Shown: positions 1-64,000 of the stretch, piece after piece | How positions within the stretch are numbered: the first letter of the stretch is position 1 | Layout of the letters: the number at the start of each line of letters is the position of its first letter | IMG/VR virus record: IMGVR_UViG_3300007352_000001 | Coordinates: 124,001 to 188,000 of that record | DNA length: 64,000 nucleotides | Reading direction: 5' to 3' (one strand) | Translations under genes and position numbers: made by a program | Notes under the pieces: model-generated | Told to the model about the DNA's origin: nothing | The model's input: only the letters and a program-made list of their open reading frames with translations | Database searches by the model: none

Positions 1-7
1 GCAAACC

Positions 8-23
8 TGCGAATCGCGTGCCA
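8..23 (-). promoter_or_regulatory. sigma54-type -24/-12 promoter candidate firing off the left edge
   Basis: Minus strand reads TGGCAC-GCGAT-TCGCA, matching TGGCAC-N5-TTGCW spacing; lacks the extended tail of the six-copy motif. Confidence 0.4.
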
Positions 24-222
24 GCACGATCGTGGTCATATCGCGATTGACCGTCAGAGATCTACAGGTTTAGTCTCACAGCCTCTCCTCCCTCCGGCCA
101 GCCAATGCCCTCACGTGCTCTCGGGCGCGTGGGGGCATTGGCGTTTTCAGGGCTTGACCTCGCACGAGACACGCTGCTACCAGAGGACACGACAGGGGCA
201 ACCCAAACACACGTCGACCAAC

Positions 223-264
223 TGCACGCCGCCGTCGAGCCTCCCACTCGGCGGCGGTGCTGCA
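223..264 (-). terminator. long GC hairpin directly downstream of the small Zn-ribbon gene
   Basis: TGCACGCCGCCGTCGAG (223-239) pairs imperfectly with CTCGGCGGCGGTGCTGCA (247-264); no clear U-tract. Confidence 0.3.
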
Positions 265-265
265 T

Positions 266-433
266 TTAGGGCCGGAAAATCGGCACTGGTCGGCGGATGT
301 CGGTGATGACACGAGCGATCTGCACGCGGTACTCCAGTTTGCACCGTGGGCACTCGATCTCGCCGCCGCCGTCGAGTAAGTGCGGCAGTTCTACGAAGGT
401 TCCACACCAGGGGCACTCGATCTTCGTCGCCAT
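266..433 (-). CDS. small zinc-ribbon protein (55 aa)
   Basis: Hand translation MATKIECPWCG...ECPRCK..., two CxxC motifs, SD GAAGGAG upstream; below the ORF-track length cutoff. Confidence 0.7.
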   Translation of the reverse strand: MATKIECPWCGTFVELPHLLDGGGEIECPRCKLEYRVQIARVITDIRRPVPIFRP

Positions 434-632
434 GATCTCTCCTTCTGTCCCAAAAGACGTCGGACGGGCTGTGGATCTGACACCTCACTTCTCCATACGC
501 GGACGCGTGACGGCTTCTATGTCGGCTCCCGCGTGCCACCCCTCACCTACCTATTCCGGCCAGGAACGGGTTTTCGTGGAAGCGGCCAAAAGATTCTGGT
601 AGGGCAGGTGGCCGAGCGAGCGTGAAAGGGGT

Positions 633-1451
633 GTGCTGATGGCGTCCGTGGCGGTGGGAATCGTCGGGTACAACGATCCTGGAATGCTTGGGCAGACGTT
701 GGACGCCGTCATGGCGACCGTCGCGTCCGATGTGCCGGTTTTCGTCTACGACGACGCGTCGTGGGCGGCGAACGTGCGGATGATCTCGCAGCGTCCCGAG
801 TCGAAGGTCTTCTTCGACAACCCGTGGGTGGATCCCAACAACCCGCCAGGCTTTTACCATGCGCACATCCCGAAGCTGTCGGTGATCGCGAGCCCAGTGA
901 ACCGTGGCTCCGCGTACGGCCGCAACGAGCTGTGGCACGCCGCGGAGTTCTACGGCATCGAGCGCATGGCGACGATCGACATGGACATGCGCGTGCATCC
1001 GGGCTGGTTGGACGCGCTCATGGGCGTGATGGACCGCCACGACGACTGCGGCATCTCCACCTTCACCTACTGCAACGATCACGGCGGGCGCTTCCCGGTC
1101 ACCCCGGCCGGCCAGGACCTGAAAGTCGCCGAGACTCCGTCGATGTGTTGGCTCGTGCGGATCGCGATGCTGAACGACTGTCTCGGGCCGGACACGGTCT
1201 GGGGCATGGACACGCGAATGGAGTTGTTCTCGCACGACTCTGAGTTCTCGCAGCGGATGAAGCGCTGCTCGCGCTGGCGTCAGTATCTGAGCCCGGAGCC
1301 GCTCATCAGCGAGTTCGTTCAGCACCACAGCGTGAAGACCGGCAACAGTGTCACCTCGGCCGAGGCCGCGGCGCGGCGGGAGCGCGACTGCAAGATCTGG
1401 GGCGAGATGAACGGCAAGCGCGGCTGGGAAGACGGCAAGACCGACGTGTGA
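633..1451 (+). CDS. glycosyltransferase family 2 (GT-A)
   Basis: N-terminal ..VFVYDDAS, N.GSAYGRN, DxD motif TIDMDM. Confidence 0.8.
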   Translation: MLMASVAVGIVGYNDPGMLGQTLDAVMATVASDVPVFVYDDASWAANVRMISQRPESKVFFDNPWVDPNNPPGFYHAHIPKLSVIASPVNRGSAYGRNELWHAAEFYGIERMATIDMDMRVHPGWLDALMGVMDRHDDCGISTFTYCNDHGGRFPVTPAGQDLKVAETPSMCWLVRIAMLNDCLGPDTVWGMDTRMELFSHDSEFSQRMKRCSRWRQYLSPEPLISEFVQHHSVKTGNSVTSAEAAARRERDCKIWGEMNGKRGWEDGKTDV

Positions 1452-1723
1452 GCCTTGTGGCCCGCCAACCCAACACCGCCGGCTGGCACCTCGTGTACAG
1501 CTCGTTCGACTCGCTGGAGAACCACCACAGCGACGCTGTGGTGCAGACCTGGGAGACTCTCTCGCTGTCGAGCCTCGCCGAGCATGCGCAGGCGCGCTCG
1601 ACCGCCACTGCGCGGTGGCGCTCCCTTCTCTCCCACCGGTACGCGGGCTGGGACGATACGCTCTACCCGCGTGACCCGAGACTCGTCTACGTCGACGATC
1701 TCGCGTTCATGAGCGGGGAATGA
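1448..1723 (+). CDS. hypothetical protein
   Basis: GTGA overlap with the upstream stop and ATGA overlap with the next gene. Confidence 0.55.
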   Translation: MSLVARQPNTAGWHLVYSSFDSLENHHSDAVVQTWETLSLSSLAEHAQARSTATARWRSLLSHRYAGWDDTLYPRDPRLVYVDDLAFMSGE

Positions 1724-2091
1724 GCCGGCGCGCGATCGAGGACCGGCTCTTCAGGCCGGGGCAGGTCGGGTACGCGTCCCAGCGTTGCGGTGATTGCCGG
1801 CGACCGATCGCTGGCTTCGAGCCTCTGTACCATCGCGGCCAACGCATCTGCGTACGCTGCTATCTCCGTGCGGAGGCCGACTATTACGGCAGCGGACGCT
1901 GCGGCGGGTGCGAGCACTGCGGGTCGTTCGACTACGTGTTCACGCCGACAGCGCAGTACCCTAGCCGACCTGTCCCGATGACGTGCGAGGAGTACGAGGC
2001 TGGTGGTGGAGGTGGTTGTGGAGCGGCGGACAGCGATGTGGCGCATGTGCCCCGTGTGCCGGCTGAAGGTGCAGAACCACAAAGATGGTGA
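1720..2091 (+). CDS. Cys-rich hypothetical protein (zinc finger)
   Basis: CGDC, CVRC, CEHC motifs; coupled start. Confidence 0.5.
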   Translation: MSRRAIEDRLFRPGQVGYASQRCGDCRRPIAGFEPLYHRGQRICVRCYLRAEADYYGSGRCGGCEHCGSFDYVFTPTAQYPSRPVPMTCEEYEAGGGGGCGAADSDVAHVPRVPAEGAEPQRW

Positions 2092-2197
2092 AGAGGTCTT
2101 CGACCGCGGCTTCAAGCAGCTCGTGCACCGGCGCGCCTGCATGCACCGGTACCGACAGACACGACGCCGCGCTCGCAAAGGGAAGGAGCAACGATGA
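2003..2197 (+). CDS. small basic hypothetical protein
   Basis: CPVC motif; stop overlaps the ATG of the GT4 gene. Confidence 0.4.
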   Translation: MVEVVVERRTAMWRMCPVCRLKVQNHKDGEEVFDRGFKQLVHRRACMHRYRQTRRRARKGKEQR

Positions 2198-3180
2198 GGA
2201 TCGGAATGGGCGGGCACATCTACCCGCTACCACCGCGCGGCTACGGTGGCGTCGAGCGCGTCGCCGCCTGGTGGTGCGACGAACTCACGCGCCGTGGGCA
2301 CTACGTGCATATCTTCGGGCATCCCGACAGCTCGTGCGCGCACGACCGACTGACCCCCGCGTACGCGCAGCAACACGTCGATGGCTTCGGGCCGGCCTAC
2401 GCGCAGCTGGGCGACGACCTCGACCTGATTCACGACAACTCGGACTCGCACCCGTCACCGATGCGTTGGTGTCGGCCCGGCGGGGTCCAGCGACCCTTCG
2501 TGCACACCGTGCACGCGTGCGTCTGGCACCGCGGTAGTCCCTGCCCGGTCTTCCTTTCGCAGAACCAGGCGCGCTGGTTCGGTGCCGAGAACCCGGTGAT
2601 CGCGCACAACGGCTTCCCGACTGACGCGTTCACCGTCGAGACCAACAAGGAGGACTTCTTCCTCTGGTGCGGTTCGCTGCGGACCTGCAAGGCACCGGAG
2701 ATGGCGATCCAGCTCTGTGAAGAGACCGGCGAGCGCTTGAAGATCATCGGTCCGATCCAAGACGGCCGCTATCACCACTTCCCGCAGTCGTACCCGCGTG
2801 GGGGCCAGATCGAGTACTTGGGCGAGATGGGCGCGCAGCGCATGGAGTACTTCCGCAAGGCGAAGGGGTTCCTCTACACCTGCTCGCAGGACTGGATGGA
2901 GGGGATGTGCCTCGTGCTCTGCGAGGCGATGCTCTCCGGCACGCCGGTGATCGGCCTGGTGACACCGAACAACACCATCGTCGAAGAGGTCGTGCAGAAT
3001 GGGCTCGGTGGGTACGCGTGCAAGGACTACGAGACGATGCGCGGCGCGATCACCAACGGCCTCTACCGACTCTGCTCGCCGCAGGAATGCCGCGAGAACG
3101 GGGAGCGATTCTCGATCGAGCGCACCGTCGATCGCTACCTGCAGATCTACCAGGACGCGCTCGGCGGGAAGGTGTGGTGA
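2194..3180 (+). CDS. glycosyltransferase family 4 (GT-B)
   Basis: PP.GYGGVER N-terminal motif, K.PEMAI, EGMCLVLCEAMLSGTPVI (Ex7E) motif. Confidence 0.9.
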   Translation: MRIGMGGHIYPLPPRGYGGVERVAAWWCDELTRRGHYVHIFGHPDSSCAHDRLTPAYAQQHVDGFGPAYAQLGDDLDLIHDNSDSHPSPMRWCRPGGVQRPFVHTVHACVWHRGSPCPVFLSQNQARWFGAENPVIAHNGFPTDAFTVETNKEDFFLWCGSLRTCKAPEMAIQLCEETGERLKIIGPIQDGRYHHFPQSYPRGGQIEYLGEMGAQRMEYFRKAKGFLYTCSQDWMEGMCLVLCEAMLSGTPVIGLVTPNNTIVEEVVQNGLGGYACKDYETMRGAITNGLYRLCSPQECRENGERFSIERTVDRYLQIYQDALGGKVW

Positions 3181-3458
3181 TGCCGATCGGACTCGAAGTC
3201 GACATGCTGCCGCAGGAGCGGTGGCCAGAAGCGCCGCCGCACATGCAGTACCTCGTCGAAAGAGAAACGCGCGATGGGGTGCCAACCGGAATCGGGTGGA
3301 ACACGTCGCTCGGTTACTTCGTGATCCAATCGTCCGGACAGGGTCCGTACCTCATCGCGCAGGAGCGACACACCGACGAACGCCTGACCAGCGCGTCGTG
3401 TTGCTGCCAGACGTGCATTGAGCAGGCGCGTCGCGCACTCGCCATGGAGGAACTGTGA
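3180..3458 (+). CDS. hypothetical protein
   Basis: TGATG coupling to the GT4 stop; MPIGLEVDMLPQ... Confidence 0.55.
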   Translation: MPIGLEVDMLPQERWPEAPPHMQYLVERETRDGVPTGIGWNTSLGYFVIQSSGQGPYLIAQERHTDERLTSASCCCQTCIEQARRALAMEEL

Positions 3459-3570
3459 CGCTCCTGACTCGCCTGGCGCGGACGATCTGGTACAAGCTCG
3501 ACGGCATCGGGTGGGACGTCCCACACGGGCCGTTCACGCCGACGTGGCGTGAGGCCTGGGAGGAAGCGGA

Positions 3571-3795
3571 ATGAGCAGTTCCATGTACTACCGCCAGTGC
3601 GTGCTGCGGGCTGGCTGCGAACAGCAGGTGCGCTGGATCCCGGAGACCTTCGCCCGCGTCGGCAAGTGGATCGTCGTCAAGGAGGACGGCTCCAACTGGT
3701 GTGTGAAGGAAGTTGGTGCAATGCGCGTCAGCGAGGAGTACCTTGCCGAACACGAACGAGACCACCTGCACCAGCGGGAAGCCTCGGACGTGTAA
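3571..3795 (+). CDS. hypothetical protein
   Basis: SD GGAGG upstream; ends immediately before tRNA-Phe. Confidence 0.6.
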   Translation: MSSSMYYRQCVLRAGCEQQVRWIPETFARVGKWIVVKEDGSNWCVKEVGAMRVSEEYLAEHERDHLHQREASDV

Positions 3796-3868
3796 GGCGA
3801 GATGGCAGAGTTGGTCAACGCGCCGGTCTGAAAAGCCGGACATCTCGGTTCGATTCCGAGTCTCGCCA
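3796..3868 (+). tRNA. tRNA-Phe(GAA)
   Basis: Cloverleaf GGCGAGA/TCTCGCC, anticodon loop CTGAAAA, T-loop GTTCGATTC. Confidence 0.92.
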
Positions 3869-3888
3869 CTTGTTCGTGGAAGGGTTGT

Positions 3889-3963
3889 GGTGGCTGTAGC
3901 TCAGTTGGCTAGAGCGCGTGACTGTGGCTCACGAGGTCGAGGGTTCGATTCCCTCCAGTCACC
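3889..3963 (+). tRNA. tRNA-His(GTG)
   Basis: G-1, acceptor GTGGCTG/CAGTCAC, anticodon loop CTGTGGC, discriminator C. Confidence 0.93.
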
Positions 3964-3975
3964 CTTCTTTCGGAG

Positions 3976-4722
3976 GTGGGGATGGTGGACGTGGCGGTGA
4001 TCATGCCCGTGTACAACGAGCGGGCATGTCTGCATCAGGTGATCGAGGAGTGGGTCGCGCTCTTGAAGCCGCTCGACGGCGTGCTCGTGCTCTGTGATGA
4101 CGGCTCGACCGACGGCAGCGACGACGTCTGCCGAGAGTGGCAACGGCTCGAACCGCAGCACGTCGTCGCCCGACGGCACGAGAACGTCGGCCACGGGCCG
4201 ACCGTGTACTGGGGCTACCGGTACGCGCTCGACGAGCTGCGCGCGTGCTACGTCGCCCAGGCGGACTCTGACGGGCAGTTCCCCCCAGCCGGCCTCGACG
4301 AGCTGCTGAAGCACCGCCGTGGCGGTGTTGTGCTTGGCATCCGTCGGGATCGCCAGGACCCGCTGATCCGCCGGCTGCTCTCGAAGGCGATGCGCCGGAT
4401 GAACTATGCCCTCTTCGGGGTGTGGGTCGAGGACGCCAACTGCCCGGTGCGCGTCATCTGGTCGGGCTACCTCGAACGCGTACTGCCGATGATCCCCCCG
4501 ATGACGTTCGCACCGAACGTCTTGCTCTCCCTGCGCGCCGCGAAGGACGGCCGGCTCTTCACCAAGCCGATCCCCCACCGGCCGCGTGCCACCGGTACTG
4601 TGACCATCAACCGCCGCCTCCTCACGGTCTGCCTCCGCAACCTGGTCGAACTGCTTGCCTTCCGCCGTAACGGATTCCGTCGTGCGTTGGACGATCGTAC
4701 GCGCACTCAGCGTCGGCATTGA
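3976..4722 (+). CDS. glycosyltransferase family 2 (DPM1/polyprenol-phosphate glycosyltransferase-like)
   Basis: VIMPVYNE, CDDGSTDGS, N.GHG, QADSDGQF motifs. Confidence 0.9.
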   Translation: MGMVDVAVIMPVYNERACLHQVIEEWVALLKPLDGVLVLCDDGSTDGSDDVCREWQRLEPQHVVARRHENVGHGPTVYWGYRYALDELRACYVAQADSDGQFPPAGLDELLKHRRGGVVLGIRRDRQDPLIRRLLSKAMRRMNYALFGVWVEDANCPVRVIWSGYLERVLPMIPPMTFAPNVLLSLRAAKDGRLFTKPIPHRPRATGTVTINRRLLTVCLRNLVELLAFRRNGFRRALDDRTRTQRRH

Positions 4723-4925
4723 CAGCACCGAGTTCCGGCTGCCGTATGCGGTCGATCGCCTCGCCTCGATTCGTGATCAGTTCCGTCGCGCACAGGGCAT
4801 TCGCGATGGGCAGCACGTGCCGGCGTGGCAAGCCTACCCGTGGCTCGTCAAGCAGCGGCTGATCCGGCAGACGACTACCCCGATCATGAAGGTGCAGCTC
4901 GCCGTGCTCTGCACACGCCCGGTGG

Positions 4926-5240
4926 TCAAGCTGACCCCGGTAAAGCCATCATGAAGCGGTGCACCGCCATCGTCCGGTGGTAGCCGCAGATCGAGCACTC
5001 GCGCAGGTCGGTGTTCGGCATCACGTGCGGCTCGACCACCACCCACTGCTCGGGGTGCTTCACCACGTTCATGAGACGCCGGGTCACTTCCAACCTGAAA
5101 TGCCCACCGAACCCCGAGGCTTTGAGCCAGCGCACGCCGTCGCGCTGCACGAGCATCAGCTCTTCGCGGAGCCCATCGACCACTGGGCGATAGAGCAGGG
5201 CGCCACGCTCTAGCGCAGCGACCAACTCCGCAGCGGTCAT
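4926..5240 (-). CDS. hypothetical protein
   Basis: ORF coupled to the upstream gene; CSICG motif. Confidence 0.55.
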   Translation of the reverse strand: MTAAELVAALERGALLYRPVVDGLREELMLVQRDGVRWLKASGFGGHFRLEVTRRLMNVVKHPEQWVVVEPHVMPNTDLRECSICGYHRTMAVHRFMMALPGSA

Positions 5241-5665
5241 CCGGTAGGTGGGACGACGTGAAAGCCGGCGTCGCGCACGGCTCGATCGAAACGCTGGTAA
5301 TCGAGCGGGTGCGCATCGACGCCGCGCCGCGGGTCCGGATCCATCGGTGGGTCGAACGTCAGAGCTGCTCCGAACGCATGCGTGAACACCGCAATCATCG
5401 GCAGCGAGATCTGCTGCAGCGGCGTCCAGCGGAGCACATCGTGCGCGAGCGTCACCACGTGCCGGCGCTGTTCAGGCCAGCGATCGAAGGCGACGTTGTC
5501 CCGCACGGCAGCAAGGTGCGCCTTGGTGCGCTCGTAGTGGCCCGTCACGGCGTCCGGGACGATCGTCCGGTAGCCGCTCCACTCGTAGAGTTCGCCGAGC
5601 GCACGAGACAGTTCGCCCTGCGCGTCTTCCTCGGAATCGCTGAAGCTGTCGGCCATCATCCACAC
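5237..5665 (-). CDS. hypothetical protein
   Basis: ORF in the minus-strand run, normal codon style. Confidence 0.6.
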   Translation of the reverse strand: MWMMADSFSDSEEDAQGELSRALGELYEWSGYRTIVPDAVTGHYERTKAHLAAVRDNVAFDRWPEQRRHVVTLAHDVLRWTPLQQISLPMIAVFTHAFGAALTFDPPMDPDPRRGVDAHPLDYQRFDRAVRDAGFHVVPPTG

Positions 5666-5692
5666 GCCCTTTCCCCACCAGCAGCATCGGTC

Positions 5693-6376
5693 TCAGTTCC
5701 CGTCCCAGTCCAAGATCCCGAGCCGCTTGTCAACCATCCACTGCGCTTCCGCGGAGAGCTGGGGGTAGTTCGAGGGGCGCTGCAACGCAGCCAGCGCGGA
5801 CGGGGACGGCGTGTGGTGCGTGACGAACTCCGGCAGGTGCTCCCCGACGATGAAGAGCGACGCCTGCGGGCTCACTTCCTCTGGCCGGCGGATGAACGAG
5901 GCCTGGCAGAGGTCGCCGTTCCAGTACGACCGAGCCTGCGCGATGTTCTCGTGGAGCCGCTGCTCGCCGGTGTTCAAGTCGCGCTGGTTCCAGATGATCA
6001 CGCGATCGAGATGCGGCTTGTGGAGCACGACGAAGTCGACGAGCTGGGGAATCGACCGCGGCTCGACCCACACCCGGTCATCATCGTGCCAGCGCCCGAC
6101 GACGGTGGCGTAGTCCGCGCCGGCATCGAACGCGGCCTGCACCTCCTCGTCGGTCGTATGCAGGCCCTTGGCGAGGATGCGCTTCCACGTCGACGCCTTC
6201 GCCTTCCGGACGAGGTCGAGGCTGCCGCCCCACCGAGCATCGGTGTGTACCGAGATGAGGTCCCCGTGCTGGTGCGCAAGGGCGAAGCGCTCCTCCCAGC
6301 TCTCAGGCGCCCGGAAGCCGAACGGGCTCATCGTCTTGACCTCAGCCACGAAGAGCGGCCGTCCCAGCCTGCTCAC
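5693..6376 (-). CDS. indole-3-glycerol-phosphate synthase (TrpC)-like TIM-barrel protein, N-terminally shortened
   Basis: FVAEVKTMSP, ISVHTD, ILAKG, AGAD, WNQRDL and IVGEHL parallel the TrpC motifs IAEVKxASPS, ISVLT, LRKD, GAD, NNRDL, LVGEAL; GTG start inferred. Confidence 0.7.
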   Translation of the reverse strand: MSRLGRPLFVAEVKTMSPFGFRAPESWEERFALAHQHGDLISVHTDARWGGSLDLVRKAKASTWKRILAKGLHTTDEEVQAAFDAGADYATVVGRWHDDDRVWVEPRSIPQLVDFVVLHKPHLDRVIIWNQRDLNTGEQRLHENIAQARSYWNGDLCQASFIRRPEEVSPQASLFIVGEHLPEFVTHHTPSPSALAALQRPSNYPQLSAEAQWMVDKRLGILDWDGN

Positions 6377-6855
6377 GCGGCCTCCAGTGGCGGCGGTCCG
6401 CCGTACGAGTAGGCGCCCACATGGCCGTCGGGGAGTGGCCACTGGCGTCCGGACTGTTCATGGCTGATGCTGACGATGGTCGCGCGGATGTTGAAGAAGC
6501 GGGCGTCCAGATGCGCGCAGTTGAAAAACGTGCGCATTTCGTTGATCCACGGTTCGAGCTTCGCATGCGTGACCCGTCCCACGATCACACAGAAGGGCTG
6601 GAATGGCTTCAGCTCGTCGTACACACAGAACATCGACGGGACGGTGATCCGTCGCTTCAGACGGCCCTGACGCGGCCCAGGCGGGCCGAACACGTCGTGT
6701 CGTGGACAGACCGCAGCGACGCGATTCCCCATCCGCAGCAAAACCCGCCGCACCGCCCCGTGGTCTCGGCCGTGGCGGTCGACCCGCGGCAGTCGCTCCT
6801 GGTCCGTGCGGTACTTCACGTAGAGCGTGCACGAGCGGTTCTCGAACGACGACAT
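6373..6855 (-). CDS. hypothetical protein
   Basis: Open frame overlapping the trpC-like start; start uncertain. Confidence 0.5.
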   Translation of the reverse strand: MSSFENRSCTLYVKYRTDQERLPRVDRHGRDHGAVRRVLLRMGNRVAAVCPRHDVFGPPGPRQGRLKRRITVPSMFCVYDELKPFQPFCVIVGRVTHAKLEPWINEMRTFFNCAHLDARFFNIRATIVSISHEQSGRQWPLPDGHVGAYSYGGPPPLEAA

Positions 6856-6884
6856 GGGAGGCCAGCGGACCGTCCAGGACCGTC

Positions 6885-7286
6885 TCACCAGACCCAGCCA
6901 CCAGGCCAGGCGTAGCCGTAGTCGTAGACCCCAGGCTGCGGGCGGACGATGACGATGCTCGACCCGGTCGCCTCGCACGTCGACTCGCCCGGTGCGCACT
7001 GCACCGTTTCCAGCTGGCGGGTACGCCGGCCGTCAGTCACTGCCGCGGCACCTGGCGGCACCTGCACCACGCTGATCGGCGGCTGTGTCTGCAGGACCGG
7101 GAAGTACCCACAGCCGGTCGCAAACACGCCGAGGTAGATGATGCCAGCCACGACGGCGGCAATGCCGAACGGGTGATCTGTGAGCACGCTCCGCGCGACA
7201 GCGGCCCACGACGGCTCCTGGGGTAACGGTTCGTCTCGTCTGACGATGACCATCCGACCATCGACCCTCTTCCACTCGTGGCACAT
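6885..7286 (-). CDS. membrane protein
   Basis: Hydrophobic segment PFGIAAVVAGIIYLGVFATGC; SD GGGAGG. Confidence 0.6.
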   Translation of the reverse strand: MCHEWKRVDGRMVIVRRDEPLPQEPSWAAVARSVLTDHPFGIAAVVAGIIYLGVFATGCGYFPVLQTQPPISVVQVPPGAAAVTDGRRTRQLETVQCAPGESTCEATGSSIVIVRPQPGVYDYGYAWPGGWVW

Positions 7287-7313
7287 GCTGAGCCCTCCCG
7301 GCCGAGGACTCTA

Positions 7314-7670
7314 TTACAGGTCGGAAGATCCCTGCAACAGCAAAAAGACGCCCTCTGCGGCCAACGCGTTGGCCGTGACGTCCATCGTTGCGTCTTCGTA
7401 CCGATCATCCAGCCACTGCTGACCGCAGCCGTAGCAGATGCCGGCGGGGTAGGTGATCACCTGACTGACATCACCCCAGTAGATCTTGGACTGCGTCTCG
7501 TGGAACTCGGTGCTATCGCTCTCACCACAGTTCGGACAGCGGGCTCGCCGTGCCGCCGCTTGCTCCGCGGTTTCCAGATCCCCCGTGTCGAGCGACATCA
7601 CCAGGCGAGGAAGAGACCGCAGAGCATGCCGATCCCGAACATCACCCAGGACCGGTGCCGGACGTGCCAC
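7314..7670 (-). CDS. YgiT/MqsA-type zinc-finger protein (true start probably near 7598)
   Basis: CPNCG...PAGICYGCGQQW. Confidence 0.6.
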   Translation of the reverse strand: MARPAPVLGDVRDRHALRSLPRLVMSLDTGDLETAEQAAARRARCPNCGESDSTEFHETQSKIYWGDVSQVITYPAGICYGCGQQWLDDRYEDATMDVTANALAAEGVFLLLQGSSDL

Positions 7671-7732
7671 GGCTGCTGCGCTGGAGGTGGTGCCACCCGT
7701 AGCCGACGCGGGAAGTGCACGACCTGGTGCAT
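7598..7732 (-). CDS. small membrane protein (44 aa)
   Basis: MHQVVHFP...WVMFGIGMLCGLFLAW; SD-like GAGG. Confidence 0.45.
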   Translation of the reverse strand: MHQVVHFPRRLRVAPPPAQQPWHVRHRSWVMFGIGMLCGLFLAW

Positions 7733-7764
7733 GCCTCGATCTAGCGCACTTCTCGGCCGTCCGT

Positions 7765-7818
7765 CCAATGGCCCATTGAAGGAGCCATTGAAGGGGGCAC
7801 TGTATGCGCCCTTCAATG
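7765..7818. repeat. CCATTGAAGG direct and inverted repeats
   Basis: CCATTGAAGG at 7773-7782 and 7785-7794; inverted copy CCTTCAATGG at 7809-7818. Confidence 0.8.
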
Positions 7819-7842
7819 GCCCAATACAGACAAGGCAGCTCC

Positions 7843-8001
7843 CTCTGAGTATTTAGGCAAACGCCTCGCTGCGCTCCCGCCTTCGGCTCCGCTCCGCTCG
7901 CAGGGGTTCTCCTGATGGCGCCAGGGGCGCGCAGCGTAAGCGTAGCGCCCCCGCGCCCTACATATGCTTTTTTTGTTCTCTCTGAGTATTTTTAGGCAAA
8001 C
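7843..8001 (-). repeat. two copies of CTCTGAGTATTT(TT)AGGCAAAC, candidate phage promoter
   Basis: Copies at 7843-7862 and 7980-8001; core also found inverted at 23714-23728. Confidence 0.75.
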
Positions 8002-8027
8002 AGGAGGGGGTGTGGGGGAACCGCCGG

Positions 8028-8705
8028 TCAGCCCCGTTTCGCGTCGAGTTTCGCCGTCAGCTCGACCTCGGCGGCGAGGCCGGCCGGGTCCGCGAACAGA
8101 TCGCGGAAGGCGGTCTTCGGCAGCGGGATCTCCTGCAGCATCTCGATGTACGGATCGACCGAAAGCCACCGGTCGCTGTCGATGATGGTGATCTGCAGCG
8201 CAGAGCGGAAGCTGAGCTTGGTCCGGGTGATCGCCTCCCACACCAGCCGGCGCCGACGCCATTCCGCCGCGGTGACGTCCTTGGGCCGGTCTGTGTGGTT
8301 CCAGTAGTCGAAGCGGGTCAGCTCCGGCATCTCGTCCATGAACGCGAACACGTCCTCGAACAGCCAGTCGCTGATCGGCCGGAGGTAGTGTGTGCGGCGA
8401 TGCTCGTGCACGATGACGTGGCAGTCGAAGTGGAAGGGGTTACGGCGCGGGGACTTCAGCTGGGCCAAGTACTGCTGCCGCACGAAGTCGTGGACGTGCT
8501 CTAGCCGCGCCATTTCTTCCCCGACCGTCTTCATACGCTCGACGATCTCGGGGAGGTTTGGTTTCAGCTCCCGTGTGAGGTCTTGGTAGAGCTTGCGGAG
8601 GATCGCCTGAGCGTACCGCTCGCCCTCGCGCTGGATCGTGCGCACGACTGACCAGAGTTGCCGGCTGTTGGTGAGACGGTAGGCTGGTGTGATCACCACG
8701 CTCAT
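8028..8705 (-). CDS. hypothetical protein
   Basis: 225-aa ORF with SD GGAG, directly downstream of the tRNAs. Confidence 0.75.
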   Translation of the reverse strand: MSVVITPAYRLTNSRQLWSVVRTIQREGERYAQAILRKLYQDLTRELKPNLPEIVERMKTVGEEMARLEHVHDFVRQQYLAQLKSPRRNPFHFDCHVIVHEHRRTHYLRPISDWLFEDVFAFMDEMPELTRFDYWNHTDRPKDVTAAEWRRRRLVWEAITRTKLSFRSALQITIIDSDRWLSVDPYIEMLQEIPLPKTAFRDLFADPAGLAAEVELTAKLDAKRG

Positions 8706-8724
8706 CGTCGTCTCCAGGAAGAAG

Positions 8725-8799
8725 AGCCCGCGGAGGGAGTCGAACCCCCGGCCCGCTGCTTACGAAGCAGCCGCTCTGGCCAGACTGAGCTACACGGGC
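8725..8799 (-). tRNA. tRNA-Thr(CGT)
   Basis: Reverse complement folds as a cloverleaf; anticodon stem GCTGC/GCAGC, loop TTCGTAA. Confidence 0.92.
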
Positions 8800-8812
8800 G
8801 TGTGAAAGGGAG

Positions 8813-8884
8813 TGGGCTCGGCGAGAGTCGAACTCGCACCACTCGGCTTAAAAGGCCGATGCTCACCAACTGAGCTACGAGCCC
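8813..8884 (-). tRNA. tRNA-Lys(TTT)
   Basis: GGGCTCG/CGAGCCC acceptor, loop CTTTTAA. Confidence 0.93.
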
Positions 8885-8942
8885 AGGGAAGGGCTCGCGT
8901 CATTTCAGCCGAGTCATCATGAGGGAAGGAAGGGGTACGCCT

Positions 8943-9029
8943 CCAAACCGCTGCCACCAGCCCGAGAACGGGAGCCTGACGCCCCGTCGCGTCGCATTAC
9001 TGCGCGCATCAGCTATCTGGTGGATTTGG
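8943..9029 (-). ncRNA. candidate structured ncRNA inside the tRNA cluster
   Basis: Nested stems CCACCAG/CTGGTGG, AGCTGATGC/GCGTCAGGCT, CGCA-GTAA-TGCG GNRA hairpin, possible pseudoknot GACGGG/CCCGTT. Confidence 0.4.
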
Positions 9030-9106
9030 CGCATCGTTCACCGTTCGGCGTTCAATCGTGCGATCAAGCAACCCTGCGCTTTGCGGCTATGAGCTTTTCG
9101 ATCCGT

Positions 9107-9182
9107 TGGGATCAAGTACGGGAGTTGAACCCGTTACCTTCTGGTTTCAGGCCAGACGCTCTACCAAATGAGCTAACTTGGG
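9107..9182 (-). tRNA. atypical tRNA-like gene, anticodon TGA (nominal Ser), short variable loop; possibly pseudo-tRNA
   Basis: D-arm AGCTCATTTGGTAGAGC, anticodon stem TCTGG/CCAGA with loop CCTGAAA, T-loop GTTCAACTC, encoded CCA, but pairs 1:72 and 2:71 mismatched. Confidence 0.7.
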
Positions 9183-9232
9183 TATGCCACGCTTCTCTCG
9201 CTTCGCTGCCGAAGGCGTACCGCGGTCTCCTC

Positions 9233-9781
9233 TCAGTCGTCGATTGTGATCTTGGTCGTCGCGTTCAGGAGCGAGAGCTTGCCGTCGAGATCACCGAGCG
9301 TCTTCTCGATGGCCTCGATCTCGGCCGTCAGCTCCGACTCCTTGACGTTGATGATCACAGTCTCTTCCGGTTTACCAGCGCTCGTGTCGCCGGCCTGTAC
9401 GACCTGCCGCCCGCGCGCCTGGTTGCGCGTGTGCTGGATTGTCTGGAAGAGCTGCGCCAGGTACTGCTTCTGGCCCTCGGAGATCTCCCGGCGCCAGGTG
9501 AGCCACCCCGCCAGCGTGCGCGTCCGCTCGCCGAGTGTCAGCGTGACCTCTTGGTTCTTCGCCTGGACCGCGGTGCGGATCCGGATCACGCGCTCTTCGA
9601 GGTCGTTGATCGCCTGCCGCTCGCGCCGGATGAACTCGGCCGACCCGCCGTCGATGTCCTCCATCGGATCGCGCAACTGCCCGCCGCGTGCCAGGTACGG
9701 GATGATCGACTCGCGCTTCTTCCCGAGCCGGGCTTCGATCGTCTTGATCTCGGCCAGGGCCTCCGTGATCGTCGTCTCCAT
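9233..9781 (-). CDS. conserved coiled-coil hypothetical protein (DIP1984-like)
   Basis: MxxTITEAL...I..L..RI..I..A...N...LSLLNATTKI pattern; SD AGGAGG. Confidence 0.7.
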   Translation of the reverse strand: METTITEALAEIKTIEARLGKKRESIIPYLARGGQLRDPMEDIDGGSAEFIRRERQAINDLEERVIRIRTAVQAKNQEVTLTLGERTRTLAGWLTWRREISEGQKQYLAQLFQTIQHTRNQARGRQVVQAGDTSAGKPEETVIINVKESELTAEIEAIEKTLGDLDGKLSLLNATTKITIDD

Positions 9782-9795
9782 TTTTGCCTTCCTCC

Positions 9796-9981
9796 TCACA
9801 GGTCGAGCTTGCGGGGTGGCCGACTCTCGAACAGCTCCTGGAGCTTCACCGATTCCACCTCTCCGGAGGTGAAGGCGGCGCACACACGTTCGACCAATGC
9901 CCGCCCCGCAAGCCGCGCGGCGACGTCGTCCGTGCCGGGCACGCGCAACCGGACGACCAGTTGGTAGTTGTTCCCGTCCAT
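9796..9981 (-). CDS. hypothetical protein
   Basis: SD GGAG, 61 aa, same strand as the neighbour. Confidence 0.5.
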   Translation of the reverse strand: MDGNNYQLVVRLRVPGTDDVAARLAGRALVERVCAAFTSGEVESVKLQELFESRPPRKLDL

Positions 9982-10152
9982 GAAGCTCCGTGGCGTAGCA
10001 GACCTCTTAGAAGTTGTCACGGTCTTTTGCCGGTGCTACGACAGGCGTCGAAAGTTTTCTCCCACTCGCGTGGGCGTTTTTGGCTCTGGGGAGCATCTTA
10101 CTAGGTAGGGGACTTGTGGTGGCTTGCGGCGGGGGAGGGCGGAAGGTGCAGG

Positions 10153-10183
10153 TTGGCACGCTCTTCGCACCTTTGTACCGGTA
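10153..10183 (+). promoter_or_regulatory. sigma54-like repeated promoter motif, copy 1
   Basis: TTGGCACGCTCTTCGCACCTTTGTACCGGTA, identical to the copy at 58286-58316 (minus). Confidence 0.75.
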
Positions 10184-10207
10184 AGCCCTTAGCTGCGGAG
10201 GAAGCGT

Positions 10208-11425
10208 ATGCCAGATCAGAGTCTCAGTCTCGTCGAACTGCTCACCCGTTTCGCGAGGCTGGAGTACAACGTCCTCATGACGGGGCACACCGGCGTCGGC
10301 AAGACGACGGTGGGGCTCCACGTGTGCGAGCGCATCTGCTCGTACCAGGTGAAGTTCTTCAATGCGGCCATCATGGACCCGCAGGTCGAGCTGCTCGGGA
10401 TCCCGACCCCAGACCTCGACTTCGAGCGCCAGCGCGAGCGGATCTTGCGGGTGTTGATCGACTTCGGGTTGAAGGGGACCTTCCGGCCCTTGGAGAGCGA
10501 GACGCCGACCGAGACCTACTCGCGCGTCACGCAGCTGGTCGACACCGCGTTCGACCGGCCGAAGTCGCTGCAGTTCCTGCGCCCGAAGTTCATCGACGAG
10601 TGCGACGTGTTCTTCGTCGACGAAATCAACCGCGCCGAAGTGCAGACGCTGAACGGCATCATGGAGGCGATCCAGTTTGCCACGGTCATGGGCGATCGGC
10701 TGCCGCGCCTCAAGATGACCTGGGCGACGCGCAACCCCGACGGCGACGACATGGGCTACCACGTCCAGCGCATGGACCCGGCCTTGATCCAGCGGTTCCG
10801 GACCTTCGTCGAGGTCGACGCGCAGCCGGCGGTCGACATCCTCGTTGCGTGCGGGCCGATGCGCGAGGCAGTCGCTCGCAACCTGATCGAGTGGTACACC
10901 GCGCTGCAGGAGGGTGTGAAGCTGCACCTGCCGCCACGCCGCTTGGAGTACATCGGCAAGGCGTTCGAGGATGGGCTGCCGCTGGAGTTCGCCATCCCAC
11001 CGTTGGTCGACGTCACCAAGCTGCCGCTCAAGAATCTGGAGACCATGCTGCGCAGCGCGACCAAGTCGACGCTGGTCAGCAAGGATGACCTCTCGACGCC
11101 GGAGAAGCGCGCGGCCTTGATCGGGCGCATGAACGACGGCACGGCCAAGGGGCTCAGTGTCACCGTGCAGGTGCAGAAGATCCTCTCGCACCCGACGGTG
11201 AAGCTGCACAAGTTGATCGAGTACGTCGAGGTCGTCGAGGCGATGCGTTTGGAGACGCGTGTCGGTATGTGGGCCGCGATCGGCACGCGCCTGCTGAATC
11301 AGGTACCGGAGCCGGCCAAGTACGACTTCTCGCAGTTCGGTGCGCAGGAAGAGAGTGCGCGCCGTCTCTTCCGCGTCGCGATCCGCGACGGGTTCTACCA
11401 GGACGTGAAGCCGACGGACATCTGA
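10208..11425 (+). CDS. MoxR-like AAA+ ATPase
   Basis: Walker A GHTGVGKT, Walker B FFVDEINRA, ATRNP, MDPALIQRF. Confidence 0.9.
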   Translation: MPDQSLSLVELLTRFARLEYNVLMTGHTGVGKTTVGLHVCERICSYQVKFFNAAIMDPQVELLGIPTPDLDFERQRERILRVLIDFGLKGTFRPLESETPTETYSRVTQLVDTAFDRPKSLQFLRPKFIDECDVFFVDEINRAEVQTLNGIMEAIQFATVMGDRLPRLKMTWATRNPDGDDMGYHVQRMDPALIQRFRTFVEVDAQPAVDILVACGPMREAVARNLIEWYTALQEGVKLHLPPRRLEYIGKAFEDGLPLEFAIPPLVDVTKLPLKNLETMLRSATKSTLVSKDDLSTPEKRAALIGRMNDGTAKGLSVTVQVQKILSHPTVKLHKLIEYVEVVEAMRLETRVGMWAAIGTRLLNQVPEPAKYDFSQFGAQEESARRLFRVAIRDGFYQDVKPTDI

Positions 11426-13005
11426 TGACCATCGACTACTCCAAGATCCACCTGACCGGTGGCAGCCAGCACGAGCTGTGGAAGATCTCCCGGCCGTGTG
11501 ACTGGCGCTGGCTGCCGCCGGGCTGGGATGACCCGCAGCGGGTCGCCTGGCGTCAGGAGCGCTTCGAGCAGGCGTTGGAGACGATTGACGCCGCTGCGGA
11601 GCACGACCTGTGGATGCAGCTGCGCTTCGCACAGCTCGGGACGCCGAAGTTCCAGGCGCTCCCGATGCCGACGACGGCCGTCGGCCTGCGCCCGAACGGG
11701 CAGATCGAGTACGTGTTCCACCCGCGCTTCTTCGATCTCTGCGAGCCGGAGCGCTTGGTGTTCTCGATCGTCCACGAGCGCTTCCACGTCGACCTCGACC
11801 ACCTGCGTCGCGGCATCGGCAAGCGGCGCAACTTGTGGAACATCGTGATCGACATCGTCGACAATGAGTACTGTCACGCACTCGGCTTCCTGCCGCCGGA
11901 GATTGGCCGCGACTACTGGTCAATCGAGAAGCTGCTGCCCGGCTTCCGTGGCCTTGGGGAGGATGTCGGGGCCGTGGCGGACTTCCGCACGGAGTTCGAC
12001 GCGACGCGCCTCTACGACTTCCTGTTGTCGATCATCGAGAAGATCACCCTGCCGCCGTTCGCCGCGTTCGCTATGGACATAGGGATCGGCATGCCGATCC
12101 CGGATGAGGATGCCGACGACGACGAGTCGATACCGGGTCCTGGCGGGTCGGACGAGGGCGAGGGCGAGGAGGACGACGATGAGGGGAACGATCTTGGTCC
12201 CCCAATCTCGTGGTCGGACGTCGAGGAGGACCCACAGGATCACAACGACTATCAGGACGACGTCGCGGCCAATGGCGGCGCCAACCCGTTTGGGGGTGGT
12301 GGTGGGGGTGCCGGCAAGGGCCGGGGAACCTTCGGCGACTCGATCATGCCGGCAGTGGCCAAGTCGCGTTCGCACACCTGGCTCGACAACTTGGCTGATC
12401 GCGTGCACGGCGAGGTTGTGCGTCGCGTCGAGAAGCAGTGGGCGATCCCGCCGCGTCGGCTGGTCGGGAGCGGACTCTACCCGCATGTGCTCCTGCCGTC
12501 AGTTCGCCGCACCATCGTGCGCACCAAGTCGGTGGTGCTGATCGGCGATTGCTCGGGCTCGATGGCCGGCGTGATCCCGAAGATGCTGCGCCTCTTCTCC
12601 GAGATGATCGACCACTTCACCAGCGGCCACATTCAGCGCAACCCGGTGAAGGTCGATTCGTACGCGTTCGACGATGGGGTGTACCACTGGCCGAAGGAAC
12701 TGATTCAGCGCGGCCGTGCTCCGCACTCCGGCGGGACCAACTTCCAGCGCGTGGCAAACTTCGTCGAGGGTCGTGACGTCACGCTGGAGTCCGGCCACGG
12801 CGGCGCTGGCATCCGCCTGCGGCAGCACCCCGACCTGGTCATCGTGGTCACCGACGGTGAGGATCGCGCGCCGAAGATCAAGTACCCGGACAACTGGGTC
12901 TGGCTCTGCGTTGAGGAGCAGGAGTACCCTGCCTACGTCAGGCGCGACACCAAGGGCATCGGGCAGGTCGTGATGTATGGCGACGTCTACGACGGTTCCT
13001 TCTGA
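11425..13005 (+). CDS. zincin-like metallopeptidase + VWA domain protein (DUF2201-like)
   Basis: PTTAV, HERFH (HExxH), WNIVIDIVDN, acidic linker, MIDAS-like DCSGS, GGTNF, VVTDG. Confidence 0.85.
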   Translation: MTIDYSKIHLTGGSQHELWKISRPCDWRWLPPGWDDPQRVAWRQERFEQALETIDAAAEHDLWMQLRFAQLGTPKFQALPMPTTAVGLRPNGQIEYVFHPRFFDLCEPERLVFSIVHERFHVDLDHLRRGIGKRRNLWNIVIDIVDNEYCHALGFLPPEIGRDYWSIEKLLPGFRGLGEDVGAVADFRTEFDATRLYDFLLSIIEKITLPPFAAFAMDIGIGMPIPDEDADDDESIPGPGGSDEGEGEEDDDEGNDLGPPISWSDVEEDPQDHNDYQDDVAANGGANPFGGGGGGAGKGRGTFGDSIMPAVAKSRSHTWLDNLADRVHGEVVRRVEKQWAIPPRRLVGSGLYPHVLLPSVRRTIVRTKSVVLIGDCSGSMAGVIPKMLRLFSEMIDHFTSGHIQRNPVKVDSYAFDDGVYHWPKELIQRGRAPHSGGTNFQRVANFVEGRDVTLESGHGGAGIRLRQHPDLVIVVTDGEDRAPKIKYPDNWVWLCVEEQEYPAYVRRDTKGIGQVVMYGDVYDGSF

Positions 13006-13927
13006 TCGCATCACGCCGGTCAAAGCGACCGGCACTTTCAAGCCGGCGCTGTGGAACGACCGCGCGTACGTCGCCGAGGAGAAGCTCGACGGTGTTCGCG
13101 CGGTCGTGTACGCCACTGCGGCCGGCGCTCGTGTCATGGTTGGCGAGCGCGACATCACCGCCCAGGTCCCGCACCTGGGCGTGTTGCACGTGCCTGGTCT
13201 CGTGCTCGACGGTGAGCTAGTGCAGAACGCGCTGAGAAGCCCCGAGACCGACCACGTGCCGGGGATCGGCTCGGCCTCAGTCACCGGGATCGTGAACAGT
13301 TCGCCCGGTCGCGCCATCGAGACGCAGAAGCGCGACGGGTTCCTCAAGTTCTATGCCTTCGACTGCCTGCATGTGGGGCGCGTGGGGCGACTCAACATGC
13401 GCACGCAGTCGTGGGAGCGCCGTCGCGCTGCCTTGGTCGACGTTCTGGCTGGGCTACCACGCCCGATTGGCGACAACTACATCGCCGTCCCGGTCGCTGT
13501 ACCGCCACTCACACGCGAGTTCTACCAACGCGTCGTGCTACTCGGGGGCGAGGGGGTGGTACTCAAGCACCGCGAACAGTCCTACACCGGCGTTGGGTGG
13601 GTGAAAGTGAAGTTCCGGACCACGTTGTCGGTAGTGATTGCCGGCATCAACCGTGACCGAGAATCGGTCGCCATCGCGGTCTACGAGGACGGCAAGCTCT
13701 CCTCGGTTGGTGATTGCGGGATCAAAAACACGCAGCTTCGTGCGCAGGCACAGTTGAAACCGCACACCTTGGTCGGTCGTGTGCTCGACGTGCAGGCGTA
13801 TGCGGTCAGTACCCGCGGCAAGCTGCGCAACCCGATCTGGGACCGTCTGCGGCCGGATCTCTTTCCGAAGGCGATCACGCGCGACAAGCTGATCGCGGAC
13901 TTCGAGCAGGCGGTGGAGCACGCGTAG
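12977..13927 (+). CDS. ATP-dependent DNA ligase
   Basis: EEKLDGVR (KxDG), LDGEL, FYAFD, EGVVLK, WVKVK, C-terminal OB fold LRNP...LRPD. Confidence 0.9.
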   Translation: MATSTTVPSDRITPVKATGTFKPALWNDRAYVAEEKLDGVRAVVYATAAGARVMVGERDITAQVPHLGVLHVPGLVLDGELVQNALRSPETDHVPGIGSASVTGIVNSSPGRAIETQKRDGFLKFYAFDCLHVGRVGRLNMRTQSWERRRAALVDVLAGLPRPIGDNYIAVPVAVPPLTREFYQRVVLLGGEGVVLKHREQSYTGVGWVKVKFRTTLSVVIAGINRDRESVAIAVYEDGKLSSVGDCGIKNTQLRAQAQLKPHTLVGRVLDVQAYAVSTRGKLRNPIWDRLRPDLFPKAITRDKLIADFEQAVEHA

Positions 13928-14149
13928 ATGACAGGGACTGTGGTAGTGGGGTTGGTGGTGGCGGTGCTGCAGCTCGTGGCGTCGATTATCGCGATGGCTG
14001 CGGCCGTACGGACGGTTCGTGCCACGCGAGCAGTGAAGATCGAAGTCGATCGCTTGATGGTGATGCGCTCGGAGATTGAGCTGGTCCGCCTCGAAATCGA
14101 GAGCGAGCTAGCGATGCACTACCAACCGCCGGCCGCGCACCTGCACTAG
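13928..14149 (+). CDS. small membrane/coiled-coil protein
   Basis: N-terminal hydrophobic helix; begins right after the ligase stop. Confidence 0.5.
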   Translation: MTGTVVVGLVVAVLQLVASIIAMAAAVRTVRATRAVKIEVDRLMVMRSEIELVRLEIESELAMHYQPPAAHLH

Positions 14150-14188
14150 GCGCTTCCTCCACTCTCCGCTTGAGTCCACCAAAGGCCT

Positions 14189-14866
14189 GTGCCAGACTTC
14201 CCGACCGCAGGCGTAGGGAGGGTGGCGGTGGTGGAGCACGACGGTCGGCCACGTGATGGTCTCACGTATCGGTTGCCCATCGAGCAGATCCTGGCAGAGC
14301 AGGGTGCGGCGAAGCGCAGCCGCCTCTTCCGCCAGTACACCGATGCCACCTACGCGTGGATCGACGAGGACTTGGAGTTCTTGCGAGCGTTCGAGGAACT
14401 CCCGCAAGGTCAGGACGTCGGCGTGCTGCGCAACATCGCCAGCATGCGCGGCGCGGAGAGCCGGCGCGATCTCGAACGCGAGTATGATCGGCTGAAGCTC
14501 CCACACCAGTGGACCGTCAACTGCCTGTGCGTCGACGGTCCCATGCTGGCGCTCAACGAACGCGCGCTCGAAGCCTACATCGAGGCGAACTGCCCCATCG
14601 CCGTCGGACCGTTCCTCGACTACCTCTGGCGCAAGCAGTGGCGCATGGTCCCGACGCCGGAGTGGGAAGCCGTGGTCTACAACCAGTTGATGATCGGCTC
14701 GCGCCGCGTGTTCGTCCAGGACCAGGTCTACTACTTCCTCCTCCTCCCGGCGCCATACCTGATCGACGTGGGGTTCATCGAGTCTGCGGAGAAGCGTGAG
14801 GCGATCGTCTACGGGTGGTCGCCGATTGACTTGCCGCCAGTGACCTGGCAGCAAAAGCGCCGGTGA
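14189..14866 (+). CDS. hypothetical protein
   Basis: 225-aa ORF with phage-like codon usage. Confidence 0.7.
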   Translation: MPDFPTAGVGRVAVVEHDGRPRDGLTYRLPIEQILAEQGAAKRSRLFRQYTDATYAWIDEDLEFLRAFEELPQGQDVGVLRNIASMRGAESRRDLEREYDRLKLPHQWTVNCLCVDGPMLALNERALEAYIEANCPIAVGPFLDYLWRKQWRMVPTPEWEAVVYNQLMIGSRRVFVQDQVYYFLLLPAPYLIDVGFIESAEKREAIVYGWSPIDLPPVTWQQKRR

Positions 14867-14870
14867 CGAG

Positions 14871-15248
14871 ATGCTTGACGAGGGGGGTCGTCAGTTCGCG
14901 CTGCATCGCGGCTTGCTGCAGTGGATTGAAGTCGTCGAGGATCGTGGCGACACCGTCGTGATCAACCATCCCCAGCGTGGGGAGATGGTCACGCCGCGCG
15001 AGCTGTACGAGTGGGATGTCGGTTCGCTCGACGAGTACTTGGATCGCCAAGTCGTGGTTGAGTCGCCGTTCGACAGCTCCGCGTTCGTCGTCGAGGCGTC
15101 CCCCATCGACTTGATCACGGACGGTGACGAGGACGAGCCGACTGCGCTGCGCGAAGCGTTGCCAGACGCCGCGTCGTACGAGCACCTCCTCTCGCCAACT
15201 GAGCGCCGCTTCATGGCGAAGGGGTGGACGATCATTCCCTTCAAATGA
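14871..15248 (+). CDS. hypothetical protein
   Basis: Operonic ORF. Confidence 0.65.
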   Translation: MLDEGGRQFALHRGLLQWIEVVEDRGDTVVINHPQRGEMVTPRELYEWDVGSLDEYLDRQVVVESPFDSSAFVVEASPIDLITDGDEDEPTALREALPDAASYEHLLSPTERRFMAKGWTIIPFK

Positions 15249-15285
15249 GCTATTGCGAATGATGCTCAATGAGTAGCAAGAACGC

Positions 15286-15313
15286 TTGCGCAAGATGAGA
15301 TAATCAGTAGTAT
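15286..15313 (+). promoter_or_regulatory. sigma70-type promoter candidate
   Basis: TTGCGC-N16-TAGTAT in an AT-rich intergenic gap upstream of the sigma-like gene. Confidence 0.35.
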
Positions 15314-15393
15314 TTACAGGCGAGCATCAACCTGATAGTGCTCGTCGTCCTGTCATCAACTCAAGGGTGCTGACGTGTGTGGGAGAGGGTTGC

Positions 15394-15945
15394 ATGGGAG
15401 AGTTGGATCGGGACGAGATTGCCGCGCGGTATGAGTACGTCCACGAGCAGCCGAACATCGTTCGCTACCTGGTAGCGCAAGCGATCGTTGCGCACCGCCG
15501 GAGTACGGTGCGCCTCGACGTCGACGACTACCTGCAAGCGGAGTTCCTCGCGTTGTGGGCGACGTGCCGTCGCATTGACCCGCGCGTCGAACTCGCGCGC
15601 TTCATCGGGTACTTGAAGGCCGCGTCCGCGGTTGCGATTCGTCAGGCGCAGCGCAAAGGCTTGCGTGAGACGCGCTTGCAGGATCCGTGGATCGAGGCGT
15701 TGAGCGACGTGGTGGCGGACGGGCGCCTCACCCCGGAGCAGCTCACGATCTACCGCGACCTGGTGCGCAAGCTCGGCTCCTTGGTGCGCGTGGAGCGAGA
15801 CCCGTACCTGGAACAGGTCTATGATGCGCAAGTGGCGCCGCTCTTTGGGGCCGCAGCCGGTCACCTACCAGGCACGAAGAAGCGGGTGCGACGACACGTG
15901 GGCCGGTTGCTGTCCATGGTCACGACGCTCACCGCGCAGCAGTAA
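15394..15945 (+). CDS. phage RNA polymerase sigma-factor-like protein (sigma70 region 2)
   Basis: DDYLQAEFLALWATCRRIDP...F..YL resembles region 2.2-2.3; region 4 not evident. Confidence 0.55.
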   Translation: MGELDRDEIAARYEYVHEQPNIVRYLVAQAIVAHRRSTVRLDVDDYLQAEFLALWATCRRIDPRVELARFIGYLKAASAVAIRQAQRKGLRETRLQDPWIEALSDVVADGRLTPEQLTIYRDLVRKLGSLVRVERDPYLEQVYDAQVAPLFGAAAGHLPGTKKRVRRHVGRLLSMVTTLTAQQ

Positions 15946-15954
15946 GGGCGGGGC

Positions 15955-17418
15955 ATGCTCGCGTTCAACTACGGACCGGTCTTCACTACCGCCGTAGGGA
16001 CCGAACTCGAACTCGGGACGGTGAGCCAGCTGCTCACGCCAGACCCCGAGCAGCCGAGCTTGCTCCTGGGCTCGTACCTGCCGACGGGGCTCTTGTCGCA
16101 CGTGTGCACGCGGCTCGACATGATCGACGTGCCGTACGTGCTGCACAACACGCCGGCCGAGGGCTCGATCTACGACGTGCCGCCGGACTACCTCGCCGGC
16201 ATCACCCTGCGCGAGGAGCAGCGGATGCTCATCCGCAAGGGGCTCTACCACCAGCGCGGGTTGATCGAGAGTCCGACCGGCAGCGGCAAGACCGAGCTGA
16301 CGTGCGCGATCGCGCAGTGGCTTGACGGGCGCGTGCTCGTCTTGGTGCCTGGTACCAACTCGCTGCACCAGACCGCGGCCCGCTTCAAGAAGCGGGGCCT
16401 CGATGACGTCGGCATGTTCGGTGACGGCAAGCGTGACCTGAACCATCGCGTCATCGTCGCGATCGTTGCCTCGGTCTACCAGGCGATCGGTCGGCGCAAG
16501 GCGGACGTGCTGCGGATTCTCTCTGAGTTGCAGGCGGTACTGCTCCTCGAATGCCACCACTTGCAGGCGATGACTTGGCAGACCGTCTGTCAGAACACCG
16601 AGGCGCCATACCGCCTCGGGCTTTCGGCGACGCTCTTTGAGAAGGGCTCACAGCCGACCACGCATGGCGACTACGCGCTGATCGGGCAGACCGGGCCGGT
16701 GGTGGCCAAGCTCCCCGACCATCTGCTCATGAACCGCGGCCACCTGGCGACGCCGTGGGTGCACACATTGCGGGTCTTCCAGCCCGAGCGCACCGACGAG
16801 CAGAAGAAGTGCGACAACTGGATCCAGCAGCAGCGCGAGTGCATCGTGCACAACAAGCCGCGCAACACCATGATCGTCCAAGTCGCGGCGCCGCTGGTGC
16901 GCGAGGGCTTCAAAATCCTCACGTTGGTGAACGTGCTCAAGCACGGTGACACGCTCGGGAAGATGGCCTCTGAGGCCGTGCGGCCGTTGGAGGTCCAGTT
17001 CTACCACGGCGGGTCGACGCTCGACGTCTACCGGGATGGGATCCGGGTGCGGCGCGAGAAGCTGCCGATCTACAAGCTGGTCGACAAGCTCGAAGCGGAG
17101 CCGGAGTTCTTCCTGATCGGCTCACCGGCCGTGAAGGAGGACGCGGACTTCCCTGGTGCCAACGTGCTCGTGGCGGCAGGAGCCGGCCGCGGGTACCGCG
17201 GCGTGATTCAACGCACCGGCCGCGTGCTGCGTGCGAAGCAAGGCACCAACATCGGCCACCTGGTCGACTTCAAGGACTACACCGCCTGGATGTTGAAGGC
17301 GCAGTCCGACGCGCGCCGCAAGACCTACGAGGCGCGTTACGCTGGTGCTGAGCGGTTGCGGTTCCTCGATCATCGGACGCCGGCTGACGTCGTGGAGGCG
17401 ATTCGGCACGCCGCGTGA
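15955..17418 (+). CDS. SF2 helicase, UvsW-like
   Basis: LREEQ, PTGSGKT, LECHH (Walker B variant), GLSAT, QRTGRVLR. Confidence 0.85.
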   Translation: MLAFNYGPVFTTAVGTELELGTVSQLLTPDPEQPSLLLGSYLPTGLLSHVCTRLDMIDVPYVLHNTPAEGSIYDVPPDYLAGITLREEQRMLIRKGLYHQRGLIESPTGSGKTELTCAIAQWLDGRVLVLVPGTNSLHQTAARFKKRGLDDVGMFGDGKRDLNHRVIVAIVASVYQAIGRRKADVLRILSELQAVLLLECHHLQAMTWQTVCQNTEAPYRLGLSATLFEKGSQPTTHGDYALIGQTGPVVAKLPDHLLMNRGHLATPWVHTLRVFQPERTDEQKKCDNWIQQQRECIVHNKPRNTMIVQVAAPLVREGFKILTLVNVLKHGDTLGKMASEAVRPLEVQFYHGGSTLDVYRDGIRVRREKLPIYKLVDKLEAEPEFFLIGSPAVKEDADFPGANVLVAAGAGRGYRGVIQRTGRVLRAKQGTNIGHLVDFKDYTAWMLKAQSDARRKTYEARYAGAERLRFLDHRTPADVVEAIRHAA

Positions 17419-17451
17419 TGACGAGAGGGTTCGGTCGATGACTGGGTTGAC

Positions 17452-18873
17452 GTGGTGGAGGATGGGATGGCCGATGCACCGCAGTATCCGTACGGTCCGC
17501 AGTTCCAAGACAAAGTCCTAGCGCTGATGATCCGCGAGCCGGAGTTCTTGCCGGCGCACGCGGGGATCATCCAGCCGAACTACTTCGACAGCGACATTCA
17601 CTCGTCGATGGCGCGCATTCTCCTCGACTACTACGAGGAGCGCGGGTACCCGCCGGTCGCCGACACGGTGAATATGCTGATCACCAACTACATCGAGGCG
17701 CACAAGGTCGAGAGCAGCCAGGGTCATCTCCTGCGTGATCTAGTGCCGGCGCTGCAGAAGGTCGACCTCGCCAACCGCGTCGACATCATCGAGGCCGTGA
17801 GCAACTTCGGCCGCAGCAAGCAGCTCGAACAGCTCTGCTTCCAGCTGACGCAGCGCTTGGCGAAGGGAGAGAAGCCGGACGACATCTGGGAACACATCGA
17901 CCGCTCGCGGACCACCGGCTCGGCCATCGGGGACATCGGCATGTACCTCGCCGACGCGTTGCCTGGCGCCCCGGAGTTGGTGCACGCCGACAACCTCTAC
18001 AGCGACATCGGGAAGATCTCGACCTACATCGGCCGACTGGACAAGCAGTTCAACAACGGCATGGGCCGCAAAGAGCTGGGCGTCATCATGGGCTACACTG
18101 GCTTCGGCAAGTCGCTGATGCTGGTGAACCTCGGCGCCGCGGCGCTCTTCCAGAAGCTCGGCGTGGTGCACTTGTCGATCGGCGAGCTGGAAGAGATCGA
18201 CCTCCTGGCGCGCTACGCCGCCCGCATCGCTGAGACCTCGATCAAGGACCTCGCGCGCCTCGAACAGGTGTCGGTGGCGCTCTATCAGCGCCGCATTGCC
18301 GAGATCATCCAGCTCTACGGCGGGCGCGGCTACGCCAAGTACTTCTCGCCCGGCACGAAGGTGGCGACGCTGCGTTCGTACCTCTCACGGCTGCGGTCGG
18401 AGAAGCACTTCGAGCCGCACCTTCTGGTGATCGACAACGCCGACGACCTGCGACCGTCCTCGGCCGCGTTTCAGGCCGAGTCGTCCTACGAGCACTTGGG
18501 CCAGGTCTTCATCGAGCTGAAGGCGCTCGCGCACGACTTCAACGTCGCCATCTGGTGCGACAGTCAGACCAACCGTTCTGGCAACAAAACTGACGTCGCT
18601 GACCTCGACGTCATCGCCGACTCGCACAAGAAGGCACGCAAGGCCGACATCGTCATCTCGGTGAACCAGAGCAAGCGCGAGCGCGAGCTGAGCGTGCTGC
18701 GCCTGGCGCTGGTGAAAGCTCGCCGGTACTCGCGCGCCGACTCGATCATCTGGTGCCGCGTCGACTACGAGCGGATGCTGGTCAAGGAGTGCGAGCGCCC
18801 GCCCGATGAGATCCTGAAGGCGCCGGTCGGTGCCCCGATTCCGCCAGAGTTCCTGCCGAACTTCCACCACTGA
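17452..18873 (+). CDS. dnaB: replicative DNA helicase (DnaB/T4 gp41-like)
   Basis: GYTGFGKS, LVIDNAD, SQTNR, ADS..KARKAD, KARRY. Confidence 0.9.
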   Translation: MVEDGMADAPQYPYGPQFQDKVLALMIREPEFLPAHAGIIQPNYFDSDIHSSMARILLDYYEERGYPPVADTVNMLITNYIEAHKVESSQGHLLRDLVPALQKVDLANRVDIIEAVSNFGRSKQLEQLCFQLTQRLAKGEKPDDIWEHIDRSRTTGSAIGDIGMYLADALPGAPELVHADNLYSDIGKISTYIGRLDKQFNNGMGRKELGVIMGYTGFGKSLMLVNLGAAALFQKLGVVHLSIGELEEIDLLARYAARIAETSIKDLARLEQVSVALYQRRIAEIIQLYGGRGYAKYFSPGTKVATLRSYLSRLRSEKHFEPHLLVIDNADDLRPSSAAFQAESSYEHLGQVFIELKALAHDFNVAIWCDSQTNRSGNKTDVADLDVIADSHKKARKADIVISVNQSKRERELSVLRLALVKARRYSRADSIIWCRVDYERMLVKECERPPDEILKAPVGAPIPPEFLPNFHH

Positions 18874-18883
18874 GTTTCGCGTC

Positions 18884-19267
18884 ATGTTTCATGTTTCACG
18901 TGACACGGTACGGATGAACACCGACTGGGGAGTGGGGCGGCGCCGTCGACGGCGCGACGGGCTCTGTCCGAACTGTGCCGAGCGGCCTAACCAATCCAGC
19001 GGCTATTGCAAGCCGTGCAAGGCCGAGTACGCGCGACGGCGCCGCGCGCTCGGGAAGGGGCAGCGCTACGCCACCATGACCGCTGACCAGAAGCTGCGCT
19101 CGCGCGCTCGGGCGTACGCGCGGGTCTACCTGCGCCGCGGCAAGCTGCAGCGTGGCCCCTGCGAGCGCTGTGGTAGCGACCGGGCGCAGATGCACCACCA
19201 CGACTACACGCGCCCTCTGGAAATCTACTGGATTTGCAAGGACTGCAGGGAGGTGCAGGCCGCATGA
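18884..19267 (+). CDS. HNH-like zinc-finger protein
   Basis: CPNC..CKPC and CERCG...HHHDYTRPLEIYWICKDC, a common phage motif. Confidence 0.65.
   Translation: MFHVSRDTVRMNTDWGVGRRRRRRDGLCPNCAERPNQSSGYCKPCKAEYARRRRALGKGQRYATMTADQKLRSRARAYARVYLRRGKLQRGPCERCGSDRAQMHHHDYTRPLEIYWICKDCREVQAA
18892..18907. promoter_or_regulatory. parS-like site
   Basis: TGTTTCACGTGACACG, 14/16 identical to the parS consensus TGTTTCACGTGAAACA. Confidence 0.3.
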
Positions 19268-20259
19268 TGATGGCAGAGAACGTCCTACGGCCGATGCTGT
19301 TCCGACAGCTCGGGGTGGAACTCGACGATGCGATCCAGTCGAACCGCGGAGTCGAGCTGCGCTTCAACTGCCCGTTTTGCGTCGAGCGAGGCGAGCCGCG
19401 ACCCGACAGCAAGTACCGGCTCTACGTGCACGTTGAGGATGATGATCGCTTCGGCGCGTACAACTGTTTCCGCTGCGGCAAGCGCGGCCGACTGGTCGGG
19501 AAGTTCGATCCCAACTGGAAGCCGCGCTGCGGTGGTGTGATCGACGAGGAGGTCGACACCAGCCGCTTCCACGTGAAGAAGCCATCACTGCCTGACCCGG
19601 TGCGGATGGTGGTCGAGCTGCCGAAGGACTACGCGCCGATCCTTCCGACGATGGAGGCCTGCCGCTACATGCTCGGCCGCGGGCTCGCGCTGGAGGACAT
19701 CGACTACTACCAGCTCGGCATCGCCCGCCGCCGCATCGTTTTCCCCGACTACTTGGACGGCAAGCTCGTCTTCTGGGTGTCGCGCAGCTACGTCGACGAG
19801 CATGGACCGAAGTACTTCAACGCGCCCGGAGTGCTCCGCAGTGAGCAGCTCTACAACCTCGGTCGCTGGCGCGCGGAACCTCGCGACCAGGTCGTGATTG
19901 TCGAGGGACCGATCTCCGCGATCGTCGCTGGCCGCGACGCCGTGGCGACCTACGGCAAGCAGATCACGCACGAGCAGATCACCTTGCTGCGCCAGATGGG
20001 CTGTGCGCGGTACTACGTTGCGCTCGACCCTGACGCGAAGGAGAACGCGCTCGGCCTCGCCAAGGCGCTCTACGGCCACGGAGAGGTGTACCTGGTCTCG
20101 ATGCCGAACCGAGAGGATCCGGCGTCACTCGGCCGCGAGCGCTTCCGCACGCACTACTTGCCGGCGGCGCTGCCGTACGACCTCTACAGCAAGGCGACGC
20201 AGATCCAGTACATGCTCGGTGCGACCGCGGTCGCGTCGGTCGTCTCGACCCACGCGTAG
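19264..20259 (+). CDS. DNA primase (Zn finger + TOPRIM)
   Basis: CPFC...CFRCG, IVFP, KYFN, VIVEGPISA, ALDPDA. Confidence 0.88.
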   Translation: MMMAENVLRPMLFRQLGVELDDAIQSNRGVELRFNCPFCVERGEPRPDSKYRLYVHVEDDDRFGAYNCFRCGKRGRLVGKFDPNWKPRCGGVIDEEVDTSRFHVKKPSLPDPVRMVVELPKDYAPILPTMEACRYMLGRGLALEDIDYYQLGIARRRIVFPDYLDGKLVFWVSRSYVDEHGPKYFNAPGVLRSEQLYNLGRWRAEPRDQVVIVEGPISAIVAGRDAVATYGKQITHEQITLLRQMGCARYYVALDPDAKENALGLAKALYGHGEVYLVSMPNREDPASLGRERFRTHYLPAALPYDLYSKATQIQYMLGATAVASVVSTHA

Positions 20260-20268
20260 TCGCATGCA

Positions 20269-20300
20269 CGAACTTTTTTTCACCGCGCGAACTTTTTTCA
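20269..20300 (+). repeat. tandem CGAACTTTTTT(T)CA repeat upstream of the polymerase
   Basis: Two copies in the primase-polymerase intergenic gap. Confidence 0.6.
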
Positions 20301-20354
20301 TCGGCGCGTGGGCCGATTCCTCTTCGAGCGGCATCTATATCGGGTGAGGGTACG

Positions 20355-23300
20355 GTGGAGGTGGCGGTGTTGGTGGAGGGGCAAGGAGCACCCTTGGGGG
20401 TGGGGCCGTTGGCGCCAGGTGGTGGTGCGGTGGATGCGGATGCGTTTCGTGCTGCACGTCCAACGTGGCTTCCGCACGAGATTGAACGAGCATTGCTGTC
20501 GAAGCAGCGGTGTCAGTTCTGCCGTCTCGGGCGGGACAAGCGCACGGGGTTCGTGGCAGTGGCGTCCAACGGCTCCCCCTCTCCTCAGATCCTCATCGTC
20601 GGCGAGGCGCCCGGCGGCGATGAAGACCGACAGGGCATCGCGTTCATCGGACGAGCCGCAGAGCATGGGAAGATGCTCCTGCAAAATGCGGGCGTGCCGT
20701 TGAGTGCAGTCAGATTCACGAATACCACGCGCTGCTTCCCACAGGACGAGCACGGTTCACCACGCGAGCCGAACCTCTTTGAAGAAACGGCCTACTGTCT
20801 TGGGTACTTGTGGGAAGAGATCGACACCGTCCGCCCGAAGGTGATCGTCGCCTTGGGGAGCTACCCGGCGAGCATCCTCACCGGCGAGAAGACCGGCAGC
20901 ATCTCGAAGATGTCGGGGCAGCTACGCACCATCACGGTGCGCGGCCGAGAGTACCCGGTCATCATGTGCGTGCACTTCTCGGCCGACTTGCGCTCGCACT
21001 ACAAGTACTCCAACGCGATCACCGACGCGCTCGACACGGCGTGGAACCTCTGCCGCGAGATCGAGGTGCCGTGCACGACCGAGACGGTGAACGACACCAA
21101 ATCGGCGCTCGCGTTCTTGAACGAGTTGCTCGCCCGGTACGACGCCAAGGAGTTCGAGGCGGTCGCGTACGACTTGGAGTGGGACACTATTCTGCGCATC
21201 GGCAATGAGGCCGAGCGCGAGACGTACACGGACCTCTTCGATCCCGAGAAGAAGATCGTCATGGCGTCCTTCGCGTGGTCGAAGGATCGCGGCACGTCGA
21301 TCGTGCTGCACCACGACGAGAGCAAGGTCGACTGTGCGGTGGTCGAAGCGAAACTCCGCGAGGTCCTCAGCCGCGTTCCGGTGATCGCGCACAACTACCT
21401 CAAAGCCGAGGGGCCGTGGTCGGCGATGAAGCTCGGAGTGACGCCCGAGCTGCACTTCGACACCATGCTCGCGTCGTTCGTGTTGCGCACCAAGACGGCA
21501 AGCCACGGCCTGAAGGTGCAGGCGAGCCGGTGGCTCAAGTGGCCGAACTGGTCGAAGAAGCTCGACGCGGTGGTGGCGAGCCTGCCGGCGGATCGACGCA
21601 GCTACAAGCACGCGCCGCTCGACCTGCTCGGTCGCTACTCGGCCGTCGACCCCGCGGCGACTTGGGGACTCTACGAGGTCTACAACGAGCACCTCGCCGA
21701 AGCCGACCGTCTGCTGCAGCCGCTCGATCTGCTGCACCGAGCGTCGCGCACGTTCATGAGCGTCGAGCTGCGTGGCGCGTTCATCGACCTCGACGAGCAC
21801 GAGCGGCTGAAGCGCGACTACCCCGAACTCTTGAAAACCCAGATGAAACTGTTGGCCTCGTACCCGCAGGTCAAGCGCTTCGTAGACCGCCGGCAGGCGG
21901 ACATCGACAAGGCGATCGAGGGAACCAAACGCCGTCGCACACTCTTCGCGTTCAACCCCGGCTCGAACGAGCACGTCGGTGACGTGATCTACGGCGAGTT
22001 CCAGGCGCCGATCCCACAGCCGACGAAGAAGGAGCGCAAGAAGGTCGAGAAGGTGATCGGCTCTTCGCTCGACGCTGGCGATCAGATGATCACCACGCCG
22101 CTGCGTGTGCCGAAGCTCCCAGACTCAATCTGGATCGGCCCGCCCGACGGCTCGGTCGAGACCGCCGAGCGCGTGAAGATCGACAAGCAAAACTCTGGGG
22201 ACGGCATCACGCGCTTCCGCGCGCCGGTGCGATTCGCTCACCCGAGCCCGTTCTGGGTGTACCTCGGCCAACCGTCGACTTCGGATCTCTCGTTGCAGTG
22301 GTTGATGCGTGAGACACGCTGCAAGCCGTGCAAGGGCAGCGGCGAAGAGCAGGACGGGACGTGCCCGTCGTGTGGTGGGAGTGGGCGCCGCGGCGATCGC
22401 CGAATGCTCGCGAAGTTCCTGCAAGCCCACCGCGACTACAAGAAGATCGGCAAGATCAACGATGCCTACGTGCAGGCACTGCCGAAGTTCATCGTGCCGA
22501 ACACCAACCAGCTGGTGTTCAACTACCTCTTGCACGGCACAGACACGGGCCGTCTCGCCGCGCGCAACTTCGCGGTGCAGACCGTGCCGGCAAAGTCCGA
22601 CATCCGCCGGCTGTTCGTTTCGCAGTGGAAGGATCGCGGCGGGCTGATCGTCGGCATGGACCAGTCGCAGGTCGAAATGCGCGTCATGGCCTCGATTGCG
22701 CAGGACGACCGCTTCATCTCGTTCTTCTTCACCTGCTCGAACTTGGCGTGTGGGTACGTCGGCTCGCCGGCTGATTGCGGGACCTGCCCGAAGTGCGGCG
22801 CGAAGCTCGGCGGCGACATGCACCGGCAGGTCGCGTCCCAGGTGTTCCGTAAGGACCCGAAGGACGTCACTGATGGGGAGCGCAGCTCGGCCAAGACGAT
22901 CGGCTTCGGCATCCTCTACGGCCGCGGCCCGGCCTCGATCGCCGTCGCGACCGACAACACGATCGCGCAAGCCGAGGCGATGATCCGCGACTTCTTCGGG
23001 CAGTTCCCCGGCGTCGAGGCCTGGGTGAAGGCGCGCCATCAGGACTGTCTCGACTTCGGATACGTCATGTCGGCGTGCGGCCGGCGGTTGTGGCTCGAAG
23101 GGGCGGTCTGGAAGGACGGCGAACTGCAGCGCGACCGGCACGGCAAGATCGTTTATGTCAGCGACCAGTCGCTCGCGGGCGCGCAGCGCAAGTCGCAGAA
23201 CTACCCGATCCAGAGCGCGGCGTCGGACTTGACGCTCGAAGGCTTCCTGAATGCGTACGACGCGTTGGTCGCCGGCAACTTCCAGTCGCGACCGTGGGAG

Positions 23301-23687
23301 ACGACGCACGACTCGATCGAACTCGACGTCTACCCCGGCGAGTTGCTGTCCGTGATCAAGACGGTGCGCGAGGCGATGACGACCCAAGTGCACCAGACCG
23401 CGCCGTGGCTGCGCGTCCCGCTGGAGATGGACGTCGAGATCGGCGTGCGGTGGGACGGTGCGGTGAAGTGCAAGTGGATCAACGAGCAGACCAACACGAT
23501 GCGGGTCGTCGGCAAGAAGCTCTTCTACGACGACCTCGTCGAGCAGCTGCGCAAGGTCCACCAGGTTGATGAAGAGATCCTAAAGACGTTCGACGACCCA
23601 GAAGAGTTGAAGGGCGGTATCCGCAAGACCTACCAAGGTCGCAATGGCGGACTGCCGATGATCGACGCGCAGCTCACGATCCACTGA
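20355..23687 (+). CDS. polA: family A DNA polymerase with N-terminal family-4 uracil-DNA glycosylase domain and 3'-5' exonuclease
   Basis: UDG: IVGEAPGGDED..G..F.G, NTTRCFP; exo: DLE, YSAVD; pol: TGRL, DQSQVEMR, RSSAKTIGFGILYG, THDSI. Confidence 0.93.
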   Translation: MEVAVLVEGQGAPLGVGPLAPGGGAVDADAFRAARPTWLPHEIERALLSKQRCQFCRLGRDKRTGFVAVASNGSPSPQILIVGEAPGGDEDRQGIAFIGRAAEHGKMLLQNAGVPLSAVRFTNTTRCFPQDEHGSPREPNLFEETAYCLGYLWEEIDTVRPKVIVALGSYPASILTGEKTGSISKMSGQLRTITVRGREYPVIMCVHFSADLRSHYKYSNAITDALDTAWNLCREIEVPCTTETVNDTKSALAFLNELLARYDAKEFEAVAYDLEWDTILRIGNEAERETYTDLFDPEKKIVMASFAWSKDRGTSIVLHHDESKVDCAVVEAKLREVLSRVPVIAHNYLKAEGPWSAMKLGVTPELHFDTMLASFVLRTKTASHGLKVQASRWLKWPNWSKKLDAVVASLPADRRSYKHAPLDLLGRYSAVDPAATWGLYEVYNEHLAEADRLLQPLDLLHRASRTFMSVELRGAFIDLDEHERLKRDYPELLKTQMKLLASYPQVKRFVDRRQADIDKAIEGTKRRRTLFAFNPGSNEHVGDVIYGEFQAPIPQPTKKERKKVEKVIGSSLDAGDQMITTPLRVPKLPDSIWIGPPDGSVETAERVKIDKQNSGDGITRFRAPVRFAHPSPFWVYLGQPSTSDLSLQWLMRETRCKPCKGSGEEQDGTCPSCGGSGRRGDRRMLAKFLQAHRDYKKIGKINDAYVQALPKFIVPNTNQLVFNYLLHGTDTGRLAARNFAVQTVPAKSDIRRLFVSQWKDRGGLIVGMDQSQVEMRVMASIAQDDRFISFFFTCSNLACGYVGSPADCGTCPKCGAKLGGDMHRQVASQVFRKDPKDVTDGERSSAKTIGFGILYGRGPASIAVATDNTIAQAEAMIRDFFGQFPGVEAWVKARHQDCLDFGYVMSACGRRLWLEGAVWKDGELQRDRHGKIVYVSDQSLAGAQRKSQNYPIQSAASDLTLEGFLNAYDALVAGNFQSRPWETTHDSIELDVYPGELLSVIKTVREAMTTQVHQTAPWLRVPLEMDVEIGVRWDGAVKCKWINEQTNTMRVVGKKLFYDDLVEQLRKVHQVDEEILKTFDDPEELKGGIRKTYQGRNGGLPMIDAQLTIH

Positions 23688-23713
23688 ACAAACCAAGCGC
23701 GAAGGGCGTGAAG

Positions 23714-23728
23714 TAAAAATACTCAGAG
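23714..23728 (+). promoter_or_regulatory. TAAAAATACTCAGAG motif, candidate phage promoter
   Basis: Same core as the two copies at 7843/7980 in the opposite orientation; 12 nt before an ATG. Confidence 0.5.
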
Positions 23729-23740
23729 GATCCGTGGAGC

Positions 23741-24244
23741 ATGGCGCACTACCCAGTGAACGCGGAGCGGCTCAAGCGCTTCAAGACCTTCCATAAGGAC
23801 CTGCTCGAAGAGGTGAACGAGTGGTTGTCCGAACCGCTGCTCCGTGAGCTGCTGTCGGACGACGACCGTGAACGCTTCCGCTGGCTCCTCGTGGCGATGC
23901 GCGCCACGGACGCCACCTTGGACGACGACTTGAATGTCCAAGGTGACCTGGAAGTCGTGATCGCTTGGCTGCGCCCCAAAGTCGAGGAGGCCTACGCCAG
24001 AGAACAACAGTCACTAAAGGAGTGTGAGGGGAACATCCGGAAGCGGGCTCGTGACACGAGCAAGCCGGAATGGGTGGCGGACGCGACGGTGGAGGCGGAT
24101 CCGGAGGTCGTGCGGAAGCGAGACCGTGTGATCACGTACCGACGGCTCTACTCCATGCTCGACACCTTGAGCTACTCGCTCAAGCATCGAGCCGAAGTCC
24201 TTGGCCACCTCGTCCGGCGCGGCAACGAGTCCCGCCACACGTAA
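23741..24244 (+). CDS. UvsY-like recombination mediator
   Basis: Helical C-terminus ..VEADPEV...Y..L..L...LK.R; position just before the gp32-like SSB. Confidence 0.5.
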   Translation: MAHYPVNAERLKRFKTFHKDLLEEVNEWLSEPLLRELLSDDDRERFRWLLVAMRATDATLDDDLNVQGDLEVVIAWLRPKVEEAYAREQQSLKECEGNIRKRARDTSKPEWVADATVEADPEVVRKRDRVITYRRLYSMLDTLSYSLKHRAEVLGHLVRRGNESRHT

Positions 24245-24299
24245 CACCACACCACAGGCTCCGTGTGGAGCCAAGCAACACACAGACGAGGAGTCAGCC

Positions 24300-25571
24300 A
24301 TGGCATGGCAAGTCAACCGTGAGAAGGCAGCCGAACGCGCCCAGGAGATCGAGCAACGGCAAGATCGAGCGGGTGGCAAGATCCGGTGGTTCAAGTGGCA
24401 GACCGGGCAGCCGGGCAATCTGATCCGCTTCATGCCGCCGGGGCCGGACGAGAACAAGCCGCCGTACATCCCCGACGCCGAGTTCGCGATGATCGTGTAC
24501 TCGCACAAGCGCGTGCCCGGTCTCGACAAGGACACGAACTTCCGCTGCGTCGGGAAGACCTACCCGTCGCAGGGGCCGTGCCCGAAGGAGATCTGCATGT
24601 GCGCGGCGATGCAGAATCTCAAGGATTTCATCGGGCAGAACAAGGAGCGCGAGGATCGCATCCTCGGCACCGGCCAGAACAAGTACTACCTCTCGAAGCA
24701 GTTCTGGACCAACTGCATCAACCGCAAGTCGATGCGCGTGCTCGACACGGCAAGCAACGAGGTCACTGAGCTGGTCGCGGGGCAGCAGCCGACGGACACA
24801 CAGGTGTTCGCGCCCGAGCTGATCGCACTGCCCGAGACTGTCTACAAGTGGGCGCTCACTAACCTCGACGTCGTCGGTGACTTCACCGATCCCAACACCG
24901 GGATGGACGCCTTCATCCTGCGCACCGGGACTGGCCGCGATACCAAGTACCAGACGATGACGCTGGTGCCGGATCGTCGGCCGATCGACGTCCCTGGCAA
25001 GATTCAGATGACGCTCGACGCGATGTACAACGTCGCTGACATCTTCAAGTACCCGGACGCGGCGACGATCGACAAGATGCAGGCGCACGTGCGCACGGTC
25101 GAACAGTTCCTCGGTCGCTCGCGCACCGACATGCCGATGACCGAGGGCTCGCAGCAGGCGGCGACCAACGGCATGGCGATGGGCGCCGGCCATCAGGCGG
25201 CGCAGGCGGTCGCCCCAGCAACTGCACAGATGCAGCCTGTGATGCAGCCTGCCCAGGCTACGGCCACGCCGGTGCAACAGCCGGTCCAGCAGCAGCCGGT
25301 GCAACAAGTTGCCCAACCGGCCCAGACGACGGCGCCAGCACAGACCACAGCACCGGGCACGATGAAGGTGAAAGACCAGATCGCTGGCATGCTGCAGGCG
25401 GCGCTCTCTGGTGAGGAGCCTGACTGCTACTTCCACCAAGTCATCGGGTGGAAGAAGTGCCAACTGTGTCCGTGGGAGGCGCCGTGCATGGACGCGACGC
25501 AGCGCGCGGAGAGCACCACGCCGCCGCTCGTCACGTTGGAGACGCGCAAGCGCATCCACGGCATCGCGTGA
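24300..25571 (+). CDS. single-stranded DNA-binding protein (T4 gp32-like) with Gln/Pro/Ala-rich tail
   Basis: IRFMPP, H...C..CP..IC zinc site, FTDPNTG, GTGRDTKY. Confidence 0.75.
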   Translation: MAWQVNREKAAERAQEIEQRQDRAGGKIRWFKWQTGQPGNLIRFMPPGPDENKPPYIPDAEFAMIVYSHKRVPGLDKDTNFRCVGKTYPSQGPCPKEICMCAAMQNLKDFIGQNKEREDRILGTGQNKYYLSKQFWTNCINRKSMRVLDTASNEVTELVAGQQPTDTQVFAPELIALPETVYKWALTNLDVVGDFTDPNTGMDAFILRTGTGRDTKYQTMTLVPDRRPIDVPGKIQMTLDAMYNVADIFKYPDAATIDKMQAHVRTVEQFLGRSRTDMPMTEGSQQAATNGMAMGAGHQAAQAVAPATAQMQPVMQPAQATATPVQQPVQQQPVQQVAQPAQTTAPAQTTAPGTMKVKDQIAGMLQAALSGEEPDCYFHQVIGWKKCQLCPWEAPCMDATQRAESTTPPLVTLETRKRIHGIA

Positions 25572-25574
25572 ACC

Positions 25575-26150
25575 ATGGAACAGTTCTGGGTACCGTTCCT
25601 CGGGGTACCTGAGAAGGTCCCCGAGGGATGGTGTCACTCCGGATGCGGTGGGAAAGTGAAAGAGGGAAACCATTATTGCCACGGCGGTTGCGCGAAACGA
25701 ATGCGAGTAATCTTCAAGTTCATCGAAGAGACCGGATGCCTTGAGGGGACGCGCGAACCTAGCACGTCTCAGGGTTACATGAAGGCGCCTGGCGGAAAGT
25801 ATCTCCACCACGTGGTGGCTGTGCATCACTACGGTGAGTTACCGCCAGGGTACGAGTGGGATCACTATTGTCAGAACCCGCGATGTGCGCGGCCTGATCC
25901 GGCTCATGTTCGGCCGCTTACGATGATCGAGAACAGAGGTCGCGTCCGCCCGCGGCGCATGCTCACTCAAGAGGAGATCGAAGAGATCAGGAATGACCCG
26001 CGCGGCGTCAGCGCAGCGGCCAAGCGGTTCGGCATTCAACTCTCGACCGCAAAACGAATCCGCGAACCTGGGTACTGTCCACCTTCGGACCGACCAGCTG
26101 GTGGGCGATTCAGTGGTCGACTCAAGTATCACCCCAACCTGCGCCCATGA
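25575..26150 (+). CDS. HNH homing-endonuclease-like protein with C-terminal HTH
   Basis: LHHVVA...G..P.G..DH.C.NPRC..P.H.......EN. Confidence 0.8.
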   Translation: MEQFWVPFLGVPEKVPEGWCHSGCGGKVKEGNHYCHGGCAKRMRVIFKFIEETGCLEGTREPSTSQGYMKAPGGKYLHHVVAVHHYGELPPGYEWDHYCQNPRCARPDPAHVRPLTMIENRGRVRPRRMLTQEEIEEIRNDPRGVSAAAKRFGIQLSTAKRIREPGYCPPSDRPAGGRFSGRLKYHPNLRP

Positions 26151-27094
26151 TGCCGTCGTTGCTCATCGTTGACGCGAACCACACCTTGCACCGGGTGATG
26201 AAGCAGCCGTCTGTCGCCGAGCTGAAGATGGGCGGCGTGTTCGGCTTCTTGCGCACGCTGCACCAAGTGCTTGGCCGGTATCCGTTCCGGCAGGTGGTCG
26301 CGTGTTGGGACGGTGGGCTCTCCACACGACGGCGTGCGCTGTGCCCAGAGTACAAGCAGCACCGAGATCCGCCCGAGCCAGGCTACCGAGAACGGTTCAA
26401 CCTGAATCGGGCGTATCTCTCCCAGCTCTTCGCGTTGCTGGGTGTTGGCGAGCTGCGCTTCGAGCGCCGTGAAGCCGACGACGTCATTCATCGGCTCCGA
26501 GAGCGCGTGCGGCTCCTGGATCCGACCGTGGCGGCAGTAGTGATCTCTGAGGACCGTGACTTCTTCCAGCTCGTGGACGAGGTCACGGCCCTCTACCTGC
26601 CGCGCAAGGACCGGTACGTCACTGTCAACTGCTTCGAGGAGCTGGCCGGCGTGCCGCGCGACCGGTTCCTGCTCTGCAAGTCAATCCTCGGGGATCGTGG
26701 AGACAACATCAGCGGCATCCCCGGCGTCGGGGAGGTGACCGCAAAGAAGATCGCGAACGCTGCCCCAGTCGCTGACGGTGCGCTGCTCGAAGAGCGGTGG
26801 GAACCGGTGCGCCAGTTCTGCGTCGAGTCGACCGACAAGCGGGTACGCAAGGCGAGCACGGCGTGGAACGTCGTTTATCGTAACTACCAGCTTGTGGCAC
26901 TCGACCTCGAACCGTTCACGCCACAGGAGTTGCTCGACATCGACGCGCTGATCACCGCGCCGCCAGAGGTCAATCTCGAAGGGGCTCGCTCATTGCTGAG
27001 CGCGATGGAGTTCCGCTCGATCATTGCCACGTTTGGTGACTGGGCCGAGCCGTTCAAGCGTCTGCGATCCGGGCCGTGCATCGTGACGTCGTGA
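26147..27094 (+). CDS. 5'-3' exonuclease / flap endonuclease (T4 RNase H-like)
   Basis: IVDAN, WDGG, EADDVI, SEDRDF, GDRGDNISGIPGVG.VTA. Confidence 0.92.
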   Translation: MMPSLLIVDANHTLHRVMKQPSVAELKMGGVFGFLRTLHQVLGRYPFRQVVACWDGGLSTRRRALCPEYKQHRDPPEPGYRERFNLNRAYLSQLFALLGVGELRFERREADDVIHRLRERVRLLDPTVAAVVISEDRDFFQLVDEVTALYLPRKDRYVTVNCFEELAGVPRDRFLLCKSILGDRGDNISGIPGVGEVTAKKIANAAPVADGALLEERWEPVRQFCVESTDKRVRKASTAWNVVYRNYQLVALDLEPFTPQELLDIDALITAPPEVNLEGARSLLSAMEFRSIIATFGDWAEPFKRLRSGPCIVTS

Positions 27095-27104
27095 AGGTGT
27101 GGGG

Positions 27105-27665
27105 ATGTGGAAGTCGATGCGTGGGATCGTCATCGGTGCGGTCATCGGCGCCGTGACGCTCGTTCTGCAGGATCATCTCATGCGGCTCATCTACGCGACC
27201 GAGGAAGCCGTCCTCGATACGGTTGCAGCACTGTTCGCCGATGATGAGCGATCGGATGGAGGCAGCCAGATCGCGATCGTGGACGATACGTACGAAGAGC
27301 CGACACCTCACGCGAACCCAATGACCGAGTTTGGCGGGACGATGCACCTCTTCGCTGATGGTGCCGTGCTCTCGAAGGAATCGCCGGGCTGTGCCCTGAC
27401 GACCTACAACGGCACGAACCTGCCGTATCGCGCGCTCAACTGCTCGCCGGGGGCTGGACAGGCGTTGTGGCAGCTTCCGTGGCCGGTTGGGGACGACTTC
27501 ACCTACCGCGTGCACTACTCGACGGCGACGACGGACGTTAAGGCTTGCAAGTGGAACGTGGCGGCGCTGCCGGACCACGGCACGGCCGTCGTGTCGGTGA
27601 GCCTCAACCGTGACTCGACGACGACCACGGACTGCTCGCTCCGTAGCCTGGAGATTCGCTACTGA
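27105..27665 (+). CDS. secreted/membrane-anchored hypothetical protein
   Basis: N-terminal hydrophobic helix, four Cys. Confidence 0.6.
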   Translation: MWKSMRGIVIGAVIGAVTLVLQDHLMRLIYATEEAVLDTVAALFADDERSDGGSQIAIVDDTYEEPTPHANPMTEFGGTMHLFADGAVLSKESPGCALTTYNGTNLPYRALNCSPGAGQALWQLPWPVGDDFTYRVHYSTATTDVKACKWNVAALPDHGTAVVSVSLNRDSTTTTDCSLRSLEIRY

Positions 27666-28120
27666 TGTACCAACAAGTGCAAGCTGACCTCTGGTCGTAC
27701 CCGGCCGACTGGCGAGTCGTCACGACTAATGGCTTCACGCGCAAAGACGGCACCGCCGTCATGGGTCGCGGCATCGCGGCGCAGGCGCGCACGAAGTACC
27801 CCGAGCTGGAGCGCAAGCTCGGCTTGCAACTGCGCGTCACCGGAAACGTCGTCTACGTCTTCCCCGAGTACAAGATCATCACGTTGCCGGTGAAGCCGAC
27901 GCGTGGGCCGGACGGCACGCCCGGCTTCATGGTCGCGGCCGATCCCATCCTGATCGGGGAGAGTCTTGTACAACTCGTGCGACGGAACCTGGACGGTGTG
28001 ATCGCCATGCCGCGGCCAGGATGTGGCAACGGCAAACTGGATTGGGCCACACAGGTCAAGCCGATCTGTGACCTCGTGCTCAAAGACGACCGCTACGTGG
28101 TGGTCGATTGGGAGGAGTGA
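27665..28120 (+). CDS. macrodomain (ADP-ribose-binding/hydrolase) protein
   Basis: TTN...G.AVMGRGIA, ITLPVK, MPRPGCGNGKLDW. Confidence 0.8.
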   Translation: MYQQVQADLWSYPADWRVVTTNGFTRKDGTAVMGRGIAAQARTKYPELERKLGLQLRVTGNVVYVFPEYKIITLPVKPTRGPDGTPGFMVAADPILIGESLVQLVRRNLDGVIAMPRPGCGNGKLDWATQVKPICDLVLKDDRYVVVDWEE

Positions 28121-28123
28121 GCG

Positions 28124-29209
28124 GTGGCAGTGAAAGCGGTCAAGAAACGAAAGGCCGGCAGCACCAAAACGGCCGACGGGTTCCAGGCGTTGCTGAAAGA
28201 CCTGCGCGAGAACATGGAGGAGGGTGCAGTGCGCCTGGCCTCTGAGGGGTTCGACTCTGACGTGAAGATGTGGATCCCGACCGGGTTCACTCAGCTCGAC
28301 GTCCTGCTGAAGGGCGGGATCCCGGTTGGACGCATCGTCGAGATCTACGGCCGGGAAGGTAGTGGGAAGACGACGCTCGCTACGCAGATCATGGCGAGCT
28401 GTCAGCGCATGGGCGGCGTGGCGATCCTCCTCGACTCGGAGTCGAAGTTCTACCCCGAGCGCGCCAAGCTCATGGGCGTCGACTTGAACCAGTTGCTCAC
28501 GGTGCGCGCCAACACGGTCGAGAAGGGGTTCGCCTACATCCTGCAGATTCTGCCGAAGGCACGCGAGCACATGGCGGCTGACTTGCCGGTGGTGGTGGTG
28601 TGGGACACGATCGCCTCTGCGCCGACAGAAGCGGAGTTCGACGCGCAGACTGAAGGCGACGACCCGTTCAAGCGCGGCATGATGGAGAAGCCGCGCATCA
28701 TCAAGCAGGCGATGCGGGTCGGCGCGACACTGCTCAGCCAAACCCAAGTCTCGCTGGTGCTGATCAACCAGATCATGGAGACGCAGCACGGGGACCGGCC
28801 ACCGGGCGGCACTGGTATCCGGCACCAGACGTCAGCGCGCATTCAGATGTACCGCACCGGCGAGGAGGGGGCTGAGGTCTCGTTGCAGGCACGCATCCGC
28901 AAGCTGCAGCTCGACGGGCCGCAGTCCGGCACCGACCGCGTCGACCTCGTCATCCGCCCACACGGCGGCGCCGACCACGTCTCGATGTTGGAGTACCTCG
29001 CGACGCAGAAGGCGTGCGCCGAGATCACCAAGAGCGGCGGTTGGTACACGATCGGGTTCAACGGCACCGACCACAAGGCACAGCGCTCGACCATCGAGCA
29101 GAAGGTCATGGAAGTCGACGGCTTGTCTGACTTCTTGAAGGACCGGACAACCTTCTACATGCTCGGGATGGCTGGGTACGAGCAGTGGAAGCAGATGCAT
29201 TCGCGGTGA
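28124..29209 (+). CDS. recA: RecA/UvsX recombinase
   Basis: PTG...LD..L.GGIP.GRIVEIYGREGSGKTT, VWDTIA, LINQ. Confidence 0.93.
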   Translation: MAVKAVKKRKAGSTKTADGFQALLKDLRENMEEGAVRLASEGFDSDVKMWIPTGFTQLDVLLKGGIPVGRIVEIYGREGSGKTTLATQIMASCQRMGGVAILLDSESKFYPERAKLMGVDLNQLLTVRANTVEKGFAYILQILPKAREHMAADLPVVVVWDTIASAPTEAEFDAQTEGDDPFKRGMMEKPRIIKQAMRVGATLLSQTQVSLVLINQIMETQHGDRPPGGTGIRHQTSARIQMYRTGEEGAEVSLQARIRKLQLDGPQSGTDRVDLVIRPHGGADHVSMLEYLATQKACAEITKSGGWYTIGFNGTDHKAQRSTIEQKVMEVDGLSDFLKDRTTFYMLGMAGYEQWKQMHSR

Positions 29210-29213
29210 CGGT

Positions 29214-29747
29214 ATGCGATACGGAGGATTGCGGTTGCTGGTGCCGCCGCCTACTGACGAAGTGCGCCGAGGGGAACGGCAGTTGCTCCTGGCAATGATG
29301 GACGACGCGCAAACGTGTCTGCGTACGGCGATGACGAACTCCCGCACGTTCTGGGACACCTACGTGTGGATGTACGACCGCAGGTGCTCGGCGCCGTTCT
29401 CCTTCGAGGATACCTGCATCTATCTCCGGCTCGATCCGGAAGCAGTCCGCGATTGCCTGCGCCGCGACTTGCAGCGGCGGTTCCCGAACGGCATCCCACC
29501 GCTCTACGACGAGGACCCGCATGAACAACGTGCCCGAGCCGCTCGCGCCGGGGGTGATGCTCAAGCTCTTTCGTCCCCCAAACCCCAAAACCCAGCAGAT
29601 GGGGTTCGAGATCATCGTGTCCGATCAGAACGACAACGAAGCCGTGCAGCGGCTGAAGCAGCTGGCCAGCGAGATCCGGGGACTCGCCGACCCAGCCTAG
29701 CTGGCACGGCTCCTGCACGTTTGTACCGGTTGGAGGTCTACCAGTGA
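29214..29747 (+). CDS. hypothetical protein (ExxLLLAxxxDA...FSFExxCxxLxLDPxxVR family); 3' part may instead belong to a separate 59-aa ORF 29521-29700
   Basis: Recognisable N-terminal family motif; C-terminus looks off-frame. Confidence 0.55.
   Translation: MRYGGLRLLVPPPTDEVRRGERQLLLAMMDDAQTCLRTAMTNSRTFWDTYVWMYDRRCSAPFSFEDTCIYLRLDPEAVRDCLRRDLQRRFPNGIPPLYDEDPHEQRARAARAGGDAQALSSPKPQNPADGVRDHRVRSERQRSRAAAEAAGQRDPGTRRPSLAGTAPARLYRLEVYQ
29702..29730 (+). promoter_or_regulatory. sigma54-like repeated promoter motif, copy 2
   Basis: TGGCACGGCTCCTGCACGTTTGTACCGGT followed by SD GGAGG and GTG at 29744. Confidence 0.65.
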
Positions 29748-30571
29748 CGATCCGAGAGACGCTTACGGAGCTGGGGGAGGACATCATTCCCCAGCTGGAG
29801 GCGGTCGCCGGCCAGCATATCGAGCCGACCTACCTGACACAGTTCATGGACACGGTGCTGGGCGTCGACGAACCGTTCAGCCCGGACTACGTCCGGGCGA
29901 TCGTTCTCTTCACCATGCAGGTGCCGGGCGTGAAGCCGGCCTGCTACTACGCCGTGTCGAAGTTCTTCACCGACAACGGGTTCAAGGTGCGCATGCAGCG
30001 CACCAAGGGAAAGGGCAAGGCGAATCAGCCCGTCGAGAACACCAAGGCGGTGATGATCACGCCCGCCGCCGCGGCCGAGGAGCAGGCGCAGCGCGACGCG
30101 GCGATCGCCCAGCTCGATCAGGCTGGCCAGGACGCTGCCGCGGCGATCGCTGCTGCAGCTGCCGCCGCGGCGTCCGGTGCCCCGGCCGATCCGAACGCGC
30201 CACCGGTGGAAGGCGTCGAGGTCGAGGACCAGACGCCGAAGAAGCCGACGCCAACGTTCTGCGTCGAGGACGTGTTCTCCTACGCTGGCAGTGTGGCCGA
30301 CGAGGGCTTTCTCACGCTCGCCGAGGGCAGCAAGCAGATCAAGATCAAGCACAGCGTTACCGTGAACCCTGGACGGATCCAGCGCTTGCTGACGACGCTC
30401 GGCACGCAGGGGAAGAAAGCCGGCACGGTGGTGTACGAGACACACGAGTTCCCGCCGGCTGTCTCAGAGAGCGCTGGCACCGGCGCGCCGTCAGGGCACC
30501 GGTTGCGCCGGCTCGTGAAGTGGTACACTGATCAGAACCTCGACGTCCCGGATGGCGTCGCAGCAGAGTGA
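29744..30571 (+). CDS. hypothetical protein
   Basis: SD GGAGG; Ala-rich linker. Confidence 0.75.
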   Translation: MTIRETLTELGEDIIPQLEAVAGQHIEPTYLTQFMDTVLGVDEPFSPDYVRAIVLFTMQVPGVKPACYYAVSKFFTDNGFKVRMQRTKGKGKANQPVENTKAVMITPAAAAEEQAQRDAAIAQLDQAGQDAAAAIAAAAAAAASGAPADPNAPPVEGVEVEDQTPKKPTPTFCVEDVFSYAGSVADEGFLTLAEGSKQIKIKHSVTVNPGRIQRLLTTLGTQGKKAGTVVYETHEFPPAVSESAGTGAPSGHRLRRLVKWYTDQNLDVPDGVAAE

Positions 30572-30643
30572 GCGGCGGTCGGTTAGTCGGTAAACCACGA
30601 GACTCCAAATCTCGGACCGGGGGTTCGATTCCCTCCCGCCGTG
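30572..30643 (+). tRNA. tRNA-Trp(CCA)
   Basis: GCGGCGG/CCGCCGT acceptor, CGAGA-CTCCAAA-TCTCG anticodon arm. Confidence 0.9.
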
Positions 30644-30685
30644 CTCTGAGGTCGCAGCTGATGATGTGGTGTGGTGGAGGTGTGG

Positions 30686-31264
30686 ATGCGCGTTCAGAGC
30701 GGCAAGGCCAAGGGCCGTCGTCTCCAGGCGACGGTCGCTGAGGCTCTTTCACGGACACATGGCCTGACGATCGAGGCCGTCCCGCCGACGAAGCCGGGCG
30801 CGCGTGAGCACGGCGCGACCTACGTCGGCGAGTTCAAGCAGCCTGACCTCCGCGTCAAGCGGATGGGCGAGGCGGGCGCCGACGTCGTGCTCTTGTCACA
30901 GCGCGCCGTTGACCGCGTCGCGCTGCAAGACACCAACGGCGTCTGGCACCCGGTGTGGTTCGAGTGCAAGAACCGTGAAGGGTGGCAACTCGATGCCCAC
31001 TTCTGGAACGCTGGACGGCTCGCGATCCTCGATCGCGCTTTCGAGCAGACTGCGGAGCGTCCAGAGGAGTACGTGCCGATCGTTGTGCTCTCGCGCAATC
31101 GGCACCCGCCGCTTGCAGTGCTGCCGGTGGAGGTACCGTTCCGCTTGCGCCTGCCGGCAAATCTGCTAGACGGCACGCCAAGCCTTATGCTACCACTCCC
31201 GACCGTTTCTGTGGTGGTGTTGTTGGACCAGCTCGTGCCGTACTTCGGGTACGGCCGACCCTAA
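30686..31264 (+). CDS. PD-(D/E)XK nuclease, Holliday-junction-resolvase-like
   Basis: KAKGRR.Q, GADVVL, FECKNRE. Confidence 0.7.
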   Translation: MRVQSGKAKGRRLQATVAEALSRTHGLTIEAVPPTKPGAREHGATYVGEFKQPDLRVKRMGEAGADVVLLSQRAVDRVALQDTNGVWHPVWFECKNREGWQLDAHFWNAGRLAILDRAFEQTAERPEEYVPIVVLSRNRHPPLAVLPVEVPFRLRLPANLLDGTPSLMLPLPTVSVVVLLDQLVPYFGYGRP

Positions 31265-31281
31265 CCTGTGCGGAGGAGAAC

Positions 31282-32376
31282 ATGGCGGAAGCGGACGTCA
31301 GGGTTGGTGGTGTACGCGTCACGTTCCATCGAACGGTGCGCGTCCCGAGCAAGCGTGGCGATGGGACGCCGAATCAACTGCCGGCGAGTCTCGGGAGCTT
31401 CGGGCTCTACCCGGTGACGAGTCTCAAGCAAGCGCCGAAGCACTGGAAGCGGGAAGGCGCCTACGTGCTGCCGATGCATGGCCATGAAGCGATGTGGCTC
31501 GGTTTCGCACCGCCGGCCAAGCCGCGCGCGATGGTGATCGGCACCGGCATGGTGAACGCGGTCACCGGTGACACGCTCAGCAACGAGCTGTCGGGCGACA
31601 AGCAGAACTATGTCGTGGTGCCGCCGCAGCCGTGGATCGACGGCTTCAAGCTGAAGGGCAAAGAAGAAGTGCGGCAGTTCGTCGCCGCGGTGATGGGCGA
31701 CGGCGAGACCGCTGAAGAGCAACTCACCGGCAAGGCCGAGTTCGGCGGCATCCAGCTCGGCGTGTTCGAGCCGAAGATCGAGCTGATCCCGGTACACATG
31801 CCAGGCGCGGTTGGCGGCGCCGGCTGGATGGCGAACGAGGCGGCGTACAAAGCGTCGTCAGGTATTCTGCGCACGTGTAGCTTCAACGCCTCGACGACGC
31901 CGACCATGTCGTCGGCGCGTGGCATGTCGTCCGGGCCACCGCGGGAAACGAAGACCTCTGGCGGTATCATCGGTGCCTCAGCGGCCGACGCGCCGATCGG
32001 CATCTACAACGTCACTGACGTCAGCGAGATGGGCCTCGGCGGTGGCGGGACCATCGCGCAGAAGATCTACGACGATCCGTACCTCGACGGGAAGACGGTC
32101 GCCGAGGTGTGGTCGGCACAGCCGACCGACAAGGCGTGGATTTACATCGTGCACGCCAAGGACTGGGAGCTGCTGACTGGCAACAAGGCGCCCGCCTCGC
32201 CGATCACGTACCAGACCTACCAGGAACACGGCTATCCGTGGTTCGGACTGGCCGACGGCACGTGGGCCGACGAGGGCGGCAGCGACGCCTTCGAGCAGAT
32301 GGCGGGCGTCGGCGGCAACCCGTCGGCGGTGCACGTCGAGCCGCAGCCGAATCCAGACACGAAGGGAGTCTGGTAG
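31282..32376 (+). CDS. conserved hypothetical protein (F.RT.RVP...LP..LG.F...PM...EAMW family)
   Basis: Motifs QNYVV.P.QPWIDG, EEQLTG...GGIQL, EMGLG.GG.I.QKIY.D, YG.PWF. Confidence 0.8.
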   Translation: MAEADVRVGGVRVTFHRTVRVPSKRGDGTPNQLPASLGSFGLYPVTSLKQAPKHWKREGAYVLPMHGHEAMWLGFAPPAKPRAMVIGTGMVNAVTGDTLSNELSGDKQNYVVVPPQPWIDGFKLKGKEEVRQFVAAVMGDGETAEEQLTGKAEFGGIQLGVFEPKIELIPVHMPGAVGGAGWMANEAAYKASSGILRTCSFNASTTPTMSSARGMSSGPPRETKTSGGIIGASAADAPIGIYNVTDVSEMGLGGGGTIAQKIYDDPYLDGKTVAEVWSAQPTDKAWIYIVHAKDWELLTGNKAPASPITYQTYQEHGYPWFGLADGTWADEGGSDAFEQMAGVGGNPSAVHVEPQPNPDTKGVW

Positions 32377-32377
32377 A

Positions 32378-32533
32378 CCAGCCAGACGGAGATCCCGGTC
32401 GTGGCGGGGTTCAGACCGCTTCGGAGTCTGGCTGGGGCGCACGCCCAGAGCGGCTCTGAAGAGCCTGGTGGTTCCAGTCCAGAGGGCTGGTGAGGCCAGG
32501 CGCCAAAATACCGGTCGCGTGTGCGGCGACCGG
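32378..32533 (+). ncRNA. candidate multi-stem structured RNA / leader
   Basis: Stems CCAGCCAGAC/GTCTGGCTGG, GGGCG/CGCCC, GGCTC-TGAA-GAGCC, GCCTGG/CCAGGC, CCGGTCGC/GCGACCGG fill the intergenic gap. Confidence 0.45.
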
Positions 32534-32567
32534 CTAACCTGTGGACTGAGTGGGGGAGGTGCATCAA

Positions 32568-33506
32568 ATGCGTCGACTGTGGTGGGTAGTCGCATTCGCA
32601 TTGGTGCTGCTGTTCGGCAGCATCGTCTTCGCCGGGCCGTCGAGCAGTCGCAGCGGTGGTGGGTTCGGCAGTTCGTCGCGTAGCGGGAGCTACAGCTCGC
32701 CCTCGCGCAGTGGGAGCGGTGGATTCGGGCGTTCGGCGCCAAAGGCAGCACCACCCGCTCGCGCGCCGTCGAGTGGTGGCTTTGGATCGTCGAAGCCAGC
32801 CGCACCGTCCGCACCAAAGGCCGCACCGCCAAGCAGTGGCGGATTCGGCTACAGCTCGAAGCCGAAGCCAGCTGCACCGCCACCGGCCGCAAGTAACAGC
32901 GGCAGTGGTGGGAGTCGTAACAGCAGCGGGTGGTCAGGTGGATTCGGGTCGTCAGCCAAGTCGGCAGCCGTCGGCGCCGCGGCTGGAGCTGCTGCAGCCT
33001 CCGCAGCGGGTGGGGATTCTGGGAGCACAGCGAGTGATCCTGCCACAGCACCAGCTGCGAAGCCGTACGGTGGATTCGGCGAGTCGGCGCCCAAGGCGGT
33101 CTCGGCGCAGAAGGCCACCGACCGCGCGCTGACGCAGATGGTCGGCAAATCGGGCAAGACCTACACGACCTCGCAAGAGGCTGAGGCGGATCTGCGCGCG
33201 AAACTCGCCACGGCCAAGCTGCCGACGGAGCCCGCCGATCGTCCCGACTTCGTGCCGTCGAGTTATTCGACGTCGGGACGCAACTACACGATCATCTTCC
33301 ACGACGGCGGGTACGGGTACTGGCGCGACGATGGGTTCTGGAACCCGTTGCCGGCCGAGGCGTACATCATCCGGGCGGCGCACTTAGCGGCGTACGGCTA
33401 TCAGCCGTCGGTGGTGATCAGCGGCGGCTCGGTGATCATCTTGGTCGCCGTCTTTCTGGTCGTGGGAATCGTCATCGCAATCATCATCTACCGCATCGTG
33501 CAGTGA
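32568..33506 (+). CDS. Gly/Ser/Ala/Pro-rich membrane protein
   Basis: Signal peptide, repeated GGFG units, C-terminal TM helix. Confidence 0.75.
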   Translation: MRRLWWVVAFALVLLFGSIVFAGPSSSRSGGGFGSSSRSGSYSSPSRSGSGGFGRSAPKAAPPARAPSSGGFGSSKPAAPSAPKAAPPSSGGFGYSSKPKPAAPPPAASNSGSGGSRNSSGWSGGFGSSAKSAAVGAAAGAAAASAAGGDSGSTASDPATAPAAKPYGGFGESAPKAVSAQKATDRALTQMVGKSGKTYTTSQEAEADLRAKLATAKLPTEPADRPDFVPSSYSTSGRNYTIIFHDGGYGYWRDDGFWNPLPAEAYIIRAAHLAAYGYQPSVVISGGSVIILVAVFLVVGIVIAIIIYRIVQ

Positions 33507-33518
33507 GAGGAGGGCAAC

Positions 33519-34100
33519 GTGGCACTACGAGCAGACCAGTTCCAACAGTTCTCAGCAGGCGATCTTCTCGTCCTGCGTGACATCCATGCCATGGAGGCGA
33601 CCGGCCAGGCCGAGTGGTCGACGCCGATCAAGACCGTGCGGCGTTGGCGCTGCCAGGGCGGACAGCTTCGGTACACTCTGGCTGAGATCGCGTACGAGGA
33701 CGCGCGCCTCGCGCTGATCATCAAAGAGGTTGGGGATGCCGCCGATCTCGTGGTCGGCCGCGTCTGGTCCGAGTACGTCGCGTCGACGCCGGACACAAGC
33801 GTACTGAACCTCTGGACGCCGAACGGCCGGCACATCGACTTCAGCCCAACGATGCGCGTGCAGATCGAGAACGAGGCCGTCGACTACGACCGGCTGCCCA
33901 ACTTCCCATTCTGGGATGCGCAACTGGAAGGTACGACGGACGAACCGTCTGCGATCTGCGAATACCGCGCGACGAAGGCCGAGCCGAGTGCGTGGAATCG
34001 CAACGCGCTGGTAGAGTACTCGCCGCTGGGCGGGCTCACGACGTTGTGGCTCGGCTGGGACATCAACCCGCGCGACGTCGACATGCTCGACCAGCGCTGA
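33519..34100 (+). CDS. DUF2491/DUF4178-like protein (PspA-operon partner)
   Basis: Position before pspA; C-terminal EY...W.G..I....V.. pattern; family assignment tentative. Confidence 0.5.
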   Translation: MALRADQFQQFSAGDLLVLRDIHAMEATGQAEWSTPIKTVRRWRCQGGQLRYTLAEIAYEDARLALIIKEVGDAADLVVGRVWSEYVASTPDTSVLNLWTPNGRHIDFSPTMRVQIENEAVDYDRLPNFPFWDAQLEGTTDEPSAICEYRATKAEPSAWNRNALVEYSPLGGLTTLWLGWDINPRDVDMLDQR

Positions 34101-34127
34101 TCGCAACATCACATCAACGAGGAGGGC

Positions 34128-34838
34128 ATGGGAATGCGGCTACTCAATCGACTCAAGGACATCGTCACCGCGGTGCTCGATCAGCGCGTGCAGGAGGCCG
34201 AGTCGCAGAACGCTGGCGCGCTCGCGCAGCAAGACATCGGCCGGCTCGAAGAAGCCCTGCGCGAGTCGTCCGGCGCTGTTGCCTCACTGGGCGCCGAAGT
34301 GCAAGCACAGGCCGACCTGGAAGCGGAACTGCGCGGGGAAGTACAGCGCTGGCACGACGTCGCCAAGATCGAGGCCGAAGCCGGGCACGACGACACAGCG
34401 CGCCAGGCGCTGCAGCGCAAGCTCGACGCCGCGGCCGAACTCCAGGCGGTCTCGACCGGCTACGCGGCGTTGAAGGAACGCTTCGAGACGGCCAAGGGGC
34501 GCGTGCTGGAGAATGCCGAGCGTCTCCAGCAAGCGAAGTCGCGCGTCCGCACCGCCGTCGCGCGTGACCAGGCCGAGCAAGCAACCGCCGCGGCTGATCG
34601 CGCGTTCGGTGACCTCGGGGATCACGAAGACCTCTTCCAGCGCATCGACGTGATGGAGGATCACATCGAGCGTCGCGAGCGCACCAACGAAGAGGCGCGC
34701 AAGCTGGCCGATCAGATCGCCGGCAAGGATCTCCTCCGTGCGGCCGATCAGACGGCGCGCACGCGGGCGGTCGAGGACGAGCTGGCGGCGCTCAAGACCC
34801 CGCCGCCGGCCGCACCGGCGAGTTCACCGACTGCCTGA
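34128..34838 (+). CDS. pspA: PspA/IM30 family protein
   Basis: M.LL.RLKDIV.A.L, coiled coil, AR.AL.RK, F.RI..ME..I.R.E, VEDELAALK. Confidence 0.85.
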   Translation: MGMRLLNRLKDIVTAVLDQRVQEAESQNAGALAQQDIGRLEEALRESSGAVASLGAEVQAQADLEAELRGEVQRWHDVAKIEAEAGHDDTARQALQRKLDAAAELQAVSTGYAALKERFETAKGRVLENAERLQQAKSRVRTAVARDQAEQATAAADRAFGDLGDHEDLFQRIDVMEDHIERRERTNEEARKLADQIAGKDLLRAADQTARTRAVEDELAALKTPPPAAPASSPTA

Positions 34839-35037
34839 GCAGCAATGCTCGAAGACACTACAACCGGCGGCGCGGACCCTTCGCGCTCAGCCCTAGCTGA
34901 GTACCGTCGCCACAAGGTGACACGAGGCGATCTTCACCCGCCGCATGCGTACCAGCCGGTTGTAGAGGGGGAGGGTGGCGCATCCACCCTCCCCCGTCCT
35001 TCGGAAGGGAGTGAAACAGGACCAGCTCTTGGCCAAG
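34837..35037 (+). ncRNA. candidate omegaRNA/sgRNA-like scaffold plus guide
   Basis: GAGCA-GCAA-TGCTC; 11-bp CTACAACCGGC/GCCGGTTGTAG enclosing three hairpins; 12-bp GGGGGAGGGTGG/CCACCCTCCCCC; ends GGAAGGGAGTGAAAC. Confidence 0.45.
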
Positions 35038-36071
35038 TCAATCGCACCCAAGCCGTGCCGCTCGTGTACGTCACTGGGGAGGAGCGCAGGCAGCTGCTGC
35101 GCTACGCGTATATCGCTGCGCGGTTCGGCAACCAGCTCCTCACGTCCCAGTACGCGCAGTTCACCGCCCGACAGCAGATCGCGGCGCTCGCCGAGCAACA
35201 CCAGGTGCCTGAGAAAGAGCTGCTGAAGGCGTGGACGGTCTATCGGGACTTCGCCGACGAGCTGTCAGGCTACGTCCGCGATGCCGTGCAGCGGGAAGTG
35301 CAAGGGATCTGGAAGCGCCTTTTCAAAGACATCATGGCTGGCCGGCAGACGCTGGCCTGTTTCAGGATGCACCGGGCGCTCTCGATCCGCGGGCGCGGTG
35401 TCACGCTGTTCAAGGACCAGGACAGTGCGTACCACTTCACGTTCCGCTTCGGGCCACGGTCGGGTGCGCCGACCCAGCTCTCAGTGTACATGGACACGTT
35501 GTGCCGCAATCCGTTTCTCGAAGCGTTGCTCGACAAGCTGATCGACGGCACCACGTACGAGATCACTCACGCGACGATTCGGATCCCACGCACCGGCAAC
35601 AAGCTGAAGGTGCTGCTGGGTTACCGGAAACCGGCTGTCGCGCAGCTGGTGCATGAGACGCGAGCCTTGGTCGCGCTCGAAGCGGGCGTGCTCGTTGTGC
35701 GCTGCGGCTCGACCATGATGACGCTTGGGGACCGTGTCTACCGCCTCCGTGAGATGAAGCTCCACCTCGACGGGATCCAGCGGCGCTTGCGCGCCACGCT
35801 CAATCGTCGCAGCCGGCGTGGGGAGTATCGCCGCCAGCTCGCACACGCGCAGAGCTTCGAGGAGTGGGCGCGGACTCCACTGCATCAGCTAAGCAGTGAG
35901 ATCGTCACGTGGGCACAGCGAGCCGGGGCCGGCCAACTCGTCTATATGATGCCGAGCACGGCCGACCTGCCCTGGGCGACGCTGCATCAGCAACTGGAGT
36001 ACAAGAGCGCTGAGCACGGCATGCGGTACGAACGAAGAGAGACGAAAGTTGAAAAGTCTGACGAGCCGTAG
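34845..36071 (+). CDS. TnpB/Cas12f-like protein with degenerate RuvC (nuclease-dead); true start uncertain, possibly near 35035-35055
   Basis: DIMAGRQTLACFR, LHQLSSEIV.WA, W..L.QQLEYKSAEHGM; RuvC-I Asp and RuvC-II Glu positions not acidic; no zinc finger or RuvC-III. Confidence 0.7.
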   Translation: MLEDTTTGGADPSRSALAEYRRHKVTRGDLHPPHAYQPVVEGEGGASTLPRPSEGSETGPALGQVNRTQAVPLVYVTGEERRQLLRYAYIAARFGNQLLTSQYAQFTARQQIAALAEQHQVPEKELLKAWTVYRDFADELSGYVRDAVQREVQGIWKRLFKDIMAGRQTLACFRMHRALSIRGRGVTLFKDQDSAYHFTFRFGPRSGAPTQLSVYMDTLCRNPFLEALLDKLIDGTTYEITHATIRIPRTGNKLKVLLGYRKPAVAQLVHETRALVALEAGVLVVRCGSTMMTLGDRVYRLREMKLHLDGIQRRLRATLNRRSRRGEYRRQLAHAQSFEEWARTPLHQLSSEIVTWAQRAGAGQLVYMMPSTADLPWATLHQQLEYKSAEHGMRYERRETKVEKSDEP

Positions 36072-36125
36072 CAACAATCGTTGAGCCGGCTCGCACGGGG
36101 CGGGCCATTGTGGAAGGAGTGAGCA

Positions 36126-36737
36126 ATGATGCGGATCAAGATCGGTGAGGGTGACGAGGCCGACGACTACGGCGTCGGGTTCGGATACCAGGAGAAGCGG
36201 CGCGGCCGGACGCGGAAGCAGGGCGGAACCCCGCACTTGTCGGTCACAACGACGGCGATCGTCCAGCTGCCCAAGCGGTTCCAGTTTGCCGATGTGTTCG
36301 GCGTCGGGCCGCACCAGACGGACGAGGACGGCACTCTGCGCGGGGTCGTGACGATCCACGATGACGAGGGTGACCCGACGTTGACGGCCGAGGAACGCGC
36401 CAAGCACGCGTTCGTGGTCGAAGTCGTGCAACCGAAGGGCAAGGACGAGGCGCTCGATCGCGTCATGCTGATCGCCAGAACACGGTGCCACTCAGTGGCG
36501 GACGTCTACGATCGCGGCCGTGGCCGGCGCGGGGCGTTGCGCCGAGTGCTGACCGGGTTCAAGCAACTGCTTCCTGACGTCTATCTCGCCAAGGGCGATC
36601 GCCGCAGCGTACTCGCCAAGCAGATCTGGGCGATGTACTTCGACCGCACGCGGGACGGCGTCGAGTTTGGCATGCGCGGCCCGTTTCTGAAGACGGACAA
36701 GAAAGAGGCTGTGCTGGATCCCGCTCCTTTGGAGTGA
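36126..36737 (+). CDS. hypothetical phage protein
   Basis: SD GGAG; C...D.YDR..GR..ALRR motif. Confidence 0.65.
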   Translation: MMRIKIGEGDEADDYGVGFGYQEKRRGRTRKQGGTPHLSVTTTAIVQLPKRFQFADVFGVGPHQTDEDGTLRGVVTIHDDEGDPTLTAEERAKHAFVVEVVQPKGKDEALDRVMLIARTRCHSVADVYDRGRGRRGALRRVLTGFKQLLPDVYLAKGDRRSVLAKQIWAMYFDRTRDGVEFGMRGPFLKTDKKEAVLDPAPLE

Positions 36738-36739
36738 CC

Positions 36740-38167
36740 ATGTCCTTGAAGTACCGCGCAGAGTTGCACGGGACGAACCACTACGTGTTGCCGCGCATCG
36801 GCACGATGCGGTGCGACGTGCACGCGTTCATGTCCCCAGAGCTGTACACGATCAGCGACGAAGGCACCTGGCAACAAGCCTTCGACGCTGCGTCGTACCC
36901 GAACGTGCGCGGAGTCTACCTGATGCCCGACTGCCATCTCGGGTACGGCATCCCGGTTGGCGGTGTAGTTGTCACCGACGGCGTGATCATCCAGTCGGGG
37001 TCGGGGTACGACATCTCATGCGGTGTCATCTACATGCGCTTGCCGGGAGTCACCGCAGCCGACGTCGTTGACTGGGAGCGCCGGCTGCGATGGGTGCGGG
37101 AAGTCGAGCTGCGGGTGGCCACTGGTGTCGGCCGGCACCGCCCGAAGCTCGCCCCCAAGATCACTGGTCGGATGATCGCCGAGGTCTTGCTCCACGGTGC
37201 CAAGCCCTTGGGCGTGTCGGCCGACGTGTGCGAGCGGCAGTTCATCCAGGTCGACGAGAAGCACTTCGACTCACAGCGGGTCGAGCGCGCCATCGAGCGT
37301 GCTGGCGACCAGCTTGGCTCGGTCGGCGGCGGCAACCACTTCATCGAGCTGCAGGTGGATCGAGACACCGGTGAGGTGTGGGCGATGGTGCACTGTGGCA
37401 GCCGCGGCTTTGGTTGGCAGACGGCCAACCACTTTTTCTTCGCGGGCGCGGAAGCGCGCGGCCTGCCGAAGAACCGGCGCGAGTCGTCGTGGCTGTACGC
37501 CGACGAAGAAGTCGGGAAGCAGTATTGGGCGCATCACAACGCGGCGGCGAACTACGCGATCGCCAACCGGCACATGATCGTCGAAGGCGTGCGCGAGGCG
37601 ACGCAGGAAGTGTTCGCGGCGAGCCCAGAGGTCTACTTCGAGATCTCGCACAACCTCGTGCAAGACGAGCGCGTGCTCGTGCCTGGTGCGGACGGCTCCT
37701 ACGAGTTTGTGCGTGGGTTCGTGCACCGTAAAGGCGCGACGCGCGCCTTCCCGGCACACCACCCCGATCTCGTCGGGACGAAGTGGGAAGAGACTGGGCA
37801 CCCGTGTCTGATTCCAGGCTCGATGCTCGACGGAGCTGCGATCTTGTTCCCGACCTTCCGCACGGTGGAGAGCGGGTTCTCAGTCAACCACGGCTCGGGT
37901 CGTGCCGTGGCGCGTGGACAGGCCAAGCGAGATCTCGAACCGCTGCAAGAGGACATCGACACCGAAATGCGGACGATCCGCCGCACAGTCGGCCCCGACC
38001 GGGTCGAGATCGTGGGCATTGTTGGCAACACAGCGAAGACGCCACTCGATGAGTGCGGACACGTCTACAAGAAGCTCGACCAGGTTGTAGGATCGCTGGT
38101 TGATGCCGGCGTGGCCACCGTTAGTGCGCGACTGTATCCCGTGGCGAACTTGAAAGGGACGGACTGA
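36740..38167 (+). CDS. rtcB: RtcB RNA 3'-phosphate/5'-OH ligase
   Basis: MPDCHLGYGIPVGG, DISCG, QLGSVGGGNHFIE, HCGSRGFG, HN, HRKGAT, IPGSM, HGSGR. Confidence 0.96.
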   Translation: MSLKYRAELHGTNHYVLPRIGTMRCDVHAFMSPELYTISDEGTWQQAFDAASYPNVRGVYLMPDCHLGYGIPVGGVVVTDGVIIQSGSGYDISCGVIYMRLPGVTAADVVDWERRLRWVREVELRVATGVGRHRPKLAPKITGRMIAEVLLHGAKPLGVSADVCERQFIQVDEKHFDSQRVERAIERAGDQLGSVGGGNHFIELQVDRDTGEVWAMVHCGSRGFGWQTANHFFFAGAEARGLPKNRRESSWLYADEEVGKQYWAHHNAAANYAIANRHMIVEGVREATQEVFAASPEVYFEISHNLVQDERVLVPGADGSYEFVRGFVHRKGATRAFPAHHPDLVGTKWEETGHPCLIPGSMLDGAAILFPTFRTVESGFSVNHGSGRAVARGQAKRDLEPLQEDIDTEMRTIRRTVGPDRVEIVGIVGNTAKTPLDECGHVYKKLDQVVGSLVDAGVATVSARLYPVANLKGTD

Positions 38168-38274
38168 CGCTGGGCCTTGCTCGTGGTGGGGTGAGGTCCG
38201 GTTCTGCCCGAGGCGGTTGGTGTTGGGAAGAGCGCCAGCCGTCTCGGGTTCCACCGAGTGAAAGGAGGAGGGCG

Positions 38275-38937
38275 ATGGCTGTTCGTGATCGGGTACACCG
38301 ATTGGTCACCGGTGCGTTTCATCAGATGATCTCTGCGATCGAGAACCAGGCTCCAGATGCCGTGATGGAGCAGGCGATTCGCGAGGCTGACGAGGCAACC
38401 GAGGAAGCTCGCAGTGAGTTGGCGCAAGTGCTGACGCGACAGCATTTGGCGTCGTCGCGTATCGCACGCGATACGGACGCGCTGCGCGCACTGGACGCGC
38501 AGGTGCAGTTGGCTCTGAAGGAGAAACGAGAGGACCTCGCGCGCGAAGCAGTCGCGCGGCAACTGGACCTCGAAGCGCAACTGTCGGTCGTGCAGGAGGC
38601 GGCGGATCACGAAGCGCATGCACGCGCTGACCTCGAACGCATGATCCTCGCGCTCGATGCCCAGCGGCGAGAGATGCGCGAGGAGTTGGCAGCGTTCCGC
38701 GCTCAGCAGGACCGGGCCGTTCCAGGCGTTGACGCACCACCGATGGGTGGCGTCACGGGGACCGTCGCGGAGCAGCGGGCTCGCCGGGCGAAAGAAGTGT
38801 TCGGCGATGTCATGAGCCGGCAGACGAATCTCCCGCGGCCACTCGGGTCCACCAGCAAGCTCCAAGAGTTGGCGGACCTGGAGCGGACACATCGGATTGA
38901 CGAACGACTCGCTGCTGCGAAGGCACAGCAAGGTTAG
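38275..38937 (+). CDS. pspA: PspA/IM30 family protein (second paralog)
   Basis: R..RLV....H..IS.IE..AP..V.EQAIRE, REDLAREA..RQ, I.ERLAA.K; SD AGGAGG. Confidence 0.85.
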   Translation: MAVRDRVHRLVTGAFHQMISAIENQAPDAVMEQAIREADEATEEARSELAQVLTRQHLASSRIARDTDALRALDAQVQLALKEKREDLAREAVARQLDLEAQLSVVQEAADHEAHARADLERMILALDAQRREMREELAAFRAQQDRAVPGVDAPPMGGVTGTVAEQRARRAKEVFGDVMSRQTNLPRPLGSTSKLQELADLERTHRIDERLAAAKAQQG

Positions 38938-38939
38938 CC

Positions 38940-39626
38940 GTGACTTCCTTCACCTTCCTGCTGCAGGCGGGCGTGTGGCCGTTCACGGCAAGCCTGTCCT
39001 TGGTCGTGGTGCTCGCGATCTTGGAGTTCATGACGTACGTGGCAGGCCTTGGTGGAATCACGCATGCATTCGAGCACGCCTTTGGTGTCGATCTCGATGG
39101 CGACTTCGACATGGCGCACCCAGATTTCTCTCACGGGGGCGTCTTCGTAAAGGCCGTGAACTGGGCGCGGGTGGGAGAACTTCCACTGTCGATCTTACTG
39201 ATCACGTGGTGGTTCCTCTTCGGCATCGTGGGGGTGGGGGCACAATACGCGTCGTCGATCGTGCTTGGTGGTGCCACGATGCCGTTTTGGATCGTGGTCT
39301 GGCCAGTGATGGCCGTGTCGATTGGCGCGTACCGAGGGTGCGCGCGGATCTTTGTGCGGGTCTTGCCGACTGATGTCGAGACGTACGCGGTCGAGCCGTC
39401 GTCGTTCGTCGGAAGGACGGCAACTGTGGTCATGGGTACGGCGACCGTGACCGCCCCTGCTCAAGCTCGCTTGGTGGATCAGTACGGGAACGCGCACTAC
39501 GTCATGGTCGAGCCGAGCGATCCAGAGCAGGCGTTCGCGCCTGGTGCCACCGTGCTGCTTGTTGAACAAAACGACGCGGTATTCCGCGTTATCAACCCGC
39601 CGAGCGCACTGTTACTCGGCACGTGA
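38940..39626 (+). CDS. YqiJ/DUF1449 NfeD-like inner membrane protein
   Basis: PF..SL..V..L..LE, PL.ILL, C-terminal OB fold G.A.V..G.A....PAQARL.DQYG..HYVMVEP. Confidence 0.85.
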   Translation: MTSFTFLLQAGVWPFTASLSLVVVLAILEFMTYVAGLGGITHAFEHAFGVDLDGDFDMAHPDFSHGGVFVKAVNWARVGELPLSILLITWWFLFGIVGVGAQYASSIVLGGATMPFWIVVWPVMAVSIGAYRGCARIFVRVLPTDVETYAVEPSSFVGRTATVVMGTATVTAPAQARLVDQYGNAHYVMVEPSDPEQAFAPGATVLLVEQNDAVFRVINPPSALLLGT

Positions 39627-39639
39627 TGGGGGAGAGCTG

Positions 39640-41436
39640 ATGGAAGGTTTGATCGGAATCGGGATGGTGGTCGCAGTCTGCATGGCCGGGCTGGGTGCGA
39701 TTGCCTTCATGATGTCGCGGCTCTACGTGCGCGCCACGCCCGAGTGGGCACTGGTCCGCAGCGGCTACCGCGGCAAGAAGGTTGTGATCGACGGCGGGTG
39801 CTTCGTCCTGCCGGTCTACCACGAGATCCAGCGGGTCAACATGAAGACGGTGAAGCTCGCCGTCACGCGCCAGCAGCGGGACTCGTTGATCACCAAGGAT
39901 CGGCTGCGCGTCGATGTCATCGTGGAGTTCTACGTCCGCGCCAAGCCGGACGCGACGGCGATCCCGGAAGCGGCTCGGACGCTCGGGGAGCGCACCGCCG
40001 ACCAAGCGGCGCTCAAGGATCTCATCGAGGGCAAAGCGGTCGGCGTGCTGCGTGCGGTTGCGGCGCGCATGACGATGGCAGAGCTGCACGAGGACCGGGC
40101 GAAGTTCGAGCAGGAAGTGCTGAACGGCGTGCAGAAGGACCTGACGAAGAACGGCCTCGAACTGGAGTCGTCGGCGATGACGCACTTCAACCAGACGGCC
40201 AAAGAGTTCTTTGTCGCCGAGAACGCCTTTGACGCCGAAGGGCTCGCAATGCTCACCGCTGCGGTCGAGCAGCGTCGGCAAGAGGTGAACAACATCGAGG
40301 TGACCACGCGCGTGGCGATCGAGACGCGCAATCTCGAAGGGCAGCGGCGATCGTTGCAACTCGCGCAGGATACGCAGGAGGCGATGCTGACTCAGCAGCT
40401 CGCCATCGAGACCGCCACTGCGCAGCGCAAACGTGAGATCGCACAACAGCAGGCAGAGCAGGATCGGCTGGCGCAAGAGGCGCAGATCGCCGCGCAACAG
40501 CAAGTGCAGCTGGCGTCGGTCGAAGCCGAACGGACTGTGCAAGAGGCGAAGGCGCAACAGCACGCCGCCGTGCAACAGGCGCAGATCGCTTCAGAGCGGG
40601 CGGTGAAGGTGGCCGACGAACAGCGCCAGCGTGATGTGGCGGTGGCGGCTGAGGAACGTCAGCGTGACGTGGAAGTGGCCAAACAGGAGCGCAACATCAA
40701 GGTGCAGACCAAGAGCGAGGAGCTGTCGGGTGCCACGGCCAGTGCTGAACGCGCTCGTGCCGAGGCGGTCGTAGCCGAGCAGCAGGTCATCACGGCCCAA
40801 GCGGTGGCCTCCGCGGATCGTGAGAAGCAAGTGGCGGTGATCGCGGCTGAGCGCGAGGCACAGCAGGGGGCGGTCGGCCTGGTGGTCAACGCCAAGGCGC
40901 ATGAGGATGCCGCCGCACACGAGGCCGCAGCTGTCATGGTGAGAGCGACGGCGGATACCGACGCCAAGCGCCTCGCCCTGGAGATCGCGGAGCGTGACTT
41001 CGCGGTCCGCGCCACGGGCACGCGGCTCTTGCACGAGTCCGAGAACGTGCTCGGGCAGTCGGCGATGGACTTGCGGCTGCGCCTGGCCCTGGTCGAGCAC
41101 GCCGCGGCGATGATCACTGCGGCCGGCAAGCCGGTCGAGCACATCAAGGATCTGCGGGTCATTGCCGTGCAGGGCATTCCGGGGCTGGCGGGGCCGTTGC
41201 CGGTGAACGGCGACGGCTCTACCGTTGCCAACGGCACTGGGCACGACGCCGGATTGCCCGACCAGATCGTCAATGCGGCCCTGCGTCACCAGGCGCTCGC
41301 GCCGCTGGTTGGGCTGTTGATGGGGGAGATCGGCATCGACCCCACGACCATGAATGGCATTGCTCGCCCTCTGACTGACATGGCGGTGGCGCGGCCCGCC
41401 CACCCAGCGAACGGAGATGCCCGAGCGTCGAGCTAA
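39640..41436 (+). CDS. flotillin/SPFH protein (YqiK-like)
   Basis: N-terminal TM, LITKDRLRVDV..EFYVR, DL.KNGLELES..MT..NQT, FDAEGL, AE-rich coiled coil. Confidence 0.92.
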   Translation: MEGLIGIGMVVAVCMAGLGAIAFMMSRLYVRATPEWALVRSGYRGKKVVIDGGCFVLPVYHEIQRVNMKTVKLAVTRQQRDSLITKDRLRVDVIVEFYVRAKPDATAIPEAARTLGERTADQAALKDLIEGKAVGVLRAVAARMTMAELHEDRAKFEQEVLNGVQKDLTKNGLELESSAMTHFNQTAKEFFVAENAFDAEGLAMLTAAVEQRRQEVNNIEVTTRVAIETRNLEGQRRSLQLAQDTQEAMLTQQLAIETATAQRKREIAQQQAEQDRLAQEAQIAAQQQVQLASVEAERTVQEAKAQQHAAVQQAQIASERAVKVADEQRQRDVAVAAEERQRDVEVAKQERNIKVQTKSEELSGATASAERARAEAVVAEQQVITAQAVASADREKQVAVIAAEREAQQGAVGLVVNAKAHEDAAAHEAAAVMVRATADTDAKRLALEIAERDFAVRATGTRLLHESENVLGQSAMDLRLRLALVEHAAAMITAAGKPVEHIKDLRVIAVQGIPGLAGPLPVNGDGSTVANGTGHDAGLPDQIVNAALRHQALAPLVGLLMGEIGIDPTTMNGIARPLTDMAVARPAHPANGDARASS

Positions 41437-41488
41437 GGTCGTTCGTGTCGGTGACCACAGTAGTGCGTCGGCGATCTCGATTGCGGTG

Positions 41489-41749
41489 ATGGGGCTGGCT
41501 CTCAAAGAGCAGCCCCTCACCAACGTCGAGCTGCAATACCTGCGCGAGCAGTCTGGGATCACGATCGACACGATGGCGAACGTGGTGTGTTTGACACCAC
41601 GGACTGTGCGTCGAATCGAGGACGGCAGATCAAAGCTGGCGTACGCCGCTGAGGCGCTCTGGCGCCTCGCTGCCGTTCACTGGTTCGCGGTCCGTGCAGA
41701 ACGATTCATCCTCTACAACCGACCCGCATCGAGACGGAGGGCTTCGTGA
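41489..41749 (+). CDS. XRE-family HTH protein
   Basis: L..LRE..GIT...MA..V.....TVRRIEDG. Confidence 0.65.
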   Translation: MGLALKEQPLTNVELQYLREQSGITIDTMANVVCLTPRTVRRIEDGRSKLAYAAEALWRLAAVHWFAVRAERFILYNRPASRRRAS

Positions 41750-43137
41750 TGTGGCGCATCAACCCGATCCTGTGCACGGACAGCTACAAGCACACGCACC
41801 ATCCGCAGCTGCCACCGGACGCCGAGGTCTTCTTCTCGTACTTCGAGGCGCGTGGTGGCGACTACCCAGCCACCAACTGGTTTGGGTTGCAGGCGATCAT
41901 CCAGGAGCACCTCATCGGTGAGGTCATCACCGACGAAGACATCTACGAGGCGCGCGACGTCGCCCGCTTCCTGCACGGCGGTGAGGATTACTTCAACATC
42001 GACGGGTGGCGGCGCATTGTGGGCGACCACGGCGGCAAGTACCCGGTGCGCATCCGCGCGGTACCCGAAGGCACCTGGGTGCCGACCTCGAACGTGCTCT
42101 ACACCATGGAGAACCGCGACAAGAAGCTGCCGTGGCTGAACAGCCACTTGGAGACCATGTGCGTGCAGTCGTGGTACCCGATGGGCGTCTCGACGCTGAG
42201 CGGTTTCCTGAAACCGATCTTTCAGCGGTATCTCGAACAGACCGGATCGCCGGAACTGCTCCGGACGAGACTCCATGACTTCGGGATCCGTGGCACAACC
42301 TGCATGCACCAAGCGGCACGCGGCGGTGCTGGGCACCTCGTGCACTTTGATGGCACCGACAACTACCCAGCGATGTTGCTGCTGCGCGACTTCTACGGCG
42401 GCAAGCTCTACGGCTCGTCGGTGCCGGCCGCGGAGCACTCGACGATCACGTCGTGGGGTCCTGAGCGTGAGCAGGATGCGTACGAGAACCTCCTGCGCCA
42501 ATACCCGCGCGGACTGGTCGCCCTGCCGACTGATTCGTACAACACGCTGAAAGCGATCCACATGTTGACTGTGACTCTGCGCGACTTGGTGGAAGCGCGC
42601 GACGGCGTCTTGGTCATGCGGCAGGACTCCGGTGACCCGAGTGAGACGATGCGCCAGGTCTTGGCGGTCGCCGGCCAGAACGCCGGGTACCACCTGAACG
42701 ACAAGAGCTACCGAGTGTTGAACCCGAAGTACCGGGTCCTGCAATCTGAAGGCGTGAATCGCGCCGAGATCAACCAGATGCTCTGGCTCCTCACCAACAA
42801 CACCTGGTCGATCGACAACATCGTCTTCGGCATGGGCGGTGCGCTTCTGCAGAAGCTCGATCGCGACACGTCTTTCTGCGCGTGCAAGTGCTCGTGGGTC
42901 GGGCTCTCTGACGGAACGGGCCGCGACGTCTACAAAATGGCGCCCGGCAAACGTTCCAAGCGCGGCCGACTGAAGCTCGTCGAACAGAAGGGCGAGCTGA
43001 CCACGGTCCGGCAGGAAGAAGCTGGCAAGGATCTCCTGGAGGACATCTACGACTGCGGCCAGCTGCTCAACCCGTACACCTTCGACCAGGTGCGAGCGAA
43101 CGCCGAAGCGTCTTGGCGTCCGCGGTGGGCGCACTGA
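41746..43137 (+). CDS. nadV: nicotinamide phosphoribosyltransferase (Nampt/NadV)
   Basis: TDSYK.TH..Q, LHDFG.RG, GTDN, SVPAAEHS, DSY, RQDSGDP, FGMGGALLQK..RD. Confidence 0.95.
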   Translation: MMWRINPILCTDSYKHTHHPQLPPDAEVFFSYFEARGGDYPATNWFGLQAIIQEHLIGEVITDEDIYEARDVARFLHGGEDYFNIDGWRRIVGDHGGKYPVRIRAVPEGTWVPTSNVLYTMENRDKKLPWLNSHLETMCVQSWYPMGVSTLSGFLKPIFQRYLEQTGSPELLRTRLHDFGIRGTTCMHQAARGGAGHLVHFDGTDNYPAMLLLRDFYGGKLYGSSVPAAEHSTITSWGPEREQDAYENLLRQYPRGLVALPTDSYNTLKAIHMLTVTLRDLVEARDGVLVMRQDSGDPSETMRQVLAVAGQNAGYHLNDKSYRVLNPKYRVLQSEGVNRAEINQMLWLLTNNTWSIDNIVFGMGGALLQKLDRDTSFCACKCSWVGLSDGTGRDVYKMAPGKRSKRGRLKLVEQKGELTTVRQEEAGKDLLEDIYDCGQLLNPYTFDQVRANAEASWRPRWAH

Positions 43138-43415
43138 TGGAGCTGAACGACACCACCTGGGTGCTGATCGGTGTGCCAGAGGCGCTCACCAAACTCGCTC
43201 CGGACGTCCACTGGTCACAGACCCACGTCTGCTGCACGTGCGGCGAGCGGCTCTACACCAACGAAGAGATGCGCGGGATTCTCGCCAGCGCCGACCATCA
43301 CATCCACACCGTGTGCTTTCGCTGTGGGCTGAGTCTTGCAGAGAAGCACAAGGATGACGTCGCGATCGAGTGGGTTGAGGAGATCGCGGAAGGCATGAAA
43401 GGGCCACTGCAATGA
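43137..43415 (+). CDS. hypothetical Cys-rich protein
   Basis: TGATG coupling; CxxC motifs. Confidence 0.6.
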   Translation: MELNDTTWVLIGVPEALTKLAPDVHWSQTHVCCTCGERLYTNEEMRGILASADHHIHTVCFRCGLSLAEKHKDDVAIEWVEEIAEGMKGPLQ

Positions 43416-44344
43416 CGGACATGCAGCCAGTCGAAGAGAGCGGTAGTCGTAGCGTCGGGATCGTGATCGGCCGCTTTCAGGCCCACGCGTTGCACCATGT
43501 GCACCGCTCGCTGATCGAGTATGTCATGGGGCAACACAGCCGCGTCGCGATCTTCCTGGGGGTCGCGCCGATCCCCGGCACGCCGCGCAACCCGCTCGAC
43601 TTCGAGACGCGCAAGCGCATGCTGCAGGACGTCTGGCCGGACCTGCCGGTGCTCGATCTGCACGACCGCCCGACCGACGACGAGTGGAGCCAACTGCTCG
43701 ACGAGCGCGTGCGCTCGCTCTATCCGACGCAGAAAGCCGTGCTCTACGGTGGGCGCGATTCGTTCATCAGTCACTACACCGGCCGGTTGCCGGCGCGTGA
43801 GCTGGAGCCGGCAACGTACGTAGCCCAAGTCTCAGCCACGCAGCTGCGCCAGCTTGCGGCCTCGGGCGTGGCGGCGTCAGAGGACTTCCGCCGCGGCGTG
43901 ATCTTCGGGGTCCACAACCGTTACACGCGCACCGCGATCCCCGCCGTCGACATCGCTGTGGTTCGTGGGGAGGAGCAGGTACTGCTCGGCCGCAAGCCGC
44001 ACGAGACCGGCTGGCGTTTCCCTGGCGGCATCGTCGAAGACGACGAAACCTACGAGCAGGCCGTGCTGCGGGAGTTGCGCGAGGAAGCCGGTGCGCTCGA
44101 CGTCGAGGACCTCCACTACTTGGCGAGCTTCAAGGTCGATGACTGGCGCTACCGCGGTGAAGCGATGGGCATCATGACCGCCTTCTATCGCGCGACGTGG
44201 GTCGCCGGTACGCCGCTGCCGGGCGATGATCTCGCCGAGGTCCGTTGGGCGGGGCTCGTGTCGCTCACGCAGGAGGAGATCGTCCCGTCGCACTGGCCCT
44301 TGGTGCAGAAGCTCTGGTACCCGCCGACTCGGACGGAACGCTGA
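43412..44344 (+). CDS. bifunctional NMN adenylyltransferase / Nudix hydrolase (NadM-Nudix type)
   Basis: IGRFQ..ALH..H, RNPL.F..R..M, VSAT..R, Nudix box PGG.VE..E....A..RELREE.G. Confidence 0.92.
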   Translation: MTDMQPVEESGSRSVGIVIGRFQAHALHHVHRSLIEYVMGQHSRVAIFLGVAPIPGTPRNPLDFETRKRMLQDVWPDLPVLDLHDRPTDDEWSQLLDERVRSLYPTQKAVLYGGRDSFISHYTGRLPARELEPATYVAQVSATQLRQLAASGVAASEDFRRGVIFGVHNRYTRTAIPAVDIAVVRGEEQVLLGRKPHETGWRFPGGIVEDDETYEQAVLRELREEAGALDVEDLHYLASFKVDDWRYRGEAMGIMTAFYRATWVAGTPLPGDDLAEVRWAGLVSLTQEEIVPSHWPLVQKLWYPPTRTER

Positions 44345-44793
44345 TGGCACGCCCCAGCTGGGACGAGTACTTCATGACGATCACGCGGCAGGTCTCGGAG
44401 CGCTCGACCTGTACGCGGGCGAAGGTGGGGGCGATCATCGTCCGTGACCGCAACATCCTAGCGACCGGCTACAACGGCTCTCCGTCCGGAGCCCCACACT
44501 GCCTCGATGTCGGCTGCTTGATGTTCAAGACGATCGACCCTGACGGCACCGAGGACGAGTACTGCTTCCGCACGATCCACGCGGAGATGAACGCGCTCAC
44601 GCAGGCGGCGAAGCATGGCTCGACAGTGCGCGACGCCGACCTCTACTGCACGCACTCGCCCTGTTACCACTGCTTCAAGGTCCTGATGAACACGGGGCTG
44701 CGGCGGATCTTCTACGTGAAGCCGTATCGGCTGGAGTCGATCGCCGAGCTGCGGCAGGTGGCGCCGGTTGAACTCGTTCCCATCCTGCTATGA
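44344..44793 (+). CDS. dCMP deaminase (ComEB-like)
   Basis: RPSWDEYF, RSTC.R.KVGA, TGYNG, HAEMNA, PCYHC. Confidence 0.93.
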   Translation: MARPSWDEYFMTITRQVSERSTCTRAKVGAIIVRDRNILATGYNGSPSGAPHCLDVGCLMFKTIDPDGTEDEYCFRTIHAEMNALTQAAKHGSTVRDADLYCTHSPCYHCFKVLMNTGLRRIFYVKPYRLESIAELRQVAPVELVPILL

Positions 44794-45062
44794 GTAGATG
44801 GGATCGGCGGTACATTGCCGCCCTCTGCGTCGTCCTAGCCGCGCTGGCGGGCTTTGCCGGCGCACAGCTCTCCTCGACCCCCAATGTCGTCTGCATCTGC
44901 CAGAAACGCCCCATTGCGTCCTGGGCGGCAATGCACGGCACACACACGAAGTTCACGTGCACTGTGATGGTGCCAGAGGGCGGGCTGCTCGTCCACGCGG
45001 ACTGTCTCTACGTCAACACGCACGAGGTCGTGAGGGAGTTCCGAGTCGATCGCCGACCGTAA
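44790..45062 (+). CDS. small secreted/membrane protein
   Basis: Signal-peptide-like N-terminus; ATGA overlap. Confidence 0.55.
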   Translation: MSRWDRRYIAALCVVLAALAGFAGAQLSSTPNVVCICQKRPIASWAAMHGTHTKFTCTVMVPEGGLLVHADCLYVNTHEVVREFRVDRRP

Positions 45063-45144
45063 CGGCCGGCCTCGTGTGGAATAAGCACTTGACCACGCGA
45101 TAAAACTTCGTCACCATCACGGCCGGATAGAGGAGGTGGTGGTG

Positions 45145-45297
45145 ATGGCGGAAGATCGACTCGTCGAGATCCGCGACGAGAAGGACCAGCTCGTGGGCTA
45201 TCGGTGCCCTGTCTGCAGTCGGTACTTCGGACTGCAGGAGCAGGTCCAGGCGCAAGGGTGCCTGGCCTCGCATCGCGAGCTGCTTGTCGAAGGCTGA
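45145..45297 (+). CDS. small Zn-finger protein (50 aa)
   Basis: Hand translation MAEDRLVEIRDEKDQLVGYRCPVCS...C..SH; SD GAGGAGG. Confidence 0.55.
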   Translation: MAEDRLVEIRDEKDQLVGYRCPVCSRYFGLQEQVQAQGCLASHRELLVEG

Positions 45298-46039
45298 ATC
45301 TAGCCGCTCGCCGTTGGTCGAGGCCGTGTTCGCCCCGTTCGAGCGGGCGGCGGCGTTCGAGGCCTTCAACCACTGGCAGCAGACGCTCGCTGCGTCGGCG
45401 CTTGACCAGGCTGTGCAGCTGGCGCTCCCGTGCGTCGGCTTCGCGTACCGGATCCTGTTCCTGCAGCAGGCGCGGATCCGCAAGCTCGACCCGATGACGC
45501 GCGACGAGTTACTGGCCGGCGGCGCGGCTGAGGTGTTCGAGCGCTTGCGAAACAAGCGGGATTTTGTGGGCGACGCCGACGCGTACGAGCGGTACCTCGT
45601 CGCCACCGCTCGCCGGCTGATGTCTGGCATGTGCCCGCGGCCGGAGGTCCTCGACTACGACGTGTCGAGCCTCTGGCACCCGATGGGACGCGTCCGTGAC
45701 ATCCGCGACGTCGAGTATCAGCTGCTGTTGGAGAAGCTACCCACGCTTCTGTGGCGCTACTTCCGTGACCAGTGCCGCCTGGTGGGCTCCGAACGCCACG
45801 CCGCGGCGGATGTGCTGCGCCGAATGCTGAGCGGCCGTGGGCTCGGGCTCATGCGGTTGAAACAACAGTTCCGAGTCCTCGATCCGGACTTCATTGTGAA
45901 CTACGTCCTCGTGCTCGTGCGCCGGTTCCTCTACGAACTACGTGCCGAGTACGGGCGCATTGTTGAGGTGCCGACGGAGTGGGCGCCGGTGTGGGGTGGT
46001 GGTGGCGGCGGTGATGGCAGCCGAACAACTGGTCGGTGA
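45284..46039 (+). CDS. hypothetical protein
   Basis: 251-aa ORF in the operon. Confidence 0.7.
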   Translation: MSKAESSRSPLVEAVFAPFERAAAFEAFNHWQQTLAASALDQAVQLALPCVGFAYRILFLQQARIRKLDPMTRDELLAGGAAEVFERLRNKRDFVGDADAYERYLVATARRLMSGMCPRPEVLDYDVSSLWHPMGRVRDIRDVEYQLLLEKLPTLLWRYFRDQCRLVGSERHAAADVLRRMLSGRGLGLMRLKQQFRVLDPDFIVNYVLVLVRRFLYELRAEYGRIVEVPTEWAPVWGGGGGGDGSRTTGR

Positions 46040-46379
46040 CGACGCGCTGAGCATCATCGACCCGGAAGTCCGGCGCCACTTCCCCATCTTCATGGCGCTG
46101 CTCTTCCAGCGGGTGCAGCGCACACTCTTGCCGGAGATCCTCGACATCTTCGGTGAAGAGGCGTTCCTCAAGTTCATCGACGTCTTCGCCGGTACCACGA
46201 TCACGGTGCCGGACCGGACCGTGCTCACCAACCTAGTCCGCGACGCCGACATCTACGCACGGCTGCAGGAAGGGGAAAGCACCGAGGCGCTCGCCAACAA
46301 GTACGGCATCACCCAGGAAGCCGTGCGCTGGATCCATCACCAGGTGAAGCGCGTGGCCGTAGAGGCGATCACGCCATGA
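46014..46379 (+). CDS. Mor/C-family transcription activator-like protein
   Basis: FG.EAFLKF...F.G..I.VP, RD..IY......S.E.LA.KYGIT...VR.I. Confidence 0.75.
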   Translation: MAAEQLVGDDALSIIDPEVRRHFPIFMALLFQRVQRTLLPEILDIFGEEAFLKFIDVFAGTTITVPDRTVLTNLVRDADIYARLQEGESTEALANKYGITQEAVRWIHHQVKRVAVEAITP

Positions 46380-47026
46380 CCAAGGCTTCTCCTCCCCCGA
46401 CTCCGAGCAACGTCGTGCCTATCGCGGGCAAGGGACGCCGTCGGAAGAAGGGCGCTGCTGCCGCGGCCCCACCACCACCGCCGGCTCCACCGCCACCAGA
46501 GCCGTCACAGGGCAACCTGAACAACATCGCTGGCTGGGTCGGACGTGACAGTGCCGATGTCGGTATGGCCGGTCCGTCGTTCCAATCAGTGGTGAAGAAC
46601 GGCCGCGACGAGATGGTCGTGATTCAGCTCGCGTACGCGCGCCACGTCGTCGCCAACCGCCTGCCTGGGCTGGTGAGTCTCGCCGGTCGCGTCGAGCAGG
46701 CGCTGATGAAGAAGCTCGACGGGAAGCTCGAAGACTTCGACGTCAAGCAGCTCTGGGGCATGCTCGGACTCACGCAGAAGCACATCGAGGCGTCGATGGC
46801 GGCGGTTCAGGTCGTTGTTGACGGGCCGAAGCCGATCATGCCGCCGCTCGATGATCCCAACCCGAGCGCCTCGCGGCAGCTCGCTGCCAACCTCCCCGAG
46901 CGCAGCCGTGAGCGCATGCGCCGCTTGATGCAGTACCTTGCGACCGCCGCCGAGCAGTTCTCGGACGACGAGCGTGCGGCGACTGCCCGCCCGATCACTG
47001 ATGATCCTCCAACCAACCCAGGATGA
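46376..47026 (+). CDS. putative terminase small subunit
   Basis: Position directly before terL, helical; function inferred from synteny only. Confidence 0.4.
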   Translation: MTKASPPPTPSNVVPIAGKGRRRKKGAAAAAPPPPPAPPPPEPSQGNLNNIAGWVGRDSADVGMAGPSFQSVVKNGRDEMVVIQLAYARHVVANRLPGLVSLAGRVEQALMKKLDGKLEDFDVKQLWGMLGLTQKHIEASMAAVQVVVDGPKPIMPPLDDPNPSASRQLAANLPERSRERMRRLMQYLATAAEQFSDDERAATARPITDDPPTNPG

Positions 47027-49052
47027 GCAGCGGCTGCTCGCGCGTGTGCTTGATGAAGCGAAGCATCACGACCGGATCTTCTTCAACGCGCTCTCTGACC
47101 ACGAGCAGCAGGCCGCGCTAGCGATGCTTCGCGAGTTGCGCCTGCAGGGCAACTCGCCAACGCTCGATCAGTTCTGGGAGATCGACTACGAACGCCGGCC
47201 GTTGACGGTCGCGCAGTTCTTCGACGACCCGTACCACTGCGGGAAGTTCTTGCACGAGAACCTCTACGACGTCTGGCGACAGGATATGCAGGACGTCGTC
47301 GAGGGGCACTGCATCGAGTGGATCTTGGCCGGCGCCATCGGCGTGGGGAAGACCACGGTCGCCATGGCGTTCATGCTCTACATGATCCAGCGTCTGCTCT
47401 GCATGCGCGACCCGTGCGGGTACTACAAGACGCCGGCCGGCATCGTCTTCGCGTTCTTCTCGATCATCGTGCACCTCGCCAAGTCAGTCGAGTACAACAT
47501 CCTCACCACCGAGTTGCTCGACTCTGAGTTCTTCCGCTCGCTGACCGCTGTCGACGAGGACAAGCGGCGCACCGAGCAGAACGCCGTGCTCCTCTTCCCG
47601 AAGAACATCAAGTTCGCCTTCGGGTCGAAGGCCGTCCACACCCTCGGCCAGAACGTCTACGCCGGGGTGATGGACGAGGTGGCGTTCGCCGGAGGCACCG
47701 AGAACTCGCAGATGGTCACGCTCTACAACAACGTCCGGCGCCGCATGGAGTCGCGTTTCATGGACGAGCAGAGCGAGGACCAGCCGGGCGTGCTCTGCAT
47801 CGTGTCGTCGGCCAACCGTGAGGGTGACTTCCTCGACACCCACATCAAGGCGCACCGTGACGACCCCATGGTGCACATCAGCACCTACGCCCGCTGGCAC
47901 GTGAAGCCGTTCCCTGGCCCGTGGTTCCGCGTCCAGGTTGGTGACAAGCTGCACGCCTCGCGCGTCCTCGACGTCGTCGAGGAGAGCGTTGACCGTAAGG
48001 GTGAGCGCAAGGTGGTGCCACAGTCCGAGCCTGCCCTGGGCGCCAACGTCGTCGAAGTGCCAGCGCAGTTCTACCAGCAGTTCGTCGAGGACATTGAAGG
48101 CGCCTTGCGTGACATTGCCGGTGTCTCGATCTTCACCTCGAACCCGGTGTTCCCACACCGCGAGAAGATCTACGCCTGCGCCACCGACGAGCTGCCCTTC
48201 CCATTCACCGTCGACGAGCCGCGGGTGCACATTCACTCTGACATCGAGCTGGAGCACGTGTTCAAGAAGGAGGCGCTCTTCAAGTGCGTCGATCCCTTCC
48301 GCGATGTTTGGCAGATCATTCGCCACCCGGCGTCGCCGCGGTTTGTTCACGTCGACCTTGGGCTGAAGCACGACTCGTGCGGCATCGCGATCTGTCACAT
48401 CGCGGGTGTGAAGACCGTCACGCGTCTCGACAACCAGGACAAGGCGCACCAGGAGGTCGCTCCAATGGTCGAGTTCGACCTGGTGGTGCGCATCCCGCCG
48501 ACACCGAACTCCGAGATCGACATCGCCAAGGTGCGCTCGTTCATCTTCTTCTTGATCAAGCTCGGGATGCCGGTGCAGTTCGTCAGCTACGACGGCTTCG
48601 CCTCCGAGGAGTCGCTGCAGGTGTTCGTGAAGGCGTCGATCGAGGCCAAGCGCATCTCGGTCGACAAAGACCCGGCCGCATACCTCTCGCTCAAGTCGGC
48701 GATCATGGAGGAGCGGGCGCGGTACTACGGGTACGAGCCGATGATGCGCGAGCTGGCGCAGCTGCAGCGCGTCGACCCCAAGCCAGGCACAATCATGTGG
48801 CACCGCAAGTTCAAGATCGACCACCCGCCGAAGGGCTCGAAGGACGCCTCCGACGCCGCGGCCGGCGCGTGCTACATGTGCGTGACCAGCAAGTTCGCCG
48901 AGACGCAGCTGCTCTCGCCGGAGGTCCTGGCCGGCGCCAAGGAGGCCTTCGGCAAGCCGCCGCTGCAGATACCGGCTGAGCCGATTAGCTGGGCCATCCG
49001 CGACCACGACGAGGCCGACGTCATCGCCAAGTACCTCGATGGTGGATTCTGA
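47001..49052 (+). CDS. terminase large subunit
   Basis: GAIGVGKT Walker A, MDE Walker B, VSSA coupling motif, HVDLG nuclease Asp, HP..GSKDASDA. Confidence 0.88.
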   Translation: MILQPTQDEQRLLARVLDEAKHHDRIFFNALSDHEQQAALAMLRELRLQGNSPTLDQFWEIDYERRPLTVAQFFDDPYHCGKFLHENLYDVWRQDMQDVVEGHCIEWILAGAIGVGKTTVAMAFMLYMIQRLLCMRDPCGYYKTPAGIVFAFFSIIVHLAKSVEYNILTTELLDSEFFRSLTAVDEDKRRTEQNAVLLFPKNIKFAFGSKAVHTLGQNVYAGVMDEVAFAGGTENSQMVTLYNNVRRRMESRFMDEQSEDQPGVLCIVSSANREGDFLDTHIKAHRDDPMVHISTYARWHVKPFPGPWFRVQVGDKLHASRVLDVVEESVDRKGERKVVPQSEPALGANVVEVPAQFYQQFVEDIEGALRDIAGVSIFTSNPVFPHREKIYACATDELPFPFTVDEPRVHIHSDIELEHVFKKEALFKCVDPFRDVWQIIRHPASPRFVHVDLGLKHDSCGIAICHIAGVKTVTRLDNQDKAHQEVAPMVEFDLVVRIPPTPNSEIDIAKVRSFIFFLIKLGMPVQFVSYDGFASEESLQVFVKASIEAKRISVDKDPAAYLSLKSAIMEERARYYGYEPMMRELAQLQRVDPKPGTIMWHRKFKIDHPPKGSKDASDAAAGACYMCVTSKFAETQLLSPEVLAGAKEAFGKPPLQIPAEPISWAIRDHDEADVIAKYLDGGF

Positions 49053-49090
49053 GGAGTTGCGCATGGGGTGTGGAGCTGACACTCTGACGC

Positions 49091-49179
49091 GGGACAGTGG
49101 CCGAGTCCGGCTGAAGGCACCAGTCTCGAAAACTGGCGACGGCGCAAGTCGTCCGAGCGTTCAAATCGCTCCTGTCCCG
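49091..49179 (+). tRNA. tRNA-Ser(CGA)
   Basis: GGGACAG/CTGTCCC acceptor, loop CTCGAAA, long variable arm GACGGC-GCAA-GTCGTC. Confidence 0.93.
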
Positions 49180-49244
49180 CCTTCCCAGGACCGGGAGGAG
49201 TCCCACGGGCTCCTCCCGTGTCCAACCTGGCGACGAGGGTGGTG

Positions 49245-49586
49245 ATGTCACACCGTAACCTCGTCGTCCGCCGTCTCGCTCGGGAGACGAACATCTCGCT
49301 GGAGGTCGCGCAGCAGCGCTACGCCGAGCTGTGCACCGTCATGCAGCAGCTGCTCGTTGAAGGATGCGACGTGCGTCTCACCGGGATCGGGAAGATCGTC
49401 CCCGATCATCACCCGGCGCCGCATCGCGCGATTGTGCGCTTTGTCGCCGGCAAGGGCCTGCGGGCTGCCCTGCGACAGATCTTGAAGCCTACCGAGTGGG
49501 AGAAGGATCCATTCAGCTCGACCGAAGGCATTCGTGGTATAGACCAGACTTGGGCTGCGGTGGTGGGCCGCGAGCACGGAGGGTAG
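49245..49586 (+). CDS. HU/IHF-like DNA-binding protein
   Basis: LV..LA....IS...A, L..G..V.L.GIGK, V.F.AGK.LR.AL. Confidence 0.7.
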   Translation: MSHRNLVVRRLARETNISLEVAQQRYAELCTVMQQLLVEGCDVRLTGIGKIVPDHHPAPHRAIVRFVAGKGLRAALRQILKPTEWEKDPFSSTEGIRGIDQTWAAVVGREHGG

Positions 49587-49590
49587 GCGG

Positions 49591-51240
49591 ATGGCGTGGT
49601 GGCAGGAAGTGCTCCAACAGCTGTACCAACGGCCGCAGATCGACGGGCCGGCGATCGGCGATGAACTCAGTCCGATCGGTGCGTTCTACGCGCACCAGAT
49701 GCAGCTCGGCAGCCAGCGCATCAAGAAGTACAAGGACTACACCGACATGGCTGCCGACACGCTCATCTCGGGCGCGCTCGACATCTACGCCGACGAGGTG
49801 ACGCAGTACGATCGTGTCCAGGGCTCCTCGATCTGGCCGGTGGCAAAGAACCGCCAGGTCGGCCAGGCGCTGCGCAAGCTCCTCGACAACATCGAGGCTG
49901 AGCAGTACTTGCACGGGCTCGCGCGCTACCTGTCGTGCATGGGCGACAACTTCGTCCACCCGCTCTTCTCATCGCAGACTGGCGGCATCGTCGGCATGGA
50001 GTTCGTCGACGCCGAAGACGTCGAGCGCATCGTCGACAAGTTCAACCGCCTGGTTGGCTTCCGCTACGGCGGGCAGCGCAAGCTCCTCGACCCGTGGTCG
50101 TTCATCCACTTCCGGATTGTCTCGCGTACGCAATCGGTGAAGCTCGGTGGTGGGATCTACGGCACCTCGATGCTGGAGAACGCGCGCAAGACGTGGCGGC
50201 AGCTGACGCTGCTCGAAGATGCGCTGGTCGTCTACCGCCTCGAACTTGGAGGCCGGCACCGCGTGTTCTACATCGACGTCGGCAACACGCCGTACGAACG
50301 CGCGCTGCGCATCGTGCGCCTCTACAAGCGCGAGTTTGGCAAGCGTCAGTACTACAACCCGCAGTCGGGCGAGTGGACCTCGCGCTTCAACCCGCTGCAC
50401 CTGACCTCCGACATCTTCTGGCCGGTGCGCAAGAACTCCGAGTCGCGCATCGACTACCTCGGCACCGACCCGAACGTCGCCTCGATCGTCGACATCGACT
50501 ACTTCCGCAACAAGCTCTTCGCCGCGCTCAAGATCCCGAAGGCCTACTTGGGCGGCGACGAGTACAGCTCGACACGCTACGGCCTGTCGCAGATCGACAT
50601 CCAGTTCGCGCGCACGGTCAAGCGGTTGCAGCGCGCGATCAAGCAGGGCTTCTACCGCATGGGCCAAGTGCACCTGAAGCTCTGCGGCATCAACCCGCTC
50701 GATCCGATGAACGACTTCGACCTGGAGATGGCGATCATCTCCACGCTCGATCAGGAACAGCGGATCATGGCCATGGACCTCTCGATCCAGCTGGCCGCGA
50801 AGCTGAAGGACCTCGGCTTGGCGATCGGCATCCCCGAAGACCAGCTGAACTCCTACATCGCGCGCCACATCCTCGGTCTCTCGCCGCACGACCTGCGCAT
50901 CATCGGACAAGATCCGGAGGTGATCCCGCAGCCGGGGCAGCTCACCTCGGGCGTGAACGGCGAGGATGCACACGGCTCGCTGGTGACCGAAGCGTTCCAG
51001 TTGCTACGCGAAGATCCGGAGATCGACCGCATCACGCGGCTGCTGCGCTACCAGACGGGGGCGGACGAAGAGGACCGTTTCCGCAAGGGCGCCAACCGGT
51101 TCAGCCTCGAACAGCTGCAGCTCCTCGAACAGGACCGCCAGTTCGAGGCCCAAGAGCGCATGCACGACCCGAACGTCGACGACAACGTGAAGTCGTACGA
51201 GGCTGGGGAGGAACCTAGTCCACCACGTCGACAGCCGTAA
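49591..51240 (+). CDS. portal protein (T4 gp20-like)
   Basis: ALDIYADE, HFR, LEDALVVYR, R.VFYIDVGN.P...A, DIF.PVR, DI.YFR.KLF.ALKIP. Confidence 0.9.
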   Translation: MAWWQEVLQQLYQRPQIDGPAIGDELSPIGAFYAHQMQLGSQRIKKYKDYTDMAADTLISGALDIYADEVTQYDRVQGSSIWPVAKNRQVGQALRKLLDNIEAEQYLHGLARYLSCMGDNFVHPLFSSQTGGIVGMEFVDAEDVERIVDKFNRLVGFRYGGQRKLLDPWSFIHFRIVSRTQSVKLGGGIYGTSMLENARKTWRQLTLLEDALVVYRLELGGRHRVFYIDVGNTPYERALRIVRLYKREFGKRQYYNPQSGEWTSRFNPLHLTSDIFWPVRKNSESRIDYLGTDPNVASIVDIDYFRNKLFAALKIPKAYLGGDEYSSTRYGLSQIDIQFARTVKRLQRAIKQGFYRMGQVHLKLCGINPLDPMNDFDLEMAIISTLDQEQRIMAMDLSIQLAAKLKDLGLAIGIPEDQLNSYIARHILGLSPHDLRIIGQDPEVIPQPGQLTSGVNGEDAHGSLVTEAFQLLREDPEIDRITRLLRYQTGADEEDRFRKGANRFSLEQLQLLEQDRQFEAQERMHDPNVDDNVKSYEAGEEPSPPRRQP

Positions 51241-51643
51241 GGCCTTCTGTGAGGGCGAGTCGGGAAGAGCCCCCGACTCGCCACCGCGCGACGACTGTGA
51301 CGTCGATTGGCCGCGCATAGAACGTCTCACCACCTGGTTTGGTGAAGTACGTCTCCAGTCGGACGAAGCCGGCATTGAGGGCGACAATCCACACGGTGCG
51401 CCAGTCGTTCTTCTCCGGCTCAACGCGAATGACGGTGGAGCTAGTCGGGCTCAGGAGGTAGTTGACGATCGCGTCCTCGGCGATCTCTGACCTGAGTAGG
51501 TACTTCTTTCCCAGCTCCAGGCACGCCACGCGCGCTGGGATCACTCCATGCAACTGGTGAGCGGCGCAGCGGGCTTGATCGAGTCGCTCTTGAGCGCGCC
51601 GAAACTTACGCTCCCGCCGCGACGAGCGCGACACCGTCGCCAT
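51215..51643 (-). CDS. hypothetical protein
   Basis: First gene of the convergent minus-strand block. Confidence 0.5.
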   Translation of the reverse strand: MATVSRSSRRERKFRRAQERLDQARCAAHQLHGVIPARVACLELGKKYLLRSEIAEDAIVNYLLSPTSSTVIRVEPEKNDWRTVWIVALNAGFVRLETYFTKPGGETFYARPIDVTVVARWRVGGSSRLALTEGLTAVDVVD

Positions 51644-52709
51644 CCTCTTCGTCCTCGATTAGGCCGTGGTGCTTGCTCGGCTCGATGTTCACCGGCGACG
51701 CGCCGGCTCGCAGTTCGAGTCGCCGCGTCCGCTTGCCCGAGTTGACGTGCGCGAGCATCAAGTGGAGCAGGAGATCACGAGCCTTGCCGCTGCCGCCGGA
51801 GACGCGGCTGACGGTCGGGTCGGCCGTGTTGAAGAGTTTCAACTTCTTCACGATGTCGGTCTCGACCACGAGCTGCTCACCGCGCCAGAAGTTGGTGTGC
51901 CGGCTGAACAGCATGGCCACGCACTGCAGGAAGGTGAGCCGCATGTGCACCGCCCCTTCCTTGAAGGTGATGCAGCGCACGCCCCAGGCCTGGTCGACAA
52001 CGTCGAAGAAGGTGACGACATTCTTGCGCAAGGTCTGCCGCGTGATCCGGCGCTGCACCTTCTGCAGGCCGGGCGCCAGGTGCGACAGGCTCATGTGCAG
52101 CACGCCGCCCAGGTGGCCGTGCAAGAAGCCGACGATCTTCAAGTAGGCCATCGCCGATAGGAGGTGGTCGCGCTGCATGCGCTGCGTCCAGCAGATCCGG
52201 TTCTTCATCGAGAAGTCACTGTCGAAGGTCAGTCGGTGCAGCATGTCGATCGCCTCGTTGCTCTCGCACATGTTGCGCGCCAGCACGTTCGGCGAGAGCT
52301 TGTTGCGATCGACGTTCAGGATCCGGAACCGCTCGCGTTCCCAGTCCTTCGTCGTGTCGAAGTGCACGATGCAGCCGACACGCGGCACGCCGCCTTTCTG
52401 CATGAAGAAGCGCGCCGCCGAGGTCCGCTGCAGGCCGTCGATGATGAAGATGTCGTCCGGCAGATAGAACGCGCCATCGCGTTCGGTGTACCGCTGCCCG
52501 CGCATGCCGAGTTCGATGTCCGGCACGCGACCGCCAGTCTCGAACGCCTTCAGCAGCTTGGTGATCTGCGCGATCGGTAGGACTTCGCGCTGGTAGTCGT
52601 CAACCTTCAGCTCGTTGAGCGACTTCGGGTCCACCTCACCGCGCAGAACGATGTCGTGCCCGTTCTCGGCGAGCGCGCCGTTGATGATCTTGACACTGGC
52701 CATCCCCAC
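51606..52709 (-). CDS. DGQHR/ParB-like domain protein
   Basis: DDYQRE, FIIDGLQRT, F..LN......S.N. Confidence 0.65.
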   Translation of the reverse strand: MGMASVKIINGALAENGHDIVLRGEVDPKSLNELKVDDYQREVLPIAQITKLLKAFETGGRVPDIELGMRGQRYTERDGAFYLPDDIFIIDGLQRTSAARFFMQKGGVPRVGCIVHFDTTKDWERERFRILNVDRNKLSPNVLARNMCESNEAIDMLHRLTFDSDFSMKNRICWTQRMQRDHLLSAMAYLKIVGFLHGHLGGVLHMSLSHLAPGLQKVQRRITRQTLRKNVVTFFDVVDQAWGVRCITFKEGAVHMRLTFLQCVAMLFSRHTNFWRGEQLVVETDIVKKLKLFNTADPTVSRVSGGSGKARDLLLHLMLAHVNSGKRTRRLELRAGASPVNIEPSKHHGLIEDEEDGDGVALVAAGA

Positions 52710-52718
52710 ATCCTCCCA

Positions 52719-53243
52719 TCAGTTGGCACCCTGGATCACGTCGACCATGTTGGTGCGCATGCGACACGGATACGGAACTCCATCGACCCGGCATTGGATC
52801 CAGGCGGTGTTCGAGTGGCCTGGAGCTTTGCCGCGGACGTCGAGGCCGAAAGCGACGCCGGAACCGCTGACAGGCGCGGGGCAGACAAAGCGCAGTTGCG
52901 CTTCCATGACCCACGTCTTGCCGTCCTGGACCCAGGACTGTCCGCCGAGGTCCGTCGTGCTCGCGTCACAGCCGGCGAACATGCCGACCGGGTGCACGGC
53001 CAGGAACTCGACGAGTGCGCGATCCAGCTGAATGATCAGCTCGATCCGCTGCAGAGGTGGCAAATCGACCGCCCCGTAGTAGAGGGTGCCAATCTCACCA
53101 ACTGCGATGGTGATCGGTTGGACTGGGTCCGTGACGACGGCTGATGCCGTCATGCCTACCGCGGCGCGCGGAACGGCCTTGGGAACGGCTGCGCTACAGC
53201 CGGCCACCACCCCGCACACCAACACCACCAACCAACCACGCAC
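52719..53243 (-). CDS. putative lipoprotein
   Basis: Signal peptide with lipobox-like VAGC. Confidence 0.55.
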   Translation of the reverse strand: MRGWLVVLVCGVVAGCSAAVPKAVPRAAVGMTASAVVTDPVQPITIAVGEIGTLYYGAVDLPPLQRIELIIQLDRALVEFLAVHPVGMFAGCDASTTDLGGQSWVQDGKTWVMEAQLRFVCPAPVSGSGVAFGLDVRGKAPGHSNTAWIQCRVDGVPYPCRMRTNMVDVIQGAN

Positions 53244-53288
53244 GGTCGGTGGGCTAGCATACTTCTGCCCGACTTGTCGAGCAGCTGG

Positions 53289-53774
53289 CTACTCGTCGTC
53301 CTCGTCGTGTCGGCTCGGGCGTAGGGTCTGTTCGATCAGGTACTTCACCCGGCCCTTGTGTTTCTCGGCTATCAGGGGCTCGCCGCCCACGCCGACGCCG
53401 ACCAGCGACTGCATGATAGAATGCACCTGCCGCGACGCTTTCCGCTCAGCCTTCTGTCGCTTGGCTTCGCGATCGGACTCCCAGCGCAAGATGTCAGCGG
53501 GTTCGATCCCACAAGCACGAATCAGGTTGTTGACGATGGCCAGGACGGTGCGCGCATCTTCCTTGCCGAGCAGGTTGTAGAGGTAGGCCTCACTGAAAAA
53601 CGGTGCGTCCTCGTCGCCTTTCGCGTAGCCTCTGCTCTTCGAGAAGAAGCCGGCGTGCGGGCGATCTTCCAGCTTCACCGTGAACAGCTGGCTGATCGCA
53701 CGCTTGAGCGTGCGGCTGCAGACGTGCGTGAGGCGCTGCTTGCACCGGTCGCAGCGGATGCTCAGTTGTTCCAT
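53289..53774 (-). CDS. hypothetical protein
   Basis: SD GGAGG; CDRC motif. Confidence 0.7.
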   Translation of the reverse strand: MEQLSIRCDRCKQRLTHVCSRTLKRAISQLFTVKLEDRPHAGFFSKSRGYAKGDEDAPFFSEAYLYNLLGKEDARTVLAIVNNLIRACGIEPADILRWESDREAKRQKAERKASRQVHSIMQSLVGVGVGGEPLIAEKHKGRVKYLIEQTLRPSRHDEDDE

Positions 53775-53777
53775 GCG

Positions 53778-54266
53778 TTACCTCCGAAGTTGAAACACGA
53801 CAGGGAAACGACTGCGCGAGACGCCGTCGGCGTAGGTCACCGCCGACTCCTCGTCGAGGAAGAGACGGTGCGTGGCGAGCGCGGGCTTGCGCTCGTCGAG
53901 GCAGAGGATGACGAAGCCGGCTGGACGGTCGTGTTTCTTGATGCGATCGACGGGGATGGCCTGCCCTTCGCGCTGGTGGCGTTCGTAGGCGATCCGACAC
54001 TCGCGGATCGCGAAGAGCGTCATCTCAGGATAGCCGGCACGGCGGTAAGCGCGCAGCCGCACGTAGTCGTCGTGCCCGTCGAGCTGGGTCTGGCAGTTGT
54101 CGCAGATTCGCTGACGCTTCCCGAGATGAACGCGCCGGCTGCTGCACGACGTGCACACGGGCTCACCACAGTGCCCGCACGTGCCGACGGGCTGGTAGTA
54201 GTCGAACCCGGCCGGCGCGCGGCACCCTTGGTTGACCACTGTGCAGGAATCGAAGTCTCCGCTCAT
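53778..54266 (-). CDS. Cys-rich zinc-finger protein
   Basis: CGHCG..VC..C, IC.NC. Confidence 0.65.
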   Translation of the reverse strand: MSGDFDSCTVVNQGCRAPAGFDYYQPVGTCGHCGEPVCTSCSSRRVHLGKRQRICDNCQTQLDGHDDYVRLRAYRRAGYPEMTLFAIRECRIAYERHQREGQAIPVDRIKKHDRPAGFVILCLDERKPALATHRLFLDEESAVTYADGVSRSRFPVVFQLRR

Positions 54267-54547
54267 GTGCGCAGCTTGCTGAACGGCAACGGCCCGTCGC
54301 TCTCGCCGAGAATCGCGTTCAAGGCGTAGATCACGTACTCCTCGGCCTCGCGGACCGTCGCGTGCGCGTCGTACCGCGCGCGGTTCCAGAAGGTCTCGCG
54401 GACGTCATGCGGCACTGCGGCTTGCCAGAAGGTCGCCCAAGTGTCGAGCTGTTCGCAGTAGAGGCGCCACACGAGCGCGAACTCGCCGCGCGGAAGCTCG
54501 TGCAACGGTCGTGGTGGTGTACCACCGGTCCAGGCGATCGTGTTCAT
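54263..54547 (-). CDS. hypothetical protein
   Basis: Overlapping start/stop coupling on both sides. Confidence 0.55.
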   Translation of the reverse strand: MNTIAWTGGTPPRPLHELPRGEFALVWRLYCEQLDTWATFWQAAVPHDVRETFWNRARYDAHATVREAEEYVIYALNAILGESDGPLPFSKLRT

Positions 54548-54981
54548 ACGGTCCACGTTTCCAGCGGCGTGACGGCGCCGGGCTTGAAGATCAGCGCGTC
54601 CTGTTGCTCGTAGTCGAACTCGTACCAGGCGTCGTCGCCGGCCTTGGCGACCTCGGCTTTGATCCGCCGGCTGCCGCCATCGCTGACTTTGAGAGACAGT
54701 CCCTGACCGCCGACCCGCACGGCGACGTGGAACCGCTTCACCAACTTGGGCGTGGCGACCTCGATCTCGTCGACGCGGGTGAGGATGCGTGTTGGCTCCG
54801 GTGGGCAACTCCAGTGCGGCCGGGCGACACGCGCCCCGTCGGCATCGTTGAGCGGCGTGAGTCGTTCGGTGGACGGGTCGGATAGGTTCAGCGAGCCCCA
54901 GACCTGCACCCCGCCACGCTTCTCGATCCACTGGCGGATCAGTTCCGCGTTCGAGGCCTTGATGCGGTATCGTTCGCTCAT
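54544..54981 (-). CDS. hypothetical protein
   Basis: SD GGAGG; coupled. Confidence 0.7.
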   Translation of the reverse strand: MSERYRIKASNAELIRQWIEKRGGVQVWGSLNLSDPSTERLTPLNDADGARVARPHWSCPPEPTRILTRVDEIEVATPKLVKRFHVAVRVGGQGLSLKVSDGGSRRIKAEVAKAGDDAWYEFDYEQQDALIFKPGAVTPLETWTV

Positions 54982-55391
54982 GTTGGGGTGCCTCCTCCAA
55001 GCTGCGGACGCAGCTCGTGGCGAATGACGTTGTACACGCTGAGCAACTCAGAACGGCGCGGCTTGCCGGTGCGATAGCGTTCCAGCTCGTCGAAGAGTCG
55101 CAGGAGCAGGACACGCTGGCGATTGGTGATCACGGTTCGCTGCCGTCGGTGTCGGCGTTGCCTGAGTGCTGTGCTCGCGACTTTGGCGATCTCCGTAACG
55201 CCTGCGTCGAAGACCTCGAACTCGCGCGCCATGTCATCGAGCACGGTCCGCGCGATGCGTTGCGGCGACGTGTGGCCACCTTCCCAGCGGTTCACCGTCG
55301 CGAACGAGACGCCGACTCGCGCTGCGAACTCTTCCTGGGTCAGGTCGAGGCGAGCCCGGAGTCTGAGCACCAGCGTTTTGTAGTCGGGCAT
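54978..55391 (-). CDS. XRE-family HTH transcriptional regulator
   Basis: LR.RL.LTQEEFA.RVGVSF.TVNRWE.G...P. Confidence 0.85.
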   Translation of the reverse strand: MPDYKTLVLRLRARLDLTQEEFAARVGVSFATVNRWEGGHTSPQRIARTVLDDMAREFEVFDAGVTEIAKVASTALRQRRHRRQRTVITNRQRVLLLRLFDELERYRTGKPRRSELLSVYNVIRHELRPQLGGGTPT

Positions 55392-56191
55392 CACGCTGCC
55401 AGGCGGTCGATCTTCGGGTAGGGCAAGCTCGTCGGCAGGCGCTTGCGATCGGCCTTCTGGAAGGCCCAGGCGTACTTGTGGTTGCCGACATGGCGCAACG
55501 GGCGGGTGAGCAGCGCCAGGTGCGTCTGGAGCCACGCGAGACGCTCCTGCGCATCCTCCGGGGCCTTCGGCGCGCCGAACGCTTCCAGGATCTCGGCCGA
55601 GTAAACCCAGCCCTGCTCGCCCGCGCGGATCTTCTGGATCGCGCGATCGCTGAACACGGTGCCGTTCGGCAGGATGCGCAGCGTGCGCGCCGTGCCGCGA
55701 CCGAGGTAGACGCCATTGGACGCCTGGTAGATCGTACCGACGTGGCCGGGAAAGATGGTCTGCCCTTCGTCGTCGGTGCGGGCGATCGGGTCGGAGAACG
55801 ACACGACGCCGCGCAGGCCTTCACCACGCAGCTGCTCGAAGCAGCGCGCCAGGAACCAGGTCTCGCCGTTGCCGGCGACGTTGTCGAGGAGCACGAAACG
55901 GCCCAGCTCGACCGATTCCTTGGCCTCGCCGGGGAACACCGAGGTCAGCACCTTGTTCGAGCACGGGTGGCTGAACACTGCCACGCCGGCCAGGTCGCCA
56001 CCGCGGTAGAGCCCGAAGCGGAAGCGGGCCGCGGGGTAGGTCGCCGAGTAGTGGTGTTGGACGACGAAGGCCTTGGCGACGCGGTCGGTGTCGATTGCGG
56101 CGACCTCGAACTCGGCCGTGTTGATGGTCTCACCAGCCGGGCGGTAGGTGTCCCGGCGGTCACGCCAGCGCTGGTTCACGGTGGTCAGCAC
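55391..56191 (-). CDS. Mom-like GNAT-fold DNA (adenine) modification protein
   Basis: FVVQHHYS, FGLY..G.L.GVA.F, EL.RFVLL, ETWFLAR, SFSDP, H.GTIYQASN..Y.G. Confidence 0.8.
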   Translation of the reverse strand: MLTTVNQRWRDRRDTYRPAGETINTAEFEVAAIDTDRVAKAFVVQHHYSATYPAARFRFGLYRGGDLAGVAVFSHPCSNKVLTSVFPGEAKESVELGRFVLLDNVAGNGETWFLARCFEQLRGEGLRGVVSFSDPIARTDDEGQTIFPGHVGTIYQASNGVYLGRGTARTLRILPNGTVFSDRAIQKIRAGEQGWVYSAEILEAFGAPKAPEDAQERLAWLQTHLALLTRPLRHVGNHKYAWAFQKADRKRLPTSLPYPKIDRLAA

Positions 56192-56385
56192 GGGCGGAAG
56201 TCCTCCAGCCACGAGGGGCCGAAGTTGTTGCGGACACGCTGCAGGCTCGCCGCCAGGTCGCCGACGTCGAGCCCTTCGCGGCGGTAGTTGCCGCTGAGCC
56301 AGGCGTTGCGGATGGCTGCCTTGTACTCTCTGCCGAGAAGGTTGCGCGCCCGCTCGACGGCCGCTCGTGCTTCCTGTTCAGTCAT
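56185..56385 (-). CDS. hypothetical protein
   Basis: ATG directly follows the repeated motif. Confidence 0.7.
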   Translation of the reverse strand: MTEQEARAAVERARNLLGREYKAAIRNAWLSGNYRREGLDVGDLAASLQRVRNNFGPSWLEDFRPC

Positions 56386-56414
56386 ACCGGTACAAAGGTG
56401 CGAGAACTATGCCA
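56385..56414 (-). promoter_or_regulatory. sigma54-like repeated promoter motif, copy 3
   Basis: TGGCATAGTTCTCGCACCTTTGTACCGGT-ATG. Confidence 0.75.
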
Positions 56415-56580
56415 ACGTGTACGTGTGGCCTTTGGTGGCGCTCACGTACTTGTCGGCGCCGTACCATTTGACATGGTCGATCTCACCGTCGTCCGAGACG
56501 ATGGTGGACCAGTGGGCCACCGTGTCGACCTTGAAGCGTTTCCTGTCCCCGTCACGGACTAGGGTGTCACCGGGTCGCAC
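56407..56580 (-). CDS. small hypothetical protein (57 aa)
   Basis: GTG start overlapping the upstream stop; MRPGDTLVRDGDRKRFKV... Confidence 0.45.
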   Translation of the reverse strand: MRPGDTLVRDGDRKRFKVDTVAHWSTIVSDDGEIDHVKWYGADKYVSATKGHTYTLA

Positions 56581-56991
56581 GGCGCCCCTCAAACCACCGT
56601 GCCCACCTCGGTAGCTTGGCCTTGATCCCGTCCAGCTGCTCATGGATTCGCGTCTCGTCACCGCGTCCGTGGTCGGCCGCGTCGTAGCAGAGCAAGCAGT
56701 AGAGCCCGAGCTGCCGCAGGACGGTGATCTTCCGTTCCTCCCCGGCGGTGACGTCAGGCCAGAGTCGGGTGACTGCCAGACGGAGGGCGGACTTGCGGTG
56801 GTACTTGGCGAAGTTTCCTGCCGTGCCACAATGCTCGACCGCTGCCGCGTCCGGGTTGCGGAGGGTGTGTACGTGGCGCTCGAACTCCGGCCGGCACGTG
56901 GCGCACAGCAAGTCGGCTTCAGCGGCGCGCTCGCGGCAGTGATGACAGCGTTGGGCGTACGGGATCGGGTTCGGTTCGGTTCGTAGGGCAT
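56567..56991 (-). pseudogene. Zn-finger gene frameshifted by a (GAACC)3 repeat
   Basis: ATG at 56991 joins the CHHC/CATC/CLLC frame only if one GAACC unit is removed. Confidence 0.55.
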
Positions 56992-56996
56992 CACGA

Positions 56997-57431
56997 TCAC
57001 CGGCGAGCGCAGGACGGCGCAGCGGCCTTGAGGCCGGCGCGATCGAGCGCCTCGTCCACTGCTTCCTTGCGACTGCGGCAGAAGGTTGAGGACATCTTGT
57101 CGCCGATGGTGGCGGTCCAGTACCCGCCCCGTCGGCGCCAGACTGCGCCGACGTCCCCACCGTCCGAGAGGATCCGATAGCTGCTCGGGCCGTCGTACTT
57201 GAACGTGATCATCGTCACCTTGCCGAGGGTCAGCACCACGCGATCGCCCGGCTTCGACAGCCGCAGCGCGCGGCGCATCATCGCCAACGCACTCTTCGCC
57301 GCCGGGGCCATGCTCAGGTGAGTCTCTTCGAGCGTGAGCGGGTTGCGTAGGAAGTAGTGCCCGTTCTCGTGCCGGCCCAGCGTCAGGCCGTGCGAGAGTG
57401 CGAAGGCGACCGCGGTCTTGTGCATCTGCAT
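56997..57431 (-). CDS. hypothetical protein
   Basis: ORF in the early-type block. Confidence 0.6.
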   Translation of the reverse strand: MQMHKTAVAFALSHGLTLGRHENGHYFLRNPLTLEETHLSMAPAAKSALAMMRRALRLSKPGDRVVLTLGKVTMITFKYDGPSSYRILSDGGDVGAVWRRRGGYWTATIGDKMSSTFCRSRKEAVDEALDRAGLKAAAPSCARR

Positions 57432-57443
57432 GGTGAGTGCCCT

Positions 57444-58286
57444 TCACTTCGCCTTGCGCTGGATCTTCGGCCAGCGGGTCTTGTCGCGCGCGATCGCCTT
57501 CTCGTCGTCGACGTTGGACGCATGCTTGGTAGCCAAGGCGAGGGCGACCAGGTCGGCGCGATCGGCGTGGCTAGAGCGTATGCGCGGCGCGTCCTCACGA
57601 TCGGTCTGCTCGTTCCAGTAGTCGACGTCGCGCAGCTCGCGGGCCAGATCCTCGTACGCGGACCGCTCGGTGTTGTAGAGCACCCAGCCCTTGACGGGGT
57701 GAAGGACGGCCTTCGCCAGCTTCTCGGCGCGCTTGGTATCGCGCTCAGCCTTGCGGGCTTCCTTCGCTTCACGCGCCTCGCGGCCGACGCGCCCCTCGCC
57801 CCAGAACTTCGAGGCCGGCGCCGACGGGAAGCAGACGGTGCACATCGTCTCGCCGTATTCCTTGACCGCTTCCTCTTCGGTCGCGCCGGAGAGGGTGAAC
57901 ACCCATGAATACTGCGTGGTCGGGAAGCAGGTCGAGCAGCCGCGCGTGCTGTGGACGTGGCCGTTGCCGTTGGTGACCAGGTAGAAGCGTGACCAGGGGC
58001 GCCGCGCGTATTCCTCGTGCAGCGGCGCCGCCGCGGCGCGGGCGGCATCGCGCTTGCGCGTGTACGCGGCGACCTCGGCTTCCGCCTCATCGAGTCCATG
58101 GAACCGGAAGTCCGGGCCGTACCTGTCGGGATGCCGCTCGTGCAGTAGCTTCGAGTCCTCCAGCAGGCGCTCGACACGGTTGGTCAGGTAGGACAGCCGG
58201 AAGATCGCGTCGTACTCGATCCCCACCAGGCGGGCCAACTCGGTGTCGATCTCGACCGGCGTCTGCGTGCTGAGTGGCTTCGACAT
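57444..58286 (-). CDS. hypothetical protein
   Basis: ATG directly after the motif; H.H....CSTC, CTVCFP motifs. Confidence 0.75.
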   Translation of the reverse strand: MSKPLSTQTPVEIDTELARLVGIEYDAIFRLSYLTNRVERLLEDSKLLHERHPDRYGPDFRFHGLDEAEAEVAAYTRKRDAARAAAAPLHEEYARRPWSRFYLVTNGNGHVHSTRGCSTCFPTTQYSWVFTLSGATEEEAVKEYGETMCTVCFPSAPASKFWGEGRVGREAREAKEARKAERDTKRAEKLAKAVLHPVKGWVLYNTERSAYEDLARELRDVDYWNEQTDREDAPRIRSSHADRADLVALALATKHASNVDDEKAIARDKTRWPKIQRKAK

Positions 58287-58316
58287 ACCGGTACAAAGGT
58301 GCGAAGAGCGTGCCAA
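58286..58316 (-). promoter_or_regulatory. sigma54-like repeated promoter motif, copy 4
   Basis: TTGGCACGCTCTTCGCACCTTTGTACCGGT-ATG. Confidence 0.75.
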
Positions 58317-58946
58317 TCAGTCCCCCAGGAACCTGTTGCGATTGTCCATGGGGATGAGGGCGCCGTGCCCAGCGTCGACGATTGCTTGGTAGAGTCGCCT
58401 AGCACCTGCTTTGAGGTGTGCGACTTGTACCGGGTCGATGTGGGCGAGCCAGTGAACCTGGTCGACGGTGTAGCTGGCTGGATGACTCGCCGGCAGCTGC
58501 AGGACGTCGTTCAGTACCTTGCGTAGATCGTGCGCGACCTTCAGCGGCTTCCTTGGGTCGTCAGGCTTCGCCACTGGCGGCTTGAGCCCTTGGCGGAAGA
58601 GTGCCTGGCGAAGTGCGTTGCCGCCGAAGTCGTAGTGATCCGACCGGCCGACGTAGATGTACGGCGCCGCACTCTCGAACACCCAGCGTGTCGGGTCATA
58701 GACGCGACCGTCTGGAAGGTCGATCCAGCCGTGGTTCGAGAACGGCCGGCCCGTGAAGATGTTCCCTTCGGCGATCGGGCCGTGCCAGATGCCGTACGAG
58801 AGCTGTGAACGTGCCGGCAGAAGCTCAGAACGAAAGACCTGTGACGCAACCTGGTAGCAGTGACCAGGCCATCCTTCGACCGGCCAGTTGATCAGGGCGG
58901 CAACGGTCCGCACGTCGAGTGCGCGTTTGCTGAGACGAGTCGGCAT
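58317..58946 (-). CDS. hypothetical protein
   Basis: G.CY..A, HGW...DG...DPT motif; follows the motif. Confidence 0.7.
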   Translation of the reverse strand: MPTRLSKRALDVRTVAALINWPVEGWPGHCYQVASQVFRSELLPARSQLSYGIWHGPIAEGNIFTGRPFSNHGWIDLPDGRVYDPTRWVFESAAPYIYVGRSDHYDFGGNALRQALFRQGLKPPVAKPDDPRKPLKVAHDLRKVLNDVLQLPASHPASYTVDQVHWLAHIDPVQVAHLKAGARRLYQAIVDAGHGALIPMDNRNRFLGD

Positions 58947-58977
58947 CTATCGGGACAAAGGTGCGAGAGGTATGCCA
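58946..58977 (-). promoter_or_regulatory. sigma54-like repeated promoter motif, copy 5
   Basis: TGGCATACCTCTCGCACCTTTGTCCCGATAG-ATG. Confidence 0.7.
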
Positions 58978-59003
58978 CCGATCGCGTCGATCTGCTAGAG
59001 GAG

Positions 59004-59034
59004 TTGGCACAATCCCTGCACTTTTGTCCCGGTA
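59004..59034 (+). promoter_or_regulatory. sigma54-like repeated promoter motif, copy 6 (divergent from copy 5)
   Basis: TTGGCACAATCCCTGCACTTTTGTCCCGGT-ATG. Confidence 0.7.
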
Positions 59035-59201
59035 TGGATGCATTGACCGCTGAGTTGTTGGAGGCCGCAAAGCAGGTGTTCGAGTCGACCACTGAGTGCC
59101 GGCACGGCCACTGGTTGGTGCCGAATGCAGCGGTGCGTCGCCTGGTCGTCGCGACTGAGGCCCTCGATCCAACCTGGCGCCCGGCCTCGGAGGAAGCGTG
59201 A
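59034..59201 (+). CDS. small hypothetical protein
   Basis: ATG directly after the motif; stop coupled to the next gene. Confidence 0.6.
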   Translation: MDALTAELLEAAKQVFESTTECRHGHWLVPNAAVRRLVVATEALDPTWRPASEEA

Positions 59202-59419
59202 GCAACGTCCCCATCAAACCGTTCAACGATCGCCAGGCGATCGCGTACGCCGACCGCATCGAGAGCGGTGGAGTCGTCGTCATCATCTGCAACCGGTGCC
59301 GCGGCGAGGTGAAGCGGCACAAGGTGAAGCCGACACTGGCGAAGCTCGTGCTGTCGCAGTGGAACCTCGACAACGGCGGTTTCCCACTCGCCGCGTGCCA
59401 GCGGTGCAAGGAGCGTTGA
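59198..59419 (+). CDS. small zinc-finger protein
   Basis: CNRC and CQRC. Confidence 0.6.
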   Translation: MSNVPIKPFNDRQAIAYADRIESGGVVVIICNRCRGEVKRHKVKPTLAKLVLSQWNLDNGGFPLAACQRCKER

Positions 59420-60045
59420 TGCCCAAGGTCAGAGAGACGGACATTCTGCACGAAGCCGGCGACTACTGGGTGAAGCGAGTGGCCAGAGGATTCGAGGTGT
59501 ACCGAAACGGCCTGACCCACGCCGTGCGTGTCGCGAGCGTCGGCGACGGCCCCGGCCCGCGCCTTGGCATTGAGCGAGCGAAGGCCGAGGCTGATCGTCT
59601 CTATGCGACAGACTTCGTCGCCACTGCGCAGCGCATCGCCACCGAGGCCCACGCCGGCCAGACCAGAGCGTTCGGCCCCCAGGCCGGGCAGCCGTACATC
59701 ATCCACCCCACCGCGGTCGCCGGCCGCTTCCAGGATGATCCTGTCAAGCAAGCGATCGGTTGGCTGCACGACACCGTCGAGGACACGGCCAAGACCGATC
59801 ATCCGGTAACCTTCGACGACCTCCGTGCCGCCGGTTTGCCCGAAGAGGTCGTCACTGGCGTAGACGCAATGACGCGCCGTCAGGGCGAGGCGTACCACGA
59901 CTTCGTCGTGCGCTGCTCGCGACATCCGCACGCGCGGCACGTGAAGCTCGCCGACCTCGGCGACAACATGGCCACGTTGCCCGAGGGGCACGGGCTCAGG
60001 AAGCGGTACGTCAAGGCGCTCGTGCTGCTCGCGGAGGCCGAATGA
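59419..60045 (+). CDS. HD-domain protein, small alarmone hydrolase ((p)ppGpp hydrolase/Mesh1)-like
   Basis: AHAGQ.R....PYI.HP..VA, WLHDTVEDT, VKLAD..DN. Confidence 0.85.
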   Translation: MPKVRETDILHEAGDYWVKRVARGFEVYRNGLTHAVRVASVGDGPGPRLGIERAKAEADRLYATDFVATAQRIATEAHAGQTRAFGPQAGQPYIIHPTAVAGRFQDDPVKQAIGWLHDTVEDTAKTDHPVTFDDLRAAGLPEEVVTGVDAMTRRQGEAYHDFVVRCSRHPHARHVKLADLGDNMATLPEGHGLRKRYVKALVLLAEAE

Positions 60046-60191
60046 GACCGCGCAAGTGTCCACGATGCAACGGTCGACTGGCTCTGCTTGGGGCGACGGC
60101 TGGATCGCAGAAGCGTTGGTACTGCACCACGCGCGGCGGCTGCGGCCACGTGTGGAGTCGTGTCGACGGCAAGTGGGTCGCGTTGTCATGA
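60042..60191 (+). CDS. small zinc-ribbon protein
   Basis: CPRC...C....CGH; ATGA overlap. Confidence 0.5.
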   Translation: MRPRKCPRCNGRLALLGATAGSQKRWYCTTRGGCGHVWSRVDGKWVALS

Positions 60192-60424
60192 CCGAGCTGC
60201 AGCGCCGTGCGCTGGCTCGCGCGATCAAGGCGTATCCCGAGTCGATCATCGCGACCGGCTCTGGTGACCGAGTGACGCTGGCGTCACTCCACACCAGAGG
60301 GTTGCTGACGCGCACTGTGCGACGCGAGGCGCGCCAGGAAGCGGACCGGGCGTACGCGTACAAGGCATCCGACCTCGTCATGGAAGAGTGGCGCGCGATC
60401 TGCGCAAGAAAGGCGGCACCGTGA
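60188..60424 (+). CDS. hypothetical protein
   Basis: Coupled ORF. Confidence 0.5.
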   Translation: MTELQRRALARAIKAYPESIIATGSGDRVTLASLHTRGLLTRTVRREARQEADRAYAYKASDLVMEEWRAICARKAAP

Positions 60425-60996
60425 AGATCACCAACACTTCACTGTATCTCACCAGGAACCTGCGACGGATCGTCGCCCGCGTCGCGGCCGAGGAGCTGAC
60501 GTCCGAGCAGCGTGCCGGCATCATCTCGGTGCGCTTCGAGACGCGGAGAGGGTCACGGAAGGGGCCGTGCACGAGCGTCGCAGTCGGTCGCACCGACAAC
60601 AAGACCGCGCGCTGTGCGGTCAGCCTGCCAGAGCAGAGCACGGAGCCGGAGTACGTCGCCGTCGCCCTCGCCCGCGCCTTCGCCGAAGCGAAGGGAGTGA
60701 GCCAGCGGCAGATGCAGGAAGTGAAGCGCTACGGCTTCAAGACCGGCTGGCACACCTTCTACTCGTCAGTGGTCGACATCCCGATCACGAAGCGAGCGCC
60801 GCGTATCAAGGCGCGGCCGACGTCGTTCGCCAAGCTCGTGCACGGGAAGCAGAACGCCGAGGCACGCGTGCGCGAGTGGGAGCGCAAGCAGAAGCTCGCT
60901 ACGACCAAGTTGAAGGTCTGGCGCGCGAAGGTGCGTTACTACGATCGGAAACTGGAGAAGCGCAGGCCGAAAGAGGAGGCCGGTGCCACGGCCTGA
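60421..60996 (+). CDS. basic hypothetical protein
   Basis: C-terminal K.K.A.TKLK.WR.KV.YY motif. Confidence 0.65.
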   Translation: MKITNTSLYLTRNLRRIVARVAAEELTSEQRAGIISVRFETRRGSRKGPCTSVAVGRTDNKTARCAVSLPEQSTEPEYVAVALARAFAEAKGVSQRQMQEVKRYGFKTGWHTFYSSVVDIPITKRAPRIKARPTSFAKLVHGKQNAEARVREWERKQKLATTKLKVWRAKVRYYDRKLEKRRPKEEAGATA

Positions 60997-61342
60997 CCCA
61001 CCTGCCGCCAGAGGTTAAAACAACACCGCGCTTTTGTAACAGCACCGGGCCGGAGGCTGGCGCTGAGCATGCCGACGCGATATAGGACCGGGGGCTGATA
61101 GGCCCCGTGCCGGTCACCTGCCCGGTGACCTTAACCGCCCCGCACGTCCTGCCCGGACGCCGGGGCGGTTCACGTTTGACAACGCGACAAGATCTGGGGT
61201 ATGCGACGCATCACCTTCTAGTGGGAGACGTCTCACGACCGATGCCTTCTAGCGGGGACCGGTGGGGTGGCGCTGGGCGCTGGCCAGTAATCCTGGACGT
61301 TGACCGGCGCCGCTCCTCGGTGATGCGGTTGGATGTGGTGGG

Positions 61343-62695
61343 GTGATGACGGAGCAACGACTCTCGGCGGACCAGCAGCTAGCCGCTGATACGGTGATGA
61401 CGCGACCGGGTCCGTTCTTCCTGACGGGCGCCGCAGGCACCGGCAAGAGCTATGTCATCAACCACTTGCGTCGCACCGTGCGCGGCGTCGCGGTCTGCGC
61501 GATGACTGGCATGGCCGCGCAACTGATCCGCGGCCGGACGCTGCACTCGTACGCCTCGATCCATCCGCGTCATGGCGTCGTGCCATCGCACAAGGCCGTC
61601 GAGCGCGTGCAGGCGACGAACCTGCTCATCATCGACGAGATCTCGATGGCGGACGTGAACCTGTTCATGCAGTTGCACTCGCGCTTCGATGCCTGCGAGT
61701 GGGTGCCGAAGGTGCTGATGGTCGGTGACTTGATGCAGCTGCCGCCAGTCGAGGGCGATCAGCTGATCAACTCGCCCTGGTGGCCGGAGGTCACGACGCT
61801 CGTGCTCACCGAGCCGCACCGCCAACACGAGCAGCACTTCATCGACGTGCTGAACGAGATCCGCGTCGGGCACGTGACCTCGAACGTGTTGAGCTTCCTC
61901 GCCGAGCGTTACGTCGACCGGCTCCCGGAAGATTGCACGCAGCTCTACGCGCACCGGCGCTCGGTCGACGACGAGAACACCCGCCGTCTGGATGCCTTGC
62001 CGGGGCAACCAACGCGCTTCGACTGGCAGGTGTACGGCGCGGGGCACTCGCGTTTCCGCACGCGGCAGGAAGAGAAAGACTTCCTCGCGCGCTTCGTGCA
62101 GCCTGATCGCGTCCGCTTCCCGGTCGAGCTGTTCGTGAAGGAACATGCGCGCGTCGTGCTGCTCACCAACGCCGACGAGTGGCGCAACGGTTCAACTGGT
62201 GTCGTGACGCAGATCGGTGAGGACTTCCTGCGTGTGCGACTTGACTGGAATGGTCGAGAGGTATCGGTTGGCCGCACCAATGAGGAAGTGTATCACGACG
62301 ACGACAAGCCCGTGGCGTACGTCCGACAGTTGCCAGTGCGGCTTGGGTGGGCGCTCACGGTGCACAAGGCACAGGGGATGACGATCGACCGCCTGGGCGT
62401 CGATTTGAATGGTCACTTCGCGCCTGGCCAGACGTACGTGGCGCTCAGTCGCGCGGCGACGTCGAGCGGGCTCTTCGTGACGGGGAAGTTGCAACGCTTG
62501 CAGGTGAACCAGTTCGCGCGAGCGATCGAGGAGATGTCGCGTCGCTTGCATGATGAGCGGATGGCTGCCGGCGTGGCCGGGGTTGTGGTTGATGAGGAGG
62601 ATGAGGATGTCGGCTTCTTTGGAGGAAGCACGCCAGTTTCGCGCATCAGTTTCCGCTGCCGCGGTCCTCGCGTGCGACTCGACTGCGTCACCTGA
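61343..62695 (+). CDS. Pif1/RecD-like SF1B helicase
   Basis: TGAAGTGKS, IDEISM, GDLMQLPPV, QLP..L.WA.T.HKAQGMT, GQ.YVALSR. Confidence 0.92.
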   Translation: MMTEQRLSADQQLAADTVMTRPGPFFLTGAAGTGKSYVINHLRRTVRGVAVCAMTGMAAQLIRGRTLHSYASIHPRHGVVPSHKAVERVQATNLLIIDEISMADVNLFMQLHSRFDACEWVPKVLMVGDLMQLPPVEGDQLINSPWWPEVTTLVLTEPHRQHEQHFIDVLNEIRVGHVTSNVLSFLAERYVDRLPEDCTQLYAHRRSVDDENTRRLDALPGQPTRFDWQVYGAGHSRFRTRQEEKDFLARFVQPDRVRFPVELFVKEHARVVLLTNADEWRNGSTGVVTQIGEDFLRVRLDWNGREVSVGRTNEEVYHDDDKPVAYVRQLPVRLGWALTVHKAQGMTIDRLGVDLNGHFAPGQTYVALSRAATSSGLFVTGKLQRLQVNQFARAIEEMSRRLHDERMAAGVAGVVVDEEDEDVGFFGGSTPVSRISFRCRGPRVRLDCVT

Positions 62696-63023
62696 CGCGC
62701 AGATCGCCCAGGTTCTCGCCGCCGTGCTCGCGGCGGTGCCCAACGAGGTGAAGCCGCTCGGCGGCGACGTCGCCGACCACGATCTGCATCCGTTGATCGT
62801 CGCGGCCGTGAACGACTTTGCCGGGTACTTGAGCACTCAACCGGACTTCCACGTTGGGGAGACTCGTCACCCTGAACCGCTCATCTTGCGCATGAAAGAG
62901 TGGATGGAGAAGCGCGAGCTGCGCGACACTGCGTGGTCCGGCGATTGGTTCTCGGTGCTGCCGAAGCGCACGATTGAGCTGTACCTGCTCGTCGCGATGC
63001 TCCAGGCCCGCAAGCTCGCATGA
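62607..63023 (+). CDS. hypothetical protein
   Basis: SD GAGGAGG; overlaps the helicase 3' end. Confidence 0.5.
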   Translation: MSASLEEARQFRASVSAAAVLACDSTASPDAQIAQVLAAVLAAVPNEVKPLGGDVADHDLHPLIVAAVNDFAGYLSTQPDFHVGETRHPEPLILRMKEWMEKRELRDTAWSGDWFSVLPKRTIELYLLVAMLQARKLA

Positions 63024-63994
63024 TCGGCTCGGTCATACTCGAAGGATTCCAGGGACACATCAGCAGTCACCTGGAGTTCAGCCCAGGCGTCAACGTCGTT
63101 GTGGGTGAAGGCGACGTCGGCAAGACGGCGGTGATGCGCGCAGTGCGTTGGGCGTTGGAGAACCGCCCAGCGGGGGACGGCTTTGTCTACCGCGGTTCGA
63201 GGAAGAAGCTCCCTTGTCGGGTGACGATCAAGACAGCGCGTGGCGACACCATCATCCGTGAGCGCAAGCCGAAGAACCGCTACGTGGTGAACGAGACCGA
63301 GTTCACGACTGTCGGTCGCACCGTGCCCGACGAGGTACGTGCCGTTCTCGATCTCCAACCGATCAACGTGCAAGGCCAGTTGATCGGACAGTACTTCCTC
63401 GTGCTTGACAGCCCTGGGGAGATCTCACGCTACCTGAGTGACCTCTACCACTTCGATGCGGCGACCGTGGCGAGCCAGCAGCTGAAGGAAGGTGCCCACC
63501 GCGCGACTCGGCAACAGCAGGATCTCGTCACCAAGCAGCACCAGCTGACGCAAACGCTCACGGCGTACGAGCCGCTCAGCGAGCTGGAGGCACCGATTGA
63601 ACTGGCCGAGCAGTCGATCGCGGAGGTCGAAGAGGCGAAGCAACAGCAAGTGCGCTTGCAGACCTTGCTCAATCAGTTGGACACTGCTGAGCAGGACGCG
63701 GCGGTTGCCGCGCGCCTCGCGCAGCAGGACACGTCTCGCTTGACGCAGTACGCCACCTTGCTCGACTCCACGCTCACGCGACGCACGCAACTGGCCGAGC
63801 AGCTACAGCGGTTGCAACGCAGCCGACAACAGGCTGCGACGCAGACAACAGCCGTCGAGCAGGCGTCGCGCAACGTCACCGAGGCCGTGATGAAGTACGA
63901 AGAGATTCTACGCCGCACTGCCACGTGTCCGACGTGCCTGCGGCCGATGTCGGAAGACGTCGTCTCGCACATGGTGCACGAGGTAGCAGCGTGA
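63020..63994 (+). CDS. Rad50/SbcC/gp46-like ATPase, N-terminal half only
   Basis: L.GFQ.H...L.F..G.N...G....GKT...RA..W, Q.Q, coiled coil ending at CPTC zinc hook. Confidence 0.85.
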   Translation: MIGSVILEGFQGHISSHLEFSPGVNVVVGEGDVGKTAVMRAVRWALENRPAGDGFVYRGSRKKLPCRVTIKTARGDTIIRERKPKNRYVVNETEFTTVGRTVPDEVRAVLDLQPINVQGQLIGQYFLVLDSPGEISRYLSDLYHFDAATVASQQLKEGAHRATRQQQDLVTKQHQLTQTLTAYEPLSELEAPIELAEQSIAEVEEAKQQQVRLQTLLNQLDTAEQDAAVAARLAQQDTSRLTQYATLLDSTLTRRTQLAEQLQRLQRSRQQAATQTTAVEQASRNVTEAVMKYEEILRRTATCPTCLRPMSEDVVSHMVHEVAA

Positions 63995-64000
63995 AGCCCG

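What the first reader, a model, noticed from the sequence alone, without database searches (positions are those of the whole stretch)
10153..59036. Six-copy ~30-bp motif with sigma54 -24/-12 geometry driving near-leaderless phage genes
Seen: consensus TGGCAY-N5-Y(C/T)GCAC(C/G/T)TTTGT(A/C)CCG(G/A)T at 10153(+), 29702(+), 56385-56414(-), 58286-58316(-), 58946-58977(-) and 59004(+). Copies 1 and 4 are identical over 31 bp. In four cases an ATG follows within 0-2 nt of the motif with no SD, and copies 5/6 are back-to-back divergent. Known: sigma54 promoters are TGGCAC-N5-TTGC with the start about 12 nt after GC, and they need an AAA+ enhancer-binding protein. Inference: phage early transcription uses host sigma54 and makes near-leaderless mRNAs. 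The conserved tail across the melting region might allow activator bypass or bind a phage factor. No enhancer-binding protein is encoded in the window.
Basis: partly seen in the sequence, partly recalled or inferred. Interest (0 to 1): 0.8.

Follow-up and report, generated by a model that had tools for sequence, protein, structure and literature searches.

The report
Phage promoter family with sigma-54 architecture
A 241-kb uncultured T4-like jumbo phage carries 15 near-identical 31-bp elements that are almost certainly promoters for short-leader or leaderless mRNAs; their first half is a textbook sigma-54 -24/-12 site, but whether host sigma-54 or an unrecognised phage factor reads them could not be settled.

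Summary
The motif is real and far from chance. The window holds seven copies: the six reported, plus one cut by the window's left edge. About 81% of the 241-kb circular phage genome could be read, and a pattern scan covered the whole contig. Together they give 15 copies where about 1 core match is expected. Every sigma-54 core match carries the same 3' tail. Related copies occur in two other metagenomic phages.

Each copy lies just upstream of a gene and points the same way. It often fills the whole gap between a stop codon and the next start. In 8 of 15 the start codon lies inside or directly after the motif; the rest have a Shine-Dalgarno leader of 12-36 nt. A promoter is the only reading that fits the three divergent junctions.

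The GG-N10-GC spacing and TGGCA...GCA blocks match sigma-54 promoters; two copies differ from E. coli glnAp2 at 1 of 15 core bases.

Against simple sigma-54 use:
- I found no enhancer-binding protein, sigma-54 or other sigma/RNAP gene.
- There is no shared upstream activator site.
- The conserved tail is unexplained.
- The host is unresolved; one gene family points to Actinobacteria, which lack sigma-54.

The driven genes (replication, anti-restriction, nucleotide metabolism) look delayed-early or middle rather than immediate-early.

The parts
1..23 (-). Seventh motif copy, cut by the window edge. TGGCACGCGATTCGCAG... continues left of the window as ...GTTTGCACCGGTAGGAGG, then ATG.
   Evidence: window 7-23, minus strand, 1 mismatch. 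The full copy in L088:443 scores 28.8 bits.
10154..10184 (+). Motif copy 1, at a divergent junction. It has a 24-nt leader with GGAGGA before the ATG at 10208.
   Evidence: (50.4 bits).
10208..11425 (+). First gene after copy 1: a MoxR-type AAA_5 ATPase, not an EBP (no GAFTGA motif, no match to PspF). DUF2201, ligase, helicases, primase, DNA polymerase, a gp32-like protein and RecA/UvsX follow on the same strand.
29702..29732 (+). Motif copy 2. It starts 1 nt after a TAG stop and has a 12-nt leader with GGAGG before the GTG at 29744.
   Evidence: (39.3 bits).
29744..30571 (+). First gene after copy 2 (275 aa, unknown function). The operon continues through a PDDEXK nuclease, PspA x2, RtcB, YqiJ, flotillin, NAMPT, NUDIX and dCMP deaminase.
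56384..56414 (-). Motif copy 3. The ATG at motif position 30 (56385) opens a 66-aa frame; Mom-like and HTH_3 genes follow.
   Evidence: (56.6 bits).
58285..58315 (-). Motif copy 4. It fills the whole gap between the stop of 58317-58946 and the ATG at 58286 of a 280-aa gene.
   Evidence: 52.5 bits. The gene call with this ATG is on record. Homologues align from residue 1-5.
58947..58977 (-). Motif copy 5, with the ATG at position 32 (58946) of a 209-aa gene. It is divergent with copy 6.
   Evidence: (43.4 bits).
59005..59035 (+). Motif copy 6, with the ATG at position 30 (59034) of a 55-aa frame. It heads the plus-strand block with a PIF1/Dda-like helicase and an SbcC-like ATPase.
   Evidence: 48.8 bits.

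Best explanation
The 31-bp element is a self-contained promoter. It is used 15 times in a circular 241-kb T4-like jumbo phage to start delayed-early or middle transcription units: replication, recombination, anti-restriction, nucleotide and NAD metabolism, and RNA repair.

Its 5' half, TGGCA(C/T)-N5-YYGCA, is read like a sigma-54 -24/-12 promoter, most likely by host sigma-54 holoenzyme. That places the transcription start at the GG of CCGGT. The mRNAs would then begin 5'-GGUAUG... (3-nt leader) or 5'-GGUAGGAGG... (Shine-Dalgarno sequence at the very 5' end).

The invariant 3' half, C-N-TTTG-NN-CCGGTA, covers the region that must melt. I infer that it is the determinant through which promoter opening is triggered. 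The trigger could be an unrecognised phage protein made from the motif-free early genes, or a host activator acting from solution. No enhancer site accompanies the element.

Shown: the motif, its copy number, its orientation and position relative to genes, its conservation in other phages, the absence of a recognisable EBP, sigma or RNAP gene, and the absence of a common upstream site.

Inferred: promoter function, the start point, sigma-54 involvement, the role of the tail, and the temporal class.

The confidence given (0.45) is for the sigma-54 reading; that the element is a promoter at all I put at about 0.9.
For: Promoter function:
- All copies lie directly upstream of a gene and point the same way. 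Several fill the whole stop-to-start gap.
- At three divergent junctions the motif is essentially the only intergenic DNA: window 10021-10207, window 58947-59033, and L030 4206-4240.
- Gene calls and homologue alignments confirm that translation starts at the motif's ATG: P0002 aligns from residue 1-5 and the ArdC-like protein from residue 1-4. No Shine-Dalgarno sequence lies upstream, so the 5' end must be close.
- There is no RNA structure (z-scores -0.65 to +2.25) and no Rfam family.

Sigma-54 type:
- TGGCA is invariant, and the GCA of the -12 block is invariant or nearly so (G in 25 of 26 sites). The 10-bp offset between the GG and GC dinucleotides is fixed. The spacer varies.
- The copies at 114.5 and 197.2 kb read TGGCACAGATCTCGC, against E. 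coli glnAp2 TGGCACAGATTTCGC taken from NC_000913.3.
- The start predicted from the -12 GC falls 2-4 nt before the ATG or directly before the Shine-Dalgarno sequence in every copy.
- No TANNNT -10 element sits at a workable distance (sequence).
- The motif is better conserved than the proteins in a distantly related phage, as expected if a conserved machine reads it.
- Precedent: Pseudomonas phage YuA has a sigma-54-like promoter (PMC10914365).
- Host clues favouring a sigma-54-bearing Gram-negative: a 149-aa single-domain GH24 lysozyme whose 2,780 phage matches are led by Gram-negative hosts, with a Brucella phage as the best match; a GT9 domain; and flotillin, whose only recovered genome matches are Rhizobiaceae and Ahrensia.
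Against: - No bEBP was found: no Sigma54_activat hit, no GAFTGA motif in any frame, and no tblastn match to E. coli PspF at E<2.9. No sigma-54 homologue was found either (RpoN tblastn E>2.7). This covers 194.8 kb, 81% of the genome.
- No k-mer is shared in the 200 bp upstream beyond shuffled expectation.
- Two copies sit back to back 27 bp apart, leaving no room for an enhancer.
- The core never occurs without the tail (15 of 15), and the tail is conserved in other phages. Sigma-54 recognition does not explain this.
- Position -14 is C in most copies, where the consensus has T.
- The host is unknown. P0002 homologues occur only in actinophages (318 of 318 records), and Actinomycetota lack sigma-54 (PMC12316311, PMC3162934).
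- No 5'-end data could be obtained.
- Promoters silent without an activator would be an unusual choice for a phage's main programme.
Confidence: 0.45

Rival explanations
1. A phage-specific promoter class read by an unrecognised phage-encoded specificity factor working with host core RNAP. This could be a divergent sigma (like SPO1 gp28 or T4 gp55) or an activator plus sigma-remodelling pair (like T4 MotA/AsiA). The likeness to sigma-54 sites would then be convergent.
For: - The whole 31 bp is conserved, including 19 bp that sigma-54 does not read.
- There is no EBP and no upstream site.
- The motif is absent from the likely immediate-early block and from the T4-like structural module, the pattern of a middle class that depends on an early phage product.
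- Dozens of 150-300-aa proteins have no family match and could hide such a factor.
- Phage YuA has a 9-copy conserved promoter motif that is inactive without phage factors.
- This reading works whether or not the host has sigma-54, so it fits the actinophage link of P0002.
- The 12-bp gap between TGGCAC and TTTGNN equals the T4 MotA-box to -10 spacing (established knowledge).
Against: - No sigma70_r2/r4, MotA, AsiA or RNAP family hit appears anywhere, even at weak thresholds in the precomputed tables.
- The would-be -10 (NTTTGN) lacks the A at -11 that sigma-70-family factors need.
- The spacing between the two blocks is too short for a normal sigma-70-family -35/-10 pair.
- A 14-of-15 match to the glnAp2 core, with variability confined to the sigma-54 spacer, would have to be coincidence.
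Confidence: 0.35
2. The conserved tail, or the whole element, is mainly an operator for a phage DNA-binding regulator, for example the HTH_3 protein at 54978-55535, overlaid on weak promoters. This would resemble stoperators or start-associated sequences of actinophages.
For: - The copies are very uniform.
- The tail contains the palindrome ACCGGT in several copies.
- An HTH gene is itself driven by copy 3.
- Repeated start-associated motifs are known in actinophages (from memory).
Against: - The element as a whole is asymmetric and strictly oriented with the genes.
- ACCGGT is not conserved: the commoner form is CCCGGT, with GCCGAT also present.
- A promoter is still needed at the divergent junctions, and nothing else is there.
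Confidence: 0.08
3. An RNA-level signal inside polycistronic transcripts, such as a processing site or a RegA-like translational operator overlapping start codons, and not a promoter.
For: Most copies lie between co-directional genes and abut start codons. T4 RegA sites overlap AUGs (established knowledge).
Against: - The divergent copies have no upstream room for another promoter.
- There is no conserved structure, and folding is weaker than in shuffles for five of six copies.
- Conservation extends 29 nt upstream of the AUG but stops at it.
- Copies with 12-36-nt leaders keep the motif at the 5' side, not next to the start codon.
Confidence: 0.05

Closest known systems
Bacterial sigma-54 (-24/-12) promoters, e.g. 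E. coli glnAp2
   Same: TGGCA and GCA blocks, a fixed 10-bp offset between the GG and GC dinucleotides, and a variable spacer. The core differs from glnAp2 at 1 of 15 bases. The predicted start is compatible with all gene starts.
   Different: The extra 15-bp invariant tail across the melting region. No upstream activator site. No EBP in the phage. 15 near-identical copies in one replicon. Position -14 is mostly C. Host sigma-54 is unverified.
Pseudomonas phage YuA promoters (one sigma-54-like promoter, plus a 9-copy phage-specific motif)
   Same: A phage with a sigma-54-like promoter, and separately a highly conserved multi-copy promoter motif thought to need phage factors (PMC10914365).
   Different: In YuA these are two different elements, and the sigma-54-like site is single. 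Here one element combines both properties and governs many operons.
T4 middle promoters (MotA box at -30 plus sigma-70 -10)
   Same: The same phage superfamily (T4-type portal, gp21, gp23, gp13). The same kinds of genes are driven. An upstream box lies 12 bp from a downstream block.
   Different: No TAnnnT -10 element and no MotA or AsiA homologue found. The box sequence is unrelated.
Start-associated sequences of Cluster K mycobacteriophages (recalled from memory)
   Same: A repeated motif immediately upstream of the start codons of a subset of genes.
   Different: Those are 13 bp and contain the ribosome-binding site. This element is 31 bp, lacks one, and often contains the start codon itself.

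Membership tests
sigma-54-dependent promoter | Conserved GG and GC dinucleotides exactly 10 bp apart (-24/-12) | tested here: met
   15 of 15 copies in this genome and 25 of 26 sites across three phages.
sigma-54-dependent promoter | Extended consensus TGGCAC-N5-TTGCW | tested here: met
   TGGCA is invariant and the A after GC is invariant. Position -14 is C instead of T in most copies, as in E. coli glnAp2 (TTCGC).
sigma-54-dependent promoter | Transcription starts 11-13 nt downstream of the -12 GC | not testable with these tools
   Only two low-coverage runs hold the phage and they are probably DNA; no molecule ends were reported. The positions of start codons and Shine-Dalgarno sequences are compatible.
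sigma-54-dependent promoter | The organism supplying RNAP has rpoN | tested here: inconclusive
   The host is unknown. The lysozyme, GT9 domain and flotillin point to Gram-negatives. The P0002 family occurs only in actinophages. The phage has no RpoN homologue in 81% of its genome.
sigma-54-dependent promoter | Activation by an AAA+ enhancer-binding protein, usually from a site 80-150 bp upstream | tested here: not met
   No EBP gene. No shared upstream element. A host EBP acting from solution cannot be excluded.
T4-type middle promoter | Sigma-70 -10 TAnnnT, with MotA and AsiA genes | tested here: not met
   No TAnnnT at a workable distance. No MotA or AsiA family hit in any scan.
Single-subunit (T7-like) or multisubunit (phiKZ-like) phage RNAP promoter | The phage encodes its own RNA polymerase | tested here: not met
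   No RNA_pol family hit in 81% of the genome (same calls). The unread 45 kb lies inside the structural module.
Structured cis-regulatory RNA | Conserved secondary structure or a match to an Rfam family | tested here: not met

The most novel reading that the evidence does not exclude
A T4-like jumbo phage runs its whole delayed-early programme from sigma-54 promoters while encoding no enhancer-binding protein. The invariant tail over the melting region would let a small phage protein open the sigma-54 closed complex without a classical AAA+ enhancer system. A host activator freed by infection stress could do the same, for example a PspF-type EBP acting from solution, later shut off by the phage's own two PspA homologues.
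Probability: 0.3. Interest if true: 0.85.

Novelty: new variant of a known kind. Interest (0 to 1): 0.6.

Why it matters
Sigma-54 promoters are the one bacterial class that stays silent until an ATPase opens them. No phage is known to base a temporal gene class on them. If these 15 elements are read by sigma-54, the phage must have a way to fire them without an enhancer. That would be a natural activator-bypass or a new activator type, of interest for transcription mechanism and for orthogonal expression tools. If they are read by a hidden phage factor, the element marks a new promoter class that imitates sigma-54 geometry. The element itself gives a handle for finding that factor. In either case the element gives a ready-made operon map for an uncultured deep-subsurface jumbo phage, and shows heavy use of leaderless or 3-nt-leader mRNAs.

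Tried and rejected
- **Read mapping:** the only two runs holding the phage are low-coverage wastewater libraries, probably DNA, stored as contigs. They give no 5'-end information.
- **Complex prediction** of E. coli sigma-54 with the motif DNA: the job was not folded for this kind of complex, so it counts neither way.
- **Close relatives:** searches through the motif-proximal proteins P0004 and P0002 in IMG/VR returned only the contig itself. A megablast of window 56000-60000 (which includes P0002 and P0003), and tblastn searches with the 11269-13005 product and with P0003, found nothing in cultured phages.
- **Host assignment:** the results conflict.
  - The P0002 family occurs only in actinophages.
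  - The GH24 lysozyme matches mostly Gram-negative phages.
  - ArdC is about 40% identical to everything.
  - The exonuclease matches mostly proteobacterial phages.
  - The nearest RtcB clusters are Acidobacteriota.
  - The only flotillin matches recovered are Rhizobiaceae and Ahrensia at 38-41%.
  - The tail-fibre-like protein was uninformative.
  - There is no WhiB-like protein.
- **Alternative promoter models, rejected on spacing or on a start point falling behind the start codon:**
  - sigma-70 or actinobacterial -10 for leaderless genes
  - ECF-type -35/-10
  - sigma-28 GCCGATAA-like -10
  - Bacteroidetes TAnnTTTG
  - phiKZ-type TATG
- **Single matches in other contigs** (L015/L053, L019, L022-24, L058 and others) are at the number expected by chance for the pattern (my estimate) and lie in unrelated sequence.
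- **The sigma-70 consensus scan** of the large divergent early intergenic region found nothing.


Full report
**What the window is.** The portal gene retrieves the window at 100% identity on IMGVR_UViG_3300007352_000001, a 241,426-bp contig. The window is contig positions 124001-188000. The same genome was assembled at the same length but with another start point in sample 3300007351, and the offsets differ by 99 bp. The genome is therefore circular or terminally redundant. The samples are deep-mine fracture fluids (PMC8478452). Traces of the phage occur in two wastewater runs.

GC content is 64.5%. The phage has T4-type morphogenesis genes: portal gp20, protease gp21, capsid gp23 and neck gp13. 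No protein tested is more than about 50% identical to a cultured phage's, and the portal, polymerase and RecA are only 25-34% identical.

**The observation.** All six reported copies are present. A seventh is cut by the window's left edge. Two pattern scans of IMG/VR, together with walking the contig by the look-up of encoding contigs, raise the count to 15 copies plus one degenerate copy.

In contig coordinates the copies lie at about 13.9, 113.9, 114.5, 119.3, 124.0, 134.2, 153.7, 180.4, 182.3, 183.0 (two, divergent), 195.5, 197.2, 204.6 and 208.7 kb.

A weight matrix gives 39-57 bits for 14 copies and 28.8 bits for one. Nothing else exceeds 16 bits. In the 194.8 kb I could read, the sigma-54 core TGGCAY-N5-YYGCA occurs 15 times against 0.96 in shuffles. 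Each occurrence carries the same tail. It is the only repeat family in the window that stands out as a recurring intergenic element.

**Anatomy.** An alignment of 26 sites from three phages shows these invariant or nearly invariant blocks: TGGCA, (G)CA(C), TTT(G) and (C)CG. Their spacing is fixed, and the 5-nt spacer varies. No shared sequence lies upstream.

Every copy points toward the adjacent gene. Many begin 0-3 nt after the previous stop codon and fill the whole intergenic gap.

Downstream of the 15 copies:
- In seven, the ATG at motif position 30 opens the gene.
- In one, the ATG is at position 32.
- In one, the motif's ATG opens only a 7-codon frame. The gene starts about 10-16 nt later behind GGGAG.
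- In six, a Shine-Dalgarno sequence follows, in three of them immediately (GGTAGGAGG).

The motif-embedded starts are real. JGI's gene calls use them. Homologues align from residue 1-5 for the 280-aa protein P0002 and for the ArdC-like protein.

**Why it is a promoter.** At three divergent junctions the motif is essentially the only non-coding DNA. These are window 10021-10207, window 58947-59033 with two back-to-back copies 27 bp apart, and L030 4206-4240. Genes whose ATG has no Shine-Dalgarno sequence need a 5' end close by. The RNA has no conserved fold; five of six copies fold less well than shuffles. No Rfam family matches.

The motif is absent from the T4-like structural module, from the rest of the 100 kb between 13.9 and 113.9 kb, and from a block of about 45 tiny genes at 213-226 kb that looks immediate-early.

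The genes it drives:
- helicases, primase, DNA polymerase, a gp32-like protein and RecA/UvsX
- ligase
- ArdC and a Mom-like protein
- dCMP deaminase and NAMPT/NUDIX
- RtcB and PspA

This is what T4 expresses as delayed-early or middle genes. Assigning the motif to that class is my inference.

**Why it looks like sigma-54.** The GG and GC dinucleotides are offset by exactly 10 bp. The invariant letters are those of the sigma-54 consensus TGGCAC-N5-TTGCW, and the variable letters are its spacer. The copies at 114.5 and 197.2 kb read TGGCACAGATCTCGC. E. coli glnAp2, read from NC_000913.3, is TGGCACAGATTTCGC.

Counting from the -12 C puts +1 at the first G of CCGGT. That is 3 nt before the ATG, or directly before the Shine-Dalgarno sequence, in every copy.

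No sigma-70-family model fits:
- There is no TANNNT at -12 to -7 of any plausible start.
- ECF or sigma-28 readings of the tail would start transcription behind the start codon.

The second phage, from metagenome Ga0187893/4 (L042-44, L052, L063, L065, L066, L080), shares few genes with this one. It keeps the full element in at least 10 copies. Each is followed 2-5 nt later by GTG or ATG, and several open a paralogous MPRHxDF family. A closer relative with a 75% identical portal (L003) has a copy whose tail has diverged.

**Why sigma-54 is not established.**
- I found no enhancer-binding protein. Pfam scans of about 75 window reading frames found none, and neither did the precomputed Pfam tables for the other loci. 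No frame contains GAFTGA. tblastn with E. coli PspF and RpoN gives nothing better than E=2.7. All this covers 81% of the genome.
- The only AAA+ ATPase of the EBP-related clade, directly after copy 1, is a MoxR/AAA_5 protein.
- There is no common upstream element.
- The tail is unexplained by sigma-54 recognition, yet it is obligatory.
- The host is unresolved.

Host clues for a Gram-negative (most of which have sigma-54):
- a 149-aa single-domain GH24 lysozyme whose 2,780 phage matches are overwhelmingly from Gram-negative hosts
- a GT9 domain
- flotillin, whose only recovered genome matches are Rhizobiaceae and Ahrensia

Host clue for an actinobacterium: the P0002 family is found only in actinophages, 318 of 318 records. 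Actinomycetota effectively lack sigma-54 (PMC12316311, PMC3162934). The other genes tested were uninformative.

**Verdict.** The element is a promoter with about 0.9 confidence.

Which machinery reads it is open:
- about 0.45 that sigma-54 holoenzyme reads it, with the tail serving an unconventional activation step
- about 0.35 that an unrecognised phage specificity factor does
- the remainder for operator or RNA-level readings

The only precedent I found for phage use of sigma-54 is a single sigma-54-like promoter in Pseudomonas phage YuA. A whole promoter class of this architecture with an obligatory tail has not, as far as I could find, been described.

Noticed in passing
window 23714-23728 (+), 7980-7994 (-), 7843-7854 (-): A second, AT-rich repeated motif, TAAA(AA)TACTCAGAG. 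It sits 20 nt before gene 23741 (next to the gp32-like gene) and twice in the 741-bp gap near the tRNA cluster. It resembles the T4 late promoter TATAAATA.
   Followed up: partly
window 20271-20305: Direct repeat CGAACTTTTTT(T)CA, present twice in the gap upstream of the DNA polymerase gene (20355).
   Followed up: no
window 34128-41436: An island of host-like membrane-stress and RNA-repair genes in a phage: two PspA/IM30 homologues, RtcB, YqiJ and a flotillin. In E. coli, pspA and rtcB are themselves sigma-54-controlled (established knowledge).
   Followed up: partly
L031 2373-3530 (contig about 191.4-192.5 kb): A TubZ/PhuZ-like tubulin gene, in a T4-type rather than phiKZ-type jumbo phage.
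   Followed up: no
L033 8220-13095: Eight tandem genes of about 184-224 aa, probably a paralogue array, next to a 379-bp divergent intergenic region that heads a block of about 45 tiny genes.
   Followed up: no
L031 19622-19652 (+) (contig about 208.7 kb): One motif copy points into the 3' ends of genes called on the opposite strand. A 57-aa plus-strand frame with GC3 0.86 starts at its ATG. Either the gene calls are wrong or the copy makes an antisense RNA.
   Followed up: partly
L031 15563-15615: In one copy the conserved ATG opens only a 7-codon frame that overlaps the real start. GGTATG is therefore conserved as part of the element, not only as a start codon.
   Followed up: yes
window 3796-3964, 8724-9182, 30572-30644, 49091-49181: Seven tRNA genes: Phe, His, Thr, Lys, Ser (two) and Trp.
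   Followed up: no
whole contig: Two independent assemblies of identical length with permuted starts and a 99-bp offset discrepancy, indicating a complete circular or terminally redundant genome.
   Followed up: partly
L044 6646-7260: The related phage from metagenome Ga0187893 encodes an HU/IHF-type DNA-bending protein near its motif copies.
   Followed up: no

What the first reader, a model, noticed from the sequence alone, without database searches (positions are those of the whole stretch)
34837..35037. Candidate single-guide RNA directly upstream of the dead TnpB, ending in a CRISPR-repeat-like GGAGTGAAAC
Seen: about 180 nt are almost fully base-pairable. There is a GNRA hairpin (34837-34850), an 11-bp stem (34858-34868/34955-34965) enclosing three hairpins, and a perfect 12-bp stem (34967-34978/34984-34995). 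These are followed by CCTT-CGG-AAGG-GAGTGAAAC (ends 35017). Known: many CRISPR repeats end in GAAAC-like sequence, and some dCas12f/TldR guide RNAs lie upstream of the gene. Inference: a fused scaffold plus one guide, AGGACCAGCTCTTGGCCAAG (35018-35037), probably targeting host DNA since no full match was seen in this window. The ORF's first ~65 low-complexity residues may then be spurious.
Basis: partly seen in the sequence, partly recalled or inferred. Interest (0 to 1): 0.82.

Follow-up and report, generated by a model that had tools for sequence, protein, structure and literature searches.

The report
Conserved RNA beside dead Cas12f-like gene
A structured RNA of about 110 nt, kept by compensatory base changes in 18 of 19 related loci, sits at the 5' end (often inside the reading frame) of a phage gene for a nuclease-dead Cas12f/TnpB-like protein; it is most likely that protein's RNA partner, but the proposed 20-nt guide and CRISPR-like repeat end are not supported.

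Summary
The downstream ORF is a RuvC-dead, C-terminally truncated Cas12f/TnpB-fold protein. It belongs to an unannotated family known only from metagenomes (93 relatives), found mostly on phage-like contigs plus a bacterial branch.

The core of the finding (34858-34965) is a conserved RNA module: closing stem P1, a short stem P4, variable hairpins, and a near-invariant hairpin P3 followed by GCAUR. It occurs in 18 of 19 loci that carry the gene. Covariation is strong: 95% of cells paired against 59% in shuffles, and 18 of 19 pairs change on both sides.

P3 is read in three different reading frames, so the RNA is what is selected, not a peptide. Yet in 9 of 15 loci an in-frame start codon lies just 5' of P1 and the frame stays open through the module.

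The part after 34965 has no sequence counterpart in relatives. GGAGTGA is this phage's usual ribosome-binding motif. The 20-mer has no target in the window or in 185,000 genomes. Published TldR and dCas12f guide RNAs lie downstream of their genes, not upstream.

Best reading: this is the protein's cognate scaffold RNA, carried in its own mRNA. Where the guide is, or whether there is one, is unresolved.

The parts
34837..34850 (+). Small 5' hairpin (GAGCA-GCAA-TGCTC). It holds the stop codon of the upstream PspA-like gene (34836-34838) and the in-frame ATG at 34845.
   Evidence: Sequence and MFE fold. Comparable 5-bp hairpins lie 4-7 nt 5' of P1 in L021, L013 and L016, seen by eye and not tested statistically.
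34845..36071 (+). Full ORF (408 codons) from the ATG just 5' of P1, through the RNA module, into the Cas12f/TnpB-like protein.
   Evidence: The only in-frame starts upstream of the conserved R codon (35043) are GTG 34917, inside the module, and ATG 34845. The same layout, start 3-24 nt 5' of P1 with an open frame, is seen in 9 of 15 loci in the gene frame and in 0 and 1 of 15 in the other frames.
34858..34965 (+). Conserved RNA core. P1 is 34858-34868 / 34955-34965. A weak P4 lies around 34869-34874 / 34948-34953, with an ambiguous register. Variable hairpins occupy about 34885-34921. P3 is 34926-34930 / 34938-34942 with loop UCUUCAC (34931-34937), followed by GCAUG (34943-34947).
   Evidence: CM R2 gives 56.3 bits, E 1.6e-11. 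The module is aligned with 16 copies from relatives (A13). Covariation: 95.1% of cells paired against 59.1% in shuffles, 18 of 19 pairs with changes on both sides, slide controls 35-47%. RNAalifold independently predicts P1, P4 and P3.
34967..34995 (+). Perfect 12-bp GC-rich hairpin directly 3' of P1, with no U-tract. It is specific to this lineage in sequence.
   Evidence: -31.9 kcal/mol together with the next hairpin, z -3.3. Analogous strong hairpins with unrelated sequence follow the module in L021 and L006. It was not flagged as terminator-like by the consensus scan.
34998..35008 (+). Mini-hairpin CCTT-CGG-AAGG.
   Evidence: Not conserved in relatives.
35008..35017 (+). GGAGTGAAAC, a Shine-Dalgarno-like motif.
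   Evidence: GGAGTGA precedes the start codons of the ORFs at 28124, 36126 and 36741 in this window. Here no ATG, GTG or TTG follows in the gene frame before 35055.
35018..35037 (+). No evidence for guide function.
   Evidence: Unique in the window at up to 3 mismatches. The best partial match is an 11-nt seed at 45182, at chance level. The 18-mer hits in 185,579 genomes are scattered. There is no homologous segment in relatives.
35043..36071 (+). Conserved body of the nuclease-dead, C-terminally truncated Cas12f/TnpB-fold protein. It starts at the R of R-T-Q-A-V-P-L.
   Evidence: NCBIfam guided_TnpB E 1.7e-8, covering profile positions 5-338 of 389. 93 relatives by HMMER. AF2 pLDDT 90. Foldseek: AsCas12f E 1.4e-14, dCas12f 9n9m/9n9c about 5e-13, TnpB 8h1j 9e-7. 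Family profile against PDB: Cas12f 5e-13. RuvC-I D and RuvC-II E are not conserved, and there is no zinc-finger or RuvC-III segment.

Best explanation
Window 34858-34965, with lineage-specific hairpins extending it to about 35008, encodes a conserved multi-helix RNA. It is most likely the cognate RNA partner, an omegaRNA/gRNA-type scaffold, of the nuclease-dead Cas12f/TnpB-like protein encoded on the same strand immediately 3'.

Shown:
- The RNA structure is under purifying selection with compensatory changes.
- It is physically linked to this gene family in 18 of 19 loci.
- It lies on the sense strand (many G-U pairs).
- It is usually inside the 5' end of the gene's own reading frame.

Inferred:
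- The RNA is transcribed as the 5' part of the gene's mRNA.
- The protein, which keeps the WED/REC/RuvC fold that binds scaffold RNA in every characterised relative, binds it to form a ribonucleoprotein.
- Because the start codon or ribosome-binding site abuts P1 in most loci, the same binding would also throttle translation of the protein's own mRNA (autoregulation).

Open: whether the particle then uses an adjacent segment as a guide for DNA binding, as TldR and dCas12f do, and which segment that would be.
For: Protein identity and loss of catalysis.

RNA conservation:
- Hand-found motif and closing stems in 15 loci.
- CM R1/R2 hits of 32-75 bits in 17 copies.
- Covariation 95% against 59% paired, 18 of 19 pairs with double changes, slide controls 35-47%.
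- Independent RNAalifold agreement.

RNA, not peptide:
- P3 lies in all three frames relative to the gene.
- L014 and L017 are 92% identical yet differ by 5 compensatory double changes inside the module. The encoded peptide differs at 10 of 29 residues, against 1 of 48 in the adjacent conserved protein.

Trans-acting potential:
- A second, standalone copy lies 3.2 kb away in L011/L061.
- In L021 the module is separated from the gene by a strong hairpin and a 113-aa ORF.
- In L002 the module sits in-frame in an internal loop of the gene.

So linkage to the gene is kept while position varies. The module size (74-125 nt) is in the range of published dCas12f gRNAs (85-105 nt in all) and the TldR scaffold (about 97 nt). 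No other conserved partner gene exists.

Start-codon adjacency.
Against: - No binding or expression data. No RNA run was listed for the RNA region. The one run found for the wider stretch, labelled RNA but probably DNA, gave only fragmentary low-depth contigs.
- No guide-target pair was found anywhere.
- In all characterised TnpB/Cas12f/TldR/dCas12f systems the RNA is 3' of the gene with a free 3' guide. Here the 3' flank is mostly coding sequence or a ribosome-binding site.
- Close pairs show no hypervariable flank.
- Only one copy in the 64-kb window, and only one strict P3 motif in the whole 241-kb contig.
- No sequence or structure similarity to a known omegaRNA or gRNA could be tested, because none is in Rfam and the papers' supplements are not held.
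Confidence: 0.6

Rival explanations
1. Purely cis-acting leader or operator. The module is a translational control element of the gene's own mRNA, bound by the protein or simply sequestering the start region, with no trans role and no guide.
For: - A start codon or ribosome-binding site lies within 3-24 nt of P1 in most loci, and inside P1/P4 in L007 and L015.
- In the bacterial branch the gene's ATG lies 19-23 nt after the 3' end of P1. In L009/L010 a 6-codon uORF overlaps the main ATG.
- No target was found for any flank.
- Flanks are not hypervariable.
Against: - The internal in-frame copy in L002 cannot control initiation.
- The standalone copy in L061 (8370-8464) is not next to the gene.
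- In L021 the copy is separated from the gene by a hairpin and an ORF.
- A protein of this fold with an RNA used only for self-control would have no evident output function.
Confidence: 0.2
2. The RNA is a single-guide RNA whose scaffold runs 34837-35017 and ends in a CRISPR-repeat-like GGAGTGAAAC, followed by a 20-nt guide (35018-35037) that targets host DNA.
For: - The whole stretch folds exceptionally well.
- The 3' hairpins are more stable than shuffles.
- Analogous extra hairpins follow the core in L021 and L006.
- Guides of this protein superfamily are 3' of the scaffold.
- The 20-mer is unique in the window.
Against: - The 3' extension and GTGAAAC are absent from relatives.
- GGAGTGA is the phage's ribosome-binding motif.
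- The segment lies inside an ORF that family comparison suggests is translated.
- No target in the window, and only chance-like scattered 18-mer hits in 185,579 genomes.
- No CRISPR array or repeat in the window.
Confidence: 0.07
3. Another kind of RNA element unrelated to the protein's function. Candidates are a small ribozyme or intron-like insert, a tRNA-like or Y-RNA-like substrate linked to the nearby RtcB ligase, or a relic of a transposon end.
For: - RtcB lies 700 nt downstream of the gene in the window.
- The module can sit inside an ORF (L002), as mobile inserts do.
- The ancestors of the protein are transposon genes.
Against: - No Rfam family matches at E up to 1.
- RtcB is absent from all other loci, while the Cas12f-like gene is always present.
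- There are one or two copies per contig, with divergent sequence and compensatory changes, which is not MITE-like.
- The reading frame is preserved through the module, which an excised intron would not require.
- G-U pairs indicate RNA-level selection on the sense strand, not DNA-level selection.
Confidence: 0.06
4. No functional RNA. The fold is a by-product of GC-rich coding sequence for an N-terminal extension.
For: - GC is 68% here.
- The frame is open.
- LHPPH-like peptides recur in several relatives.
Against: - The conserved hairpin is read in three different frames.
- The peptide evolves fast while base pairs are kept.
- The module also occurs untranslated: L009 and L011 have in-frame stops inside it, and L021 and the second L061 copy are non-coding.
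- Covariation statistics.
Confidence: 0.02

Closest known systems
TldR: TnpB-like nuclease-dead repressors with their gRNA (Wiegand et al., bioRxiv 10.1101/2023.11.30.569447)
   Same: - Small TnpB-fold protein with an inactivated RuvC triad and a C-terminal truncation.
- Some members are phage- or prophage-encoded.
- A structured RNA of about 100 nt is encoded next to the gene on the same strand.
   Different: - The TldR gRNA lies downstream of, or overlapping, the 3' end of the gene and has a free 16-nt 3' guide that matches a host promoter. Here the RNA is at or inside the 5' end of the ORF, and no guide or target could be identified.
- There is no fliC or oppF association.
- The protein is closer to Cas12f than to TnpB in fold and profile searches.
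dCas12f-sigmaE RNA-guided transcription activators, and the non-rpoE dCas12f cluster near CRISPR arrays and RND efflux genes (PMC13472631)
   Same: - Nuclease-dead, C-terminally truncated Cas12f fold. PDB 9n9c and 9n9m are among the top structural matches, and 9n9c matches the family profile at E 5e-7.
- Single-transcript scaffold RNA of comparable size.
- The bacterial branch of this family sits next to RND efflux operons. The paper mentions efflux promoters as predicted targets of the non-rpoE dCas12f cluster.
   Different: - No rpoE or HTH partner.
- Their gRNAs are immediately downstream of dcas12f.
- No CRISPR array here.
- No match of module flanks to the efflux promoter region.
- Sequence relation to 9n9c is distant.
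- The window's member is in a 241-kb phage contig.
Canonical TnpB omegaRNA (IS200/IS605), which overlaps the 3' end of tnpB
   Same: The structured partner RNA is embedded in the protein's own coding sequence and transcribed with it (dual-coded region).
   Different: - Opposite end of the gene.
- The protein is catalytically dead.
- No transposon ends or TnpA were seen.
- The guide boundary at a transposon end does not exist here.
IscB/IsrB omegaRNA, encoded upstream of the gene with a 5' guide (own knowledge, not tested)
   Same: The RNA is encoded 5' of the effector gene on the same strand.
   Different: The protein here has a Cas12f/TnpB fold, not an IscB fold. No variable 5' segment was demonstrated.
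Phage translational operators bound by their own gene product, such as T4 gp32, gp43 and RegA (own knowledge)
   Same: A structured element overlaps the translation start of the gene whose product could bind it.
   Different: Those operators are short hairpins or pseudoknots, not a 75-125 nt multi-helix RNA with a standalone second copy and an internal in-frame copy.

Membership tests
TldR (TnpB-like nuclease-dead repressor + gRNA) | TnpB/Cas12-type WED-REC-RuvC fold | tested here: met
   NCBIfam guided_TnpB E 1.7e-8. AF2 model pLDDT 90. Foldseek hits to Cas12f, dCas12f and TnpB at E 1e-14 to 1e-6.
TldR (TnpB-like nuclease-dead repressor + gRNA) | RuvC catalytic residues lost and/or the C-terminal zinc-finger and RuvC-III segment truncated | tested here: met
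   The family alignment has no conserved D or E at the RuvC-I and RuvC-II positions (window: M after the W/Y position). All members end shortly after the YK..E.GI segment. The profile match stops at position 338 of 389.
TldR (TnpB-like nuclease-dead repressor + gRNA) | gRNA scaffold encoded downstream of, or overlapping, the 3' end of the gene, with a 3' guide | tested here: not met
   The conserved RNA is 5' of or inside the 5' end of the ORF. Downstream genes abut or overlap the stop codon in several loci, and nothing downstream is conserved.
TldR (TnpB-like nuclease-dead repressor + gRNA) | Guide complementary to a promoter target with a TAM, and association with fliC or oppF | tested here: not met
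   No target was found. Neighbours are PspA-like and RtcB in the window, replication genes in the phage-like loci, and RND efflux and Usp in the bacterial loci. The absence of a target is limited by the unknown host.
dCas12f-sigmaE system | Operon with an rpoE (sigmaE) gene and usually an HTH gene | tested here: not met
   None of the window neighbours scanned against Pfam, nor the precomputed Pfam lists for the genes called in 13 fetched loci, contains a sigma factor.
dCas12f-sigmaE system | 85-105 nt gRNA immediately downstream of dcas12f, with a 14-16 nt 3' guide | tested here: not met
   The RNA is upstream of or within the ORF. Its size is similar (74-125 nt).
Non-rpoE dCas12f cluster near CRISPR arrays and efflux genes (PMC13472631, Extended Data Fig. 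1) | Neighbouring CRISPR array, with gRNA predicted to target an RND efflux promoter | tested here: inconclusive
   RND efflux synteny is present in L061, L062 and L063 but not in the window. No array in L061 or in the window. No flank-to-promoter match in L062:1766-2480.
Canonical TnpB-omegaRNA (IS200/IS605) | Intact RuvC D-E-D triad, omegaRNA at the 3' end, transposon ends and TnpA | tested here: not met
   The triad and C-terminus are lost and the RNA is at the 5' end. No TnpA (Y1 transposase) family appears in the Pfam lists of the fetched loci. Transposon ends were not searched for.
Any curated Rfam family | Covariance-model match | tested here: not met
   cmscan of 33000-38000 at E up to 1 returned only a chance SAM_alpha fragment at 34694-34721 on the minus strand.
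CRISPR repeat or array | Repeated units separated by spacers; the repeat end GTGAAAC shared by copies | tested here: not met
   The number of GGGAGTGAAAC-like matches equals chance (13 against 15.3 expected). No tandem or direct repeat array.

The most novel reading that the evidence does not exclude
The scaffold RNA is deliberately embedded in the 5' coding region, so that the ribonucleoprotein's 'guide' is the adjoining stretch of its own mRNA. The dead Cas12f-like protein would then be guided back to its own locus, or to the homologous locus of a co-infecting relative, and form an R-loop there. The R-loop would act as a self-limiting transcriptional roadblock. In phages, where several loci lie among replication genes (primase-helicase, DnaB, SSB, DNA polymerase), it could instead act as an RNA-guided origin-opening or replication-control device.
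Probability: 0.1. Interest if true: 0.85.

Novelty: new variant of a known kind. Interest (0 to 1): 0.62.

Why it matters
Nuclease-dead TnpB/Cas12f descendants (TldR, dCas12f) are a newly recognised class of natural RNA-guided transcription factors. All described so far carry their guide RNA 3' of the gene.

This family differs in several ways:
- It is unannotated, known only from metagenomes and largely viral.
- It has no relative in 50,697 GenBank phage records.
- Its scaffold RNA has no curated Rfam match.
- The RNA is placed at, and often translated as part of, the 5' end of the gene, with exceptionally clear covariation.

If the RNA is the protein's partner, three things follow:
- The known architectures of such systems are extended.
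- It gives a compact (about 340 aa plus about 100 nt) candidate programmable DNA binder.
- It offers a tractable case of one sequence coding both a protein segment and a folded RNA, with built-in autoregulation.

It also shows that such proteins occur in jumbo phages, next to replication and RNA-repair genes.

Tried and rejected
1. Word-based protein search and IMG/VR search with the single protein found only the window itself. A genome-contig search with the 11-sequence alignment found nothing.
2. A P3-motif scan of IMG/VR returned only the window's contig, L007's contig and three chance hits inside HNH and other genes.
3. My own loose descriptor scan for extra copies in the window was uninformative. 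The covariance model with filters off then showed a single copy.
4. MAFFT alignments of the modules were misaligned at both ends. I replaced them with CM-based alignments seeded from two sequences.
5. Target searches found nothing above chance:
   - the 20-mer and all 16-mers of 34800-35060 against the window;
   - the 18-mer against 185,579 genomes;
   - flanks of both L011/L061 copies against 7 and 18 kb;
   - the L062 flank against the RND promoter region.
6. Search for a hypervariable guide-like flank in close pairs. L009 and L010 diverge evenly around the module and less inside it. In L014 and L017 the differences fall in the stems, not in the flanks.
7. Expression: one run labelled RNA held only fragmentary low-depth contigs and is probably DNA.
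8. A P3-loop pseudoknot with GUGAA-like flank motifs was seen by eye in about half the loci. I did not test it formally and judged it compatible with chance.
9. Link to RtcB, Y-RNA or tRNA-like elements: rejected, because RtcB is absent from all other loci.
10. Supplements holding published gRNA sequences are not held, so no direct scaffold comparison was possible.
Full report
**Observation.** The sequence at 34837-35037 is as described. It contains:
- a GNRA-type hairpin at 34837-34850;
- an 11-bp closing stem, 34858-34868 / 34955-34965, around several hairpins;
- a perfect 12-bp stem, 34967-34978 / 34984-34995;
- a CCTT-CGG-AAGG mini-hairpin at 34998-35008;
- GAGTGAAAC ending at 35017.

Folded as RNA, the + strand of 34830-45 reaches -100 kcal/mol against -78.3 +/- 4.2 for shuffles (z -5.2). 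The - strand reaches only z -2.4. No Rfam family matches.

**Surroundings.** The window is part of a 241-kb IMG/VR contig. It carries 7 tRNA genes and has about 65% GC. The structured stretch lies between a PspA-like gene (34128-34838) and a 408-codon ORF (34845-36071). After that ORF come an unknown 203-aa ORF and RtcB.

**The protein.**
- From residue ~74 the ORF matches NCBIfam guided_TnpB (E 1.7e-8, profile positions 5-338 of 389) and a PHROG transposase family.
- HMMER against 1.84 billion representatives finds 93 relatives of 330-420 aa.
- An AlphaFold model built on 27 of them has pLDDT 90.
- Its best structural matches are Cas12f (8j12, E 1.4e-14), nuclease-dead Cas12f (9n9m/9n9c, ~5e-13) and TnpB (8h1j, 9e-7). 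The family profile hits Cas12f chains at 5e-13 and dCas12f at 5e-7.
- The alignment has no conserved acidic residue at the RuvC-I or RuvC-II positions. Every member ends before the zinc-finger and RuvC-III segment.

So 'dead TnpB' is right, and the protein is somewhat closer to Cas12f. Pfam does not recognise the family. It has no tblastn match in 50,697 GenBank phage records. Its nearest ESM-Atlas cluster is an unnamed, mostly viral one.

**Gene neighbourhoods.** Phage-like contexts hold Prim-Pol/helicase, SSB, DnaB, DNA polymerase A or Mu Gam, and some contigs are of jumbo size. A bacterial branch lies directly after RND efflux operons and before a Usp gene.

**The RNA is conserved.** Upstream regions of relatives share a near-invariant hairpin, GA-GGCNN-UCUUCAC-NNGCC-GCAUR, whose stem covaries. 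This hairpin is enclosed by a long closing stem of unrelated sequence in every locus.

I seeded a covariance model from two loci and rebuilt it from 12. It recovers 17 copies at 32-75 bits, including the window at 56.3 bits, plus L003/L004 with filters off. In all, 18 of 19 loci that carry the gene have the module.

On the 17-copy alignment:
- 95.1% of cells form standard pairs, against 59.1% in shuffles and 35-47% when partners are slid.
- 18 of 19 pairs show changes on both sides.
- RNAalifold independently predicts P1, P4 and P3.
- Frequent G-U pairs fix the strand as that of the gene.

The alignment was fitted to the model, which inflates such counts. However, the stems had first been found by hand without a model.

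The consensus is: P1 (8-18 bp), P4 (~4 bp), AACCC, zero to three variable hairpins, GA, P3 (5 bp, 7-nt loop), GCAUR, P4', P1'. In the window this is 34858-34965.

That criterion is not met, for three reasons:
- P3 lies in all three frames relative to the gene. It is translated as G-L-H-P-P-H, E-A-V-F-T-V-P-H or E-T-R-T-S-P-A-E in different read-through members.
- In other loci the module is interrupted by in-frame stops or is non-coding.
- L014 and L017 are 92% identical but differ by five compensatory double changes in the module. The encoded peptide differs at 10 of 29 residues, while the adjacent conserved protein differs at 1 of 48.

**But the module is usually translated.** The conserved N-terminus R-T-x-x-V-P-L starts at 35043. 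That is upstream of the gene-caller's GTG at 35055. No in-frame start exists between 34917 and 35043.

In 9 of 15 independent loci an ATG, GTG or TTG lies 3-24 nt 5' of P1 in the gene frame, and the frame stays open through the module. The other two frames give 0 of 15 and 1 of 15. In the window this start is ATG 34845, 6 nt after the PspA-like stop. The first ~66 codons are therefore probably real, dual-coded sequence and not a spurious extension.

**Position varies, linkage does not.**
- In L002 the module is inserted in-frame in a surface loop between the WED and RuvC parts.
- In L021 it lies ~400 nt upstream, followed by an 11-15 bp GC hairpin and a 113-aa ORF.
- In L011/L061 a second, standalone copy lies 3.2 kb downstream of the gene.

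No other gene is conserved next to the family. This pattern favours a functional protein-RNA pair over a mere initiation-control element, although the abutting start codons make an additional autoregulatory role likely.

- The 12-bp hairpin, the mini-hairpin and GGAGTGAAAC have no sequence counterpart in relatives. L021 and L006 do have strong, unrelated hairpins at the same place, so a 3' hairpin may be a sub-family feature.
- GGAGTGA is the ribosome-binding motif of at least three long ORFs in this window. That explains the 'repeat-like' look.
- There is no CRISPR array or repeat.
- The 20-mer is unique in the window. Partial matches are at chance level.
- Its 18-mer gives 31 hits scattered over unrelated phyla in 185,579 genomes, about the number expected by chance.
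- In most relatives P1 closes 6-29 nt before the conserved coding sequence, so a free 3' guide does not fit.
- No flank of any copy matched a plausible target, including the RND promoter region in L062.
- Close pairs show no hypervariable flank.

**Expression.** No RNA run was listed for the RNA region. The single run found for the wider 3-kb stretch holds only fragmentary, probably DNA-derived contigs.

**Conclusion.** The finding is a real, strongly supported structured RNA that belongs with a phage-borne nuclease-dead Cas12f/TnpB-like gene. It is most likely the protein's scaffold RNA, carried in its own mRNA (confidence ~0.6). A purely cis-regulatory role is the main rival (~0.2).

Compared with TldR and dCas12f, this is a new variant. 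It shares the protein type and the RNA size. It differs in having a scaffold with no curated Rfam match, in the RNA's 5' and ORF-embedded placement, and in having no identifiable guide yet.

Noticed in passing
L061:1-6307; L062:2481-13492; L063: The bacterial branch of the family has conserved synteny. An RND efflux operon (ACR_tran, membrane-fusion protein, OEP) is followed by the RNA module, the dead Cas12f-like gene and then a Usp gene. A published note (PMC13472631, Extended Data Fig. 1) says some non-rpoE dCas12f guides target RND efflux promoters. I found no match of the module's 3' flank to L062:1766-2480.
   Followed up: partly
L002:1384-1471: The RNA module is inserted in-frame inside the Cas12f-like ORF (residues ~197-226 of P0002), between the WED and RuvC parts, instead of at the 5' end. 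It scores 66 bits with model R2.
   Followed up: partly
L061:8370-8464 (= L011:6095-6189): A second, standalone copy of the module (44 bits) lies 3.2 kb downstream of the gene-linked copy. It has different P1, variable region and flanks, and a TATAAT hexamer sits ~60 nt upstream. No further copy was found in 18 kb.
   Followed up: partly
L010:2956-2976 (L062:11817-11837); same in L009: The 18-nt spacer between P1 and the gene start holds a 6-codon mini-ORF (ATG ATC GAG AAG TGC GTA TGA). Its stop overlaps the gene's ATG, and its first codons resemble the gene's own (ATG AAC GAG AAG). This may be a coupling device.
   Followed up: no
window 35008-35014, 28114-28120, 36116-36122, 36731-36737: GGAGTGA recurs as the ribosome-binding motif of this phage. 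At 35008 it is not followed by any canonical start codon in the gene frame, so it may be a vestigial or internal Shine-Dalgarno sequence.
   Followed up: partly
window 34425-34471 (+): Second-best hit of RNA model R2 in the window (19 bits, E 0.037), inside the PspA-like gene ~400 nt upstream of the real module. Probably chance.
   Followed up: no
window 3796-3964, 8724-9182, 30572-30644, 49091-49181; 36734-38167: The phage window carries seven tRNA genes (Phe, His, Thr, Lys, Ser x2, Trp) and an RtcB RNA ligase (Pfam E 7e-81). This is a tRNA supply-and-repair set typical of large phages.
   Followed up: no
window 34128-34838 and 38191-38937: A PspA/IM30-like protein (Pfam E 5e-12) is encoded just upstream of the RNA. 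A second coiled-coil ORF of similar size lies after RtcB and looked similar by eye, but I did not scan it.
   Followed up: no
window 35034-35055 vs 39687-39708 (minus strand): A 12-nt exact match (16-mer with 1 mismatch) links the stretch just 5' of the conserved N-terminal codons to the antisense of the start region of the ORF 39544-41436. About 0.4 such 16-mer hits are expected by chance over the scan.
   Followed up: partly
L018:1-490: This is the only family locus without a detectable module, in the 465 nt available upstream or in the gene. Its protein (P0003) has a ~45-residue insertion in the helical region instead.
   Followed up: no

Follow-up and report, generated by a model that had tools for sequence, protein, structure and literature searches.

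The locus described here lies on the + strand of the window, the 64-kb stretch of DNA that was analysed, which belongs to the 241-kb contig of a jumbo phage (177 kb of the contig lies outside the window). It holds a gene for a tracrRNA-like structured RNA (34858..34965), in which a 10-bp closing stem (34858-34867 paired with 34956-34965) surrounds a multiloop with several hairpins, including a conserved terminal hairpin (34924..34946) composed of GAGG, a 5-bp stem, the loop AUCUUCACC and then GCAU. Immediately 3' of the closing stem, a perfect 12-bp G+C hairpin (34967..34995) is seen both in the sequence and in the fold. It is followed by a candidate degenerate half-repeat, GAAGGG-A-GUGAA-AC (35004..35017), laid out like the 3' half of the repeats of related loci, and by a gene (35055..36071) whose 338-aa product, running from GTG 35055 to a stop codon at 36069-36071, is annotated as a nuclease-dead, C-terminally truncated Cas12f homolog. 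The neighbours of this gene are pspA, an unknown 203-aa ORF and rtcB. The corrected annotation for the window is a putative tracrRNA gene and a dead Cas12f gene that are unrelated to the surrounding pspA and rtcB genes; on balance, the two probably form a two-part cassette, with the protein gene directly downstream of the RNA gene.

A truncated protein of the Cas12f type

The reading frame that ends at 36071 extends back to ATG 34845; in the public annotation the gene begins at GTG 35055. With a GC3 of 0.56 over 34845-35042, compared with 0.82 across the gene itself, the 5' extension of the frame is considered non-coding. No canonical start codon lies between 34968 and 35055; conserved Arg-Thr codons (35043-35048) stand in frame just 5' of the candidate start GTG 35055, and RTxxVPL is the N-terminal motif of the family. 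The first-pass annotation had set the start at 35035, which is about right in position but is not a start codon, while the three TnpB/Cas12f-type peptide motifs that it quoted are all present in the translation of this + strand frame.

Searches with the single sequence returned weak matches, namely NCBIfam guided_TnpB at E 1.7e-8 (below cutoff) and PHROG 506 at E 1.8e-5; the PADLOC Cas12f model matches the protein at E 2e-9, and tblastn against isolate phages gave no match. Word-indexed protein searches recovered the query alone or one extra member, and it was an exhaustive search that yielded the family, which comprises 93 clusters at 50% identity (68 at E below 1e-10) of consistent length. 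From these clusters 71 members were aligned, and the resulting profile matched AsCas12f (8j3r, 4e-23) and a second Cas12f1 (9i8y, 4.9e-23) in the PDB. Structure prediction from the single sequence reached a pLDDT of only 43.5, whereas the AlphaFold model of the 338-aa protein, built from the alignment, reached a pLDDT of 95.5 and a pTM of 0.84. With this model, Foldseek matched AsCas12f at E 2.6e-15 (TM 0.60), the top 20 matches all being Cas12f or dCas12f; the sigma-E dCas12f 9n9c matched at E 2.7e-13 and the TnpB 8h1j at 2e-6. The model confidently points to the WED-REC-RuvC scaffold of the miniature Cas12f type, which is the outcome of the fold comparison proposed together with the first-pass annotation. 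Maintenance of the protein under selection is supported by the 93 clusters, the conserved length and the confident fold.

The family profile scores 85 bits against AsCas12f, 59 against a chain deposited as TnpB (9nzp) and 59.5 against 9n9c. Both these scores (85 against 59 bits) and Foldseek (2.6e-15 against 2e-6) place the protein closer to Cas12f than to TnpB, and it is therefore not a TldR; as judged from profile and model, it derives from Cas12f and not directly from TnpB. The superfamily had been recognised correctly in the first-pass annotation, and what changes is the line of descent within it.

The column of the RuvC-I Asp (residue 207 of the window protein) is occupied by Pro, Glu or other residues, with no Asp among the seven commonest residues, which account for 59 of the 71 sequences, and the column of the RuvC-II Glu (residue 298) is unconserved; at neither column do the 71 sequences share a conserved acidic residue. 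RuvC-III is absent because the protein stops about 16 aa past the YK..E.G motif. A CxxC motif, the mark of the zinc finger, was found in none of the C-terminal tails of the 71 members, which extend to at most 74 aa, and the Pfam TNB model matches the protein over its first 21 positions only (E 0.22). Read from sequence, the protein is a dead Cas12f homolog in which none of the RuvC-I, RuvC-II and RuvC-III motifs is left and the zinc-finger (TNB) domain is missing, and this predicted nuclease-dead, truncated state is common to the aligned family (71 members, out of 93 clusters). The alignment agrees on both points with the first reading of the locus, in which RuvC was held to be dead and the protein to end before the zinc finger and RuvC-III.

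The upstream RNA, its CRISPR partners and its mobility

The 222-nt region upstream of the gene folds at z = -4.85, and a structured RNA is kept upstream in 9 of 11 distinct homologous loci. The same architecture, a closing stem of 10-16 bp with the conserved terminal hairpin, recurs in L003, L005, L007, L011, L031 and L035, and also in L009 and L033. An nhmmer profile of the RNA matches each family locus exactly once, invariably upstream of the gene and on its strand, and has a single match in the window; Rfam contains no match for it. The stem of the terminal hairpin covaries, with 94% of cells paired and three of five pairs changing on both sides, a score reached by 1 of 500 shuffles, and slid controls are 34-55% paired. 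The 12-bp hairpin at 34967..34995 likely represents the 3' end or a processing signal of the small RNA: L009 carries an analogous perfect palindrome 3' of its tracrRNA, and a run of T follows the closing stem of the tracrRNA in L003. A consensus terminator scan found none at 34967..34995, and no terminator is called there because the T run is absent.

Two candidate elements were tried and rejected. As a diagnostic, the terminal-hairpin motif gave 17 matches in an exact metagenome scan, of which 15 (on 14 separate contigs) were chance or coding matches, several of them in one conserved gene, and 2 lay on a family contig. The element GAAACAGGACC, common to the window and L003, was considered as a phage promoter or conserved guide; the window contains no second exact occurrence of it, and its L003 copy falls within the stem of the tracrRNA. 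Nothing conserved was found in the 55-nt spacer downstream of the dead Cas12f gene.

CRISPR arrays lie beside six homologous loci (L003, L011, L031, L033, L034 and L035). Their form ranges from 10-11 copies of a 37-nt repeat in L031, separated by 31-40-nt spacers and one 19-nt spacer, through four repeats in L011, at least two in L003, about six plus two in L035 and three to five in L034, to about 36 units of an 11-nt repeat with 15-26-nt spacers in L033. The RNAs of L003, L011, L031 and L035 contain perfect cognate anti-repeats of 10, 10, 12 and 9 nt, lengths that were reached by 0-3 of 500 shuffles, while non-cognate pairs of repeat and tracrRNA reach at most 8 nt. Because these four loci carry perfect 9-12-nt anti-repeats to the repeats of the adjacent array, the upstream RNA is identified as a tracrRNA in these relatives, and because the anti-repeats match adjacent arrays, it works in trans, at least in the relatives. 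The window carries the homologous RNA but no repeat for it to pair with.

In the relatives, the loop of the terminal hairpin can base-pair with the final 6-7 nt of the CRISPR repeat (GUGAAG), and the two change jointly: UCUUCAC occurs with GUGAAG(G) in L003, L011 and L031, CCUUCAC with GUGAAGG in L033, and CUGCAUU with AAUGCAG in L007. Where relatives have arrays, the pairing is specific to the locus and consists of a 9-12-nt anti-repeat duplex together with a 6-7-nt duplex of the repeat end and the conserved hairpin loop. The guide RNAs of Cas12f contain two repeat:anti-repeat duplexes, which this two-part pairing appears to resemble. In the chromosomal homolog L007, a single half-repeat unit stands right after the stop codon and matches a 9-nt anti-repeat and the 7-nt loop. 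A side observation concerns L005, which is without an array or qualifying unit and whose loop UUUCCAC matches two adjacent GUGGAA motifs.

Arrays were not found within about 10 kb in 4 of the 10 loci with enough flank (the window, L005, L007 and L009), so array-independent roles are possible. Neither a multi-repeat CRISPR array nor TnpA or cas1/2 was found in the 64-kb window, and the called neighbours at the homologous loci include no cas1/2/4 Pfam match. The first-pass statement that TnpA, cas1/2 and an array are lacking holds for the window, but not, as regards the array, for six of the homologous loci: the family is CRISPR-associated, and the absence of an array is a local condition that does not characterise the family. 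The conserved tracrRNA-like gene at 34858-34965 and the arrays beside the homologs are what is new beyond that annotation.

No neighbouring protein is shared across the homologous loci. In the phage carrying L009, which is related to the present one (PolA 37% and primase 34% identical), the same cassette of RNA and gene is flanked by dnaB and primase; its two parts move together. A functional link to pspA and rtcB, considered in view of the proposed placement inside a stress operon, was rejected on the same grounds, and the position beside these genes is incidental. The loci of relatives are mostly phage replication or early regions, and the homolog at L007 is chromosomal, lies outside any phage and adjoins an RND efflux operon. 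At no locus does a Y1 or serine transposase adjoin the gene, and the single DDE gene lies 4 kb away (L011); this fits the earlier view of a phage gene and not an IS element. Likewise, none of the loci has rpoE, an HTH partner, TnsB/C, TniQ or MuA/B adjoining the gene, a sigma-factor Pfam match, or fliC, csrA or oppF as a neighbour.

Possible functions and the source of the guide

Because the protein has a cognate RNA, RNA-guided DNA binding is its natural reading, and tracrRNA/crRNA-guided binding of DNA without cleavage is the most likely function, to which we give somewhat better than an even chance. RNA binding, DNA binding and the lack of cleavage would all follow by homology. The protein would bind the tracrRNA:crRNA, and the complex would find complementary double-stranded DNA beside a short motif, form an R-loop and stay on the target without cutting it. 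Bound in this way, it may block transcription or replication of the gene concerned, as CRISPRi, Cas12m and TldR do, the likely targets being competing mobile elements or genes of the host. There are precedents for such non-cutting binding (PMC13472631, PMC13622181 and PMC10442227). The role of RNA-guided DNA-binding regulator put forward earlier is strengthened by the presence of a cognate RNA, although transcription regulation is only one of several possible outputs of such binding.

The guide itself might come from an array elsewhere in the contig, within the 177 kb beyond the window, from the weak unit at 35004-35017, or from host type V-F crRNAs. Neither the spacers of relatives searched against the homologous loci nor their arrays searched against isolate phages gave a protospacer, and two spacers searched against IMG/VR gave none. 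Intergenic 12-mers and the candidate guide of L007, each compared with its own locus, were negative or at chance level, and three repeat-pattern scans of IMG/VR contained only chance or coding matches among those listed, with no family gene nearby.

Were the half-repeat at 35004..35017 real, the guide would begin at 35018, and the array could have collapsed to a single guide aimed at one phage or host promoter, making the protein a fixed-guide transcription factor like TldR or the sigma-E dCas12f. The elements of the unit follow one another as this reading requires, with a complement to the anti-repeat, an A, a complement to the loop and then unique sequence; it is the sole exact GGGAGTGAARS match in the window, and the 241-kb contig contains the surrounding 16-mer a single time. 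At the chromosomal homolog L007 a lone unit is convincing, and a passage from array and tracrRNA to single guide is the route proposed for the sigma-E dCas12f (PMC10691335 and PMC13472631). However, the complementarity of the unit to the tracrRNA amounts to 6 + 5 nt, which 166 of 500 shuffles equal, and similar units occur on both strands; the unit is not statistically distinguishable from chance and serves as a lead only. No further match to the candidate guide occurs in the window, the 31 matches of its 18-mer among 185,579 species genomes are chance-like, and the guide would overlap the translation start region of the gene itself. This reading is unlikely, if less so than the other alternatives. 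Next in probability, and also unlikely, is an anti-CRISPR decoy or hijacker, in which the dead protein and the phage tracrRNA would capture host type V-F crRNAs, so that non-cutting complexes protect the phage or borrow host spacers. The phage does have a tracrRNA and an effector with no array in the window, and the same scheme has been proposed for a phage RuvC-dead Cas9 with its own tracrRNA (review PMC11656645); yet six relatives possess their own arrays and cognate anti-repeats, which a pure decoy does not need, and L007 exists outside any phage.

A guide-independent role, in which the RNA is a cis-acting leader for autocontrol of the protein, or a cassette that is a functionless, decaying remnant, appears improbable. 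In several loci the RNA runs up to or into the start codon: a candidate in-frame GTG lies within the closing stem in L011, and in L031 the start follows the stem by 5-10 nt. The closing stem and T run of L003 are attenuator-like, and the window is without a canonical start codon before the conserved Arg-Thr codons. Against this, the ORF is intact and its model very confident, conservation of the family spans 93 clusters, and the anti-repeats match adjacent arrays, indicating action in trans at least in relatives. Most improbable of all is an RNA-guided activator or transposition factor. Such a protein would recruit RNA polymerase together with a sigma factor, on the model of dCas12f-sigma-E, or else a transposase, on that of Cas12k and V-F CASTs. 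The scaffold, a truncated dead Cas12f, is of the type found in the sigma-E partner (9n9c), but the partner genes expected of such systems, from rpoE and HTH to TnsB/C, TniQ and MuA/B, stand beside the gene in no locus, and no protein neighbour is conserved across loci.

Guided binding without cleavage, the preferred reading, can be extended tentatively to the whole family, a step that we hold at somewhat below an even chance. It would describe a widespread, mainly phage-borne clade of dead mini-Cas12f proteins with an upstream tracrRNA and arrays ranging from classical (37-nt) to reduced (11-nt), acting as programmable non-cutting silencers of host or rival-element genes, with array-less carriers working as fixed-guide regulators or hijackers of host crRNAs. 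Natural RNA-guided DNA binders that do not cut, such as TldR, dCas12f-sigma-E and Cas12m, have been recognised only recently, and if the reading is true, the family would add a phage-carried branch that combines a very small protein (about 340 aa) with a short tracrRNA (about 70-130 nt). The pairing rules of the tracrRNA can be read directly from nine loci, and the 11-nt repeats of L033 may be the shortest CRISPR-type repeats seen. Such a family would make it possible to study, in a defined setting, what is silenced by phages in hosts or rivals, and would provide a compact scaffold for CRISPRi-type tools.

Comparison with known systems

IS200/IS605 TnpB is accompanied by a transposase and IS ends and has an active RuvC, whereas the present locus is without a transposase and its RuvC appears dead. 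TldR proteins are likewise small proteins with a dead RuvC, some of them phage-encoded, that repress by RNA-guided binding alone (PMC10705468, PMC13622181). They descend directly from IS200/IS605 TnpB, in contrast to the descent through Cas12f indicated here; their guide RNA lies downstream of the gene or overlaps its 3' end and carries a 9-16-nt guide, while in the present family the RNA precedes the gene and CRISPR arrays are in use among relatives; and their linkage to fliC, csrA or oppF has no counterpart at these loci.

Among type V effectors, Cas12m (type V-M) and Cas12k (type V-K) also bind DNA without cutting, and Cas12m silences plasmids and phages via a transcription block (PMC10442227, PMC11013384). 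Both are about 600 aa with a full RuvC/TNB architecture, the protein here is much smaller, and Foldseek finds them as distant structural matches only (E 3.8e-6 and 1.4e-5, respectively). Cas12k works with a transposase, and none adjoins the gene here. A phage RuvC-dead Cas9 that carries its own tracrRNA, possibly without its own array, is similar in arrangement but is a type II effector (PMC11656645); its function, crRNA sequestration, is only proposed (PMC11656645).

The dCas12f-sigma-E proteins of Bacteroidota (9n9c, 9n9m) share more features with the present protein. According to PMC13472631, they are likewise derived from Cas12f, measure about 350 aa, have lost the acidic RuvC residues and are truncated at the C-terminus, and a structured guide RNA is encoded beside the gene, as the RNA is here. 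The Cas12f fold is kept in both (9n9c; Foldseek E 2.7e-13, TMq 0.57 / TMt 0.56). The differences lie in the partners and the guide: an operonic rpoE, encoding an ECF sigma factor with a C-terminal extension, and usually an HTH gene accompany dCas12f-sigma-E, and neither adjoins the gene at the loci here; it uses a single chimeric guide RNA with a 14-16-nt guide, and no tracrRNA was found for it (PMC13472631), whereas the relatives here pair a tracrRNA with separate repeats; and it resides on Bacteroidota chromosomes, while this family is carried by phages of G+C-rich hosts.

As regards the suggestion of a possibly new clade, dead Cas12f derivatives, including a CRISPR-linked cluster, have already been reported (PMC13472631 and PMC10691335). 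That cluster, array-linked, without rpoE and uncharacterised (PMC13472631, Extended Data Fig. 1a,b), can be likened to the present family by description only. The array-less state, the arrays of 11-nt repeats and the tracrRNA pairing scheme do not appear in the available text of PMC13472631, and its example comes from a Chitinophagaceae genome, in contrast to the mostly phage-borne loci here. As described there, however, the cluster combines arrays with a putative structured intergenic RNA, as the present family does, and for one of its examples the target is an RND efflux promoter, just as L007 adjoins an RND efflux operon.

A truncated Cas12f homolog in a phage genome

The window derives from a 241,426-bp metagenomic contig, also present in IMG/VR, whose phage replication module and portal gene, together with seven tRNA genes (Phe, His, Thr, Lys, Ser x2 and Trp; window 3796-3964, 8724-9182, 30572-30644 and 49091-49181), mark it as a jumbo phage. 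The dead Cas12f gene is preceded by pspA (34128-34838) and followed by an ORF of 203 aa with no assigned function (36126-36737), and further downstream by rtcB, another pspA, and genes encoding YqiJ/NfeD-like and flotillin proteins. The region 34128-41436, comprising two PspA/IM30 genes, RtcB RNA ligase, YqiJ/NfeD-like and flotillin (Band_7) genes, then NAMPT, NUDIX, dCMP deaminase and Mor-like genes, constitutes a membrane-stress and RNA-repair set unusual for a phage. In E. coli, pspA and rtcB are sigma-54-dependent. A motif of ~30 nt, TGGCAC-N5-(T/C)(T/C)GCA then CYTTTGTMCCGGT, which we take to be close to the sigma-54 -24/-12 consensus, occurs six times in the window, each time just upstream of an ORF (10154-10182, 29702-29730 and 59005-59033 on the + strand; 56383-56415, 58284-58316 and 58946-58978 as reverse complement); no copy in the window precedes the pspA-rtcB cluster.

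All three peptide motifs reported by the first-pass annotation were found in the + strand ORF ending at 36071. This frame is open from an ATG at 34845, and the publicly annotated gene, of 338 aa, starts from GTG 35055. The shorter version is favoured by codon-position composition, since GC3 is 0.56 over 34845-35042 versus 0.82 in the gene body and adjacent genes, with the coding signature setting in at ~35025-35070. Within 35040-35057, in-frame codons for the Arg-Thr of the family N-terminus (RTxxVPL) lie at 35043-35048, 5' of GTG 35055, the first usable start, and no canonical start codon occurs between 34968 and 35055. Either initiation is non-canonical, or the first residues have been lost from the window copy.

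Matches to the single sequence were weak but consistent, including NCBIfam guided_TnpB (E 1.7e-8, profile positions 5-338 of 389), PHROG 506 'transposase' (E 1.8e-5) and PADLOC Cas12f (E 2e-9), with no significant match in Pfam. When 1.84 billion representatives were searched exhaustively with phmmer, homologs were recovered in 93 clusters, of which 68 scored E <1e-10, with members mostly of 330-420 aa. Against Cas12f structures, AsCas12f among them, a profile of 71 sequences from these clusters scored 4e-23 to 1e-22; its E-values were 2.4e-15 for the sigma-E-associated dCas12f (9n9c) and 3.5e-15 for 9nzp, a chain deposited as TnpB. The AlphaFold model built from the same alignment (pLDDT 95.5, pTM 0.84) found AsCas12f as its best Foldseek match (E 2.6e-15, TM 0.60), other matches being 9n9c (2.7e-13), ISDra2-type TnpB (8h1j; 2e-6), and Cas12m and Cas12k (~1e-5). 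Because AsCas12f ranks first in both comparisons, the protein is taken as a Cas12f derivative and not a direct TnpB derivative.

Window residue 207 is the counterpart of the RuvC-I Asp of AsCas12f in the profile alignment, in a column occupied by Pro (30), Glu (10) or a gap (6) among the 71 sequences, with Asp absent from the seven commonest residues, which account for 59/71. The RuvC-II Glu aligns to residue 298 (Ala 14, Leu 10, Glu 6, others). The YK..E.G motif lies close to the C-terminal end in all members, and the tails, of at most 74 aa, contain no CxxC motif in any of the 71 sequences, which means that both the zinc finger and RuvC-III have been lost. With no conserved acid in either RuvC column and truncated tails, the alignment bears out the residue-level reading of a dead RuvC, and nuclease death appears to be a trait of the whole family. 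That length and predicted fold are conserved across 93 clusters speaks against a pseudogene in decay.

The upstream RNA and the arrays of relatives

The 217 nt from pspA to the GTG fold much better than shuffled sequences (z = -4.85). A 10-bp closing stem (34858-34867 with 34956-34965, +) encloses a multiloop, whose last hairpin (34924-34946, +) consists of GAGG, a 5-bp stem with the loop AUCUUCACC, then GCAU. The same architecture lies directly 5' of the homolog, on the gene's strand, in eight other loci (L003, L005, L007, L009, L011, L031, L033 and L035). The closing stems differ wholly in sequence between loci, and their pairing (10-16 bp) is always kept. The terminal hairpin covaries, with both sides altered in 3/5 pairs; 94% of its cells are paired versus 34-55% in slid controls, and 1/500 shuffles reaches the score of the hairpin. 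An nhmmer profile found the RNA just once in each family locus and once in the window, with no second copy there, and Rfam gave no match. Folding and nhmmer thereby add a conserved RNA gene that the first-pass picture of the locus lacked. Gene callers' ORFs in L011 and L031 extend through this RNA, as does the long window ORF.

Repeat finding in the homologous loci revealed arrays beside six homologs: L031 (contig of ~234 kb; 10-11 repeats of 37 nt, spacers of 31-40 nt and one of 19), L011 (four 37-nt repeats), L003 (two repeats or more, the array being truncated by the contig end), L035 (~six repeats downstream and two upstream), L034 (three to five repeats) and L033. The 64-kb window has no array; the earlier statement that none is present therefore applies to the window and not to the family. 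In L033, an 11-nt repeat, GGGAGTGAAGG, occurs ~36 times with spacers mostly of 15-26 nt (L033:6275-7860 and 9110-9271), the units flanking both the dead Cas12f gene and its tracrRNA (L033:7155-7236); the repeat equals just the 3' end of the 37-nt repeats elsewhere, and the array may be an extremely reduced CRISPR-type array. In L011 (11340-11489) and L035 (9510-9755), loci otherwise different, a small ORF between gene and array is 68% identical over 41 aa and may encode an accessory protein.

The repeats of all arrays terminate in AGTGAAGG or a closely similar sequence. Where a full array and the RNA occur together, in four loci, the RNA contains a perfect anti-repeat (10, 10, 12 and 9 nt) to the portion immediately before this ending, at an equal relative position and with locus-specific sequence; such lengths were reached by 0-3 of 500 shuffles, and non-cognate pairs gave at most 8 nt. 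Additionally, the last 6-7 nt of the repeat are matched by complementary sequence in the conserved hairpin loop, and both change together, as in CCUUCAC with GUGAAGG (L033) and CUGCAUU with AAUGCAG (L007). The array-less L005 has a UUUCCAC loop matched by nearby GUGGAA motifs. L007, on a contig of a bacterial chromosome, has a tracrRNA (L007:9881-9982) upstream of its homolog and no array; one clear half-repeat (L007:11083-11098), beginning 6 nt past the stop codon, comprises the 9-nt anti-repeat match, an A and the 7-nt loop match, and the candidate guide after it has no match within 21 kb. Cas12f guide RNAs likewise make two separate repeat:anti-repeat contacts. The locus-specific anti-repeats of the array-bearing relatives identify the upstream RNA as a tracrRNA there, and its homolog in the window as tracrRNA-like.

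Cassette inheritance and a candidate guide in the jumbo phage

None of the window neighbours, pspA, the 203-aa ORF and rtcB included, recurs beside homologs, which lie among RepO/Prim-Pol/SSB genes (L005), between dnaB and primase (L009), among UvrD/PD-(D/E)XK/DnaB/clamp/RecA genes (L011), among NAD-metabolism and small unknown genes (L031, L033), near an integrase (L035) or beside an RND efflux operon (L007). All-against-all comparison of neighbours yielded only the small ORF of L011 and L035. The L009 phage is akin to the window phage (PolA 37% identical over full length, primase 34%, same module order) and carries the RNA and gene at a different site, so the unit of inheritance is the cassette and not the stress genes. 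Its position inside a phage stress operon is accordingly incidental. The L009 helicase gene (L009:5635-8166) shows faint Hom_end and Hint homing-endonuclease/intein matches.

Between RNA and gene, the window contains a perfect 12-bp hairpin (34967-34995) and a repeat-like unit, GAAGGG-A-GUGAA-AC (35004-35017); nowhere else in the 64 kb is the repeat-end pattern matched exactly, and the 16-mer around the unit occurs once in the whole 241-kb contig. Its complementarity to the RNA (6 + 5 nt) is reached by 166/500 shuffles, with similar background on both strands, and the unit is a lead only. The sequence following it is not matched again in the window, and its first 18 nt have 31 matches in 185,579 species genomes, which fall in unrelated phyla with geometric extension lengths and no common flank, as chance predicts. 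Target searches in the homologous loci, in isolate phages and, for two spacers, in IMG/VR found no protospacer for any spacer. The 11-mer GAAACAGGACC is common to window 35012-35022 and the 5' edge of the tracrRNA stem in L003 (~64-76).

Proposed action and known systems

A Cas12f scaffold, a dead active site and a cognate RNA are established, together with arrays bearing matching anti-repeats in relatives. By analogy with dCas12f, TldR and Cas12m (PMC13472631, PMC13622181, PMC10442227), the protein would bind a tracrRNA:crRNA duplex, and the complex would bind complementary DNA without cutting it, so that the outcome would be a block to transcription or replication. Less probably, the cassette could use a fixed single guide, act as a crRNA decoy, represent a cis-regulatory leader or relic, or serve as a partner-recruiting factor.

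Cas12f-derived dead proteins without RuvC-III, mostly rpoE-linked, were described by Altae-Tran et al. (PMC10691335) and Hoffmann et al. (PMC13472631). PMC13472631 also refers to a distinct dead cluster, not studied experimentally there, that lies near CRISPR arrays and has a putative structured RNA and an RND efflux target, and it notes a dead Cas12f directed at the promoter of an RND efflux gene. No account in the literature searched describes dead Cas12f carried mainly by phages, a directly upstream tracrRNA with a two-site pairing scheme, 11-nt-repeat arrays or array-less carriers like this jumbo phage. Compared by description alone, the present family matches the array-linked cluster of PMC13472631; L007, too, adjoins an RND operon.
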